Shown here: piece after piece, positions 1 through 64,000 of the stretch | Layout of the letters: every line of letters begins with the position of its first letter | How positions within the stretch are numbered: position 1 is the stretch's first letter | DNA from: Eledone cirrhosa | Taxonomy: Eukaryota | DNA: 64,000 nucleotides | Assembly: GCA_964016885.1 (NCBI GenBank) | Contig: OZ024759.1 | Coordinates: forward strand, 20,708,001 to 20,772,000 | Reading direction: 5' to 3' | Position numbers and translations under genes: made by a program | The notes under the pieces: model-generated | Told to the model about the DNA's origin: nothing | The model's database searches: none | What the model saw: only the letters and a program-made list of their open reading frames with translations

Positions 1-206
1 ACTTACACACACACATTATATATATAGTGTATAGACTCACACACAGACACACCATATTCACATTACTTAAAGCTATATATATCTCCGATAATTACATGGA
101 TATCTCTGGAGAAGGACCTTCAACTAAACAGTCAACAAAAAAAACCAATCACATCATTTTTCACAATGTCTTCAGCACAACTGACTTTTCAATTGCTCTC
201 AAGATC

Positions 207-825
207 ATTATTACTATTAATTCAGAATTGGTAGAGTGTTGGGCAACATGCTTTGTGGCACTGAGGTCGATTTAATGAACTCTGTCCTCCCTACCCAAAA
301 TTGTTGGCCTTGTGCCTAAAGTAGAAACAATTATTACTATTACTTCAGAATTGGTAGAGTGTTGGGCAACATGCTTTGTGGCACTGAGGTCGATTTAATG
401 AACTCTGTCCTCCCTACCCAAAATTGTTGGCCTTGTGCCTAAAGTAGAAACAATTATTACTATTAATTCAGAATTGGTAGAGTGTTGGGCAACATGCTTT
501 GTGGCACTGAGGTCGATTTAATGAACTCTGTCCTCTCTACCCAAAATTGTTGGCCTTGTGCCTAAAGTAGAAACAATTATTACTATTACTTCAGAATTGG
601 TAGAGTGTTGGGCAACATGCTTTGTGGCACTGAGGTCGATTTAATGAACTCTGTCCTCCCTACCCAAAATTGTTGGCCTTGTGCCTAAAGTAGAAACAAT
701 TATTACTATTACTTCAGAATTGGTAGAGTGTTGGGCAACATGCTTTGTGGCACTGAGGTCGATTTAATGAACTCTGTTCTCCCTACCCAAAATTGTTGGC
801 CTTGTGCCTAAATCAGAAAGCATTA
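207..825 (+). repeat. 123-bp tandem repeat (5 copies) derived from an internally deleted SINE
   Basis: TTCAGAATTGGTAGAG recurs at 221, 344, 467, 590 and 713. The unit shares GAATTGG..AGAG..CATGCTTT and the AATTGTTGGCCTTGTGCCTAAAGTAGAAACAATTATTA tail with the adjacent full SINE. Confidence 0.9.
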
Positions 826-848
826 TTATCTTTATTATCTTTATTATA

Positions 849-1835
849 GGGCGGTGAATTGGCAGTATCGGTAGAGGGTCAGACATGCTTTCCAGCACAG
901 TTACGTCCCTTTACGATCTGAGTTCAAATCCCGCCGAGGTTAACTTTGCCTTTCATCCTTACAGGGTCGATAAAATAAAGTACCAGTAATGCACTGGGTA
1001 ATTGCTGGCCTTGTGCCTAAAGTAGAAACAATTATCTTTATTATAGGGCGGTGAATTGGCAGTATTGGTAGAGGGTCAGACATGCTTTCCAGCACAGTTA
1101 CGTCCCTTTACGATCTGAGTTCAAATCCCGCCGAGGTTAACTTTGCCTTTCATCCTTACAGGGTCGATAAAATAAAGTACCAGTAATGCACTGGGTAATT
1201 GCTGGCCTTGTGCCTAAAGTAGAAACAATTATCTTTATTATAGGGCGGTGAATTGGCAGTATCGGTAGAGGGTCAGACATGCTTTCCAGCACAGTTACGT
1301 CCCTTTACGATCTGAGTTCAAATCCTGCCGAGGTTAACTTTGCCTTTCATCCTTACAGGGTCGATAAAATAAAGTACCAGTAATGCACTGGGTAATTGCT
1401 GGCCTTGTGACAAAAGTAGAAACAATTATTATCTTTATTATTATTATTAGGGTGGTGAGGGCGGTGAATTGGCAGTTTCGGTAGAGGGTCGGACAGAATG
1501 CTTTGCAGCAATAGAGTTACGGCTCTTTACGGTCTGAGTTAGTTCAAATTAACTTTGTCTTTCATCTTTATGGGGGTCGATAAAATAAAGTACCAGTAAT
1601 GTACTGGTGGTAATTGCTGGCCTTGTGCCAAAAGTAGAAAGAGTTATTATTAGGGCAGTGGATTGGCAGTATTGGTAGAGCGTTGGACACCATGCTTTGC
1701 AGCATAGAGTTATGACCCCTTACGTTCTGATTTCAAATCCCACCGAGGTTAGCTTTGCCTTTCATCCTTACCGGGTCGATAAAATAAAGTACCAGTAATA
1801 TACTGGGGTTGATTTAATTGACTTCCCCCAAAATT
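849..1835 (+). mobile_element. Tandem array of 5 tRNA-derived SINE copies (family 1, Meta-domain-like core)
   Basis: Heads GGGCGGTGAATTGGCAG at 849, 1046, 1243, 1459 and (variant) 1653. Box B-like GAGTTCAAATCC, core TTTGCCTTTCATCCTTACxGGGTCGATAAAATAAAGTACCAG, (ATT)n tails. The first three copies are near-identical at a 197-bp period. Confidence 0.85.
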
Positions 1836-1924
1836 GTATATGTTCCTATTCTTGTGTGTATTGAAACTGATCTTGCAGTCGATCCTGTTATTTGTTTATT
1901 TTTGTTGCATGTGTGTGTGTGATA

Positions 1925-2045
1925 TTTCTTAAGAATGAAACAGTTCTAGTCCTGTAGAAGCCATTACTATATTAAATCTTGTATATACTCTGCTATGTAT
2001 TGAGTACCTTACTTACTATGGTTACCCCTGATTAAACCCGAGACA
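1925..2045 (+). mobile_element. Penelope-like (PLE) terminal fragment, family A
   Basis: GAATGAAACAGTTCTAGTCCTGTAGAAGCC...TATTGAGTACCTTACTTAC, also present at 5583-5935 and 39755-39900. Ends in (CA)n. Confidence 0.55.
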
Positions 2046-2104
2046 CACACACACACACACACATACATACATATATTTTGCACCTGTTTGTTGTTACTTT
2101 GAAC

Positions 2105-2161
<57 letters not shown>

Positions 2162-2294
2162 GTGTCTGATGTATATATTTATTATAAGAACAGCTTAAAG
2201 TATAAGCAAAGAATCATTGCTTTCACCCTTAACGGGATCTTTTGATTATATATATATAATTCTTCTCGAGCCCTCTTCAGATTTTACTCTTCAC

Positions 2295-2478
2295 GGCAGT
2301 ATCGGTAGAGGGTCGGATGCCATGCTTTGACATATAGAGTTACGGTCCTTGCCATTCTGAGATCAAATCCCACCGAGGTTAACTTTGCCTTTCATCCTTA
2401 TGGGGTCGATAAAATAAAGTACCAGTAATCTACTGGGTAATTGCTGGCCTTGTGCCAAAAGTAGAAACAATTATTACT
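2295..2478 (+). mobile_element. SINE family 1 copy
   Basis: Same core and GGCCTTGTGCCAAAAGTAGAAACAATT tail as 849-1835. Confidence 0.85.
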
Positions 2479-2542
2479 ATGTATATATATATAAAGGAGG
2501 AAGTTATAGTTCACTTGAAGCATTGTGTAATGAGGAATAAAT

Positions 2543-2950
2543 GTTTGTATATGTATAATAAAGCCAAAACAATGCAGGTATGGACATAGAATAAAGAATG
2601 CAAATGCAAAAGATATTGTTGACAATTAGCCTTTTACCTTAGATTTATTTAAATGTCCTTAATTTTCGAGATAATATCTCTTCTTCGGAGGGAAGTAAAG
2701 CGGTTAAACCAGTGTTCTAAATAGCCTGCCAAGTCATGCTGACAGGAAATGGTATAGAGTATCTGTTCTATCTCTAATGTCAAATTATTCATCTCTCATA
2801 TATATATATATATATATGGGAGATGAAAAATTAAGGACATTTAAATAAATCTAAGGTAAAAGACTAATTGTCAACAATATCTTTTGCATTTGCATTCTTT
2901 ATTCTATGTCCATACCTGCATTGTTTTGGCTTTATTATACATATACAAAC
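2543..2950. repeat. Inverted repeat with ~124-bp arms (PLE-like fragment with degenerate hammerhead on minus strand)
   Basis: 2543-2666 is the reverse complement of 2827-2950. The minus strand at ~2655-2698 reads CCT-CCGAAGA-AGAGATATTATCTC-GAAA-AT-TA-AGG. Confidence 0.85.
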
Positions 2951-2965
2951 CTTTATATATATATA

Positions 2966-2995
<30 letters not shown>

Positions 2996-3003
<8 letters not shown>

Positions 3004-3075
3004 AGATCAAAAGATGGTTAAAGGAGTTCCATATATATATGGAACTCCTTTAACCATCTTTTGATCTTATATTAT
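2996..3075. repeat. Perfect 80-bp palindrome centred on (AT)5
   Basis: ATAATATAAGATCAAAAGATGGTTAAAGGAGTTCC-ATATATATAT-GGAACTCCTTTAACCATCTTTTGATCTTATATTAT. Confidence 0.95.
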
Positions 3076-3251
3076 GCATACTCCAGTCCCACAAACTGTA
3101 GAGTGCTTCTTATCCGATATCTGCATTGCTTTATTGTACTACAATAAAACTCACCTCCTACACATATATATATATATACTTAGGGTAAACATTGAGACAA
3201 TTCAATTCAAGCACTCAACGTACTTATTCCACATAAGAATGACGGAGTATA

Positions 3252-3326
3252 TTTAGAATAAGAAAATGCAAATTAGTTTCAGATTTTAAAGTCCTTTATT
3301 GCTAAGACTGTGATACATATTTTGAA

Positions 3327-3372
<46 letters not shown>

Positions 3373-3447
3373 TTCAAAATATGTATCACAGCCTTAGCAA
3401 TAAAGGACTTTAAAATCTGAAACTAATTTGCATTTTCTTATTCTAAA
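3252..3447. repeat. Near-perfect ~196-bp palindrome centred on (TA)n
   Basis: TTTAGAATAAGAAAATGCAAATTAG...GAAATATG-(TA)n-CATATTTC...CTAATTTGCATTTTCTTATTCTAAA, with one arm mismatch. Confidence 0.95.
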
Positions 3448-3639
3448 AATATATATATATATATATATATATTGTGTTTGCCATATGTATGTAGTAGAGG
3501 GCGAAGACGATGGTGATGTAATGAAATTATTACTATTATTATTATTATTATTATTATTATAATATTTCTTTCACTCTACCCCCATGCTCGCTCCCCTCCA
3601 TGTACTCATCTGACTTCTATATAATCGACAAGGCGTGGC

Positions 3640-3971
3640 CTGTCATCATCATCATCATCATCATCATCAGCTTCAAATATCTATTATCGATCATTTTTGT
3701 TATCATTATCGTCATCACTTATTTGTTCAGATCCTCTAATCATCATCTAATCATCATCGGCATCAAATATCTCTATTATTGATCGTTTTCATCGTCATCA
3801 TCATCATCATCATCTTTATCATCATCTTTATCATCATCATCATAATCATCAGCATCATCATCATCATCATCATCAGCATCATTATCATAATCAGCATCAT
3901 CATCATCATCATCATCATAATCATCAGCATCATTATCATCATCGTCATCATCGTCATCATCATCATCATCG

Positions 3972-4002
<31 letters not shown>

Positions 4003-4117
4003 ATTTATCATCATCATCATCATTATCATCATCATCATCTTTATCATCTTTATCATCATCATCATTATCGTTATCATTATCATCATCATCATCATCATTA
4101 TCATCATCATCATCTTT

Positions 4118-4192
<75 letters not shown>

Positions 4193-4222
4193 TTTATCAT
4201 CTTTATCATCATCATCATCTTT

Positions 4223-4260
<38 letters not shown>

Positions 4261-4312
4261 TATCGTTATCATTATTATCATCTTTATCATTATCAACATC
4301 ATCATCAACATC
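3640..4312. repeat. (CAT)n trinucleotide microsatellite
   Basis: Long interrupted CAT/TAT run; source of the poly-I/M/D ORFs. Confidence 0.95.
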
Positions 4313-4377
4313 ACATACTTCCTCAGATCTGCTGACGCTGTCAGCAACATTCTTTTGACAACTAAGGACATACAGAC

Positions 4378-4454
4378 ATATATATATGTGTGTGGGTATG
4401 TATATATATGTTTGTGTGTGTCTGTGTGTATATATGTATATGAGTGTGTGTGTG

Positions 4455-4519
<65 letters not shown>

Positions 4520-4958
4520 GTGTGTGTACATATATGTGTGTGTGTATATATGTGTATATATATATATGTGTGTGTATATATATGTATATATATATGTGTG
4601 TGTGTATATATATGTATGTGTGTGTATATATATGTATATGTGTGTGTATATATATATATATGTGTATATATATACATATGTATATATATGTGTGTGTGTA
4701 TATGTATATATATGTGTGTGTATATATATATATGTATATATGTGTGTGTATATATATATATGTGTGTGTATATATATATATGTGTGTATATATGTATATA
4801 TATATATGTGTGTATATATATATGTAAATATATGTGTGTGTGTGTATATATATATATGTATATATATGTGTGTGTATATATATATATATGTATATATGTG
4901 TGTGTATATATATATATGTGTGTGTATATATATATATGTGTGTATATATGTATATATA

Positions 4959-5001
<43 letters not shown>

Positions 5002-5166
5002 ATATATATGTGTGTATATATATATGTATATATGTGTGTGTTTATATATATATATGTATATATGTGTGTGTGTATATATATATGCATATGTGTGTGTGTG
5101 TGTGTATGTATGAATGTTCGTATATGTATATAACTAAATTTTTCTCTCTGTTTATCTCTGTATACA

Positions 5167-5210
<44 letters not shown>
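4378..5210. repeat. Compound (TA)n/(TG)n/(CA)n microsatellite
   Basis: Direct inspection. Confidence 0.95.
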
Positions 5211-5212
<2 letters not shown>

Positions 5213-5582
5213 AACAAACAACAACAAAAAACAAAAAAGATAAGATAAAATGTAAACAGAAAATATTCTGTAGAAAAATGAATAAACATAACGACTTTTA
5301 CTTCTCCGTCCCCTCCCCTCCTCTCCCTCGCCCCCACCATCCGTTAAATTAAATTAAATGTCAAATTAATTGGACACGCATAAAATAAAGGAGAATGGAA
5401 TAAAGTGTATGTATGTGGTGGCGGTGGTGAGGCTATATAGAGGGGTATGGTGGTGTTAAATATGATGTGGTGATGCTTGCTTGGTGATAGGAGGTGGATG
5501 GTAGGTGCAGTGATAGAAATGGTTGACAGTGGAAGTGGTGGGTTTGTATATATATATATACATATAAACACACACATACAGA

Positions 5583-5935
5583 GTGCTTTCCTGATGATTT
5601 CTTCCGAATTAAACAGTTCTAGTCTTGTAGAAGCCATTTCTATATTAAATATTTATACTCTGCTATGTATTGAGTACCTTACTTACTGTGGTTACCCCCA
5701 ATTGAATACAGGATAAACATATATATATATATATATGTGTGTGTGTCCCAGGTTCATTCGGGGGTAGTCACAGTAAGTAAGGTACTCAATACATTAGTAG
5801 AGTGTATGCAGCAAAATTTAATATAGAAATGGTTTCTACAGGACTAGAACTGTTTCATTCGAAGGAAATCATCAGGATAGCTTTCCTGAAGATTTCCTTT
5901 GAATGAAACAGTTCTAGTCCTGTAGAAGCCATTTC
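5583..5935. mobile_element. Three PLE family A fragments in alternating orientation (+,-,+) carrying hammerhead cores
   Basis: Copies at + 5583-5716, - 5745-5878 and + 5880-5935. The minus-strand core CTGATGA-TTTCCTTCGAAT-GAAAC-AGTTCTA-GTC lies at 5875-5842, with a CTGAAGA variant at 5886-5919 (+). Confidence 0.6.
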
Positions 5936-5999
5936 TCTCTCTTACTCTCTCTCTTTTACTCTCTCTTTCTCTCTCTCTTTCTATATATATATATATATA

Positions 6000-6265
6000 G
6001 TTATAATTTGGGAGGGCTATGCTGCCAATAAAAACACCTGTAGGTTTCACTTCAATTTAGCACACAACACAAAAACAAGATGCTGTAGGACAGAACAAAG
6101 GAGGGACACAAAATAAAACACTAGTCACTGAGGAGGTCACAGAATGTGTGACGAATGAGATTTGACAATATATAACCAACCAACCAGAAATTTATAATAA
6201 ATTGAAATGAAAACCTACAGGTGTGTGTATTTTTATTGGCAGCATGACCCTACTAAAGTATAACA
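6000..6265. mobile_element. PLE-like fragment (family B) with diverged inverted arms and degenerate hammerhead
   Basis: 6000-6058 is inverted relative to ~6198-6264. GTCA-CTGAGGA-GGTCACAGAATGTGTGAC-GAAT...TGAC at ~6124-6168. A related copy is at 17315-17470. Confidence 0.4.
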
Positions 6266-6269
6266 ATAT

Positions 6270-6601
6270 GGAGGCACATGGCTTAGTGGTTAGAGCATTG
6301 GCCTTGCAATCGAAAGGTTGTGAGTTCAATTCTCAGACCGGGTGATGTGTTGTTTCCTTGAGCAAGACACTTTATTTCACATTGCTCCAGTTTACTCAGC
6401 TGTAGAAATGAGATGATAGGGACTGGGGTCTCTATCATTCCACTGCAAAGTGGTCGTGGAGGTGCCACGGCAAAAAAGCACCCACCACTCACTGTAAATG
6501 AGGTTGGTGTTAGGAAGGGCATCCAGCTGTAGAAATTAAGCCAGAATCAGTTTCCGTCCCACCCTTGCAAGCAGGGAAAAGTGGACGTAAAATGATGATG
6601 A
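6270..6601 (+). mobile_element. tRNA-derived SINE family 2
   Basis: A box TGGCTTAGTGG, B box GAGTTCAATTC, core TCCTTGAGCAAGACACTT, tail GTTAGGAAGGGCATCCAGCTGTAGAAA...GGACGTAAAATGATGATG. Near-identical to 18372-18755. Confidence 0.85.
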
Positions 6602-6603
6602 TT

Positions 6604-6860
6604 GACAGTCGATCAACAAGATCCCAGACCTCATTTCCTTAACGAGTGGGGTGGAGCTCATCAAATCAGACGGAGGAAACAATGTTTCCATTGGTCTTTC
6701 CAATTGCTAATACTATCTACTGGTCGCAAATCCAGGCAGAGGGAGCAGCGTGAGATATACTGTCTTATCAAGGACACAATGCATTACCTGGTCCGGGAAT
6801 CAAACTCATAATCTCACAATTGCAAATCCAATTCTCTAACTACTCAGCTATTCATCTTCA
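6604..6860 (-). mobile_element. tRNA-derived SINE family 3 (old copy)
   Basis: Homologous to 18991-19195 and 36360-36570 (GAGGAAACAATGTTTCC.TTGGTCTTTCCAATTGCTAATACT); tRNA-like head on minus strand. Confidence 0.75.
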
Positions 6861-7157
6861 CTATATATATGTATGTAGGTATGTATATATTGAATTTTGG
6901 TTAAAAGTTATTTTATTAATTTCCAAATCCATTTTGATTTAACGAAATGTAACTGGTGGTGTTATTGTTGCTGTTGATGGTGGTGGTGGTAATGAAATTT
7001 GGTGGGATTGCATGATATTGAGTCCAGACAGCACAGCAGTTTGAACAATCTGCTAGAAAGATGTGTGTGAGACAATACAGCAGAGAGAAAGAGAGGGAAA
7101 CAATGGAATGTCTTTTCAATAGGAGAGCAAATCAGTGAATTCAAAAATATGATAAAT

Positions 7158-7345
7158 AATTGTTTCTACTTTAGGCACAAGGCCAGCAATTACCCAGTGC
7201 ATTACTGGTACTTTATTTTATCGACCCCGTAAGAAGGATGAAAGGCAAAGTCAACCTCGGCGGGATTTGAACTCAGATCGTAAAGGGACGTAACTATGCT
7301 GGAAAGCATGGCGTCCGACCCTCTACCGATACTGCCAATCCACGA
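7158..7345 (-). mobile_element. SINE family 1 copy
   Basis: Reverse complement of the family 1 core and tail. Confidence 0.85.
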
Positions 7346-7374
7346 TAAATAATAACCTTAGCAATGGAGTTTAA

Positions 7375-7613
7375 CCCTATAATTACCAATCCGGCCAAAA
7401 CCGGCTCTGGTTCTCTGAATTACTGCATTGAAGTCACCCATTTTGAAGGGTTTCTATTTAAATTAAAATCTTCCATCATAGTTTTATATAAGAAACTTAC
7501 ATTAACTTACTATTTTAGTAATGAAATAATTAATAATTTTAATAAATCCCTCAAAATTCTTCATTAATTAATTGAAACAGAATGTATTTTATTAGAAATC
7601 GGTTATGAAAGGG
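7375..7613. mobile_element. piggyBac-like MITE
   Basis: TTAA-CCCT...AGGG-TTAA, with TTAA at 7371-7374 and 7614-7617 and an imperfect 13-bp TIR (CCCTATAATTACC / GGTTATGAAAGGG). Confidence 0.65.
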
Positions 7614-7718
7614 TTAATGCCAAGGAAATAGCTTTTTTAGATATCAAAATTTCAAAAGCAGATGGAAAAAAAAAAGAAGCAGACATTTTCTCTGAATCTA
7701 TACTCCTTCATCACACAG

Positions 7719-7741
7719 CTGTGCCTGTAAATATGTTCATG
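7719..7741 (+). CDS. Candidate micro-exon (AVPVNMFM)
   Basis: Pyrimidine tract + CACAG acceptor and ATG|GTATGG donor. Phase-compatible with the 9156 candidate. No homology support. Confidence 0.2.
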
Positions 7742-8045
7742 GTATGGCTTACATGAAGGAGGTGCATAGTTATTAAGTGGCATAGTTAAGTGAAGATGGC
7801 CTATAGCAATAGATTATGAACTTGGGTCTCCAGTTTGTTGGTGTTTGCCTCAACTCTGACATCATTAATTTGTTAGTCATAGAAAATACTTACAGTAAAT
7901 ATCGTAAAAATACATTAACAAGGGCAATTTGAATATTATTTCTATGGCAATTTTTACCTGTTTTGAATATACGAGTATTGAACATATTTGTATATTGATA
8001 TATAAATATAATGTGTCTGTTTATTAATTATATATGTATATATAA

Positions 8046-9045
8046 ATGTGTGATTGTGTGCGTGTGTGTGTGTGTCTCTCTCTTTATCTGTATACGTAGA
8101 TGTTATTGTGTGTGTGTCTCTCTCTATCTGTATATATAGATGTGTGATTGTGTGTGTGTCTCTCTATCTGTATATATATAGATATGTGATTGTATATGTG
8201 TGTGTGTCTCTCTTTATCTGTATATATAGATATGTGATTGTGTGTATGTGTGTCTCTCTCTATCTGTATATATAGATATGTGATTGTGTATGTGTGTGTA
8301 TCTCTTTATCTGTACATATAGATGTGTGATTGTGTATGTGTGTCTCTCTCTATCTGTATATATAGATGTGTGATTGTGATTGTCTCTCTCTATCTGTATA
8401 TATAGATATGTGATTGTGTGTATGTGTGTCTCTCTCTATCTGTATATATAGATATGTGATTGTGTATGTGTGTGTATCTCTTTATCTGTACATATAGATG
8501 TGTGATTGTGTATGTGTGTCTCTCTCTATCTGTATATATAGATGTGTGATTGTGATTGTCTCTCTCTATCTGTATATATAGATATGTGATTGTGTGTATG
8601 TGTGTCTCTCTCTATCTGTATATATAGATATGTGATTGTGTATGTGTGTGTATATCTCTATCTGTACATATAGATGTGTGATTGTGTATGTGTGTCTCTC
8701 TCTATCTGTATATATAGATATGTGATTGTGTGTATGTGTGTCTCTCTCTATCTGTGATTGTGTATGTGTGTGTCTCTCTCTATCTGTACATATAGATGTG
8801 TGATTGTGTATGTGTGTCTCTCTCTATCTGTATATATAGATATGTGATTGTGTATGTGTGTGTCTCTCTCTATCTGTATATATAGATATGTGATTGTGTA
8901 TGTGTGTGTATCTCTTTATCTGTACATATAGATGTGTGATTGTGTATGTGTGTCTCTCTCTATCTGTATATATAGATGTGTGATTGTGTATATGTGTGTA
9001 TCTCTTTATCTGTATATATATAGATGTGATTGTATGTATGTATGT
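8046..9045. repeat. ~44-bp minisatellite (GTGATTGTGTATGTGTGTCTCTCTCTATCTGTATATATAGAT)
   Basis: More than 20 tandem, length-variable units. Confidence 0.9.
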
Positions 9046-9155
9046 GTATCTATCTATCTATCTATATATAAATACACATAAACACACACATATATATATA
9101 TATTTATAAAGGTATTATATATATATAGAGAGAGACGGTATTATATTATATACAG

Positions 9156-9230
9156 AGGAACAAAGAAGCTTTAAGAATTTATGACGCCACACTAATAAAT
9201 ATACCATTGGCACCAGCAAAACTGCTTGAA
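9156..9230 (+). CDS. Candidate 75-nt exon (RNKEALRIYDATLINIPLAPAKLLE)
   Basis: TACAG acceptor, GAA|GTAATG donor, open phase 0-0; a unique island between repeats. Confidence 0.25.
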
Positions 9231-9231
9231 G

Positions 9232-9440
9232 TAATGATGACGGTGGTGATGGTGATGGTGGTGGTGTTGGTAGTGATGGTGTTGGTGGTGGTGGTGTTGG
9301 TGATGGCGGTGGTGATATTAATGGTGGTGATGGTGGTGTTGGTGTTGGTGATGGTAGTGGTAGTGGTGGTGGTGATGGGAATGTTAGTGGTGTTGATGGT
9401 AGTGGTGGTGGTGGTGGCAGGGAGGTGGTAGTGGTAGTAG
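9232..9440. repeat. (GGT/GAT)n microsatellite
   Basis: Direct inspection. Confidence 0.9.
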
Positions 9441-9594
9441 AATAGAAATGATAGTGGTGAAGGTGGGGATGTTAGCAATACAAATGATGATTGTGATGAT
9501 GATGGTGGCAGTATGGGGTATGAAGTATATACTGTGTAAAATGAAAGTGTGACTCATTAACCACCACTTTACCTGGCTGAGAATGAAAGAGAAT

Positions 9595-9677
<83 letters not shown>

Positions 9678-9956
9678 GTATGTATATATATATGTATATA
9701 TATGTATATATGTATATATATGTATATATGTATATATATGTATATATATATATGTATATATATATATGTATGTATATATATATGTATGTATATATATATG
9801 TATGTATATATATATATGTATGTATATATATATATGTATGTATATATATATGTATGTATATATATATGTATGTATATATATATGTATGTATATATATATG
9901 TATGTATATATATATGTATGTATATATATATATGTATGTATATATATATATGTATG

Positions 9957-9987
<31 letters not shown>

Positions 9988-10212
9988 GTATATATATGTT
10001 AATATATGTATATATATATATGTATATATATATATGTATATATATATATGTATATATATATACGTATATATATATACGTATATATATATACATATATATA
10101 TATACGTATATATATATACATATATATATATACATATATATATATATGTATGCATATATATCATATATGTATATACGTATATATATATATATATTATGTA
10201 TATATATATACG

Positions 10213-10279
<67 letters not shown>

Positions 10280-10542
10280 ATGTATATATATATATCATAT
10301 ATGTATATATGTATATATATATATATATATCATATATGTATATATGTATGTATATATGTATGTATGTATATATATATATATGTATATATGTATGTATGTA
10401 TATATATATATGTATGTATATATGTATATATATATATTTATATATATATATATGTATATATATATATCATATATGTATATATATATATATCATATATGTA
10501 TATATGTATGTATATATGTATGTATGTATATATATATATATG

Positions 10543-10575
<33 letters not shown>

Positions 10576-10685
10576 GTATATATATATATATATATAATGT
10601 ATGTATATATATGTATATATATATCATGTATGTATATATATGTATATATATATATGTATATATATATCATGTATGTATATATATG

Positions 10686-10733
<48 letters not shown>

Positions 10734-10758
10734 TACATATATGATATATATATATACA

Positions 10759-10802
<44 letters not shown>

Positions 10803-10860
10803 TATATGTATGTATGTATATATGTATATATGTATGTATGTATATATATATATGTATGTA

Positions 10861-10892
<32 letters not shown>

Positions 10893-11321
10893 ATGTATGT
10901 ATATATATGTATGTATGTATATCATGTATGTATATATATATATATATATAATGTATGTATATATATGTATATATATATATCATGTATGTATATATATGTA
11001 TATATATATCATGTATGTATATATATGTATATATATATCATGTATGTATATATATGTATATATATATATATGTATATATATATCATGTATGTATATATCA
11101 TGTATGTATATATCATGTATGTATATATATGTATATATATAATGTATGTATATATATATAATGTATGTATATATATATAATGTATATATATATAATGTAT
11201 GTATATATATATATATAATGTATGTATATATATATATCATGTATATATAAATAATGTATGTATATATATATATAACATATATATATATATAATGTATGTA
11301 TATATATATATCATGTATATA

Positions 11322-11366
<45 letters not shown>

Positions 11367-11376
11367 TATATATATA
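9595..11376. repeat. Long (TA)n/(TATG)n microsatellite
   Basis: Direct inspection; source of the YI-repeat ORFs. Confidence 0.95.
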
Positions 11377-11579
11377 AGCAGGGTCTGCTCTGACATTATT
11401 GAAAGCCATTAGTCATAGAAGCCAAGCTGGATGGTGATTTCCTGCTGTGTAACAACATATTTATGTATAACTGTGTATGGTGTGTGTGCGTGTATTGTAT
11501 GTATGATGTGTGTGTTGTATGTCTATGGCGTGTGTGCTTGTCATATGTAGGTATGCTGGTATGTATGCTTGTACATACT

Positions 11580-11664
11580 CACACACATATATATATATGT
11601 GTCTATATATGTCTGTATATAATGTACACAAACATATATATATATGTGTGTGTATATATGTATG

Positions 11665-11735
<71 letters not shown>

Positions 11736-11917
11736 GTACATAATGTACACAAACATATATATATATATATATATATATATGTCTGTACATAATGTACACA
11801 AACATATATATATATATATATGTCTGTACATAATGTACACATACATATATATATATATATATGTCTGTACATAATGTACACATACATATATATATATATG
11901 TCTGTACATAATGTACA

Positions 11918-11954
<37 letters not shown>

Positions 11955-12110
11955 TTACATACATATATTATTTATATGGAACATGTGTTTGTGAGTGTTT
12001 GCACACACAAACACAACTACTCACGTATACACACACACACACACACACACATACACACACAGACTCTCACAGACATGTACACACCGTACACACACACAGA
12101 CCCACACACA
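11580..12110. repeat. TA-rich minisatellite (GTCTGTACATAATGTACACA..(TA)n) followed by (CA)n
   Basis: Repeated CTGTACATAATGTACAC motif separated by TA runs. Confidence 0.85.
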
Positions 12111-12324
12111 CTTACACAATGAAGTCATTAGGTGTGAAATATGCTAATCCAAATCAATTTTTGTGATGATATCACAAACAAAAGGTCTCTGTGGAAACAC
12201 ACCAAATTGGATACTTTTTCTCGTGCTTCTCTTCTTTTTTCTCTTCTCTTCTTTTGACTCATTTGTATCGTTTCTTTCTTTTCTTCATTATTCTCTATAC
12301 TTTATCCTTCCTTCCTTCTTCCTC

Positions 12325-12552
12325 GCTCTTCTCCCTCTCATCTCTCCTCTCTCTCCTCTCTCTCATCTCTCCTCTCTCTCCTCTCTCTCATCTCTCCTCT
12401 CCTCTCTCTCTCTCATCTCCTCTCTCTCATCTCTCATCTCCTCTCCTCTCTCTCATCTATCCTCTCCTCTCTCTCATCTATCCTCTCCTCTCTCTCCTCT
12501 CTCTCATCTATCCTCTCCTCTCCTCTCTCTCCTCTCATCTCCTCTCCTCTCC
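12325..12552. repeat. Polypyrimidine (CT/CTCCT)n tract
   Basis: Direct inspection. Confidence 0.9.
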
Positions 12553-12709
12553 AAGCTAAACCTGTATTTACAGGATCCTACACTATAATAATTGAATTGT
12601 TTACTGTGTGTTAATATATTTCATGTAGAAAGCATTTTAAAATATACCTAACCAGACATAATTATGTGGTTAGCAAGCAAGCAATCAAAGAAATATATAG
12701 ATGTCCCTT

Positions 12710-15700
12710 TAGTGTGCTGTCTAGCTGGTCATGAACACTTAACATGTGGTCAACATGGTCATTTATACTTTAATGTGTGGTCTAGTTGGTCATTTAAACT
12801 CTTGTATGTAGTCTAGCTGACCATTTAAACTTTTGTATGTGAGCAACCTGGTCATTTAAACTTTCATATGTAGTCAACTTGGTCATTTACAGTCCAGTGT
12901 GTGGTCTACCTGGTCATTTACAGTCCAGTGTGTGGTCTACCTGGTCATTTACAGTCCAGTGTGTGGTCTACCTGGTCATTTACAGTACAGTGTGTGGTCT
13001 ACCTGGCCATTTACAGTACAGTGTGTGGTCTACCTGGTTATTAACAGTACAGTGTGTGGTCTACCTTGTCATTTACAGTTCAGTATGTGGTCTACCTGGT
13101 CTACAGTACAGTGTGTGGTCTACCTGGTCATTTACAGTACAGTGTGTGGTCTACCTGGTTATTAACAGTACAGTGTGTGGTCTACCTGGTTATTAACAGT
13201 ACAGTGTGTGGTCTACCTTGTCATTTACAGTTCAGTATGTGGTCTACCTGGTCTACAGTCCAGTGTGTGGTCTACCTGGTCATTTACAGTACAGTGTGTG
13301 GTCTACCTGGTCATTTACAGTACAGTGTGTGGTCTACCTAGCCATTTACAGTACAGTGTGTGGTCTACCTGGTCATTTACAGTACAGTGTGTGGTCTACC
13401 TGGTCTACAGTACAGTGTGTGGTCTACCTGGCCATTTACAGTCCAGTGTGTGGTCTACCTGGTCTACAGTACAGTGTGTGGTCTACCTGGTCATTTACAG
13501 TCCAGGGTGTGGTCTACCTGGCCATTTACAGTCCAGTGTGTGGTCTACCTGGTCATTTACAGTCCAGGGTGTGGTCTACCTGGTCTACAGTAGTGTGTGG
13601 TCTACCTGGTCATTTACAGTTCAGTGTGTGGTCTACCTGGCCATTTATAGTCCAGTGTGTGGTCTACTTGGCCATTTACAGTCCAGTGTGTGGTCTACCT
13701 GGTCATTTACAGTACAGTGTGTGGTCTACCTGGTCATTTACAGTACAGTGTGTGGTCTACCTGGTCATTTATAGTCCAGTGTGTGGTCTACCTGGCCATT
13801 TACAGTACAGTGTGTGGTCTACCTGGCCATTTACAGTACAGTGTGTGGTCTACCTGGTCATTTACAGTCCAGTGTGTGGTCTACCTGGTCATTTACAGTC
13901 CAGTGTGTGGTCTACTTGGCCATTTACAGTCCAGTGTGTGGTCTACTTGGCCATTTACAGTCCAGTGTGTGGTCTACCTGGTCATTTACAGTACAGTGTG
14001 TGGTCTACCTGGTCATTTACAGTACAGTGTGTGGTCTACCTGGTCATTTATAGTCCAGTGTGTGGTCTACCTGGCCATTTACAGTACAGTGTGTGGTCTA
14101 CCTGGTCATTTACAGTCCAGTGTGTTGTCTACCTGGTCATTTACAGTCTAGTGTGTGGTCTACCTGGTCATTTACAGTCCAGTGTGTGGTCTACCTGGTC
14201 ATTTATAGTCCAGTGTGTGGTCTACCTGGCCATTTACAGTACAGTGTGTGGTCTACCTGGTCATTTACAGTCCAGTGTGTGGTCTACCTTGTCATTTACA
14301 GTCCAGGGTGTGGTCTACCTGGTCATTTACAGTCCAGGGTGTGGTCTACCTGGTCATTTACAGTCCAGTGTGTGGTCTACCTGGTCATTTACAGTCCAGG
14401 GTGTGGTCTACCTGGTCATTTACAGTACAGGGTGTGGTCTACCTGGTCATTTACAGTACAGTGTGTGGTCTACCTGGTCATTTACAGTCCAGGGTGTGGT
14501 CTACCTGGCCATTTACAGTACAGGGTGTGGTCTACCTGGTCATTTACAGTACAGGGTGTGGTCTACCTGGTCATTTACAGTACAGTGTGTGGTCTACCTG
14601 GTCATTTACAGTACAGTGTGTTGTCTACCTGGTCATTTACAGTACAGTGTGTGGTCTACCTGGTCATTTACAGTACAGTGTGTGGTCTACCTGGTCATTT
14701 ACAGTCCAGGGTGTGGTCTACCTGGTCATTTACAGTCCAGTGTGTGGTCTACCTGGTCATTTACAGTACAGTGTGTGGTCTACCTGGTCATTTACAGTAC
14801 AGTGTGTGGTCTACCTGGTCATTTACAGTACAGTGTGTGGTCTACCTGGTCATTTACAGTCCAGGGTGTGGTCTACCTGGTCATTTACAGTACAGTGTGT
14901 GGTCTACCTGGTCATTTACAGTACAGTGTGTTGTCTACCTGGTCATTTACAGTACAGTGTGTGGTCTACCTGGTCATTTACAGTACAGTGTGTGGTCTAC
15001 CTGGTCATTTACAGTCCAGGGTGTGGTCTACCTGGTCATTTACAGTACAGTGTGTGGTCTACCTGGTCATTTACAGTACAGTGTGTGGTCTACCTGGTCA
15101 TTTACAGTCCAGGGTGTGGTCTACCTGGTCATTTACAGTACAGTGTGTGGTCTACCTGGTCATTTACAGTACAGTGTGTGGTCTACCTGGTCATTTACAG
15201 TCCAGGGTGTGGTCTACCTGGTCATTTACAGTACAGTGTGTGGTCTACCTGGTCATTTACAGTACAGTGTGTTGTCTACCTGGTCATTTACAGTACAGTG
15301 TGTGGTCTACCTGGTCATTTACAGTACAGTGTGTGGTCTACCTGGTCATTTACAGTCCAGGGTGTGGTCATTTACAGTACAGTGTGTGGTCTACCTGGTC
15401 ATTTACAGTACAGTGTGTTGTCTACCTGGTCATTTACAGTACAGTGTGTGGTCTACCTGGTCATTTACAGTACAGTGTGTGGTCTACCTGGTCATTTACA
15501 GTCCAGGGTGTGGTCTACCTGGTCATTTACAGTCCAGTGTGTGGTCTACCTGGTCATTTACAGTCCAGTGTGTGGTCTACCTTGTCATTTACAGTTCAGT
15601 GTGTGGTCTACCTGGTCATTTACAGTCCAGTGTGTGGTCTACCTTGTCATTTACAGTCCAGTGTGTGGTCTACCTGGTCATTTACAGTCCAGTGTGTGGT

Positions 15701-16872
15701 CTACCTTGTCATTTACAGTCCAGTGTGTGGTCTACCTGGTCATTTACAGTCCAGTGTGTGGTCTACCTGGTCATTTACAGTCCAGTGTGTGGTCTACCTG
15801 GTCATTTACAGTCCAGGGTGTGGTCTACCTGGTCATTTACAGTCCAGTGTGTGGTCTACCTTGTCATTTACAGTCCAGTGTGTGGTCTACCTGGTCATTT
15901 ACAGTCCAGTGTGTGGTCTACCTTGTCATTTACAGTCCAGTGTGTGGTCTACCTTGTCATTTACAGTCCAGTGTGTGGTCTACCTGGTCATTTACAGTCC
16001 AGTGTGTGGTCTACCTGGTCATTTACAGTCCAGTGTGTGGTCTACCTGGTCATTTACAGTCCAGGGTGTGGTCTACCTGGTCATTTACAGTCCAGTGTGT
16101 GGTCTACCTTGTCATTTACAGTCCAGTGTGTGGTCTACCTGGTCATTTACAGTCCAGGGTGTGGTCTACCTGGTCATTTACAGTCCAGTGTGTGGTCTAC
16201 CTTGTCATTTACAGTCCAGTGTGTGGTCTACCTGGTCATTTACAGTACAGTGTGTGGTCTACCTTGTCATTTACAGTCCAGTGTGTGGTCTACCTTGTCA
16301 TTTACAGTACAGTGTGTGGTCTACCTGGTCATTTACAGTCCAGTGTGTGGTCTACCTTGTCATTTACAGTCCAGTGTGTGGTCTACCTTGTCATTTACAG
16401 TCCAGTGTGTGGTCTACCTGGCCATTTACAGTACAGTGTGTGGTCTACCTGGTCATTTACAGTCCAGGGTGTGGTCTACCTGGTCATTTACAGTCCAGTG
16501 TGTGGTCTACCTTGTCATTTACAGTCCAGTGTGTGGTCTACCTGGTCATTTACAGTCCAGGGTGTGGTCTACCTGGTCATTTACAGTCCAGTGTGTGGTC
16601 TACCTGGTCATTTACAGTCCAGTGTGTGGTCTACCTGGTCATTTACAGTACAGTGTGTGGTCTACCTTGTCATTTACAGTCCAGTGTGTGGTCTACCTGG
16701 TCATTTACAGTACAGTGTGTGGTCTACCTGGTCATTTACAGTCCAGTGTGTGGTCTACCTTGTCATTTACAGTCCAGTGTGTGGTCTACCTGGTCATTTA
16801 CAGTCCAGGGTGTGGTCTACCTGGTCATTTACAGTACAGTGTGTGGTCTACCTGGTTATTTACAGTCCAGTG
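12710..16872 (+). repeat. 31-bp minisatellite array (GTGTGTGGTCTACCTGGTCATTTACAGTCCA), ~130 copies
   Basis: Homogeneous over 12880-16872 with TCC/TAC, GTG/GGG and CTG/CTT variants, a few 26-bp units and one 21-bp unit. Diverged units at 12710-12880. Confidence 0.97.
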
Positions 16873-17010
16873 CCTGGTAATGCTATCTTTTGTATGCTGT
16901 ATATATTTGTAAGTCCTGGGGTTTTGGCTATGTATTTGTCTGTGTGTGTTTTTTCTTTTATTCCTAGAGCACCTATTATGATAGGTTTATTATTATTATT
17001 TCTTTTGTAG

Positions 17011-17039
17011 GTTTTATACGATTCCTGGTGTAGGAAAAG
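17011..17039 (+). CDS. Candidate 29-nt exon (FYTIPGVGK)
   Basis: Strong TTTCTTTTGTAG acceptor and AAG|GTACGT donor; splices in frame to 17225. Confidence 0.35.
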
Positions 17040-17224
17040 GTACGTGCATGAGCAGTTGCCTTCAGTTCCTTGAATAGATGTTTATGTATGTATGTGTGTG
17101 TGTATATATATATATATATGTATATATATATGTGTGTGTGTGTATATTTGTTTGTTTGTTTGTTATTTTCAAGATTCTTGATGTGAAATCATGTGTTGAA
17201 ATTAATACTGGTATATATTTGTAG

Positions 17225-17310
17225 AAGGTCATGTTGCCAGTATTACCAATAAAAACAAACACCAGCGCCATATGATTTTCACATTATCTTTATTACTATA
17301 TATTTATTAG
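17225..17310 (+). CDS. Candidate terminal exon (EGHVASITNKNKHQRHMIFTLSLLLYIY*) with a GPI-signal-like C-terminus
   Basis: TTTGTAG acceptor; in frame with the 17011-17039 exon; small residues, polar spacer, hydrophobic tail, then TAG. Confidence 0.3.
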
Positions 17311-18371
17311 TTCATTAAAGTTCCTTCATCACACTTTCTGTGACCTCTACACCACTTTGTCAAGATGGAGTAACAGATTAAGACCAAGAGGAGGCAAAAA
17401 AAAAAAAGAGAACAGATAGTGATTGAGGAGGTCAGATAATGTGTGATGAAAGAACTTTGATGAACTAACAAATATTCAACTTTATATAGATATATATTCA
17501 ACTTTATATATTCAACTTTTTTTTAATGTTTTTACTAACTGAGTTGATTATCAATTATTTAATGTTTGTGTATTAACTTTTGTGTATGACCTATGACCTT
17601 AATTAATTTGTAGGATGTATCAATAATTTGATGTCTTCATTGATTGATTTAATGATTGTTAGTCTTTGATCATATTAAACTTTTGTTGATTACTTTATGT
17701 ATTTGTTCAGTTTTGCCAACTCTTTACCAATTCCAAAGATAAATACTCTGCAACTATTTTACTACAGTTAGCATTGAGTAGGACAGTGTATAGCACAATG
17801 TTGCAGTACCATCTTGTATGAAGCATCTTGTGGTCTTGTTATGTCGTCAACCTAACACTGCACTAGTCCTTTATCAGAAAATAGAATTATAAATTTCCCC
17901 CTCCATACACATACGCACACAAATATGAATGTCATGACTCATACACTGTTCACTTTCTTGACATTTGTATATTATTCTATGTACTATACATGCACCTTTG
18001 ATGAGTTGCAGTACAGCTGAGCACTGTACACAATAATTTCATTATTATTATTTTTATTATTATTATACAGAAAGATTGAGGAGGTGGGCAGGGCGGAAAT
18101 GAAAAAAAAAACAATTTTTTTTAGAAAAGCAGGTCCATTCATGTCACCATCATTAGGAAAACTGTTGATGCTGACGTTTTGTGTCAGATGATCTGTTTTT
18201 AAAAGGTGCTGATCGAACGCGTATATCTGAAAGGGAAAAACAATGTTTTGTATATAGAGCTGTGCGTATGCATATATGTGTGTCAGTATCAGGTGTAAAA
18301 CTAATATATTTGTTCATTGTACGGTGTCGTTTGTTTGTCATTTCTGTTTGCCTTTTGCACATATATATATA

Positions 18372-18755
18372 TAGGCACATGGCTTAGTGGTTAGAGCATT
18401 GGCCTTGCAATCGAAAGGTTGTGAGTTCAATTCTCAGACCGGGTGATGTGTTGTTTCCTTGAGCAAGACTCTTTATTTCACATTGCACCAGTTTACTCAG
18501 CTGTAGAAATGAGATAATAGGGACTTGGGTCCCTATCATTCCACTGCAAAGTGGTTGTGGGGGTGCCACGGCAAACAAAAAAAGCACCAGCCCACACTGT
18601 AAAGTGGACGTGTAGGCACCACAGAAAAAAAGCACCAGCACTCACTGTAAATGAGGTTGGTGTTAGGAAGGGCATCCAGCTGTAGAAATTAAGCCAGAAT
18701 CAGTTCCCGTCCCACCCTTGCAAGCAGGGAAAAGTGGACGTAAAATGAAATGAAT
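18372..18755 (+). mobile_element. tRNA-derived SINE family 2
   Basis: Near-identical to 6270-6601, with an extra internal ~40-bp CACTGTAAAGTGG module. Confidence 0.85.
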
Positions 18756-18955
18756 GATATATATATATATATATATATATATTTTCTAAAGACGACAGCG
18801 AATTGAATCTGAAGTAACAATACTAATAATATGGAGTTACATAAACACTATCGATTAGTCACTATATTGATTTATCGTGATCAATCAACCTTCTGAAACG
18901 ATTATAGAACAATGAACTAATTAAGCAGTAATCTTCACCTTTTGTTTTTGTTGTT

Positions 18956-18990
<35 letters not shown>

Positions 18991-18991
<1 letters not shown>

Positions 18992-19195
18992 TTTCGTCAA
19001 ATCGGACCGAGGAAACAATGTTTCCGTTGGTCTTTCCAATTGCTAATACTCTCTATCGGTCGCAACTCCAGGTAGAAGGAGCAACGTGAAATAAAGTGTC
19101 TTGCTCAAGGACATAACGCATCGCCCGGTCCAGGAATCGAACTCACAACCTCACGATTGCGAATCCAGTTCTCTAACCACTCAGCCACACGCCTT
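18991..19195 (-). mobile_element. tRNA-derived SINE family 3
   Basis: Minus-strand head GGCGTGTGGCTGAGTGGTTAGAG...GAGTTCGATTCC. Confidence 0.85.
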
Positions 19196-19231
19196 AAAAA
19201 AAAAAATATATATATATATACAACTTGGTTA

Positions 19232-19812
19232 TATATATCGGGGCCGTGTTAACGAGTGATGGAAGGCAGGAGGCTGAATTAAGGGCAAGAATTGCTAGAG
19301 CTGGTGCAGTAATGTGTCAGCTTCAGCAGCATTCATTATCAGAAGAAGGGTGGTAGGTGTAAAAGCCAAACTGGTTATCTTCAATTTGGTATTCATGCCA
19401 ACCCTTACCTATGGTCATGAATCTTGGGTAACGACTGAAAGAATATGATCGCGAGTACAACAGGCTGAAATGGGGTTCCTCCAAAGGGTCTATGGAGTAA
19501 CATTACTCGATAGAGTGTGTAGCTTGGAGATCAGAGAGTCACTCCAGGTAGAGACGCTGCCTCTCCAAATTGAGAGATCACAGCTCTGATACTACAGGTA
19601 TGTGGCTAGAATGTCTGGGAAAGAACTGCAGGAGACCCAGGAGTAGACCCTGAGCAAGATGGTGGGATAAAATCCATGAGGTTGGCTGGTCTCACTTGTG
19701 GATCCAGATGGATTAGTTGGAGATGGTTACTTCTGTCAGAACCTGCTGTAAGGAGTGTTTGACGACTCTGCTCCACGACCCTTTCAGGAATAAGTGGGTG
19801 AAGAAGAAGAAG
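19232..19812 (+). mobile_element. Decayed 3' end of an RTE-clade (Expander-like) LINE
   Basis: Translates YIGAVLTSDGRQEAELRARIARA...PTLTYGHESWVTTERI*SRVQQAEMGFLQRVYGVTLLDRV with stops and frameshifts; (GAA)n tail. Confidence 0.85.
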
Positions 19813-20271
19813 AGTTGAAATTAATGCCTGCAAGATTTCACAGCTTTAGAATCACTCTGTTATAGTCAGCTTCTGATGTTTACAGCCTACTCTCATTTTT
19901 CAACATAGTCCCTGGAAAAGAAAAATGCAGTTATTAATAAAAACAGTTGAAATGAATGCATGCGAGATTTTACAGTACTAGCATCACTACTTCATAGTCA
20001 GCCTATGAACCTTTCAGCTGACCCTCATAGCTTCTCTGGAATCTTGCTAAGATGTTCCTCACATACTTTTCTTATCATACCTTAGGCCCCTGTGATGATT
20101 AGGATTGGTTTTCATATTAAGGTGCCACATTTTTCGGTCTTTATCTCTAAGGTTTTATATTTGTTTAGTGTTTTTTACAAGTCCTTTACTAATATGTTTT
20201 TATCAACTGAAACAACAATGGAGCTAAAGGCGAGTGAGGCACTGCCCCCTGGAAGGTATGCCATCATTACA

Positions 20272-20433
20272 AGATAAGAACAGCCACCACCCAGAGCCAG
20301 TAATGGAAAGAGACAATGTGACAATACTTTGGTATTTCCCCAGTGATCCTTGACTGGAGTACAATTCAAATAAACAGACCAGATACCATCATCAGGGATG
20401 GGAGGGATAAAAAGCTGCAAAGTGGCTGATGTT
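20272..20433 (+). mobile_element. Decayed R4/Dong-like (restriction-like endonuclease) LINE fragment
   Basis: Frameshifted ERDNVTILWYFP / ILDWSTIQINRPDTIIRDGRDKSCKVADV matches the ILWD..I..NRPD..I.D RLE motif. Confidence 0.65.
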
Positions 20434-20467
20434 AATATTATATCTGATATTTTAATATTATATCTAA

Positions 20468-21532
20468 GGGCGGTGGATTGGCAGTGTCGGTAAAGGGTCG
20501 GACGCCATGCTTTGACGTATAGAGTTACGGCCCTTGCCATTCTGAGTTCAAATCCCGCCGAGGTTAACTTTGCCTTTCATCCTGACGGGGTCGATAAAAT
20601 AAAGTACCAGTGATGTACTGGGTAATTGCTGGCCTTGTGCCAATAGTAGAAACAATATTATATCTGATTTCCTCGTGTCCTGTCCACAAGGTTGTCAGTT
20701 ACAAAGCTTGGCTAGCTGTGGTTCTTTCACTACTGAACACATTGCTGTCCTTTCTCATTAAATAAGATGGTCTTGGATTGGCAGTATCGGTAGGTCGGAC
20801 GCCATGCTTTGACACATAGAGTTATGGCCCTTGCCATTCTAAGTTCAAATCTCACCGAGGTTAACTTTGCCTTTCATCCTTACGGGGTCGATAAAATAAA
20901 GTACCAGTAATGCACTGGGATAATTGCTGGCCTTGTGCCTAAAGTAGAAACAATTATTATTATTATTATTATTATTACTGAATTCATATCCGCCGAGGTT
21001 AACTTTGCCTTTCATCCCCACGGGGTCGATAAAATAAAGTACCAGTAATGCACTGGGGTCGATTTAATCAACTTTCCCCCTCCCTCCCAAATTGTCGGCC
21101 TTGTGTATATAGTAGAAAACATTATTATTATTAAGGGCGGTGAATTGGCAGTATCGGTAGAGGGTTGGACGCCATGCTTTGATGCATAGAGTTACGGCCC
21201 TTGCCATTCTGAGTTCAAATCCCGCCGTGGTTAACTTTGCCTTTCATCCTTACGGGGTCGATAAAATAAAGTACCAGTAATGCACTGGAGTAATTGCTGG
21301 CCTTGTGCCAAAAGTAGAAACAATTATTATGATTATTAAGGGTGTAGAATTGGCAGTATCGGGAGAGGGTTGGAGGCTATGCTTTGCAGCATAGAGTTAC
21401 GGCCCTTTACAGGCTGAGTTCAAATCCAGCCGGGGTTAGCTATGCCCTTCATCTTTACTGGGTCGACAACGTAGAGTACCCATAATGCACTAGGATAATT
21501 GCTGGCCTTGTGCCAAAAGTAGAAACAATTAT
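20468..21532 (+). mobile_element. Second cluster of 5 same-orientation SINE family 1 copies
   Basis: Copies at ~20468-20655, 20775-20952, 20985-21122 (5'-truncated), 21135-21322 and 21340-21532. Confidence 0.85.
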
Positions 21533-21883
21533 TATTTTCTATATCTGGGCATGAGAGCCATTATAAAATTATCGTTTCCAAAGGTAATCAATAACAACAA
21601 CGACAACAACAACAGCAACAACAACGAGAACCACATTTACAACAACAACAATTATAAACACCTCAATAGCAAGAATCATGACAACAACAGAGGTATTCAC
21701 ATGTGCTATTAATATTTATAGATAGACCAAATTGGAGATAGGGCAGGGGATAAGAGATGGGGAGAGAGAGAGAGAGCAAGTGTGAGAGAGAGGGAAAGTT
21801 AGAAAGAGAGAGAGGGAGGGACAGAGAGTGAGAGAGAAGGGGAGGGAGAGATAGAGATGAGAGAAATAGACAGGCAGACAGAT

Positions 21884-21919
<36 letters not shown>

Positions 21920-21950
21920 GTGTGTATGCATGTACATATGTGTATATATG

Positions 21951-22451
21951 TCAGGTCACCAGTTGGTGCTACTGGTAACATGTATCCCAGTACAACCTGT
22001 CTCATGGTCGGGTCGTTGGCGACTAAACTGGCAACCCCACCAAGGTTTCTTGGTGAGGAGGGTGACTTTGGACATCCTGCAGGACTAAAAACAAAACCTG
22101 TCAAAGGGCAAAGGAGCTCTTAAGAGTCAATGGCCATCCAAAATCACCGGGAGAGATGACCCCTTAGCCTTTGTCAAGGCAGAATTCTAGGAGAAGGAAA
22201 ACTCTGATATAACACCTGCAACCCTGATGGTATCCAATGATGTTGACTTGGAGATCTCTCTGCACTTGTCGTCACATGGTACCATGGGCCCAGCACTATG
22301 TGTCAATAATTGTCACAAGTGTAGTGTTTGTACCAGAGTTTTCAAGTCGCTGGCTGGACTAAAAAGTCACACTCGTTCAGCGCATCGGTAGGGGTTCTCC
22401 TACATGGATATAAAGTAGTGGCTGTACTCGAAAACGAGTTGGCAGCCACCA
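21951..22451 (+). mobile_element. Short non-autonomous RTE-derived element (5' UTR-like part + C2H2 zinc-finger 3' end)
   Basis: GGAGAAGGAAAACTCTG 5' UTR-like motif; the 3' part encodes HKCSVCTRVFKSLAGLKSHTRSAHR*. A second copy is at 35448-35797 (-). Confidence 0.65.
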
Positions 22452-22596
22452 TGTGTATATATATATATGTATTATATATGTATATATAATCTGTGTATAT
22501 ATATTAAAATGTGTATATATAGAAAAAGAGAGGGGGAGAGAAAGGACAAGATCGTTGGAGAGGATAAAAGAGAGGGACGACAGACAGATTCATTGA

Positions 22597-22643
<47 letters not shown>

Positions 22644-23137
22644 CCCTTACTATATATATATAGTAAAGGGTATATATATAGAGAGAGAGAGATACAGAAA
22701 GAGAGCAACAAGGAATGTGTGCCTGAGAGAGAGAGAGAGAGAGATGGAGGCAGAGAGAGACAAGGAAAAATTTCATTTAATTTCCGGACCTTTCGAAAAT
22801 TTGCAGAAAATGGAAAAAACAAAAATCAAAACATAAATAAAGAAATAAAAAAAAACAATAAAGAAATAAAGGAAAGAAATAATAAAAATAAAAAATAAAG
22901 GGAAAAAAATAAAAGAAAGAAATATTATAAAAAAAATTAATTCAATTTCCCCCCAAAATATTAAGATTACATTACTGAAAATTAAATCCGCCCCCCCCCC
23001 CCCCTCTCCTGTCCAACAATATAACAATGTAATAATAAATGTGACATTTCTCATCGAAGATTATCAAATATTATTTTCGAATGCAACAGACATACTTTTA
23101 CTTTACGTGTACGGCAGGGGTTGTTGTTGTTGTTGTT

Positions 23138-23251
23138 ATGTGTGTGTGTATATATATATATACTCATATATATATATATACACACATATATATATATATA
23201 CACATATATATACATACACACATATATCATACACACATATATATATACACT

Positions 23252-23299
<48 letters not shown>

Positions 23300-23342
23300 T
23301 ATATATATGCACACACATATATATATATATATACACACACAC

Positions 23343-23384
<42 letters not shown>

Positions 23385-23518
23385 ATGTATATATATATAC
23401 ACACACACATGTATATATATAAACACAAATAAACACACATATATATATATATATATACACACACATGTATATATATATATATACACACAAATATATGTAT
23501 ATATATATACATATATAT

Positions 23519-23561
<43 letters not shown>

Positions 23562-23594
23562 TATGTATATATATATATATATATATACACACAC

Positions 23595-23635
<41 letters not shown>

Positions 23636-23838
23636 TACATGTATACATATACACACAATGTATATATATAAACACACACAAACACATATATGTATATATA
23701 TATAAACACACATATATACATACACACACAAATATATGTATATGTATATATATATATACATATATATACACACACACATATATGTATATATATATAAACA
23801 CACATATATACACACACAAACACATATATATATATATA
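23138..23838. repeat. (TA)n/(CA)n microsatellite
   Basis: Direct inspection. Confidence 0.95.
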
Positions 23839-23919
23839 TTCTGGTAGTGGGTTGTATGTGTGTGAGATACAGGGGTGATAGTGGAATAGTCAGCAGAATT
23901 GGGGGGGGGATCCCCTCCT

Positions 23920-24530
23920 TACCACCTCAACCACCAACACCTTAGCCACCACTACCATCACCACCACCACCATCACCACCACAACCACCACTACCACTAG
24001 CATCACCACCACCAACACCACCTTAACCATCACTACCATTACTACTACCACCAACACCATCACTGCCACCATCACCACCACCAACACCATCACTGCCACC
24101 ACCATCACCACCACCACCACCACCATTACCACTACCACAACCACTACCACCACCACCACCACTACTATTACTGCTACCACCACCACCACCATCACAACCA
24201 TCACCACCACCACCACTACCATCACCACAACCATTACCTTCACCACCATCATCGCCACTACCACCACCACCATCATCGCCACTACCACCACCACCATCAC
24301 CATCACCACCACCACCACTACCACCACCACTACCACCTCACCACCTCTGCTACCACCACCACTACTACCACCACCACGACAACTACCACCACCATCACCA
24401 CCACTACCACCTCACCACCACCACCACTACTACCATCATCACCAGTACCACCACCACCACCACCTCTGCTACCACCACCACCACTACCACCACCACTACC
24501 ACTCCCACCATCACCACCACCACCCCCACC
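23920..24530. repeat. (CAC/TAC)n microsatellite
   Basis: Direct inspection. Confidence 0.95.
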
Positions 24531-24839
24531 ATTCGTTTCTGAAAAGAAAAATCCTAAAATCAAATGAAAAGAAAAAATTTAAACCGATCAGGAAATCACG
24601 TTCTTTTCTCCATTATTTTGGGTATGTTTTATTATTAATAATAATAATAATATAATATCGTTGTTGTTGTTGTTGGTATTGTTCTATTATGTTGTGGTCA
24701 GATTTGATCAATTGTTCGTGAGTGGAAAGTTGATGTCTACATGTTTGACTCTGTCTGTCTGTCTGTCTGCAATTTTGTGTGTGTGTGTGTGTGTGTGTTC
24801 TTTTTATATTCCGTATGTGTTTCTTAGTGTCTGTATAAA

Positions 24840-24886
<47 letters not shown>

Positions 24887-25514
24887 TGGTGTAAGTATGT
24901 ATATGTGTGTGTCTGTGTAAAGTATGTATGTTTCTGCCCCCTGTGTGTGTTTATCAATGTGTGTGTATGTGTGTGTGTGTGTGTGTTTATGAGTTTGTTT
25001 CTGTGTGGCTGTGTGTGTAAGTATGTATCTGTCCTTGTGTGTGTGTGTGTCTAGGCCTGGATGCATGTGTGTTCCTGACTTAAGTTGAAGAATTATTAAG
25101 AGTATTGAGATATTAAAATTTAAACCGGCTGTATCCGGCCAGAATTCTCTGAACTCTTTCTGTTCAAATGGTCATAAACGGCTGCCCATGCTGATGTCAA
25201 GGTATTGTTCTCAAAATGAATAATATCAAAATCTCATAGATTCGATATCATGTGGGATATTATATGGGATAAAGCCTTTCCCATGAAAAACAATAATATA
25301 TATAGAGTAATATAAATACTGAAGGGTTAAGATATTAAAATTAACATTATTCCTACGAAGATAGCTAACAAACAAGAGAAAACAGACAACGACGACAACA
25401 AGATATGACAAAAATTAGCCAGTATGTGTGTATAGCGCCCAGTCCACACTGTGATAACTCATCCAACCCATGCCAGCTTGGAAAAATGGACGTTAAACAG
25501 TGATGATGATGATG

Positions 25515-25825
25515 TTCTACTATTCACTGCCAAAACTTGGACATAGCAGAAGGAAGACTCTAGCGTTCTAGAAGCACTCGTGATCTGCTGCTATAGAATC
25601 TTGCAGATCATCAGATGGTATGACCATGTCAGCAACATAGAGGTCTTGGTCTTGGGGCGCATTCAGCCAAGAAGAAGGTTAGGGCAGAGGTTTATGCTGG
25701 AGAAGCTTGGGCTTTTGGGCCACATCTGCCACAGACTGGACAGCTGGTTGATGAAGACAGTGGTGCTGGGAGCTGTATATAGCGTAAAATAAGTGGGGTA
25801 GCAGGATGACATCACAGACTGGTGT
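25515..25825 (+). mobile_element. Decayed RTE-clade LINE fragment
   Basis: LLFTAKTWT*...CYRILQIIRWYDHVSNIEVL...LLGHICHR matches the post-RT region of RTE elements. Confidence 0.7.
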
Positions 25826-26199
25826 TTAATACCATCATCATCACTACGAACAACAACAAACCACTACCACCACGAACAACACAACCACCATCATCAACAC
25901 CAACATCACCACCAACATCACCACCACCATCATCACCATCATCATCATGCCCACCATCATCATGCCCACCATCATCACCCCCACCATCATCACCCCCACC
26001 ATCATCACCCCCACCATCATCATCACCACCATCATCAACACCACTTTCATCACCACCAACCCCACCGTCACTACCACCATCACTACCACACCACCACCCC
26101 ACCATTAAAATGTCAATCAATAATTTCGATCTCTTGACTGTTATGTTCACACTTTGACGTGCACCTCCTGCAGTGTATGCTTATTGATGCACCACTGCT

Positions 26200-27830
26200 G
26201 TACCACCATTCCACTGTAGCATAGTGGTAGCACTTCACCACCACACCATTCTACCACCATACCATTGTAGCGCAGTGCTAACACTTCTCCACTATACCAC
26301 CACACCATTCTACCACCATACCATTGTAGCACAGTGCTAACACTTCTCCACTATACCACCATACCATTGTAGCACAGTGCTAACACTTCTCCACTATACC
26401 ACCATACCATTCTACCACCATACCATTGTAGCGCAGTGCTAACACTTCTCCACTATACCACCATACCATTGTAGCACAGTGCTAACACTTCTCCACTATA
26501 CCACCATACCATTGTAGCACAGTGCTAACACTTCTCCAGTATACCACCATACCATTGTAGCACAGTGCTAACACTTCTCCCCTATACCGCCACACCATTC
26601 TACCACCATACCATTGTAGCGCAGTGCTAACACTTCTCCCCTATACCGCCACACCATTCTACCACCATACCATTGTAGCGCAGTGCTAACACTTCTCCAC
26701 TATACCACCACACCATTCTACCACCATACCATTGTAGCGCAGTGCTAACACTTCTCCCCTATACCGCCACACCATTCTACCACCATACCATTGTAGCGCA
26801 GTGCTAACACTTCTCCACTATACCACCACACCATTGTAGCGCAGTGCTAACACTTCTCCACTATACCACCATACCATTGTAGCACAGTGCTAACACTTCT
26901 CCACTATACCACCACACCATTCTACCACCATACCATTGTAGCGCAGTGCTAACACTTCACCACTATACCACCATACCATTGTAGCGCAGTGCTAACACTT
27001 CTCCACTATACCACCATACCATTGTAGCACAGTGCTAACACTTCTCCACTATACCACCACACCATTCTACCACCATACCATTGTAGCACAGTGCTAACAC
27101 TTCTCCACTATACCACCACACCATTCTACCACCATACCATTGTAGCACAGTGCTAACACTTCTCCACTATACCACCACACCATTCTACCACCATACCATT
27201 GTAGCACAGTGCTAACACTTCTCCACTATACCACCACACCATTGTAGCGCAGTGCTAACACTTCTCCACTATACCACCACACCATTCTACCACCATACCA
27301 TTGTAGCACAGTGCTAACACTTCTCCACTATACCGCCACACCATTCTACCACCATACCATTGTAGCGCAGTGCTAACACTTCTCCACTATACCACCACAC
27401 CATTCTACCACCATACCATTGTAGCACAGTGCTAACACTTCTCCACTATACCGCCACACCATTCTACCACCATACCATTGTAGCACAGTGCTAACACTTC
27501 TCCACTACACCACCACACCATTCTACCACCATACCATTGTAGCGCAGTGCTAACACTTCTCCACTATACCACCACACCATTGTAGCGCAGTGCTAACACT
27601 TCTCCACTATACCACCACACCATTGTAGCGCAGTGCTAACACTATACCACCATACCACCACACCATTGTAGCGCAGTGCTAACACTTCACCACTATACCA
27701 CCATACCACTGTAGCACAGTGCTAACACTTCTCCACTATACCACCACACCATTCTACCACCATACCATTGTAGCACAGTGCTAACACTTCTCCCCTATAC
27801 CGCCACACCATTCTACCACCATACCATTTT
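26200..27830 (+). repeat. 43/59-bp dimorphic minisatellite (ACCATTGTAGCRCAGTGCTAACACTTCTCCACTATACC...)
   Basis: CAGTGCTA at 26273, 26332 (+59) and 26375 (+43); units differ by a 16-bp module. Confidence 0.95.
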
Positions 27831-27989
27831 ACCATCATACTATTGTAGCACAGAGGTACTACAATATCAGACTGCCCCACACCATCACACCATCACTCTA
27901 CCACCACACACTGAACCACCACACCACACTACCACTAAATCGCCACACCACCATTATCATCACACCATCATACCCTACACCACTATACC

Positions 27990-28548
27990 ACTACACTACT
28001 GAACCACTAGCACACCATAGCACTATCATACCACTGTACTACCATACCACTGTACCACCTTCATAACACTATCCCACCATACCACTTCACCACCATACCA
28101 TTGTACCACTGTACAACCGTACCACTACACCTCCATACCACTTCACCACCATACCACTACACCACCATACCACTGCACCACCATGCCATTGTACCACCAT
28201 ACCACTACACCACCATGCCATTATGCTACCATACCACTGTACCACCATACCACTGCACCACCATACCACCATACCACTGTACCCTCATACCACTACACCA
28301 CCATACCACTACACCACCATACCACTGTACTACCATACCACTACACCACCATACCACTGTACTACCCTACCACTACACCACCATACCACTGTACTACCAT
28401 ACCACTACACCACCATGCCACTACACCACCATACCACTACACCACCATACCACTACTACCATACCACTACACCACCTTACCACTGTACTACCATACCACT
28501 ACACCACCTTACCACTACACCATACCACCCTTCCACCGTACCACTACA
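27990..28548 (+). repeat. ~16-bp minisatellite (CCATACCACTACACCA / CCATACCACTGTACCA)
   Basis: Direct inspection. Confidence 0.85.
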
Positions 28549-28752
28549 TGGCCTCCCAGTACTTCCACTGATCAATACATGGAGAGTGGTTCAGTTTACA
28601 TGACTGATTGATTGATTTGAGGTCTTTGTAGGTCAATGGATCGACACACTCATGTCTGTGTATATATATATACATATACATATATATATACATACATACA
28701 TGTATGTGTGTGTGTATATAATTATATATATATACATACATGTATGTGTGTG

Positions 28753-28799
<47 letters not shown>

Positions 28800-28842
28800 G
28801 TGTGTGTATATAAATATATATATATATATATATACACACACT

Positions 28843-29007
28843 TCAACAGAACTCCAATAAAAGTGTGTATACATTTTTGGCGACACCCTGTATATATATA
28901 TATATATATGTGTGTGTATATCTAGCTATCTATTTATCTATCTATCTGTATATACAGACATATACAGGGTGTCCCCCCCCCCCCACAAAAAAAAAATGTA
29001 TGCACAC
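28843..29007. mobile_element. Two Tc1/mariner-like terminal fragments back-to-back around a TA microsatellite
   Basis: ...GACACCCTG-TA and TA-CAGGGTGTC..., with ~50-bp diverged inverted arms. Confidence 0.5.
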
Positions 29008-29225
29008 TTTTATTAGAATGCTGTTGATATATATATATACTTGTGTATATATAAATATATAATTATACATACACACACAAATTGTTCCACGTCACTTTCT
29101 CTCTGTATATAGGACGATGGTGTATATAGTTCGATGGCGTGATAGATATAGATAGATAAGTAGACAGATCAATAAATTGATTATTCTATTGGTCAACTTA
29201 TCGTTCCATGGATATATATATATAC

Positions 29226-29265
<40 letters not shown>

Positions 29266-29704
29266 ATTGGTGGTCTGAAATAGTGGTGTGTATATGAACC
29301 TATGCATAGTATATTTGGCAATATACCGTATGTTTAATTAAAACATTTTGAAGACCTTACGCTATCATTTTAAAGTAGTCACTATGTCACTTACTTCTTT
29401 TCGGCGAAAAAAGGCAGAGAAGCTGACAGTCTGTTTCATGCTGTTTGGCAATCTTCAGAGCTACGGACTCCCCTCCTCCGCCTAAAATTATAGAAGCTGG
29501 ATTCTTATAGAATTCCAGTAATAATCAGGAGCTGATTATACAGAGCGATTGCCGGTCCAGCAAAAATTAAGTATTAGAGGATTGGTGCTCTATACATACA
29601 TCCATGTATACATGGCTATTTCAGAGCACCAATCCTAATACTTCCCACGGGTACAAGCTGAAGCATATAGACAGTATGCCACCCACTACCCCCCCCCCTT
29701 CCCC

Positions 29705-29992
29705 GCCCACACTGTAAAGTGGTCGTGAAGGTGTAACGACAAAAAAAAAGCACCCAGTACTCATTGTAAAGTGGTTGTGTAGGCGCCACGATAAAAAAAA
29801 CACTCAGTACTTACTCATTGTAAATGAGGTTGGTAGTGTTAGGAAGGGCATCCAGTTGTAGAAATCAAGCCAAAATTAGTTCTGTATGAGCAAGTCATGG
29901 TCACTTGACCTGGCATTGCCCACAACAGGACAACCCGTCTAACCCATACTAGCGTGGAAGAATGGACGTAAAACGGTGATGATGATGATGAT
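29705..29992 (+). mobile_element. 5'-truncated SINE family 2-related copy
   Basis: CACTGTAAAGTGG modules, TTAGGAAGGGCATCCAG, and a GGACGTAAAACGGTGATGATG tail. Confidence 0.7.
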
Positions 29993-30030
29993 ATATTCAT
30001 TCTAGTAAGGTTGCATAGTGAGTCTTGTTA

Positions 30031-30084
<54 letters not shown>

Positions 30085-30174
30085 GGTGTTCGATGCTTAA
30101 AGCATCTGTATGCGGCAGGCCGTTTGAGCACTCGAGGCTCTCATAGAGCAGAGTATGATATCACAGAAAAAAGA

Positions 30175-30362
30175 GAGAATCAGTGTTGCGACGAATGGAA
30201 TTTATTGGACATATTACAATCGTTTCTCTGGCGACCACCTCGAGGCACGATCGATGTGATGATCGAACCTGACACTGAAAATCGCAGGAAAATCTGCTTC
30301 GTAGAATCAAGACGTATCTGAGGACCTTGCGATTTTCAGAGTCAGGTTCGATCATCACATCT
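30175..30362. mobile_element. PLE family C fragment: split hammerhead halves in inverted orientation
   Basis: Homologous to 37780-37904. The 3' half GAAAC-GATT-GTA-ATATGT is on the minus strand (30226-30209); the 5' half ACGTAT-CTGAGGA is on the plus strand (30312-30324). Confidence 0.6.
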
Positions 30363-30369
30363 GTTGTAT

Positions 30370-31222
30370 TTTTCAAGAATGCCTTGTTAATGTGGTTTCA
30401 TGTTGTATTAGAGAGTAAAGACTTAAATTTCTAATATGATACAGTCACAGTGTCGTTCAGTAGTTTTCAAGAATGTCTTGTTAATGTGGTTTCATGTGGT
30501 ATTAGAGAGTAAAGACTTAAATTTCTAATATGATACAGTCACAGTGTCATTCAGTAGTTTTCAAGAATGTCTTGTTAATGTGGTTTCATGTGGTATTAGA
30601 GAGTAAAGACTTAAATTTCTAATATGATACAGTCACAGTGTCGTTCAGTAGTTTTCAAGAATGTCTTGTTAATGTGGTTTCATGTGGTATTAGAGAGTAA
30701 AGACTTAAATTTCTAATATGATACAGTCACAGTGTCGTTCAGTAGTTTTCAAGAATGTCTTGTTAATGTGGTTTCATGTGGTATTAGAGAGTAAAGACTT
30801 AAATTTCTAATATGATACAGTCACAGTGTCGTTCAGTAGTTTTCAAGAATGTCTTGTTAATGTGGTTTCATGTGGTATTAGAGAGTAAAGACTTAAATTT
30901 CTAATATGATACAGTCACAGTGTCGTTCAGTAGTTTTCAAGAATGTTTTCCTAATGTAGTTTCATGTGGTATTAGAGAATAAAGACTTAAGTTTTTAATG
31001 TGTCCTTTGCTAGTTTTCAAGAATATCTTGCTAATGTGGTTTCATGTGGCATTAAAGTAAAAACTTTATTTCTAACGAGATGCAGTCATAGTGTTGTTTT
31101 GTAATTTTCAAAAATGTCTTGCTAATGTGGTTTCATGTGGTATCAGAGTAAAGATTTCAACGTGTAATGTGAAGCAGTCATAATACGTTTGGTAGTTTTC
31201 AAGAATGACTTGTTATTGTGGT
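30370..31222 (+). repeat. 94-bp tandem repeat (6 near-identical + ~3 degenerate copies)
   Basis: CAAGAAT at 30374, 30468, 30562, 30656, 30750, 30844 and 30938, then diverged. Confidence 0.95.
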
Positions 31223-31253
31223 GTTTTTCAGTGTCAGATTTTAACAGCAGTGA

Positions 31254-31325
31254 AAAACGATCTTGATGAATTTTGGTCAGGATATAAATATATATATACT
31301 GACCAAAATTCACCAAGATCGTTTT
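31254..31325. repeat. Palindrome centred on (TA)n
   Basis: AAAACGATCTTGATGAATTTTGGTCAG..(TA)..CTGACCAAAATTCACCAAGATCGTTTT. Confidence 0.9.
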
Positions 31326-31404
31326 ATATATATATATATATATAAATATATTTATTTATTTATATTTATATATATATATTTTTTTATTTATATATATATA
31401 TATT

Positions 31405-31443
<39 letters not shown>

Positions 31444-31604
31444 ATATTTATTTATATATATATATATATTTATTTATATATATATATATTTATTTATATA
31501 TATATATATTTATTTATATATATATTTATTTATATATATATATATTTATTTATATATATATATATTTATTTATATATATATATATATATTTATTTATATA
31601 TATA

Positions 31605-31635
<31 letters not shown>

Positions 31636-31680
31636 TTATTTATATATATTTATATATATATATTTATTTATATATATATG

Positions 31681-31711
<31 letters not shown>

Positions 31712-32646
31712 GTGTGTATATATATATGAGTTTGGTGAAGCAATGATGAATGGATATAGATCCTTCGTCTAATGACGACTGACGTGTGTATATATGTGTG
31801 TTTATGTGTGTGAAGTTTACATAACCGAATTGATTGTTATCGAATGATGGACGCAAAGAAAAAGTAAAATAAAATGAAAACAGTTCAATTGACTCTTGAT
31901 GAAAAATATATTTCTCTAATACTACATATATATAAATATATATGTATATATATATATATATGTGTGTGTATGCATATATATATATGTATGTATGTGTATA
32001 TATATGTATATATATATGTGTGTGTATGTGTATGTATGTATTTATATGTATGTATATGTGTATATATAATGTATATATGTATGTGTGTGTATGTATTATG
32101 TATTTATATGTATGTATATGTGTATATATAATGTATATATGTATGTGTACACATATATATATGTGTGTATATGTATGTATATATATATATGCGTATATGT
32201 ATGTATATATATATATATATTTGTGTGCGTGTTTGTGTATGTTTATATATGTATAAATATATGTATGTAAATGCGTATATATATATGTGTATGTATATAT
32301 ATGTGTATGTATATACATGTATGTATATGCGAGTGTGTGTATGTATATATATGTGTATATGTATGAATAATTGTGATGTATAATTCAAAGTAATTCTAAA
32401 TTTTCATTCGTTTGTTTGCTTCCTTGGTTTCTTTTTTAAAATTCTATTCATGTATTAATTATAATTATCGGCATCGATTATTAAATATAATTAACGTAGT
32501 TTTGTAGTACGTGGGTAGAGAGAGAGAGAGAGGGGGGGTTAGAGTGTGAGGGACAGAGAGAGAGAGAGCAGAGCAGATAATTTAATCACGTTAGGGAAGA
32601 GATAGCTCTCTCTCTCTCCCTCTCTCTATTGCCTGAATGTATATAG

Positions 32647-32700
<54 letters not shown>

Positions 32701-32745
32701 ATATATGTATGTGAGTATAGATTTTTATATGTGTACTGTATATAT

Positions 32746-32832
<87 letters not shown>

Positions 32833-32948
32833 TGTAGGTGTATAAATTTGGCGGGGGCGGTTCATTCCATGTTGCCTCTCAAATCTGGAAGTGAATGCTT
32901 AAGTGATTCTCGTTTCCTTTTTTTATAAAAAAAAACGATTGTTTATAC

Positions 32949-32998
<50 letters not shown>

Positions 32999-33089
32999 GT
33001 ATCAACAACGAAATATATATATATATATATGACGTATATGTGTATACAATATATATAAAACATATATATGTATATATGTCGGTGTACAA

Positions 33090-33140
<51 letters not shown>

Positions 33141-33197
33141 CGTATATGTGTATACAATATATATAAAACATATATGTGTATATATGTCGGTGTACAA

Positions 33198-33235
<38 letters not shown>

Positions 33236-33728
33236 CAATGCATATATATATATAATATATATTTATGTATATGTGTACCATGTAAGTATAGCTACACACA
33301 CACACACACATATATATAGACAAAACAACAACAAATACAATACACAAAACAATAACACCAGCGAAATTACGAGTAGGGGAGCTGAGATAGTAAAAATACT
33401 TTAATATTTTCAGATCCTATGTTTTACGGCTAACATCTCCTGTTTACGTTACTGTGTAACAAAACAGCCTCCAGATAAAAGACTGCACTTTTTAAAGTGT
33501 GTCTCTTCTCTACAGTTTCCCAGGAGATGTGAGATTAATGCAACAGAGGATCTACCAAAAGATGCATTTGAGTGTGTGTGTATGTATGTGTGATTATTTG
33601 ATACTGAAGTATTTCGGAAGCCCCTAATATATATATATATATATATGCATAGTATGTATATGTACTTATATACACACACACGTACAAAAATTCATGCATA
33701 CAAGTTTGTGTATGTGTGTGTATTTATG

Positions 33729-33786
<58 letters not shown>

Positions 33787-33790
33787 TGTG

Positions 33791-33821
<31 letters not shown>

Positions 33822-34034
33822 GCGTGTGTGTGTGTGTATATATATATATATGCGTGTGTATGTGTGTATATATATATATTTATATATATATATTTATATA
33901 TATATATGTGTATATATATATATTTATATATATATATGTGTCTATATATATATGTATGTGTGTATATATATATATTTATATATATATATATATATGTGCG
34001 TATATATATATATTTATATATATATATGCGTGTG

Positions 34035-34084
<50 letters not shown>

Positions 34085-34295
34085 TGTGTATGTGTGTATA
34101 TATATATATGCATATATATATATATGCGTGTGTATATATGTATGTATATGTGTGTGTATGTATATATATGCATATATATATATATGTATATGCGTGTGTA
34201 TATATATATTTATATATATGCACGTACACGTACATATGCGAGTGTGTGTGTGTGTATGTATGTAGGTAGGTAGGTAGGTAGGTAGGTAGGTAGGA
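31326..34295. repeat. Region dominated by (TA)n, (TATT)n, (TATG)n and (GA)n microsatellites
   Basis: Direct inspection; short unique spacers between the tracts. Confidence 0.85.
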
Positions 34296-34599
34296 GAGAC
34301 AACCAGAAATATATTCAAACCATGAAGAAGTATACGATATATTGTTGGAAGATATTGCTGTCTAATTTAACCACTATAAAAATGCATGTTGTAAGAGCAA
34401 AGTGCAAAAACATCAATTTAAGAAAGACGTGAGCGTGGTTATAAAGTGGATGCGGTTACCTTGGACTACAGAGGAATCCTATTTTTAAACTAGTAGACTA
34501 CGTGCTGTCAATAATGACAGTAAAAGCATTGAATGTATTTGATTTGGGGGCTTCAAGACTGGTATGCCATATTTACCAGGGTTAATGTATACATGAACA

Positions 34600-34800
34600 G
34601 TAATTGTTTCTACTTTTGGGCACAAGGCCAGCAATTAACCCCAGTGCATTACTGGTACTTTATTTTATCGACCCCCCCCCCCGTAAGGATGAAAGGCAAA
34701 GTTACCCTCGGCGGGATTTGAGCTCAGACCGTAAAGGGCCGTAACTCTATGGTGAAAAGCATGGCGTCTGATCCTCTACTGATACTGCCAATCCACCACC

Positions 34801-34801
<1 letters not shown>
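34600..34801 (-). mobile_element. SINE family 1 copy
   Basis: Reverse complement of the family 1 core. Confidence 0.85.
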
Positions 34802-34831
<30 letters not shown>

Positions 34832-34834
<3 letters not shown>

Positions 34835-35020
34835 CGAGTAGGACCCCGACGGCTGAGCTCAAGCCATTTCGACGGCTAATTTTAGTCCAGAATTAGCCGT
34901 CGAAACGGCTTGAGCTCAGTCGTCGGGGTCCTACTCGTTCCTATTACCCACTCTACTACCCTAAGTATTGAGTACTTTGGTGCGTTAGGGTCCACCTGGT
35001 TCATTACCACATTTCCTTCG
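34832..35020 (+). mobile_element. PLE-like fragment (family D) beginning with a 109-bp GC-rich palindrome
   Basis: 34832-34940 is self-complementary and contains GTC-GAAAC-GGC. A homologous copy lies at 37465-37590 on the minus strand. Confidence 0.6.
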
Positions 35021-35447
35021 TTATATATATATATATATATATATATAAACAATAACGTAAATTGGGAAGTTTATGTTTTGATAAATTAATGGTTTGCTGA
35101 AGAGAAACCTATAGTTTATGTTGATTACAGACGTGTAGAAATGATTAAAGATAAGACTGATATTTCGGTAATTTATTTCTAGGATATAATTATATAAATG
35201 TTCAGTACAAATGATATACGGGATTAAATGTATGAGCAACTTTACAGGGACAAATGTAGGGTTAGAACTCATGATTGGAAAATGAATTTCTTATTGTAGC
35301 AACAAGACTGAGATAAGAAAGGTATTGTATGTAAGTATGTATGTGTAAATTGTCAAGTTACAGACATATACATACATACATACATATACATACATACATG
35401 CATATATGCATGCATACATACATACATACATATACATACATACATAC

Positions 35448-35797
35448 ATGGTGGCTGCCAACTCGTTTTCGAGTACGGCCACTACCTTATATCCATGTAG
35501 GAGAACCCCTGCCGATGCGCTGAACGAGTGTGACTTTTTAGTCCAGCCAGCGACTTGAAAACTCTGGTACAAACACTGCACTTGTGACAATTATTGACAC
35601 ATAGTGCTGGGCCCATGGTACCATGTGACGACAAGTGCAGCTCTCTCCAGATATAAAGCGATGCCCGTGCCGTGAAGCTTTTATAGTGAGCAAAGGCACT
35701 GCACAAAGCCAGTCCCACTCTCTTAACCAAGATGATATTTACCAAAAAGAAGAACAAGTCAACATCATTGGATACCATCAGAGTTGTAGGTGTTATA
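35448..35797 (-). mobile_element. Second copy of the RTE-derived non-autonomous element
   Basis: Matches 22207-22451 with an additional ~110-bp internal segment; flanked by (TACA)n on both sides. Confidence 0.7.
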
Positions 35798-35820
35798 TCA
35801 TACATACATACATACATACA

Positions 35821-35853
<33 letters not shown>

Positions 35854-36325
35854 CTAGGGCGGGTAAAATTCCCGAGATCGATGTACGAGTTCTCTCCAGC
35901 GATCTCTGTCCCTCATCATCGCTGCCATGTCCTGCGTCTTCAAGAGACCAGTGTCTGTCCTTAGGGCATCAACATATGTCGGACCTTCGTAAAGACCTGA
36001 AGATCCGTCTCTTCGTTGCTGTAGTGGAGTCTGTGCTGCTGTACGGGCCTGAGACTTGGACACTGACCAAGAAACTCACTCACATGGTGGATGGGTGCTA
36101 CACGAGAATGCTGAGGATGGCTCTGAACATTAATCGGTATACACTGAGGATGAAAAACTCAGAGCTGTACGGGAGCCTCCCAAAAGTCAGCTCGAAAGTA
36201 GCACAGAGGAGACTGGGGTTAGCTGGACATGCTCACCGACATCCAGAGTTGACACTGCACTCAGTGCTCCTGTGGGGGCCCCTGCATTGGCACACTGGAA
36301 GAGGGGGACCGAGGTTGACATATGT

Positions 36326-36329
<4 letters not shown>
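35854..36329 (-). mobile_element. 5'-inverted RTE/RTE-X LINE 3' end
   Basis: Minus 35854-35983 encodes TYVDALRTDTGL...RDRWRELVHRSREFYPP* followed by a (TATG)n tail. Plus 35984-36329 encodes the upstream KIRLFVAVVESVLLYGPETWTLT...LAGHAHR...RLTYVD. Confidence 0.85.
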
Positions 36330-36359
<30 letters not shown>

Positions 36360-36360
<1 letters not shown>

Positions 36361-36570
36361 GACAGTCGATCGACTTTCGTCAAATCGGACCGAGGAAACA
36401 ATGTTTCCGTTGGTCTCTCCTATTGCTAATACTATCTATCGGTTGCAACGCCAGGTAGAAGGAGCAATGTGAAGTAAAGTGTCTTGCTCAAGACATAAGG
36501 CATCGCCCGGTTCAGGAATTGAACTCACAACCTCACAATTGTGAATCCTCTTACGACTCAACCACGCGCC
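36360..36570 (-). mobile_element. tRNA-derived SINE family 3
   Basis: Homologous to 18991-19195. Confidence 0.85.
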
Positions 36571-36571
36571 A

Positions 36572-36616
<45 letters not shown>

Positions 36617-36753
36617 ATACACACACGCGTGTGTGTGTATATGTATGCAAAAAGTAAACGGAAGCAGGAAACCAAAGACCACATCAAATTGAAGATATAT
36701 GTGTGTACATACATACACACACACACACACACACATACACACACACACACACA

Positions 36754-36785
<32 letters not shown>

Positions 36786-37114
36786 TACACACATACATAC
36801 ATACATACATACATACAAATACAAATGGCGTATTATTATAATTGATGGTAGAATCCCAGATTTCGGTTTTTCATTTAAAACGTTTTTTTTTTTTATTAGA
36901 AATTCAAGGACTTTTACTTATGTGAGAGATCGATAGATCGATAAATATATACTAAGAGATTAAGCGAAACATAATTTGTTTGCTGATAAGACGATGTCTT
37001 GCCGATAAACGTAATTTCCAGCTGCTAATTATATTTAGAAACTAATAAATACATTTAGTATTGGTAAACATAATTTGTTACTTGATAATTACATTTAGAA
37101 AGATTCTGATGCAG

Positions 37115-37460
37115 ATAGGAGGGTAGACAGATTAGTTGGGTGGTTGGTGGCTAGATAGATTGGTAGGGTGGTTGGTAGGTAGGGTGGTAGGTAGGTAGGG
37201 TGGTTGGTTGGTTGGTAGATAGATAGATAGGTTGGTAGGTAGGTTAGTAGGGTGGTTAGTTGGTTGGTTGGTAGATAGGTTGGTTGGTTGTTAGATTCGA
37301 AGGGTGGTTGGTTGATTGGTATGTAGGTAGGGTGGTAGGGTAGATGGTTGGTTGGATGGTTGGTAGATAGATTTGGAGGGTGGTTGGTTGCTATGTAAGT
37401 TGGTAGGTAGATTGGTTGGTTGATAGGGAAAGGGGTTGTTTGGTTGGCAGGTAGGGAGAG
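37115..37460. repeat. (GGTT/GGTA/GATA)n tetranucleotide repeat
   Basis: Direct inspection. Confidence 0.9.
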
Positions 37461-37700
37461 GTAAGGAACCAGGTGGACCACAACGGACCAGAGTACTCGA
37501 TCTTTAGGGTAGTAGAGTGGGAAAAGAGTCAGGACCCCGACGGCTGAGCTCCGGCCGTTTCGACAACTAGATCCGAACTAACCCAGCAGTATAGCTGTCT
37601 CTTTTCCTCTCTCTCTCTCTCCCCCCTCTCTCTCTCCCCCCCTCTCTCTCTCTCCCCTCTCTCTCTCCCCTCTCTCTCTCTCCCCTCTCTCTCTCTCCCC

Positions 37701-37762
<62 letters not shown>

Positions 37763-37812
37763 ATATTAAAGGGAACTAAAGAATCAGTGTTGCATCATTT
37801 CCATAATTAATA

Positions 37813-37904
37813 ACATATTACATATGTTTCACTGCCGATGAGCTCGAGGAACGATCGATTAATATTCGATCCTGACTCTAGTATCGGAAGCTCCTCAGAT
37901 ATGT
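37813..37904 (-). ncRNA. Type I hammerhead ribozyme (PLE-associated, family C)
   Basis: Minus strand: ACAUAU-CUGAGGA-[GCUUCCGAU..long stem II..AUCGGCAGU]-GAAAC-AUAU-GUA-AUAUGU. Perfect 6-bp stem I and palindromic short stem III. Confidence 0.75.
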
Positions 37905-37949
37905 GTTTTCATATGTAGACGCACATCCAAGTCACTTTCACCTCTACTA

Positions 37950-37993
<44 letters not shown>

Positions 37994-38583
37994 AGAGGAA
38001 ATAATAGACAAAAATGTACCTATTTTTTCTTCAATGTCCAGGCTGCAGTTTCGCCGATCCGTGTGCAACGTTTCTGCACTATAAAAATGCATCATCGCTG
38101 CGAGGCTGATACGGCTTATCAAGAGACCCCTCAGAAACAAAAGGACTTTCTTTCGTAGCAAGTGAGAATATTTCGAGGGGTGAGGGAGAAATTAACACAT
38201 GATACAGTGGTCACAGACGGGTAGTAAGGTGGACAGTGAGCGGATAACGTATTTGCTAGAAAAAGCAATTAGTACACTCCTGGGTTAATTCGACCATAGG
38301 GGAGTCTGGAACAATATAATAATTATTCATATATATATGCGTGTGTGGTGTCCGCCTTAACAAGTTTTGCTCGATGACCGAAATAGCTAAAATAATCAAA
38401 ATAATTAAAATAACTCAATAAGCAGAGCTATTTATTAAATTATAAAATATGAGGAAATAATAGACAAAAATGTACATATTTCTTCTTTAAAGTGTCCATA
38501 TATATATACGAAAAGTAGAAGTAAAACAACACATTACACTGTAGATATATATTAGTTTAACGCTTGATATAGTAGGAAAAGAG

Positions 38584-38619
38584 TCTTAACTTTTTGGACA
38601 CTAGTCCTTCATCAGAAGA
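38584..38619 (-). ncRNA. Degenerate minimal hammerhead motif (PLE-type)
   Basis: Minus strand TCTT-CTGATGA-AGGACTAGTGTCC-AAAA-AG-TT-AAGA. Stems I and II are intact; GAAAC is mutated. Confidence 0.5.
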
Positions 38620-38737
38620 TAGAATGAGAAGTAAAAGATATAGAAATATAGAGGAAGAGAAAACATGTTTCGCCCATATACTTAGAATAATTATTTGAAA
38701 TATATTTTGGTAGGAGGAAACTTAATAATATAAGTTT

Positions 38738-39033
38738 CTATTTATTTGCCACGAGGGCACAAATACAAGGGGGCGGGCGGGGAGTTTACATAAAGGAACG
38801 AGTAAAAAACAAATAACAAATATGAAATTAACAATACAGTCCTCAATAGGGAGGAGGAGGCGTTTTGGGGGTTACACACACCCCCAAAAAAGTGTGCAAC
38901 CCTTTTCCTTGGGAGCACAGAGAGGGGGTGCTCCTTTGCACTTCCACCTTTCCACCTACAGGCTGATAAAGAGAGAAGGCCCATTCACACGGGCCATTCT
39001 CGCTACTTTCACCCACCTTTCATAAAACTTGCT
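38738..39033 (-). mobile_element. Possible L1/Tx1-like LINE 3' end
   Basis: Minus strand SKFYERWVKVARMARVNGPSLFISL*, followed by a T-rich UTR and an AAATAAATA terminus. Confidence 0.4.
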
Positions 39034-39413
39034 GGGGTAGTAATATAGTTTGATGTTAAGAATGGAATATATATTCATGGTAGGAATCCAAATCCAGGGT
39101 TTTCTCACTCCTGTTTGAGGAACCCTTCCTTGGTTAAATTCAACCGCTTCTGTTTTGTTTTAGTCATATCTTCAGGGGTGTAGCCATACTGGCCTCGCTT
39201 GACCAATTGCAAGCTGGAGAGGTTATTTAACCCATAGTTGGGATGGAAGGCCGTTGACACGGAGGAGTCCATCCGCCCTTTAATAGCTCTGGGCTTTTTG
39301 TACGGTTGGTGTTCCACCTACTCTTTTAACCAGACAAGCGTCTGACGGGGTTGCTGGTTCATTTGCTGATCATTCGATCATGACGCAGCTTGTACTGGGT
39401 TCCATGGTACTGT

Positions 39414-39690
39414 GGAGGCGTGTGGCCTAATAATAAGGGTGTCGGAATTACGTGGGTTCGATTCCTGGACTGGATTACGTGTTGTTTTCTCGAGCGAAAC
39501 ACTTCATTTCACGTTGCTACAGTATACTCAGCTGAAAGTGAGTACCAGCAAGAGCTGAGGCTTTAACACTGCGACGGACTGGTGTCCTGTCCAGGGGGAG
39601 TCTTGTACTCTCAGTCACTCCACGCCAGGGAAACTGGGATAATCACCTGCCAAATAAGCCTCCGAGCTCGAGACAGAATTTAAACTTAGA
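39414..39690 (+). mobile_element. tRNA-derived SINE, V-SINE-like
   Basis: GGTTCGATTCC B box, CTCAGCTG..GAGTACC, and CTGCGACGGACTGGTGTCCTGTCCAGGG. Confidence 0.65.
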
Positions 39691-39754
39691 GTTACAGGCA
39701 GAAGCCCTAGCCTGATAGGAATATGAAATATATATCTTAATGGTTGACGTGAAG

Positions 39755-39900
39755 ACAGATGATTTCATACGAATGAAACAGCTCTAGTCCTGTAGAAGTT
39801 ATTTCTATATAAATAAAAAAAAAATGTCTATACTCTATCAATGTATTGAGTACCTTTTTAAACGATGGTTACTATCCCTCCGGCACAACTCGGGAATCGA
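39755..39900 (+). mobile_element. PLE family A fragment
   Basis: GATGATTTCATACGAATGAAACAGCTCTAGTCCTGTAGAAG...TATTGAGTACCTT; ends at (CA)n. Confidence 0.55.
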
Positions 39901-39927
39901 CACACACACACAAAAAAAAACTCGTCT

Positions 39928-40012
39928 CGCTCACTCACTCACTCACTCACTCACTCACTCACTCACTCACGCATTCGCTCACTCACTCACTCACTCGTTC
40001 ATTCGTTCTTTC
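39928..40012. repeat. (CACT)n to (CATT/CGTT)n microsatellite leading into the satellite
   Basis: Direct inspection. Confidence 0.9.
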
Positions 40013-43000
40013 GTTCGGTGATTCGGTTCGGTTCGGGTCGGTCGGTTTCGGGTCGGTCATTCGGTTCGGTTCGGGTCGGTCATTCGGTCGGTCATTCGTT
40101 CGGTTCGGTTGGTCGTTCGGTTCGGGTCGGTCATTCGGTTCGGTTCGGCTCGGTCATTCGGTTCGGTTTCGCGTCGGGTCGGTCATTCGGTTCGGTTCAG
40201 TTCCGGTCGATCATTCGGTCGGTCATTCGGTTCGGTTCGGATCGGGTCGGTCATTCGGTTCGGCTCGGTTCGGTTCGGGTCGGTCATTCGGTTCAGTCAT
40301 TCGAACGGTCATTCGGTTCGGTTCGGGTCGGTGATTCGGTTCGGTTCGGTGATTCGGTTCGGGTCGGTGATTCGGTTCGGTCATTCGGTCGGTCAGTCGG
40401 TTCGGTTCGGGTCGGTCATTCGGTTCGGTTCGTTTCCGGTCGGTCATTCGTTTCGGTTCGGGTCAGTCATTCGGTCGGTCATTCGGCTCGGTTCGGGTCG
40501 GAAATTCCGTCGGTCATTCGGTTCGGGTCGGTCATTCGGCTCGGTTCGGGTCGGTCATTCGGTTCGGTTCGGATCGGTCATTCGGTTCAGGTCGTTCGGT
40601 TCGGGTCGGCCATTCGGTTCGGTCATTCGGTTCGGTTCGGGTCGGTCATTCGGTTCGGTCATTCGGTTCGGGTCGGTCATTCGGTTCGGTTCCGGTCGGT
40701 CATTCGGTTCGGGTCGTTCCGTTCTGTTCGCTTCGGGTCGGTCATTCGGTTCGGTTCGGCTCGTTCATTCGGCTTGGTTCGGGTCGGAAATTCCGTCGGT
40801 CATTCGGTTCGGTTCGGATCGGTCATTCGGTCGTTTATTCGGGTTGGTCGTTCGGTTCGGGTCGGTCATTCGGTTCGGTTCGGCTCGGTCATCGGTTCGG
40901 ATCGGTCATTCGGTTCGGTCGTTACGTAGGGTTCGGCTCGGTTCGGTTCGGGTCGATCATTCGGTCGGTCATTTGGTTCGTTTCGGTTCGGATCGGTCAT
41001 TCGGTCGGTCATTCAGTCCGGTTCGGTTCCGGTCGATCATTCGGTCGCTCATTTGGTTCGGTGCTGTTCGGATCGGTCATTCGGTCGGTCATTCGGTTCG
41101 GTTCGGATCGGGTCGGTCATTCGGTTCGGTCGTTCCGTTCGGTTCGGGTCGGTTCGGTTCGGATCGGTCATTCGATCGGTCACTCGGTTCGGGTCGGTCA
41201 TTCGGTCAGTCATTCGGGTCGGTAAGTCGGTTCGGTTCGGGTCGGTCATTCGGTTCGGTTCGCAGCGGTCATTCGGTTCGGTTCGGGTCGGTCATTCGGT
41301 TTGGTTCGGGTCGGTCATTCGGTTCGGTCATTCGGTCGGTCATTCGGTTCGGTCATTCGGTCGGTCATTCGGTTCGGATCGGCTCGGTCATTCGGTTCGG
41401 TTCGGGTCGATCATTCGGTCGGTCATTCGGTTCGGTTCGGGTCGATCATTCGGTCGGTCATTCGGTTCGGTTCGGGTCGGTCATTCGGTTCGGTTCGGGT
41501 CGGTCATTCGGTTCGGTCGTTCCGCTCCGTTCGGGTCGGTCATTCGGTTCGGTTCGGTTCAGGTCGGTCATTCGGTTCGGTTCCGGTCATCGGTTCGGGT
41601 CGGTTATTCGGTTCGGTTCGGCTCGGTCATCGGTTCGGGTCGGTTATTCGGTTCGGTTCCGGTCGATCATTCGCATCGGTCATTCGGTTCGGTTCGGGTC
41701 GGTCATTCGGTCGGTCATTCGGTTCGGTTCGGGTCGGTCATTCGGTCGGTCATTCGGTTCGGTTCGGGTCGGTCATTCGGTCGGTCATTCGGTTCGGTTC
41801 GGGTCGGTCATTCGGTTCGGGTCGGTCATTCGGTTCGGTTCCGGTCGATCATTCGGTTCGGCTCGGTCATCGGTTCGGGTCGGTTATTCGGTTCGGTTCG
41901 GCTCGGTCATCGGTTCGGGTCGGTTATTCGGTTCGGTTCCGGTCGATCATTCGTTCGGTCATTTGGTTCGGTTCGGATCGGTCATTTGGTCGGTCATTCG
42001 GTTCGGTTCCGGTCGGTCATTCGGTTCGGATCGGTCATTCGGTTCGGTTCGGTCGTTACGTACGGTTCGGGTCGATCATTCGGTCGGTCATTTGGTTCGT
42101 TTCGGTTCGGATCGGTCATTCGGTCCGGTTCGGTTCCGGTCGATCATTCGGTCGGTCATTCGGTTCGGTCGTTCCGTTCGGTTCGTTTCGGGTCGGTCAT
42201 TCGGTCGACCATTCGGTTCGGGTCGGTTCGGATCGGTCATTCGATCGGTCATTCGGTTCGGGTCGGTCATTCGGTTCGGGTCTGTCATTCGGTTCGGTTC
42301 GGCTCGGTCATTCGGTTCGGTTCGCTCATTCGGTTCGGGTCGGTCATTCGGTTCGGGTCGGTCAGTCGGTTCGGGTCGATCATTCGGTTCGGTTCGCATC
42401 GGTCATTCGGTTCGGTTCGGGTCGGTCATTCGGTCGGTCATTCGGTTCGGCTCGGTCATTCGGTCAATCATTCGGTTCGGCTCGGTCAGTCATTCGGTTC
42501 GGCTCGGTCATTCGGTCGGTCGTTCCGTACGGTTCGGTTCGTTTCGGGTCGATCATTCGGTCGGTCATTTGGTTCGTTTCGGTTCGGATCGGTCATTCGG
42601 TCGGTCATTCGGTTCGGTTCGGTTCCGGTCGATTATTCGGATCGGTTCGGGTCGGTCATTCGGGTCGGTTCGGGTCGGTCATTCGGTCGGCCATTATTCG
42701 GTTCGGTTCGGGTCGGTCATTCGGTCGGCCATTATTCGGCTCGGTTCGGCTCGGTCATTCGGTCGGTCGGTCATTCGGTCATTCATTCATTCGGTCATTC
42801 ATTCATTCATTCAGTCATTTATTCGGTCATTCATTCGTTCATTTATTCGGTCATTCATTCGTTCATTTATTCGTTCATTCATTCGTTCATTCATTCGTTC
42901 ATTCGGTTCGGTCATTCGGTCGGTCATTCGGTTCGGTTCGGATCTGTCATTCCGTCGGTGATTCGGTTCGGATCAGTCATTCGGTCGGCTCATTCGGTAC

Positions 43001-46000
43001 GGTTCGGATCGGTCATTCGGTCGGTCATTCGGTTCGTTTCGGTGATTCGGTCGGTCATTCGGTTCGGTTCGGGTCGGTCATTCGGTCGGTCATTCAGTTC
43101 CGTTCAGTTCGGGTCGGTCATTCGGTTCGGTTCGGGTCGGTCATTCGGTTCGGGTCGGAAATTCCGTCGGTTATTCGGTTCGGTTCCGGTCGGTCATTCG
43201 GTTCGGTTCCGGTCGGTCATTCGGTTCGGATCGGTCATTCGGTTCGAGTCGGTCATTCGGTTCCGTTCGGGTCTGTCATTCGGTCAGTCATTCGGTTCGG
43301 TTCCGGTCGGTCATTCAGTTCGGTTCGGGTCGGTCATTCGGCTCGGTTCGGATCTGTCATTCGGTTCCGGTCGGTCATTCGGTTCCGGTCGGTCATTCGG
43401 TTCCGGTCGGTCATTCGGTTCGGTCATTCGGTCGGTCATTCGGTTCGGGTCGGTCGTTCGGTTCGGGTCGGTCATTCGGTTCTGTTTCGGTCGGTCATTC
43501 AGTTCGGTTCGGGTCGGTCATTCGGCTCGGTTCGGATCTGTCATTCGGTTTCGGTCGGTCATTCGGTTCGGTTCCGGTCGGTCATTCGGTTCGGTTCGGT
43601 CATTCGGTCGGTCATTCGGTTCGGGTCGGTCGTTCGGTTCGGGTCGGTCATTCGGTTCGGTTCGGGTCGGTCATTCGGCTCGGTTCGGGTCGGTCATTCG
43701 GTTCGGTTCGGTCATTCGGTTCGGTTCGGGTCGGTCATTCGGTTCGGTTCGGGTCGGTCATTCGGTTCGGTTCCGGTCGGTCATTCGGTTCGGGTCGTTC
43801 CGTTCTGTTCGCTTCGGGTCAGTCATTCGGTTCGGTTCGGCTCGATCATTCGGCTTGGTTCGGGTCGGAAATTCCGTCGGTCATTCGGTTCGGTTCGGAT
43901 CGGTCATTCGGTCGTTTATTCGGGTTGGTCGTTCGGTTCGGGTCGGTCATTCGGTTCGGCTCGGTCATCGGTTTGGGTCGGTTATTCGGTGCGGTTCCGG
44001 TCGATCATTCGGTCGGTCATTTGGTTCGGTTCGGATCGGTCATTCGGTCGGTCGTTCGGTTCGGTTCGGTCGTTACGTTCGGTTCGGTTCGGGTCGGTCA
44101 TTTGGTTCGTTTCGGTTCGGATCGGTCATTCGGTCGGTCATTCGGTCCGGTTCGGTTCCGGTCGATCATTCGGTCGCTCATTCGGTTCGGTCGTTCCGTT
44201 CGGTTCGGGTCGGTCATTCGGTCGGCCATTCGGGTCGGTTCGGTTCGGATCGGTCATACGATCGGTCACTCGGTTCGGGTCGGTCATTCGGTCAGTCATT
44301 CGGTACGGGTCGGTCAGTCGGTTCGGTTCGGGTCGGTCATTCGGTTCGGTTCGCATCGGTCATTCGGTTCGGGTCGGTCATTCGGTTCGGTTCGGGTCGG
44401 TCATTCGGTTCGGTCATTCGGTCGGTCATTCGGTTCGGTCATTCGGTCGGTCATTCGGTTCGGTCATTCGGTCGGTCATTCGTTTCGGATCGGCTCGGTC
44501 CTTCGGTTCGGTTCGGGTCGGTCATTCGGTCGGTCATTCGGTTCGGTTCGGGTCGGTCATTCGGTCGGTGATTCGGTTCGGGTCGGTCATTCGGTTCGGT
44601 CGTTCCGCTCCGTTCGGGTCGGTCATTCGGTTCGGTTCCGGTCGATCATTCGGTTCGGTTCTGCTCGATCATCGGTTCGGGTCGGTTATTCGGTTCGGTT
44701 CCGGTCGATCATTCGGTCGGTCATTCGGTTCGGTTCGGATCGGTCATTTGGTCGGTCATTCGGTTCGGTTCGGTTCCGGTCGATCATTCGGTCGGTCATT
44801 CGGTTCGGTTCGGATCGATCATTCGGTTCGGTTCGGTCGTTACGTACGGTTCGGTTCGGGTCGGTCATTCGGTACGTCATTTGGTTCGTTTCGGTTCGGA
44901 TCGGTCATTCGGTCCGGTTCGGTTCCGGTCGATCATTCGGTCGGTCATTTGGTTCGGTGCGGTTAGGATCGGCCATTCGGTCGGTCATTCGGTTCGGATC
45001 GGGTAGGTCATTCGGTTCGGTCGTTCCGTTCGGTTCGTTTCGGGTCGGTCATTCGGTCGGTCACTCGGTTCGGGTCGGTCATTCGGTTCGGGTCGGTGAG
45101 TCGGTTCGGGTCGATCATTCGGTTCGGTTCGCATCGGTCATTCGGTTCGGTTCGGGTCAGTCATTCGATTCGGTTCGGGTCGGTCACTCGGTCGGTCATT
45201 CGGTTCGGCTCGGTCATTCGGTCGGTCGTTCCGTACGGTTCGGTTCGGTCATTCTCTCGGTCATTCGGTTCGGCTCGGTTCGTTTCGGGTCGATCATTCG
45301 GTCGGTCATTTGGTTCGTTTCGGTTCGGATCGGTCATTCGGTCGGTCATTCGGTTCGGTTCGGTTCCGGTCGATTATTCGGATCGGTTCGGGTCGGTCAT
45401 TCGGTTCGGTTCCGGTCGGTCATAAGGTCGGTCATTCGGGTCGGTCATTCGGTCGGCCATTATTCGGTTCGGTTCGACTCGGTCATTCGGTCGGTCGGTC
45501 ATTCGGTTATTCATTCATTCGGTCATTCATTCATTCATTCATTTATTCGGTCATTCATTCGTTCATTTATTCGTTCATTCATTCGTTCATTCATTCGTTC
45601 ATTCGGTTCGGTTCGGATCTGTCATTCCGTCGGTGATTCGATTCGGATCAGTCATTCGGTCGGATCATTCGGTACGGTTCGGATCGGTCATTCGGTTCGG
45701 TTCGGGTCGGTCATTCGGTCGGTCATTCAGTTCCGTTCGGTTCGGGTCGATCATTCGGTTCGGTTCGGGTCGGAAATTCCGTCGGTTATTCGGTTCGGTT
45801 CCGGTCGGTCATTCGGTTCGGATCGGTCATTCGGTTCAGGTCGGTCATTCGGTTCCGTTCGGGTCTGTCATTCGGTCGGTCATTCGGTTCTGTTTCGGTC
45901 GGTCATTCAGTTCGGTTCGGGTCGGTCATTCGGCTCGGTTCGGATCTGTCATTCGGTTCCGGTCGGTCATTCGGTTCGGTTCGGGTCGGTCATTCGGTTC

Positions 46001-49000
46001 GTGTCGGTTATTCGGTTCGGTTCCGGTCGATCATTCGGTCGGTCATTTGGTTCGGTTCGGATCGGTCATTCGGTTCGGGTCGGTTATTCGGTTCGGTTCC
46101 GGTCGATCATTCTGTCGGTCATTCGGTTCGGTTCGGTCATTTGGTTCGGTTCTGTTCGGTCATTCGTTTCGGTTCCGGTCGGTCATTCGGCTCGGCGCGG
46201 TCAATCGGTCAGTCATTCGGTGCGGCTTGGTCATTCGGTTCGATTCGGTCGTTCCGTACGGTTCGGTTCGGTCATTTCGTACTGTTCGGTTCGGCTCGGT
46301 CATTCTGGCGGTCATTCGGTTCGGCTCGGTTCGTTTCGGGTCGATCATTTGGTTCGTTTCGGTTCGGATCGGTCATTCGGTTCGGTTCGATTCCGGTCGA
46401 TCATTCGGTCGGTCATTTGGCTCGGTGCGGTTCGGATCGGTCATTCGGTCCGGATCGGGTCGGTCATTCGGTTCGGTTCGGCTCGGTCGTCGGTTCGGGT
46501 CGGTTATTCGGTTCGGTTCCGGTCGATCATTCGGTCGGTCATTCGGTTCGGTTCGGATCGGTCATTCGGTCGGTCATTCGGTTCGGTTCGGTTCCGGTCG
46601 ATCATTCGGTCGGTCATTTGGTTCGGTTCGGATCGGTCATTTGGTCGGTCATTCGGTTCGGTCATTCGGTTCGGTTCGGTCGTTACGTACGGTTCGGTTC
46701 GGGTCGATCATTCGGTCGGTCATTTGGTTCGTTTCGGATCGGTCATTCGGTCCGGTTCGGTTCCGGTCGATCATTCGGTCGGTCATTTGGTTCGGTGCGG
46801 TTAGGATCGGCCATTCGGTCGGTCATTCGGTTCGGATCGGGTAGGTCATTCGGTTCGGTCGTTCCGTTCGGTTCGTTTCGGGTCGGTCATTCGGTCGGCC
46901 ATTCGGTTCGGGTCGGTTCGGATCGGTCATTCGATCGGTCACTCGGTCATTCTGGCGGTCATTCGGTTCGGCTCGATTCGTTTCGGTTCGGTCGATCATT
47001 TGGTTCGGATCGGTCATTCGGTCGGTCATTCGGTTCGGTTCGGTTCCGGTCGATCATTCGGTCGGTCATTTGGTTCGGTTCGGATCGGTCATTTGGTCGG
47101 TCATTCGGTTCGGTCATTCGGTTCGGTTCGGTCGTTACGTACGGTTCGGTTCGGGTCGATCATTCGGTCGGTCATTTGGTTCGTTTCGGATCGGTCATTC
47201 GGTCCGGTTCGGTTCCGGTCGATCATTCGGTCGGTCATTTGGTTCGGTGCGGTTAGGATCGGCCATTCGGTCGGTCATTCGGTTCGGATCGGGTAGGTCA
47301 TTCGGTTCGGTCGTTCCGTTCGGTTCGTTTCGGGTCGGTCATTCGGTCGGCCATTCGGTTCGGGTCGGTTCGGATCGGTCATTCGATCGGTCACTCGGTC
47401 ATTCTGGCGGTCATTCGGTTCGGCTCGATTCGTTTCGGTTCGGTCGATCATTTGGTTCGGTTCGGATCGGTCATTCGGTCGGTTATTCGGTTCGGTTCCG
47501 GTCGATCATTCGGTCGGTCATTTGGTTCGGTTCGGATCGGTCACTTGGTCGGTCATTCGGTCGGTCATTCGGTTCGGTTCGGATCGGTCATTCGTTTCGG
47601 TTCGGTCGTTACGTACGGCTCGGTTCGGTTCGGGTCGATCATTCGGTCGGTCATTTGGTTCGTTTCGGTTCGGATCTGTCATTCGGTCGGTCATTCGGTA
47701 CGGTTCGGTTCCGGTCGATCATTCGGTCGCTCATTTGGTTCGGTGCTGTTCGGATCGGTCATTCGGTCGGTCATTCGGTTCGGATCGGGTCGGTCATTCG
47801 GTTCGGTCGTTCCGGTCGGTCATTCGATCGGTCACTCGGTTCGGGTCGGTCATTCGGTCAGTCATTCGGTTCGGGTCGGTGAGTCGGTTCGGTTCGGGTC
47901 GGTCATTCGGTTCGGTTCGCATCGGTCATTCGGTTCGGTTCGGGTCAGTCATTCGGCTCGGGTCGGTCATTCGGTTCGGTCATTCGGTCGGTCATTCGGT
48001 TCGGTCATTCGGTCGGTCATTCGGTTCGGATCGGCTCGGTCATTCGGTTCGGGTCGGTCATTCGGTCGGTCATTCGGTTCGGTTCGGGTCGGTCATTCGG
48101 TCGGTCATTCGGTTCGGGTCGGTCATTCGGTTCGGTCGTTCCGCTCCGTTCGGGTCGGTCATTCGGTTCGGCTCGGTTCAGGTCGGTCATTCGGTTCGGT
48201 TCCGGTCGGTCGTTCGGTTCGCATCGGTCATTTGGTTCGGTTCGGGTCGGTCATTCGGTCGGTCATTCGGTTCGGTTCGGTCATTCGGTCGGTCATTCGG
48301 TTCGGTTAGGGTCGGTATTTCGGTCGGTCATTCGGTTCGGGTCGGTCATTCGGTTCGGGTCGGTCATTCGGTTCGGTTCTGGTCGATCATTCGGTCGGTC
48401 ATTTGGTTCGGTTCGGATCGGTCATTCGGTCGGTCATTCGGTTCGGATCGGGTCGGTCATTCGGTCGGTCATTCGGTTCGCTTCGGGTCGGTCATTTGGT
48501 TCGGTCCGGCTCGGTTCGGGTCGGAAATTCCGTCGGTCATCCGGTTCGGTTCGGTTCCGGTCGGTCATTCGGTTTGGTTCGGATCGGTCATTCGGTTCGG
48601 TTCGGGTCGATCATTCGGTCGGTCATTTGGTTCGTTTCGGTTCGGATCGGTCATTCGGTCGGTCATTCGGTCCGGTTCGGTTCCGGTCGCTCATTCGGTC
48701 GGTCATTTGGTTCGGTGCGATTAGGATCGGTCATTCGGTCGGTCATTCGGTTCGGTCGTTCCGTTCGGTTCGGTTCGAGTCGGTCATTCGGTCGGCCATT
48801 CGGGTCGGTTCGGATCGGTCATTCGATCGGTCACTCGGTTCGGGTCGGTGATTCGGTTCGGGTCTGTCATTCGGTTCGGTTCGGCTCGGTCATTCGGTTC
48901 GTTTCGGGTCGCTCATTCGGTTCGGGTCGGTCAGTCGGTTGGTCATTCGGTTCGGTCATTCGGTTCGGTCATTCGGTCGGTCATTCGTTTCGGATCGGGT

Positions 49001-52000
49001 CGGTCATTCGGTCTGTCATTCGGTTCGGTTCGGGTCGGTCATTCGGTCGGTCATTCGGTTCGGTTCGGGTCGGTCATTCGGTCGGTGATTCGGTTCGGTT
49101 CGGGTCGGTCATTCGGTTCGGTCGTTCCGCTCCGTTCGGGTCGGTCATTCGGTTCGGTTCGGTTCAGGTCGGTCATTCGGTTCGGTTCGGTTCAGGTCGG
49201 TCATTCGGTTCGGTTCCGGTCGGTCGTTCGGTTCGCATCGGTCATTCGGTTCGGTTCGGGTCGGTCATTCGGTTCGGTTAGGGTCGGTATTTCGGTCGGT
49301 CATTCGGTTCGGGTCGGTCATTCGGTCGGTCATTCGGTTCGGGTCGGTCATTCGGTTCGGTTCCGGTCGATCATTCGGTTCGGTTCTGCTCGGTCATCGG
49401 TTCGGGTCGGTTATTCGGTTCGGTTCCGGTCGATCATTCGGTCGGTCATTTGGTTCGGTTCGGTTCGGATCGGTCATTCGGTTCGGTTCGGTTCCGGTTG
49501 ATCATTCGGTCTGTCAGTTGGTTCGGTTCGGATCGGTCATTCGGTTCGGTTCGGTTCCGGTCGATCATTCGGTTCGGATCGGTCATTTGGTCGGTCATTC
49601 GGTTCGGTTCGGTTCCGGTCGATCATTCGGTCGGTCATTCGGTTCGGTTCGGATCGGTCATTCGGTTCGGTTCGGTCGTTACGTACGGTTCGGTTCGGGT
49701 CGATCATTCGGTAGGTCATTTGGTTCGTTTCGGTTCGGATCGGTCATTCGGTCCGGTTCGGTTCCGGTCGATCATTCGGTCGGTCATTTGGTTCGGTGCG
49801 GTTAGGATCGGCCATTCGGTCGGTCATTCGGTTCGGATCGGGTCGGTCATTCGGTTCGGTCGTTCCGTTCGGTTCGTTTCGGGTCGGTCATTCGGTCGGT
49901 CACTCGGTTCGGGTCGGTGATTCGGTTCGGGTCTGTCATTCGGTTCGGTTCGGCTCGGTCATTCGGTTCGGTTCGCTCATTCGGTTCGGTTCGGGTCGGT
50001 CATTCGGTTCGGTTCGGTCGTTACGTACGGTTCGGCTCGGTTCGGTTCGGGTCGGTCATTCGGTCGGTCATTCGGTTCGGTTCGGGTCGGTCATTCGGTC
50101 GGTCATTCGGTTCGGTTCGGTCGTTCCGCTCCGTTCGGGTCGGTCATTCGGTTCGGCTCGGTTCAGGTCGGTCATTCGGTTCGGTTCCGGTCGGTCGTTC
50201 GGTTCGCATCGGTCATTCGGTTCGGTTCGGGTCGGTCATTCGGTCGGTCATTCGGTTCGGTTCGGTCATTCGGTTCGGTCATTCGGTCGGTCATTCGGTT
50301 CGGTTAGGGTCGGTATTTCGGTCGGTCATTCGGTTCGGGTCGGTCATTCGGTCGGTCATTCGGTTCGGGTCGGTCATTCGGTTCGGTTCTGGTCGATCAT
50401 TCGGTCGGTCATTTGGTTCGGTTCGGATCGGTCATTCGGTCGGTCATTCGGTTCGGATCGGGTCGGTCATTCGGTCGGTCATTCGGTTCGCTTCGGGTCG
50501 GTCATTTGGTTCGGTTCGGCTCGGTCATTCGGCTCGGTTCGGGTCGGAAATTCCGTCGGTCATCCGGTTCGGTTCGGTTCCGGTCGGTCATTCGGTTCGG
50601 TTCGGATCGGTCATTCGGTTCGGCTCGGTTCGGTTCGGGTCGATCATTCGGTCGGTCATTTGGTTCGTTTCGGTTCGGATCGGTCATTCGGTCGGTCATT
50701 CGGTCCGGTTCGGTTCCGGTCGCTCATTCGGTCGGTCATTTCGTTCGGTGCGATTAGGATCGGTCGTTCCGTTCGGTTCGGTTCGAGTCGGTCATTCGAT
50801 CGGTCACTCGGTTCGGGTCGGTGATTCGGTTCGGGTCTGTCATTCGGTTCGGTTCGGCTCGGTCATTCGGTTCGGTTCGGCTCGGTCATTCGGTTCGTTT
50901 CGGGTCGCTCATTCGGTTCGGGTCGGTCAGTCGGTTGGTCATTCGGTTCGGTCATTCGGTTCGGTCATTCGGTTCGGTCATTCGGTCGGTCATTCGTTTC
51001 GGATCGGGTCGGTCATTCGGTCTGTCATTCGGTTCGGTTCGGGTCGGTCATTCGGTCGGTCATTCGGTTCGGTTCGGGTCGGTCATTCGGTCGGTGATTC
51101 GGTTCGGTTCGGGTCGGTCATTCGGTTCGGTCGTTCCGCTCCGTTCGGGTCGGTCATTCGGTTCGGTTCGGTTCAGGTCGGTCATTCGGTTCGGTTCAGG
51201 TCGGTCATTCGGTTCGGTTCCGGTCGGTCGTTCGGTTCGCATCGGTCATTCGGTTCGGTTCGGTTCGGGTCGGTCATCGGTTCGGGTCGGTTATTCGGTT
51301 CGGTTCCGGTCGATCATTCGGTCGGTCATTTGGTTCGGTTCGGTTCGGATCGGTCATTCGGTCGGTCATTCGGTTCGGTTCCGTTCCGGTCGATCATTCG
51401 GTCTGTCAGTTGGTTCGGTTCGGATCGGTCATTCGGTTCGGTTCGGTTCCGGTCGATCATTCGGTTCGGTTCTGCTCGGTCATCGGTTCGGGTCGGTTAT
51501 TCGGTTCGGTTCCGGTCGATCATTCGGTCGGTCATTTGGTTCGGTTCGGTTCGGATCGGTCATTCGGTCGGTCATTCGGTTCGGTTCGGTTCCGGTCGAT
51601 CATTCGGTCTGTCAGTTGGTTCGGTTCGGATCGGTCATTCGGTTCGGTTCGGTTCCGGTCGATCATTCGGTTCGGTTCTGCTCGGTCATCGGTTCGGGTC
51701 GGTTATTCGGTTCGGTTCCGGTCGATCATTCGGTCGGTCATTTGGTTCGGTTCGGTTCGGATAGGTCATTCGGTCGGTCATTCGGTTCGGTTCGGTTCCG
51801 GTCGATCATTCGGTTCGGTTCGGATCGGTCATTTGGTCGGTCATTCGGTACGGTTCGGTTCCGGTCGGTCATTCGGTTCGGTTCGGATCGGTCATTCGGT
51901 TCGGTCGTTACGTACGGTTCGGTTCGGGTCGATCATTCGGTAGGTCATTTGGTTCGTTTCGGTTCGGATCGGTCATTCGGTCCGGTTCGGTTCCGGTCGA

Positions 52001-55000
52001 TCATTCGGTCGGTCATTTGGTTCGGTGCGGTTAGGATCGGCCATTCGGTCGGTCATTCGGTTCGGATAGGGTCGGTCATTCGGTTCGGTTCGCTCATTCG
52101 GTTCGGTTCGGGTCGGTCATTCGGTTCGGTTCGGTCGTTACGTACGGTTCGGCTCGGTTCGGTTCGGGTCGATCATTCGGTCGGTCATTTGGTTCGTTTC
52201 GGTTCGGATCGGTCATTCGGTCGGTCATTCGGTACGGTTCGGTTCCGGTCGATCATTCGGTCGCTCATTTGGTTCGGTGCTGTTCGGATCGGTCATTCGG
52301 TCGGTCATTCGGTTCGGATCGGGTCGGTCATTCGGTTCGGTCGGTCATTCGATCGGTCACTCGGTTCGGGTCGGTCATTCGGTCAGTCATTCGGTTCGGG
52401 TCGGTGAGTCGGTTCGGTTCGGGTCGGTCATTCGGTTCGGTTCGCATCGGTCATTCGGTTCGGTTCGGGTCAGTCATTCGGTTCGGGTCGGTCATTCGGT
52501 TCGGTCATTCGGTCGGTCATTCGGTTCGGTCATTCGGTCGGTCATTCGGTTCGGATCGGCTCGGTCCGGTTCGGGTCGGTCATTCGGTCGGTCATTCGGT
52601 TCGGTTCGGGTCGGTCATTCGGTCGGTCATTCGGTTCGGTTCGGTCGTTCCGCTCCGTTCGGGTCGGTCATTCGGTTCGGCTCGGTTCAGGTCGGTCATT
52701 CGGTTCGGTTCCGGTCGGTCGTTCGGTTCGCATCGGTCATTCGGTTCGGTTCGGGTCGGTCATTCGGTCGGTCATTCGGTTCGGTTCGGTCATTCGGTTC
52801 GGTCATTCGGTCGGTCATTCGGTTCGGTTAGGGTCGGTATTTCGGTCGGTCATTCGGTTCGGGTCGGTCATTCGGTCGGTCATTCGGTTCGGGTCGGTCA
52901 TTCGGTTCGGTTCTGGTCGATCATTCGGTCGGTCATTTGGTTCGGTTCGGATCGGTAATTCGGTCGGTCATTCGGTTCGGATCGGGTCGGTCATTCGGTC
53001 GGTCATTCGGTTCGCTTCGGGTCGGTCATTTGGTTCGGTTCGGCTCGGTCATTCGGCTCGGTTCGGGTCGGAAATTCCGTCGGTCATCCGGTTCGGTTCG
53101 GTTCCGGTCGGTCATTCGGTTCGGTTCGGATCGGTCATTCGGTTCGGCTCGGTTCGGTTCGGGTCGATCATTCGGTCGGTCATTTGGTTCGTTTCGGTTC
53201 GGATCGGTCATTCGGTCGGTCATTCGGTCCGGTTCGGTTCCGGTCGCTCATTCGGTCGGTCATTTGGTTCGGTGCGATTAGGATCGGTCGTTCCGTTCGG
53301 TTCGGTTCGAGTCGGTCATTCGGTCGGCCATTCGGGTCGGTTCGGATCGGTCATTCGATCGGTCACTCGGTTCGGGTCGGTGATTCGGTTCGGCTCGGTC
53401 ATTCGGTTCGGTTCGGCTCGGTCATTCGGTTCGGTTCGGCTCGGTCATTCGGTTCGTTTCGGGTCGCTCATTCGGTTCGGGTCGGTCAGTCGGTTGGTCA
53501 TTCGGTTCGGTCATTCGGTCGGTCATTCGTTTCGGATCGGGTCGGTCATTCGGTCTGTCATTCGGTTCGGTTCGGGTCGGTCATTCGTTCGGTCATTCGG
53601 TTCGGTTCGGGTCGGTCATTCGGTCGGTGATTCGGTTCGGTTCGGGTCGGTCATTCGGTTCGGTCGTTCCGCTCCGTTCGGGTCGGTCATTCGGTTCGGT
53701 TCGGTTCAGGTCGGTCATTCGGTTCGGTTCAGGTCGGTCATTCGGTTCGGTTCCGGTCGGTCGTTCGGTTCGCATCGGTCATTCGGTTCGGTTCGGGTCG
53801 GTCATCGGTTCGGGTCGGTTATTCGGTTCGGTTCCGGTCGATCATTCGGTCGGTCATTCGGTTCGGTTCGGTTCCGGTCGATCATTCGGTCTGTCAGTTG
53901 GTTCGGTTCGGATCGGTCATTCGGTTCGGTTCGGTTCCGGTCGATCATTCGGTTCGGTTCTGCTCGGTCATCGGTTCGGGTCGGTTATTCGGTTCGGTTC
54001 CGGTCGATCATTCGGTCGGTCATTTGGTTCGGTTCGGTTCGGATCGGTCATTCGGTTCGGTTCGGTTCCGGTCGATCATTCGGTCTGTCAGTTGGTTCGG
54101 TTCGGATCGGTCATTCGGTTCGGTTCGGTTCCGGTCGATCATTCGGTTCGGTTCTGCTCGGTCATCGGTTCGGGTCGGTTATTCGGTTCGGTTCCGGTCG
54201 ATCATTCGGTCGGTCATTTGGTTCGGTTCGGTTCGGATCGGTCATTCGGTCGGTCATTCGGTTCGGTTCGGTTCCGGTCGATCATTCGGTTCGGTTCGGA
54301 TCGGTCATTTGGTCGGTCATTCGGTACGGTTCGGTTCCGGTCGGTCATTCGGTTCGGTTCGGATCGGTCATTCGGTTCGGTCGTTACGTACGGTTCGGTT
54401 CGGGTCGATCATTCGGTAGGTCATTTGGTTCGTTTCGGTTCGGATCGGTCATTCGGTCCGGTTCGGTTCCGGTCGATCATTCGGTCGGTCATTTGGTTCG
54501 GTGCGGTTAGGATCGGCCATTCGGTCGGTCATTCGGTTCGGATCGGGTCGGTCATTCGGTTCGGTCGTTCCGTTCGGTTCGTTTCGGGTCGGTCATTCGG
54601 TCGGTCACTCGGTTCGGGTCGGTGATTCGGTTCGGTTCGGTTCGGCTCGGTCATTCGGTTCGGTTCGCTCATTCGGTTCGGGTCGGTCATTCGGTTCGGG
54701 TCGGTGAGTCGGTTCGGGTCGGTCATTCGGTTCGGTTCGCATCGGTCATTCGGTTCGGTTCGGGTCAGTCATTCGATTCGGTTCGGGTCGGTCATTCGGT
54801 CGGTCATTCGGTTCGGCTCGGTCATTCGGTCGTTCCGTACGGTTCGGTTCGGTCATTCTCTCGGTCATTCGGTTCGGCTCGGTTCGTTTCGGGTCGATCA
54901 TTCGGTCGGTCATTTGGTTCGTTTCGGTTCGGATCGGTCATTCGGTCGGTCATTCGGTTCGGTTCGGTTCCGGTCGATTATTCGGATCGGTTCGGGTCGG

Positions 55001-58000
55001 TCATTCGGTTCGGTTCCGGTCGGTCATAAGGTCGGTCATTCGGGTCGGTCATTCGGTCGGCCATTATTCGGTTCGGTTCGACTCGGTCATTCGGTCGGTC
55101 GGTCATTCGGTTATTCATTCATTCGGTCATTCATTCATTCATTCATTTATTCGGTCATTCATTCGTTCATTTATTCGTTCATTCATTCGTTCATTCATTC
55201 GTTCATTCGGTTCGGTCATTCGGTTCGGGTCGGTCATTCGGTTCGGTTCCGGTCTGTCATTCAGTTCGGATCGGTCATTCGGTCGGTCATTCGGTTCCGG
55301 TCTGTCATTCAGTTCGGATCGGTCATTCGGTCGGTCATTCGGTTCGGTTCGGATCTGTCATTCCGTCGGTGATTCGATTCGGATCAGTCATTCGGTCGGA
55401 TCATTCGGTACGGTTCGGATCGGTCATTCGGTCGGTCATTCGGTTCGGATCGGTCATTCGGTCGGTCTTTCGGTTCGGTTCTGGTCGGTCATTCGGTTCG
55501 GTTCGGAAATTCCGTCGGTTATTCGGTTTGGTTCCGGTCGGTCATTCGGTTCGGATCGGTCATTCGGTTCGGGTCGGTCATTCGGTTCCGTTCGGTTCGG
55601 GTCGATCATTCGGTTCGGTTCGGGTCGGAAATTCCGTCGGTTATTCGGTTCGGTTCCGGTCGGTCATTCGGTTCGGATCGGTCATTCGGTTCGGGTCGGT
55701 CATTCGGTTCCGTTCGGGTCTGTCATTCGGTCGGTCATTCGGTTCGGTTCCGGTCGGTCATTCGGTTCTGTTTCGGTCGGTCATTCAGTTCGGTTCGGGT
55801 CGGTCATTCGGCTCGGTTCGGATCTGTCATTCGGTTCCGGTCGGTCATTCGGTTCGGTTCGGTTATTCGGTTCGGGTCGGTCGTTCGGTTCGGGTCGGTC
55901 ATTCGGTTCGTTTCGGGTCGGTCATTCGGTTCGTGTCGGTTATTCGGTTCGGTTCCGGTCGATCATTCTGTCGGTCATTTGGTTCGGTTCGGTTCGGTCA
56001 TTTGGTTCGGTTCGGTTCGGTCATTCGTTTCGGTTCCGGTCGGTCATTCGGTTCGGCGCGGTCAATCGGTCAGTCATTCGGTGCGGCTTGGTCATTCCGT
56101 TCGATTCGGTCGTTCCGTACGGTTCGGTTCGGTCCTTCCCTACTGTTCTGTTCGGCTCGGTCATTCTGGCGGTCATTCGGTTCGGCTCGGTTCGTTTCGG
56201 GTCGATCATTTGGTTCGTTTCGGATCGGTCATTCGGTCCGGTTCGGTTCCGGTCGATCATTCGGTCGGTCATTTGGTTCGGTGCGGTTAGGATCGGCCAT
56301 TCGGTCGGTCATTCGGTTCGGATCGGGTAGGTCATTCGGTTCGGTCGTTCCGTTCGGTTCGTTTCGGGTCGGTCATTCGGTCGGCCATTCGGTTCGGGTC
56401 GGTTCGGATCGGTCATTCGATCGGTCACTCGGTCATTCTGGCGGTCATTCGGTTCGGCTCGATTCGTTTCGGTTCGGTCGATCATTTGGTTCGGTTCGGA
56501 TCGGTCATTCGGTCGGTTATTCGGTTCGGTTCCGGTCGATCATTCGGTCGGTCATTTGGTTCGGTTCGGATCGGTCACTTGGTCGGTCATTCGGTCGGTC
56601 ATTCGGTTCGGTTCGGATCGGTCATTCGTTTCGGTTCGGTCGTTACGTACGGCTCGGTTCGGTTCGGGTCGATCATTCGGTCGGTCATTTGGTTCGTTTC
56701 GGTTCGGATCTGTCATTCGGTCGGTCATTCGGTACGGTTCGGTTCCGGTCGATCATTCGGTCGCTCATTTGGTTCGGTGCTGTTCGGATCGGTCATTCGG
56801 TCGGTCATTCGGTTCGGATCGGGTCGGTCATTCGGTTCGGTCGTTCCGGTCGGTCATTCGATCGGTCACTCGGTTCGGGTCGGTCATTCGGTCAGTCATT
56901 CGGTTCGGGTCGGTGAGTCGGTTCGGTTCGGGTCGGTCATTCGGTTCGGTTCGCATCGGTCATTCGGTTCGGTTCGGGTCAGTCATTCGGCTCGGGTCGG
57001 TCATTCGGTTCGGTCATTCGGTCGGTCATTCGGTTCGGTCATTCGGTCGGTCATTCGGTTCGGATCGGCTCGGTCATTCGGTTCGGGTCGGTCATTCGGT
57101 CGGTCATTCGGTTCGGTTCGGGTCGGTCATTCGGTCGGTCATTCGGTTCGGGTCGGTCATTCGGTCGGTCATTCGGTTCGGGTCGGTCATTCGGTTCGGT
57201 CGTTCCGCTCCGTTCGGGTCGGTCATTCGGTTCGGCTCGGTTCAGGTCGGTCATTCGGTTCGGTTCCGGTCGGTCGTTCGGTTCGCATCGGTCATTTGGT
57301 TCGGTTCGGGTCGGTCATTCGGTCGGTCATTCGGTTCGGTTCGGTCATTCGGTCGGTCATTCGGTTCGGTTAGGGTCGGTATTTCGGTCGGTCATTCGGT
57401 TCGGGTCGGTCATTCGGTTCGGGTCGGTCATTCGGTTCGGTTCTGGTCGATCATTCGGTCGGTCATTTGGTTCGGTTCGGATCGGTCATTCGGTCGGTCA
57501 TTCGGTCGGTCATTCGGTTCGGATCGGGTCGGTCATTCGGTCGGTCATTCGGTTCGCTTCGGGTCGGTCATTTGGTTCGGTCCGGCTCGGTTCGGGTCGG
57601 AAATTCCGTCGGTCATCCGGTTCGGTTCGGTTCCGGTCGGTCATTCGGTTTGGTTCGGATCGGTCATTCGGTTCGGTTCGGGTCGATCATTCGGTCGGTC
57701 ATTTGGTTCGTTTCGGTTCGGATCGGTCATTCGGTCGGTCATTCGGTCCGGTTCGGTTCCGGTCGCTCATTCGGTCGGTCATTTGGTTCGGTGCGATTAG
57801 GATCGGTCATTCGGTCGGTCATTCGGTTCGGTCGTTCCGTTCGGTTCGGTTCGAGTCGGTCATTCGGTCGGCCATTCGGGTCGGTTCGGATCGGTCATTC
57901 GATCGGTCACTCGGTTCGGGTCGGTGATTCGGTTCGGGTCTGTCATTCGGTTCGGTTCGGCTCGGTCATTCGGTTCGTTTCGGGTCGCTCATTCGGTTCG

Positions 58001-61000
58001 GGTCGGTCAGTCGGTTGGTCATTCGGTTCGGTCATTCGGTTCGGTCATTCGGTCGGTCATTCGTTTCGGATCGGGTCGGTCATTCGGTCTGTCATTCGGT
58101 TCGGTTCGGGTCGGTCATTCGGTCGGTCATTCGGTTCGGTTCGGGTCGGTCATTCGGTCGGTGATTCGGTTCGGTTCGGGTCGGTCATTCGGTTCGGTCG
58201 TTCCGCTCCGTTCGGGTCGGTCATTCGGTTCGGTTCGGTTCAGGTCGGTCATTCGGTTCGGTTCGGTTCAGGTCGGTCATTCGGTTCGGTTCCGGTCGGT
58301 CGTTCGGTTCGCATCGGTCATTCGGTTCGGTTCGGGTCGGTCATTCGGTTCGGTTAGGGTCGGTATTTCGGTCGGTCATTCGGTTCGGGTCGGTCATTCG
58401 GTCGGTCATTCGGTTCGGGTCGGTCATTCGGTTCGGTTCCGGTCGATCATTCGGTTCGGTTCTGCTCGGTCATCGGTTCGGGTCGGTTATTCGGTTCGGT
58501 TCCGGTCGATCATTCGGTCGGTCATTTGGTTCGGTTCGGTTCGGATCGGTCATTCGGTTCGGTTCGGTTCCGGTTGATCATTCGGTCTGTCAGTTGGTTC
58601 GGTTCGGATCGGTCATTCGGTTCGGTTCGGTTCCGGTCGATCATTCGGTTCGGATCGGTCATTTGGTCGGTCATTCGGTTCGGTTCGGTTCCGGTCGATC
58701 ATTCGGTCGGTCATTCGGTTCGGTTCGGATCGGTCATTCGGTTCGGTTCGGTCGTTACGTACGGTTCGGTTCGGGTCGATCATTCGGTAGGTCATTTGGT
58801 TCGTTTCGGTTCGGATCGGTCATTCGGTCCGGTTCGGTTCCGGTCGATCATTCGGTCGGTCATTTGGTTCGGTGCGGTTAGGATCGGCCATTCGGTCGGT
58901 CATTCGGTTCGGATCGGGTCGGTCATTCGGTTCGGTCGTTCCGTTCGGTTCGTTTCGGGTCGGTCATTCGGTCGGTCACTCGGTTCGGGTCGGTGATTCG
59001 GTTCGGGTCTGTCATTCGGTTCGGTTCGGCTCGGTCATTCGGTTCGGTTCGCTCATTCGGTTCGGTTCGGGTCGGTCATTCGGTTCGGTTCGGTCGTTAC
59101 GTACGGTTCGGCTCGGTTCGGTTCGGGTCGGTCATTCGGTCGGTCATTCGGTTCGGTTCGGGTCGGTCATTCGGTCGGTCATTCGGTTCGGTTCGGTCGT
59201 TCCGCTCCGTTCGGGTCGGTCATTCGGTTCGGCTCGGTTCAGGTCGGTCATTCGGTTCGGTTCCGGTCGGTCGTTCGGTTCGCATCGGTCATTCGGTTCG
59301 GTTCGGGTCGGTCATTCGGTCGGTCATTCGGTTCGGTTCGGTCATTCGGTTCGGTCATTCGGTCGGTCATTCGGTTCGGTTAGGGTCGGTATTTCGGTCG
59401 GTCATTCGGTTCGGGTCGGTCATTCGGTCGGTCATTCGGTTCGGGTCGGTCATTCGGTTCGGTTCTGGTCGATCATTCGGTCGGTCATTTGGTTCGGTTC
59501 GGATCGGTCATTCGGTCGGTCATTCGGTTCGGATCGGGTCGGTCATTCGGTCGGTCATTCGGTTCGCTTCGGGTCGGTCATTTGGTTCGGTTCGGCTCGG
59601 TCATTCGGCTCGGTTCGGGTCGGAAATTCCGTCGGTCATCCGGTTCGGTTCGGTTCCGGTCGGTCATTCGGTTCGGTTCGGATCGGTCATTCGGTTCGGC
59701 TCGGTTCGGTTCGGGTCGATCATTCGGTCGGTCATTTGGTTCGTTTCGGTTCGGATCGGTCATTCGGTCGGTCATTCGGTCCGGTTCGGTTCCGGTCGCT
59801 CATTCGGTCGGTCATTTCGTTCGGTGCGATTAGGATCGGTCGTTCCGTTCGGTTCGGTTCGAGTCGGTCATTCGATCGGTCACTCGGTTCGGGTCGGTGA
59901 TTCGGTTCGGGTCTGTCATTCGGTTCGGTTCGGCTCGGTCATTCGGTTCGGTTCGGCTCGGTCATTCGGTTCGTTTCGGGTCGCTCATTCGGTTCGGGTC
60001 GGTCAGTCGGTTGGTCATTCGGTTCGGTCATTCGGTTCGGTCATTCGGTTCGGTCATTCGGTCGGTCATTCGTTTCGGATCGGGTCGGTCATTCGGTCTG
60101 TCATTCGGTTCGGTTCGGGTCGGTCATTCGGTCGGTCATTCGGTTCGGTTCGGGTCGGTCATTCGGTCGGTGATTCGGTTCGGTTCGGGTCGGTCATTCG
60201 GTTCGGTCGTTCCGCTCCGTTCGGGTCGGTCATTCGGTTCGGTTCGGTTCAGGTCGGTCATTCGGTTCGGTTCAGGTCGGTCATTCGGTTCGGTTCCGGT
60301 CGGTCGTTCGGTTCGCATCGGTCATTCGGTTCGGTTCGGTTCGGGTCGGTCATCGGTTCGGGTCGGTTATTCGGTTCGGTTCCGGTCGATCATTCGGTCG
60401 GTCATTTGGTTCGGTTCGGTTCGGATCGGTCATTCGGTCGGTCATTCGGTTCGGTTCCGTTCCGGTCGATCATTCGGTCTGTCAGTTGGTTCGGTTCGGA
60501 TCGGTCATTCGGTTCGGTTCGGTTCCGGTCGATCATTCGGTTCGGTTCTGCTCGGTCATCGGTTCGGGTCGGTTATTCGGTTCGGTTCCGGTCGATCATT
60601 CGGTCGGTCATTTGGTTCGGTTCGGTTCGGATCGGTCATTCGGTCGGTCATTCGGTTCGGTTCGGTTCCGGTCGATCATTCGGTCTGTCAGTTGGTTCGG
60701 TTCGGATCGGTCATTCGGTTCGGTTCGGTTCCGGTCGATCATTCGGTTCGGTTCTGCTCGGTCATCGGTTCGGGTCGGTTATTCGGTTCGGTTCCGGTCG
60801 ATCATTCGGTCGGTCATTTGGTTCGGTTCGGTTCGGATAGGTCATTCGGTCGGTCATTCGGTTCGGTTCGGTTCCGGTCGATCATTCGGTTCGGTTCGGA
60901 TCGGTCATTTGGTCGGTCATTCGGTACGGTTCGGTTCCGGTCGGTCATTCGGTTCGGTTCGGATCGGTCATTCGGTTCGGTCGTTACGTACGGTTCGGTT

Positions 61001-64000
61001 CGGGTCGATCATTCGGTAGGTCATTTGGTTCGTTTCGGTTCGGATCGGTCATTCGGTCCGGTTCGGTTCCGGTCGATCATTCGGTCGGTCATTTGGTTCG
61101 GTGCGGTTAGGATCGGCCATTCGGTCGGTCATTCGGTTCGGATAGGGTCGGTCATTCGGTTCGGTTCGCTCATTCGGTTCGGTTCGGGTCGGTCATTCGG
61201 TTCGGTTCGGTCGTTACGTACGGTTCGGCTCGGTTCGGTTCGGGTCGATCATTCGGTCGGTCATTTGGTTCGTTTCGGTTCGGATCGGTCATTCGGTCGG
61301 TCATTCGGTACGGTTCGGTTCCGGTCGATCATTCGGTCGCTCATTTGGTTCGGTGCTGTTCGGATCGGTCATTCGGTCGGTCATTCGGTTCGGATCGGGT
61401 CGGTCATTCGGTTCGGTCGGTCATTCGATCGGTCACTCGGTTCGGGTCGGTCATTCGGTCAGTCATTCGGTTCGGGTCGGTGAGTCGGTTCGGTTCGGGT
61501 CGGTCATTCGGTTCGGTTCGCATCGGTCATTCGGTTCGGTTCGGGTCAGTCATTCGGTTCGGGTCGGTCATTCGGTTCGGTCATTCGGTCGGTCATTCGG
61601 TTCGGTCATTCGGTCGGTCATTCGGTTCGGATCGGCTCGGTCCGGTTCGGGTCGGTCATTCGGTCGGTCATTCGGTTCGGTTCGGGTCGGTCATTCGGTC
61701 GGTCATTCGGTTCGGTTCGGTCGTTCCGCTCCGTTCGGGTCGGTCATTCGGTTCGGCTCGGTTCAGGTCGGTCATTCGGTTCGGTTCCGGTCGGTCGTTC
61801 GGTTCGCATCGGTCATTCGGTTCGGTTCGGGTCGGTCATTCGGTCGGTCATTCGGTTCGGTTCGGTCATTCGGTTCGGTCATTCGGTCGGTCATTCGGTT
61901 CGGTTAGGGTCGGTATTTCGGTCGGTCATTCGGTTCGGGTCGGTCATTCGGTCGGTCATTCGGTTCGGGTCGGTCATTCGGTTCGGTTCTGGTCGATCAT
62001 TCGGTCGGTCATTTGGTTCGGTTCGGATCGGTAATTCGGTCGGTCATTCGGTTCGGATCGGGTCGGTCATTCGGTCGGTCATTCGGTTCGCTTCGGGTCG
62101 GTCATTTGGTTCGGTTCGGCTCGGTCATTCGGCTCGGTTCGGGTCGGAAATTCCGTCGGTCATCCGGTTCGGTTCGGTTCCGGTCGGTCATTCGGTTCGG
62201 TTCGGATCGGTCATTCGGTTCGGCTCGGTTCGGTTCGGGTCGATCATTCGGTCGGTCATTTGGTTCGTTTCGGTTCGGATCGGTCATTCGGTCGGTCATT
62301 CGGTCCGGTTCGGTTCCGGTCGCTCATTCGGTCGGTCATTTGGTTCGGTGCGATTAGGATCGGTCGTTCCGTTCGGTTCGGTTCGAGTCGGTCATTCGGT
62401 CGGCCATTCGGGTCGGTTCGGATCGGTCATTCGATCGGTCACTCGGTTCGGGTCGGTGATTCGGTTCGGCTCGGTCATTCGGTTCGGTTCGGCTCGGTCA
62501 TTCGGTTCGGTTCGGCTCGGTCATTCGGTTCGTTTCGGGTCGCTCATTCGGTTCGGGTCGGTCAGTCGGTTGGTCATTCGGTTCGGTCATTCGGTCGGTC
62601 ATTCGTTTCGGATCGGGTCGGTCATTCGGTCTGTCATTCGGTTCGGTTCGGGTCGGTCATTCGTTCGGTCATTCGGTTCGGTTCGGGTCGGTCATTCGGT
62701 CGGTGATTCGGTTCGGTTCGGGTCGGTCATTCGGTTCGGTCGTTCCGCTCCGTTCGGGTCGGTCATTCGGTTCGGTTCGGTTCAGGTCGGTCATTCGGTT
62801 CGGTTCAGGTCGGTCATTCGGTTCGGTTCCGGTCGGTCGTTCGGTTCGCATCGGTCATTCGGTTCGGTTCGGGTCGGTCATCGGTTCGGGTCGGTTATTC
62901 GGTTCGGTTCCGGTCGATCATTCGGTCGGTCATTCGGTTCGGTTCGGTTCCGGTCGATCATTCGGTCTGTCAGTTGGTTCGGTTCGGATCGGTCATTCGG
63001 TTCGGTTCGGTTCCGGTCGATCATTCGGTTCGGTTCTGCTCGGTCATCGGTTCGGGTCGGTTATTCGGTTCGGTTCCGGTCGATCATTCGGTCGGTCATT
63101 TGGTTCGGTTCGGTTCGGATCGGTCATTCGGTCGGTCATTCGGTTCGGTTCGGTTCCGGTCGATCATTCGGTCTGTCAGTTGGTTCGGTTCGGATCGGTC
63201 ATTCGGTTCGGTTCGGTTCCGGTCGATCATTCGGTTCGGTTCTGCTCGGTCATCGGTTCGGGTCGGTTATTCGGTTCGGTTCCGGTCGATCATTCGGTCG
63301 GTCATTTGGTTCGGTTCGGTTCGGATCGGTCATTCGGTCGGTCATTCGGTTCGGTTCGGTTCCGGTCGATCATTCGGTTCGGTTCGGATCGGTCATTTGG
63401 TCGGTCATTCGGTACGGTTCGGTTCCGGTCGGTCATTCGGTTCGGTTCGGATCGGTCATTCGGTTCGGTCGTTACGTACGGTTCGGTTCGGGTCGATCAT
63501 TCGGTAGGTCATTTGGTTCGTTTCGGTTCGGATCGGTCATTCGGTCCGGTTCGGTTCCGGTCGATCATTCGGTCGGTCATTTGGTTCGGTGCGGTTAGGA
63601 TCGGCCATTCGGTCGGTCATTCGGTTCGGATCGGGTCGGTCATTCGGTTCGGTCGTTCCGTTCGGTTCGTTTCGGGTCGGTCATTCGGTCGGTCACTCGG
63701 TTCGGGTCGGTGATTCGGTTCGGTTCGGTTCGGCTCGGTCATTCGGTTCGGTTCGCTCATTCGGTTCGGGTCGGTCATTCGGTTCGGGTCGGTGAGTCGG
63801 TTCGGGTCGGTCATTCGGTTCGGTTCGCATCGGTCATTCGGTTCGGTTCGGGTCAGTCATTCGATTCGGTTCGGGTCGGTCATTCGGTCGGTCATTCGGT
63901 TCGGCTCGGTCATTCGGTCGTTCCGTACGGTTCGGTTCGGTCATTCTCTCGGTCATTCGGTTCGGCTCGGTTCGTTTCGGGTCGATCATTCGGTCGGTCA
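40013..64000 (+). repeat. CpG-rich complex satellite (TTCGG / GGTC / CATT words) with a ~9.08-kb higher-order repeat; runs off the window
   Basis: Continuous TTCGGTTCGGGTCGGTCATTCGG-type sequence; rare variants recur at 9034-9088 bp offsets. Confidence 0.97.

What the first reader, a model, noticed from the sequence alone, without database searches (positions are those of the whole stretch)
40013..64000. >24-kb CpG-saturated, strand-asymmetric TTCGG/GGTCATTC satellite in an AT-rich genome
Seen: composition switches abruptly from TA-microsatellite DNA to a satellite with roughly one CpG per 5 bp. The plus strand is G/T-rich and very A-poor, and is built combinatorially from a few words (TTCGG, TCGG, GTCGG, ATCGG, TCATTCGG) rather than a fixed monomer. 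CpG-to-TpG/CpA variants are a minority, suggesting little methylation-driven decay or strong homogenisation. Knowledge: CATTC is the human HSat2/3 pentamer, and TTCGG/TTCGGG are one base from telomeric TTAGG/TTAGGG. Inference: candidate centromeric/pericentromeric or subtelomeric satellite, not a family I recognise.
Basis: partly seen in the sequence, partly recalled or inferred. Interest (0 to 1): 0.75.

Follow-up and report, generated by a model that had tools for sequence, protein, structure and literature searches.

The report
Single-locus CpG-rich satellite escaping methylation
A 29-kb run of short CG-rich repeats has one 55-kb sister run 178 kb away and no other copies in this mollusc's genome assembly; it likely grew from a simple four-letter repeat and is probably not a centromere, but its mutation pattern suggests that it escapes DNA methylation even where its neighbours appear methylated.

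Summary
The satellite is real, but it is not a genome-wide centromeric or telomeric family. The window holds 24 kb of a 28.9-kb array (B; one CpG per 6.2 bp, A 7%). All 1,031 genome-wide matches to a diagnostic 17-mer fall in B or in one 55-kb sister array (A) 178 kb away, mid-chromosome, on the same strand. The unit is a variable monomer, TCATTCGG+(TTCGG)n+NTCGG. Both edges of B grade into TCAC/TCAT microsatellite, its likely cradle. The centres are homogenised by whole-word slippage and kb-scale duplications, and the ends are old. A sits between two 98%-identical copies of a ~450-bp flank, so it was likely seeded by local template switching. The unexpected result: CpGs in the arrays mutate no faster than other C/G (ratio about 1), whereas young transposon copies beside A show about 7-fold CpG decay. 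A lies inside a ~1.4-Mb CpG-depleted domain, and B lies 10 kb beyond its edge. The arrays therefore likely behave as giant, self-made CpG islands that stay unmethylated in the germline. No function, transcript or CENP-A link is shown. The HSat and telomere resemblances are coincidental.

The parts
39926..40012 (+). (CTCA)n microsatellite grading through CATTCG/TCGT/TTCG words into the array; likely birth site. The right edge of B (C20:20,776,877 onward, outside the window) grades back into TCAT/TCAC repeats.
40013..64000 (+). Array B, a simple-sequence satellite with monomer TCATTCGG+(TTCGG)n+[G/A/C/-]TCGG; continues to C20:20,776,876 (28,864 bp in all). Sister array A (55,352 bp) lies at C20:20,514,196-20,569,547, outside the window, on the same strand, between two copies of a ~450-bp flank (20,513,762-20,514,195 and 20,569,548-20,570,001).
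42795..42902 (+). Relict (TCAT)n/(TCGT) island inside the array; probable ancestral state
45523..45602 (+). Second relict TCAT/TCGT island
55127..55206 (+). Third relict TCAT/TCGT island (two more lie past the window end)
47172..56205 (+). First copy of a ~9.08-kb tandem duplication
   Evidence: 9,052 matched bases, 0 substitutions, 3 whole-word indels (30, 12, 12 bp)
56206..64000 (+). Second copy of the 9.08-kb duplication (runs ~1.3 kb past the window)
29001..31000 (.). Step in CpG o/e of non-tandem DNA: about 0.40 to the left (domain ~19.35-20.74 Mb, which contains array A), about 0.77 to the right; ~10 kb left of array B

Best explanation
This is a non-coding simple-sequence satellite confined to one locus (two arrays, 29 and 55 kb), which likely arose from a TCAC/TCAT microsatellite, likely grew by whole-word slippage and kb-scale unequal exchange, and likely stays unmethylated in the germline, so its CpGs are copied rather than eroded. 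Steps: (1) Birth at B: TCAT mutated through TCGT to TCGG, and the compound word TCATTCGG plus one-base-extended TCGG words were amplified (inferred from the graded edges and relict islands). (2) Turnover: words are gained and lost whole, and 0.2-9-kb blocks are duplicated in the array centres while the ends age (pattern shown; molecular route, unequal exchange or break-induced replication, inferred). (3) Seeding of A: a piece of the family was placed between two copies of a ~450-bp unique flank (structure shown); local template switching at short microhomologies is the likely route. (4) CpG richness is a property of the amplified word. New mutations run toward AT, with no CpG excess (shown), which implies little or no germline 5mC (inferred), even for A inside a domain whose transposons decay fast at CpG. 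No selected function is needed.
For: Single locus: 70/70 37-mer hits, 1,031/1,031 17-mer hits, and 999 of 1,000 hits of a 19-mer allowing one mismatch lie in A or B. Graded microsatellite edges and internal TCAT islands. Ends are unique (56-78% singleton 31-mers in the terminal bins at both ends of A and the left end of B, 40% at B's right end) and centres homogenised (0-1% over B 7-25 kb). Repeated 61-mers within arrays: 52% in A, 72% in B; shared between arrays: 0.1-0.3%. The complex word GGAAATTCCGTCGG is shared in an identical 52-bp context and survives in A only at its ends, which shows common descent. Indels between recent duplicates are whole words. The two flank copies differ at 4 of ~257 unique bases and occur nowhere else at full length. 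The flank starts with TCATTCACTCA, the 11-mer that also begins B's right flank (13 occurrences in 664 kb). A 92-bp short-read contig bridges the A-to-flank junction with no difference in runs X1 and X3 (one sample, possibly the assembly's own). CpG/non-CpG transition rate ratio: A 1.06 (0.70-1.61), B 0.74 (0.39-1.42), and 0.8-0.9 with rare variants only. Controls: young transposon copies within 60 kb of A 7.0 (4.5-11.0), young copies in the right domain 2.7 (1.3-5.7), other tandem repeats 26/98 vs 86/814 sites. Non-coding: B's + strand has long ORFs only because A is rare, has 0 ATG, and its word lengths are not multiples of 3.
Against: The ends of A do not align specifically to the ends of B, so the donor piece and the direction B-to-A are inferred, and the flank duplication could be younger than A. 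Methylation was not measured. The array spectrum comes from polymorphisms among duplicates (276 events in A, 118 in B), while the transposon control uses majority consensuses, and choosing young copies by non-CpG divergence inflates their ratio. In Octopus bimaculoides, satellites are relatively more methylated than other repeats (PMC9476566, passages), the opposite of what is inferred here. B's position 10 kb from a domain edge is unexplained, though such edges are common on this chromosome. The 9-kb duplication with 0 substitutions could be partly an assembly artefact.
Confidence: 0.7

Rival explanations
1. The arrays are functional, CpG-island-like regulatory DNA: B helps set the edge of the 1.4-Mb methylated domain, acts as a binding platform for CpG-reading or zinc-finger proteins, or is the repeat exon of a chromatin-acting long non-coding RNA.
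For: B lies ~10 kb from a sharp CpG o/e step. Both arrays meet CpG-island composition and lack CpG decay. Strict single-strand polarity; the + strand RNA is predicted to fold into long G-U-rich hairpins (-32 kcal/mol per 120 nt, - strand -9). Precedents: DNA-encoded protection of CpG-rich young repeats in vertebrates (PMC5001583, abstract and section 19); HSat3 as a transcription-factor platform (PMC11526998, passages).
Against: The step lies outside the array. A, inside the domain, has not raised CpG o/e in its flanks (0.4-0.5 on both sides). Folding is only slightly better than dinucleotide shuffles (-28). Amnionless, host of the Z-linked lncRNA Zfest, is on contig C28, so this is probably not the octopus Z-chromosome lncRNA locus.
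Confidence: 0.16
2. The pair of arrays is, or flanks, the chromosome-specific centromere of this chromosome.
For: Gene-poor surroundings: one host gene found in 664 kb by scanning 279 ORFs. High tandem-repeat content, homogenised centres with old edges, and G/C strand asymmetry as in Drosophila dodeca, which is centromeric on one chromosome only (PMC4542561, passages). Large satellites in this genome may be chromosome-biased in general.
Against: Only 29+55 kb, split by 178 kb of ordinary transposon-rich DNA with no gap. Larger blocks exist on the same chromosome: three 10-kb samples at 0.2, 1 and 2 Mb are wholly a 23-bp AT-rich satellite (32,082 exact 27-mer hits; also on C1 and C9). A appears to be a recent local insertion.
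Confidence: 0.07
3. Array A was retrotransposed from a B transcript by a LINE enzyme, the ~450-bp flank pair being a long target-site duplication; the family would then be a transcribed, mobilisable satellite.
For: The flank-insert-flank structure with 3' microhomology fits target-primed insertion; a reverse-transcriptase ORF lies 2.5 kb from A; long target duplications for RTE elements are recalled, not checked.
Against: A random insertion lands within 180 kb of its source with probability about 1.2e-4; same orientation; no dispersed copies.
Confidence: 0.04
4. Much of the structure (array length, second array) is an assembly artefact.
For: 9,052 bases without a substitution between duplicate copies.
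Against: The copies differ by whole-word indels; A and B share almost no 61-mers; short-read contigs hold array words and both junctions of the duplicated flank.
Confidence: 0.03

Closest known systems
Simple-sequence satellites under concerted evolution (Smith unequal-crossover / molecular-drive model; reviewed in PMC8122249, passages read)
   Same: Head-to-tail short units on one strand, whole-unit slippage, higher-order duplications, homogenised centre and older edges, more similarity within than between arrays.
   Different: Single locus of 84 kb; variable-length monomer; visible microsatellite cradle and a dated daughter array; CpG o/e 2 with no CpG decay.
Human HSat2/HSat3 (PMC11526998, passages; (CATTC)n definition recalled)
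   Same: Short diverged words including CATTC, strict strand asymmetry, kb-scale higher-order repeats.
   Different: CATTC here is the join TCAT+TCGG: CATTCG 1,034 times in B, CATTCC 8, CATTCCATTC 0. Mollusc, not primate; tens of kb, not Mb.
Drosophila dodeca satellite (PMC4542561, passages)
   Same: GC-rich short-unit satellite on one chromosome, G-rich versus C-rich strands, contains TCGGT.
   Different: No CCCGTACT; no CCC tracts of that kind and no predicted DNA hairpin advantage; CENP-A link untested.
Vertebrate CpG islands and young CpG-rich repeats that evade methylation (PMC5001583, abstract and section 19)
   Same: GC 58%, CpG o/e 2.0, inferred unmethylated inside a methylated domain.
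   Different: 29-55 kb of tandem repeat in an invertebrate with gene-body-type methylation; no promoter found; status inferred from mutations only.
Octopus Z-linked lncRNAs Zmast/Zfest (10.1101/2024.12.09.627507, parts 1-3 of 5 read)
   Same: Non-coding, mid-chromosome locus in an octopod-like genome.
   Different: The Zfest host gene Amnionless is on another contig; no expression data; the Zmast sequence was not seen.

Membership tests
Simple-sequence satellite under concerted evolution | Long head-to-tail array of short units on one strand | tested here: met
Simple-sequence satellite under concerted evolution | Within-array similarity exceeds between-array similarity; homogenised centre, divergent ends | tested here: met
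Centromeric satellite | CENP-A occupancy / primary constriction | not testable with these tools
   needs CUT&Tag or FISH
Centromeric satellite | Present on most chromosomes (usual, not universal) | tested here: not met
   1,031 of 1,031 hits at one locus
Centromeric satellite | Array of hundreds of kb to Mb | tested here: not met
   29 and 55 kb in the assembly; collapse not excluded
Telomeric, subtelomeric or interstitial telomeric repeat | Tandem TTAGGG | tested here: not met
   0 dimers; 9 single TTAGGG in B, 1 in A
Telomeric, subtelomeric or interstitial telomeric repeat | Near a chromosome end | tested here: not met
   20.7 and 16.5 Mb from the contig ends
HSat2/HSat3 | Tandem CATTC / CATTCGATTC backbone (definition recalled) | tested here: not met
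   CATTCCATTC 0; CATTCGATTC 4 in B, 7 in A
Dodeca satellite | CCCGTACTGGT / CCCGTACTCGGT units | tested here: not met
   unit as given in PMC4542561
CpG island (works like) | GC above 50%, CpG o/e above 0.6 (thresholds recalled) | tested here: met
   58%, 2.03-2.05
CpG island (works like) | Unmethylated in the germline | tested here: inconclusive
   Indirect only: no CpG hypermutability against 7-fold in neighbours
CpG island (works like) | Promoter association | tested here: inconclusive
   No exon found near B
Zmast/Zfest-type sex-chromosome lncRNA locus | On the Z chromosome with Amnionless | tested here: not met
   Amnionless matches on C28 only; one marker gene
Zmast/Zfest-type sex-chromosome lncRNA locus | Sex-biased transcript | not testable with these tools
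   needs RNA-seq of both sexes

The most novel reading that the evidence does not exclude
A microsatellite has built its own giant CpG island: CpG density alone shields the array from germline methylation in a mollusc. The copy that jumped 178 kb into a methylated domain stayed unmethylated, and the parent array helps fix that domain's edge. This would be a natural transplant experiment showing that DNA-encoded CpG-island protection operates outside vertebrates, on tens of kilobases of pure satellite.
Probability: 0.2. Interest if true: 0.65.

Novelty: new member of a known kind. Interest (0 to 1): 0.36.

Why it matters
As a satellite it is an unusually readable life history (cradle, growth, local seeding) of a known kind of repeat, in a genome that is full of locus-specific arrays. 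The part that could matter is the methylation contrast. How invertebrates target gene-body-type methylation, and whether CpG-dense DNA is intrinsically protected outside vertebrates, is open. The same sequence family sits here both inside and outside a CpG-depleted domain, so one look at 5mC calls from existing long reads would test it.

Tried and rejected
Coding role: long + strand ORFs (up to 1,252 aa in B) come from A-poverty, B has no ATG, and the - strand is closed. Structured RNA family: no Rfam hit in the window. G-quadruplex: G4Hunter-like score never reaches 1.2; DNA hairpins no better than shuffles. CENP-B box (motif recalled): 1 in A, 0 in B. Segmental duplication of A and B with their flanks: no shared flanks. 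Collinearity of A's ends with B's ends: both carry GGAAATTC ~490 bp from the left edge, but alignment scores are not above other windows; rejected as unproven. Host gene of the CpG-depleted domain: 279 ORFs were scanned with Pfam (150 of 157 long ORFs; 129 further candidates from 880) plus two splice-site scans; none found, but only ~430 kb of ~1.4 Mb was read and small exons would be missed. An exon-like stretch at window 29390-29524 is a dispersed repeat. Expression: no RNA holder listed, which is no evidence either way. RAD-seq run X4 had no cover on the unique flank. Summed contig depth over array words (~1,800-2,500 against ~10 at the junction; about 100 similar places in the assembly) gives no sign of a large collapse but is not a copy number. 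Scattered (TCGG)n microsatellites exist (140 overlapping hits; the first 100 listed fall in 3 short loci on C2), but no further compound array.
Full report
Observation. The array begins at window 40013 and fills the rest of the window. It has one CpG per 6.2 bp (o/e 2.03) and 7.4% A, against one CpG per 74 bp in the first 40 kb. The window is G000:C20:20,708,001-20,772,000, on a 37.3-Mb contig of a 3.0-Gb genome. The nearest host gene found, an LRR-Ig membrane protein 87 kb to the right, has named relatives in gastropods and bivalves at 37-45% identity and unnamed ones at 75-89%. The animal is therefore a mollusc. 'Octopod-like' rests on my recall of its SINEs and microsatellites and on unchecked notes of this scan.

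Extent and distribution. Neighbouring DNA (464 kb, later 664 kb) shows that this array, B, is 28,864 bp and that a sister, A, of 55,352 bp lies 178 kb to the left on the same strand, with no assembly gap between or around them. Genome-wide pattern counts put the whole family there: 70 of 70 hits for a 37-mer, 1,031 of 1,031 for a 17-mer (614 in A, 417 in B), and 999 of 1,000 for a 19-mer with one mismatch. Seven of 9 hits of a 16-mer lie there as well; the other two are single hits on C11 and C18. Only one organism's public runs held 20% of the sampled words (one study, possibly the assembly's own sample).

Anatomy. Seven words cover 80% of B exactly and 19% with one mismatch. A second-order Markov control trained on the array reaches 69%, so the word order is the more telling feature: conditional entropy falls from 2.27 to 0.90 bits. 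In effect the monomer is TCATTCGG, then zero to three TTCGG, then a linker G/A/C/-TCGG; lengths of 12, 23, 28, 18 and 13 bp dominate in B. B's left edge grades from (CTCA)n through TCGT/TTCG words, its right edge grades back into TCAT/TCAC repeats, and five relict TCAT/TCGT islands lie inside. Array ends are rich in singleton 31-mers and centres are not. B contains a 9.08-kb duplication with 0 substitutions and 3 whole-word indels; a 2.5-kb duplication has 7 substitutions and 5 word indels; A has a 3.8-kb duplication with 1 substitution. A and B share vocabulary, including a three-step variant word in an identical 52-bp context that A keeps only at its ends, but share only 0.1-0.3% of 61-mers. 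This is common descent followed by separate homogenisation, as in the standard models (PMC8122249, passages).

Origin of the second array. A has sharp ends and lies between two copies of a ~450-bp flank that differ at 4 of ~257 non-repetitive bases (1.6%, CI 0.4-3.9%) and occur nowhere else at full length. The flank starts with the 11-mer that also starts B's right flank; of 13 occurrences in 664 kb, 9 are at B's right edge and 2 are the flank copies. Short-read contigs of runs X1 and X3 bridge the A-to-flank junction exactly and also hold the other junction (one sample). I infer a templated insertion by local template switching. Proximity argues against retrotransposition (p about 1e-4). Against this reading, A's ends do not align preferentially to B's ends, so the donor segment has been turned over, or the flank duplication is younger than A.

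Methylation signature. In non-tandem DNA, CpG o/e steps from about 0.40 to about 0.77 near window 30,000. The low domain runs from about 19.35 to 20.74 Mb (9 of 9 samples at 19.4-20.2 Mb are 0.32-0.51) and contains A. Such mosaics are common: 55 informative samples of 60 along the chromosome range from 0.32 to 0.98, and 5 were wholly satellite. Transposon copies decay at CpG 4.8-fold (left) and 2.2-fold (right) faster than at other C/G (8 of 10 seed families had enough copies). Among young copies the ratios are 7.8 and 2.7, and 7.0 (4.5-11.0) for 25 copies within 60 kb of A (selecting young copies inflates this somewhat). Other tandem repeats give about 2.5 on the left and 2.0 on the right. 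The arrays give 1.06 (0.70-1.61) for A and 0.74 (0.39-1.42) for B, and 0.8-0.9 when only rare variants are counted; CpG transitions roughly equal CpG transversions. Rare variants run 97 GC-to-AT against 27 AT-to-GC, an equilibrium near 28% GC against 58% observed, so GC content is kept by amplification, not by mutation. The simplest reading is that both arrays are unmethylated in the germline. In O. bimaculoides under 10% of CpGs are methylated, mostly in gene bodies, and satellites are relatively more methylated (PMC9476566, passages and section 6; its supplementary Fig. S9 was not seen), so this is a mild surprise. Vertebrate precedent for protection by CpG density is in PMC5001583 (abstract, section 19). 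Alternatives are exclusion by heterochromatin or efficient repair during array turnover.

Centromere: disfavoured by size, single locus, the apparent recent local origin of A, and larger satellites on the same chromosome, above all a 23-bp AT-rich repeat filling the samples at 0.2, 1 and 2 Mb (continuity between samples inferred). It is not excluded, because dodeca is centromeric on one chromosome (PMC4542561, passages) and 31,464 of 32,082 hits of the 23-bp repeat are on one strand, so it too may be mostly one block. Telomere and HSat: defining words are absent (PMC11526998, passages). Sex-chromosome lncRNA: the Zmast/Zfest preprint (parts 1-3 of 5; supplements closed, sequence not seen) suggested a test, and Amnionless maps to C28, not C20. 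Coding or structured RNA: rejected.

Novelty. Full-text searches found no description of this repeat: 'ttcgg'+'satellite'+'repeat' gave 1 paper, on Brassica/Raphanus microsatellites; 'cephalopod'+'centromere'+'satellite'+'chromosome-level' gave 7, and none of the 5 listed was on cephalopod centromeres by title; see also (listings only, apart from the papers named above). This scan's notes hold no look-alike but describe other giant one-locus arrays in this genome (unchecked). Verdict: a new, species-level member of a known kind of satellite, most likely neutral, with one testable oddity, its apparent escape from methylation. Interest 0.36.

Noticed in passing
G000:C20 samples at 0.2, 1.0 and 2.0 Mb (L084-L086): AT-rich 23-bp satellite filling all three 10-kb samples, probably a block of 2 Mb or more at the chromosome end; 32,082 exact 27-mer hits genome-wide, outposts on C1 (437.8 Mb) and C9 (6.9 Mb). 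A better centromere or heterochromatin candidate than the finding.
   Followed up: partly
G000:C20 ~19.35-20.74 Mb; edge at window ~30,000: About 1.4-Mb CpG-depleted domain (o/e ~0.4) with no exon found in the 430 kb read; possibly one giant methylated gene.
   Followed up: partly
L010:1654-3045 minus strand (C20:20,863,654-20,865,045): Single-exon LRFN/SALM-like LRR-Ig membrane protein; the frame is open for ~460 further low-complexity codons upstream, and the closest relatives are 588-807 aa long.
   Followed up: partly
L090 (C20 6.0 Mb) and L107 (C20 24.0 Mb): 54-bp and 235-bp satellites, each filling a whole 10-kb sample at 95-96% identity.
   Followed up: no
C20:20,570,834-20,582,348 (L024, L023): 11.5-kb AT-rich, nearly CpG-free tandem array starting 1.3 kb right of array A.
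   Followed up: no
window 12745-16872: 4.1-kb satellite of a 31-bp unit, 134 copies, 93% identity, with no CpG in the unit.
   Followed up: no
window 26237-28522: Compound array of 43-, 59- and 16-bp units built from ACC-rich words, another microsatellite-derived grammar.
   Followed up: no
L030:1333-3723 minus strand: 5'-truncated non-LTR retrotransposon ORF (797 aa, reverse transcriptase plus PHD-like finger) 2.5 kb left of array A.
   Followed up: partly
window 35485-35853, L033:3267-3563, L018:525-821: Dispersed ~650-bp repeat carrying a single C2H2-like finger, 91-95% identical between copies.
   Followed up: no
G000:C28:56.35-56.39 Mb (L041-L043): Amnionless exons on contig C28, which is longer than 90 Mb although numbered after much smaller contigs; consistent with a Z chromosome larger than in Octopus vulgaris.
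   Followed up: no
window 34840-34940, 30100-30360, 37520-37580: Short inverted-repeat elements forming near-perfect hairpins (MITE-like).
   Followed up: no

What the first reader, a model, noticed from the sequence alone, without database searches (positions are those of the whole stretch)
47177..64000. ~9.08-kb higher-order duplication inside the simple satellite
Seen: 47177-54912 is repeated at 56211-64000. The offset steps 9034, 9064, 9076, 9088 through 30-, 12- and 12-bp word indels (identical ORFs at 48848/57924, 49917/58993, 50821/59897). Private variants recur at +9076: GGTAATTCGG at 52955/62031 and GGATAGGG at 52064/61140. Inference: a young, very large higher-order repeat, as in active centromeric arrays. 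Prediction: CATAAGG near 64.11 kb and a (CATT)n island near 64.2 kb, just beyond the window.
Basis: seen in the sequence. Interest (0 to 1): 0.7.

Follow-up and report, generated by a model that had tools for sequence, protein, structure and literature searches.

The report
Young two-copy duplication inside small satellite
A 9,000-base stretch of a small simple-repeat array is present twice, head to tail, with no base substitutions; it likely arose recently by one misaligned DNA repair or exchange, which is ordinary repeat turnover and probably not a centromere, though an assembly error is not excluded.

Summary
Copy A (47172-56223) and copy B (56206-65311, ending 1.3 kb past the window) align over 9,052 bases with 0 substitutions and three word indels (30, 12, 12). 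CATAAGG is at 64113 and the CATT island at 64216. But there are only two copies, and the array (about 29 kb) ends 3.6 kb later. The satellite occurs at only two places in the 3.0-Gb genome, both on this contig (84 kb in all). The same contig starts with an unrelated 23-bp satellite seen in 4 of 4 samples from 0.3 to 2.1 Mb, a better centromere candidate. The breakpoints share an 18-base word (0.7% of random joins do as well) and there is no gap. Older 0.45-3.8 kb duplications form an age series, including a 3,782-bp pair with one substitution in the sister array. Best reading: one very young homology-directed tandem duplication in a nested tandem repeat (0.72). An assembly false duplication stays open (0.22): public contigs showed no junction and about one dose, from a sample that may be another animal. 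The scan noted like duplications on other DNA of this genome. Ordinary; low interest.

The parts
40013..64000 (+). Simple-word satellite array (words TTCGG, TCGG, TCATTCGG and variants; GC 57%, CpG observed/expected 2.0). It continues past the window to about 68,870 (L011:4870), 28.9 kb in all, with (CTCA)n/(CATT)n microsatellite at both ends.
47172..56223 (+). Copy A of the duplicated unit (9,052 bp, counting the shared 18-base word at both ends)
56206..64000 (+). Copy B of the duplicated unit; runs on to extended position 65311 (L011:1311), 9,106 bp
56206..56223 (+). A/B junction: 18-base word shared by the unit's start (47172-47189) and end (65294-65311); 12 31-mers starting at 56194-56205 exist in this array only because of the junction
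   Evidence: null distribution
57112..57141 (+). 30-bp tandem word present in B only (likely gained in B; exact placement within the words is ambiguous)
57482..57493 (+). 12-bp tandem word present in B only (third copy; A and the four other listed places have two, so likely gained in B)
63120..63131 (+). 12-bp word present in B and absent from A at 54044 (likely lost in A; both forms occur among older paralogues)
47616..54543 (+). Three older 2.0-2.5 kb sub-blocks inside copy A (offsets about 1998, 2524, 4534), carried along into copy B
46550..47460 (+). Separate 452-bp tandem duplication (459-bp exact run) overlapping the left breakpoint
55128..55205 (+). (CATT)n island of copy A; others at 42780, 45524, 64216 and 67845 mark the oldest repeat level (spacings 2.7, 9.6, 9.1, 3.6 kb)

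Best explanation
The array holds two head-to-tail copies of a 9.05-kb segment with no substitutions between them, likely made by one recent out-of-register homology-directed event (misaligned strand invasion during break repair, or unequal sister exchange). Shown: two copies only; an 18-base word shared at both breakpoints, with about 50 further bases of similar word order to its right; no gap; three whole-word indels; older nested duplications of graded age; a near-perfect 3.8-kb pair in the sister array. Inferred: a DNA end at the unit's end paired with the similar words 9 kb upstream and the segment was copied again; afterwards slippage added 30 and 12 bases to B and probably removed 12 from A. 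The same process repeated at 0.2, 0.45, 2-2.5 and 9 kb built the nested structure. The event is likely young enough to be polymorphic. No function is needed; it is a locus-specific nested tandem repeat in the middle of a chromosome-scale contig.
For: 0 substitutions in 9,052 bases and three tandem word indels. Breakpoint word of 18 bases: 0.72% of 200,000 random joins in this array share that much; the sister pair shares 11 (2.3%). No N in the window or the next 40 kb. Age series: 3,782-bp pair with 1 substitution and 0 gaps; 2.5-kb offset pair 7 substitutions/5 gaps; 2.0-kb 4/10; 3.3-kb 28/18. In 8 older pairs, gaps are 85 of 174 differences and only 6 of 85 are 1 bp, so three word indels and no substitution has probability about 0.12 and looks like this array's natural spectrum. 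Changes seem to lie on both copies. Kilobase, register-preserving tandem duplications by homology-directed repair are documented in Arabidopsis mutation-accumulation lines (10.1101/2025.06.02.657473, passages).
Against: No read was seen crossing the junction. In the only deep public sample (runs X1-X3, contigs), words private to the duplicated unit had depth 12.6 (X1), 4.9 and 5.8 (X2), 11 (X3), against 10.5, 10.7 and 15.1 for nearly single-copy words outside it: about one dose, not two. That fits a different animal without the duplication, but also a false duplication if it is the assembled animal. The 8 calibration pairs were picked from the 30 chains and are not independent. Unequal exchange and break-repair slippage cannot be told apart from one haplotype.
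Confidence: 0.72

Rival explanations
1. Assembly false duplication: the segment exists once per chromosome and was written twice, either as two near-identical haplotypes joined in tandem or as one haplotype with word-number consensus errors.
For: Near-perfect identity and exactly two copies. One-dose depth for unit-private words in X1-X3. False duplications remain in long-read assemblies and may be joined by wrongly filled gaps (PMC9516828, passages).
Against: No assembly gap. The exact overlap at the join is only 18 bases, far too short for a read-overlap join, yet longer than 99.3% of random joins. Differences are whole words, not 1-bp errors. The sister array has a similar pair with one substitution and a graded older series. 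Sample S1 carries words absent from both assembled arrays (2 of 5 tested were absent and of single-copy depth, 1 more absent, 2 present in the sister array), so it holds at least one other haplotype and may be another animal.
Confidence: 0.22
2. The 9-kb unit is a nascent centromeric higher-order repeat and this locus carries the kinetochore of its chromosome.
For: Nested structure and very young duplications resemble homogenising centromere arrays; no host exon was found among 87 of 173 candidate frames scanned nearby.
Against: Two copies only; 29 kb (84 kb with the sister array, 178 kb apart); not found on any other contig; no fixed monomer; contig depths of multi-copy words are of the order expected from the assembled copy numbers, so no sign of a collapsed megabase array. 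An AT-rich 23-bp satellite with 92-94% matches fills 4 of 4 samples from 0.3 to 2.1 Mb of the same contig. [quoted passage not shown]
Confidence: 0.05
3. The long open frames in the array encode a repeat protein duplicated with the unit.
For: Stop-free stretches up to 1,252 codons on the + strand.
Against: The + strand is A-poor (2,160 A in 28,850) and has 97 stop triplets against 1,500 on the other strand. Common indel sizes of 5, 10, 13 and 23 bp do not keep frame.
Confidence: 0.01

Closest known systems
Nested tandem repeats (NTRs) of human HSat2/HSat3 (10.1101/2021.07.12.452052; passages)
   Same: Simple CATTC-like words without a fixed monomer, organised in multi-kilobase units whose period varies along the array. 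The CATTC/CATTCG words and (CATT)n ends are a surface likeness.
   Different: Invertebrate-type genome, no sign of common descent (not tested); 29 kb instead of hundreds of kb to tens of Mb; the largest unit occurs twice; CpG excess with few transitions (33 of 89 substitutions).
Kilobase tandem duplications in Arabidopsis CEN178 arrays (10.1101/2025.06.02.657473; passages)
   Same: Insertion identical to adjacent sequence, breakpoints in repeat register, homology-directed origin proposed.
   Different: There 1-31 units of 178 bp (mean 1,870 bp) in true centromeres; here 9.05 kb in a small array with irregular words and no evidence of centromere function.
Human alpha-satellite higher-order repeat arrays (same paper as NTRs)
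   Same: Repeats of repeats with near-identical largest units.
   Different: HORs have a discrete number of similar-length monomers and active arrays of 340 kb to 5 Mb; here no monomer, two copies, 18 kb.
False duplications in genome assemblies (PMC9516828; passages)
   Same: Adjacent near-identical pair on one scaffold.
   Different: No gap between the copies; read depth and discordant pairs of the assembled animal not testable here.

Membership tests
Centromeric higher-order repeat array | Unit made of a discrete number of similar-length monomers | tested here: not met
   Words of 4-13 bases in irregular order; spacings 18, 23, 30, 35, 63, 206 coexist
Centromeric higher-order repeat array | Unit repeated many times over hundreds of kb | tested here: not met
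   Two copies, 18.1 kb, in a 28.9-kb array
Centromeric higher-order repeat array | Copies nearly identical | tested here: met
   0 substitutions in 9,052 bases
Centromeric higher-order repeat array | Largest homogeneous array of its chromosome | tested here: not met
   23-bp satellite in 4 of 4 samples from 0.3 to 2.1 Mb, out of 60 samples along the contig; continuity between samples not checked
Centromeric higher-order repeat array | CENP-A occupancy | not testable with these tools
   No chromatin data
Nested tandem repeat (works like HSat2/3 NTRs) | Simple-word origin, no fixed monomer | tested here: met
   Token counts; (CTCA)n/(CATT)n ends and islands
Nested tandem repeat (works like HSat2/3 NTRs) | Multi-kb periods that vary along the array | tested here: met
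   Offsets 452, 1998, 2524, 9034-9088 here; 1.9, 3.3, 3.8 kb in the sister array
Homology-directed tandem duplication | Head-to-tail copy with homology at the breakpoint | tested here: met
   18 shared bases, P=0.0072 against random joins
Homology-directed tandem duplication | Junction present in raw DNA molecules | tested here: inconclusive
   Only filtered contigs of one sample; none listed across the junction
Assembly false duplication | Gap between the copies | tested here: not met
   No N in the window or 40 kb beyond
Assembly false duplication | Halved read depth in the assembled individual | tested here: inconclusive
   One-dose depth in X1-X3, but contig depth is no copy number and the sample's relation to the assembly is unknown

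The most novel reading that the evidence does not exclude
The two CpG-rich arrays (55 kb and 29 kb) form a small chromosome-specific centromere or neocentromere caught at the birth of a 9-kb higher-order repeat, with the 440-bp direct repeat around the sister array recording how the satellite was seeded into new places.
Probability: 0.05. Interest if true: 0.6.

Novelty: new member of a known kind. Interest (0 to 1): 0.18.

Why it matters
Little on its own: young kilobase duplications are how satellite arrays grow. The locus is a tidy, fully bounded example in which word slippage and substitutions can be counted against each other over a graded series of duplications, and the junction gives a simple presence/absence marker for measuring satellite turnover among individuals. 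It would matter more only if CENP-A mapped here.

Tried and rejected
Read support: the look-up of sequencing runs gave 3 holders of one sample (share 0.29-0.30) and 3 RAD runs by species label. The bin 56183-56273 with the junction had depth 0.41, 0, 0 in X1-X3, but it also lacks cover over sequence shared with other paralogues and the tool filters records, so the hole proves nothing. Fitting contig depth to one-copy and two-copy models on the 24 listed records was split: X1 fitted two copies more evenly, X3 one copy. Only 24 of 684 and 24 of 1,255 pieces were shown. Gene context: 87 of 173 candidate frames scanned against Pfam gave one LINE reverse transcriptase and three frames with sub-cutoff hits or none otherwise (blank); short exons would be missed, so this does not show a gene desert. 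Literature: searches for octopus with satellite DNA/centromere/heterochromatin terms and for the 15-base core word (0 papers) listed nothing on this satellite; the library lacks most subscription papers and no supplements were read. The search of earlier findings near the place gave nothing and by sequence one irrelevant bacterial note. The organism label 'octopus-like' is recalled from the look of the microsatellites and SINEs and repeated in earlier scan notes; it was not tested here.
Full report
What is there. The window is G000:C20:20,708,001-20,772,000 of a 3.0-Gb genome, on a 37.3-Mb contig. From 40,013 the sequence is a GC-rich satellite of short words (TTCGG 22.5%, TCGG 17.5%, TCATTCGG 17.3% of 4,263 tokens). 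It continues past the window and ends at about 68,870 in a (CATT)/(CTCA) microsatellite like the one at its start, so it is 28.9 kb long. I call the genome octopus-like from recall and from earlier scan notes; I did not test that.

The observation. Exact-match diagonals at 9034, 9064, 9076 and 9088 are as stated. With the next 10 kb added, the duplication is copy A 47172-56223 and copy B 56206-65311. They align over 9,052 bases with no mismatch and three insertions in B of 30, 12 and 12 bases, each a tandem copy of the neighbouring word. The predicted CATAAGG (64113) and CATT island (64216) are present. There is no third copy: after 65311 the sequence is an older, diverged block and the array ends 3.6 kb later. 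The pair covers 63% of the array. The 'ORFs' are a by-product of an A-poor strand (97 against 1,500 stop triplets).

Anatomy. Rare landmark words show the levels. CATT islands at 42780, 45524, 55128, 64216 and 67845 mark an old unit of 2.7-3.6 kb. One such unit was stretched to 9.6 kb by internal duplications, among them three 2.0-2.5 kb sub-blocks (4 substitutions/10 gaps at offset 1998; 7/5 at 2524; 18/15 at 4534) and a 452-bp pair (3/4). Then 9.05 kb was copied once. The unit's start, junction and end share an 18-base word, followed by about 50 bases of similar word order. That word occurs 31 times in the array, but only 0.72% of 200,000 random joins share 18 or more bases. The join is therefore homology-guided.

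Indels. The second insertion gives B three copies of a 12-mer where A and four other listed places have two, so B likely gained it. The 30-mer gives B three double units where A and the two closest paralogues have two. For the third, B matches an older sub-block over 380 bases and A over 226, and the long form is the commoner, so A likely lost it, though the short form also exists at 49447. In 8 older pairs chosen from the 30 chains (3 from this array, 5 from the sister), gaps are 85 of 174 differences and 6 of 85 are single-base. Three word indels with no substitution has probability about 0.12 under that mix. Zero substitutions bounds divergence below 3.3e-4 per site at 95%. With an assumed rate near 1e-8 per site per generation (not measured for this animal) that is under about 17,000 generations, unless gene conversion reset it.

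Family and context. A 16-base core word has 1,094 exact matches in the genome, all on the + strand; 427 are in this array and 667 in a sister array at C20:20.514-20.570 Mb, which accounts for all. The sister array (55.3 kb) has a 3,782-bp tandem pair with one substitution and an 11-base shared word, and many older 1-2.4 kb pairs. So near-perfect multi-kb pairs are the young end of a series in this family. Of 60 samples of 1.5 kb along the contig, 11 were tandem repeat from end to end; the four at 0.3-2.1 Mb were one AT-rich 23-bp satellite with 92-94% matches, and seven were other local arrays. This array is one of many local arrays, and the contig has a far larger candidate for its centromere. 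No host exon turned up in 87 of 173 candidate frames scanned, a weak test.

Real or artefact. For real: no gap; a join with more homology than chance but far too little for a read-overlap error; whole-word differences on both copies; the graded series. Against: no junction read was seen. The only deep public data were contigs of three runs of one sample. They confirm the satellite and some private words, for example 82 bases at 56104-56185 with no mismatch. Depth of unit-private words (12.6; 4.9 and 5.8; 11) was no higher than that of nearly single-copy words outside the unit (10.5; 10.7; 15.1); one further X3 record at 17.2 shares words with the sister array. That sample seems to hold the unit once. 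It also holds words found in neither assembled array, so it may be another animal, in which case the duplication is simply polymorphic; if it is the assembled animal, the pair is false. Contig depth is not a copy number and library bias differed between runs, so I treat this as a weak hint. False duplications are marked by half depth, gaps and discordant pairs (PMC9516828, passages); only the gap could be tested, and it is absent.

Mechanism and odds. Most likely (0.72): one recent out-of-register homology-directed event, then word slippage. Arabidopsis mutation-accumulation lines show kilobase register-preserving tandem duplications and implicate homology-directed repair (10.1101/2025.06.02.657473, passages). 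Assembly false duplication 0.22; nascent centromeric HOR 0.05; coding repeat 0.01.

Comparison. It works like the nested tandem repeats of HSat2/3, a term proposed for multi-kb units without discrete monomers (10.1101/2021.07.12.452052, passages). It fails the tests for a centromeric HOR array that could be run (monomer, copy number, size). Higher-order patterns are common in maize satellite arrays and do not mark centromere function (PMC13011684, abstract). Four searches found no paper on this satellite; no supplements were read. Earlier scan notes on other DNA of this genome reached like readings for other arrays and mention much larger satellites; they are unchecked leads and prompted my sampling of the contig.

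Verdict. Observation confirmed, centromere inference not supported. A new member of a known kind: a young tandem duplication in a small locus-specific nested satellite. Interest 0.18.

Noticed in passing
G000:C20:20514196-20569544 (L021-L024, L015, L016): Sister array of the same satellite, 55.3 kb, same strand, 178 kb upstream; holds a 3,782-bp tandem duplication (20544756-20552330) with one A/T substitution and an 11-base shared word at the breakpoints.
   Followed up: partly
G000:C20:20513759-20514195 and 20569545-20570001 (L021, L016): The sister array is flanked by a roughly 440-bp direct repeat of non-satellite DNA, with few differences in its first 250 bases, like an outsized target-site duplication; it suggests insertion by template switching or growth inside an older tandem duplication. 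A contig of run X2 carries the array-to-flank seam (table 7).
   Followed up: partly
G000:C20:300001-2101500 (L025-L028): AT-rich 23-bp satellite, 92-94% matches, in 4 of 4 samples at the start of the contig; a better centromere or terminal heterochromatin candidate.
   Followed up: partly
window 40013-64000: CpG observed/expected is 2.0 in both arrays against 0.42 in the flank, and transitions are 33 of 89 substitutions, so the satellite shows no methylation-driven decay.
   Followed up: no
G000:C20:20571001-20582500 (L017, L018): An unrelated AT-rich array of about 11 kb next to the sister array has its own 3.1-kb period with exact runs up to 620 bp.
   Followed up: no
window 12745-16872, 26237-28000, 207-828, 30366-31222: Other minisatellites: 31 bp x134, mixed 59/43 bp, 123 bp x5 and 94 bp x9; longest exact internal repeats 256 and 176 bp in the first two.
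   Followed up: no
L021:2-1723 (-); window 35485-36455: LINE-type reverse transcriptase frame of 574 aa (Pfam RVT_1, E 2.4e-32) 2.5 kb before the sister array; a short frame with a sub-cutoff C2H2 finger in the window, probably a retroelement remnant.
   Followed up: no
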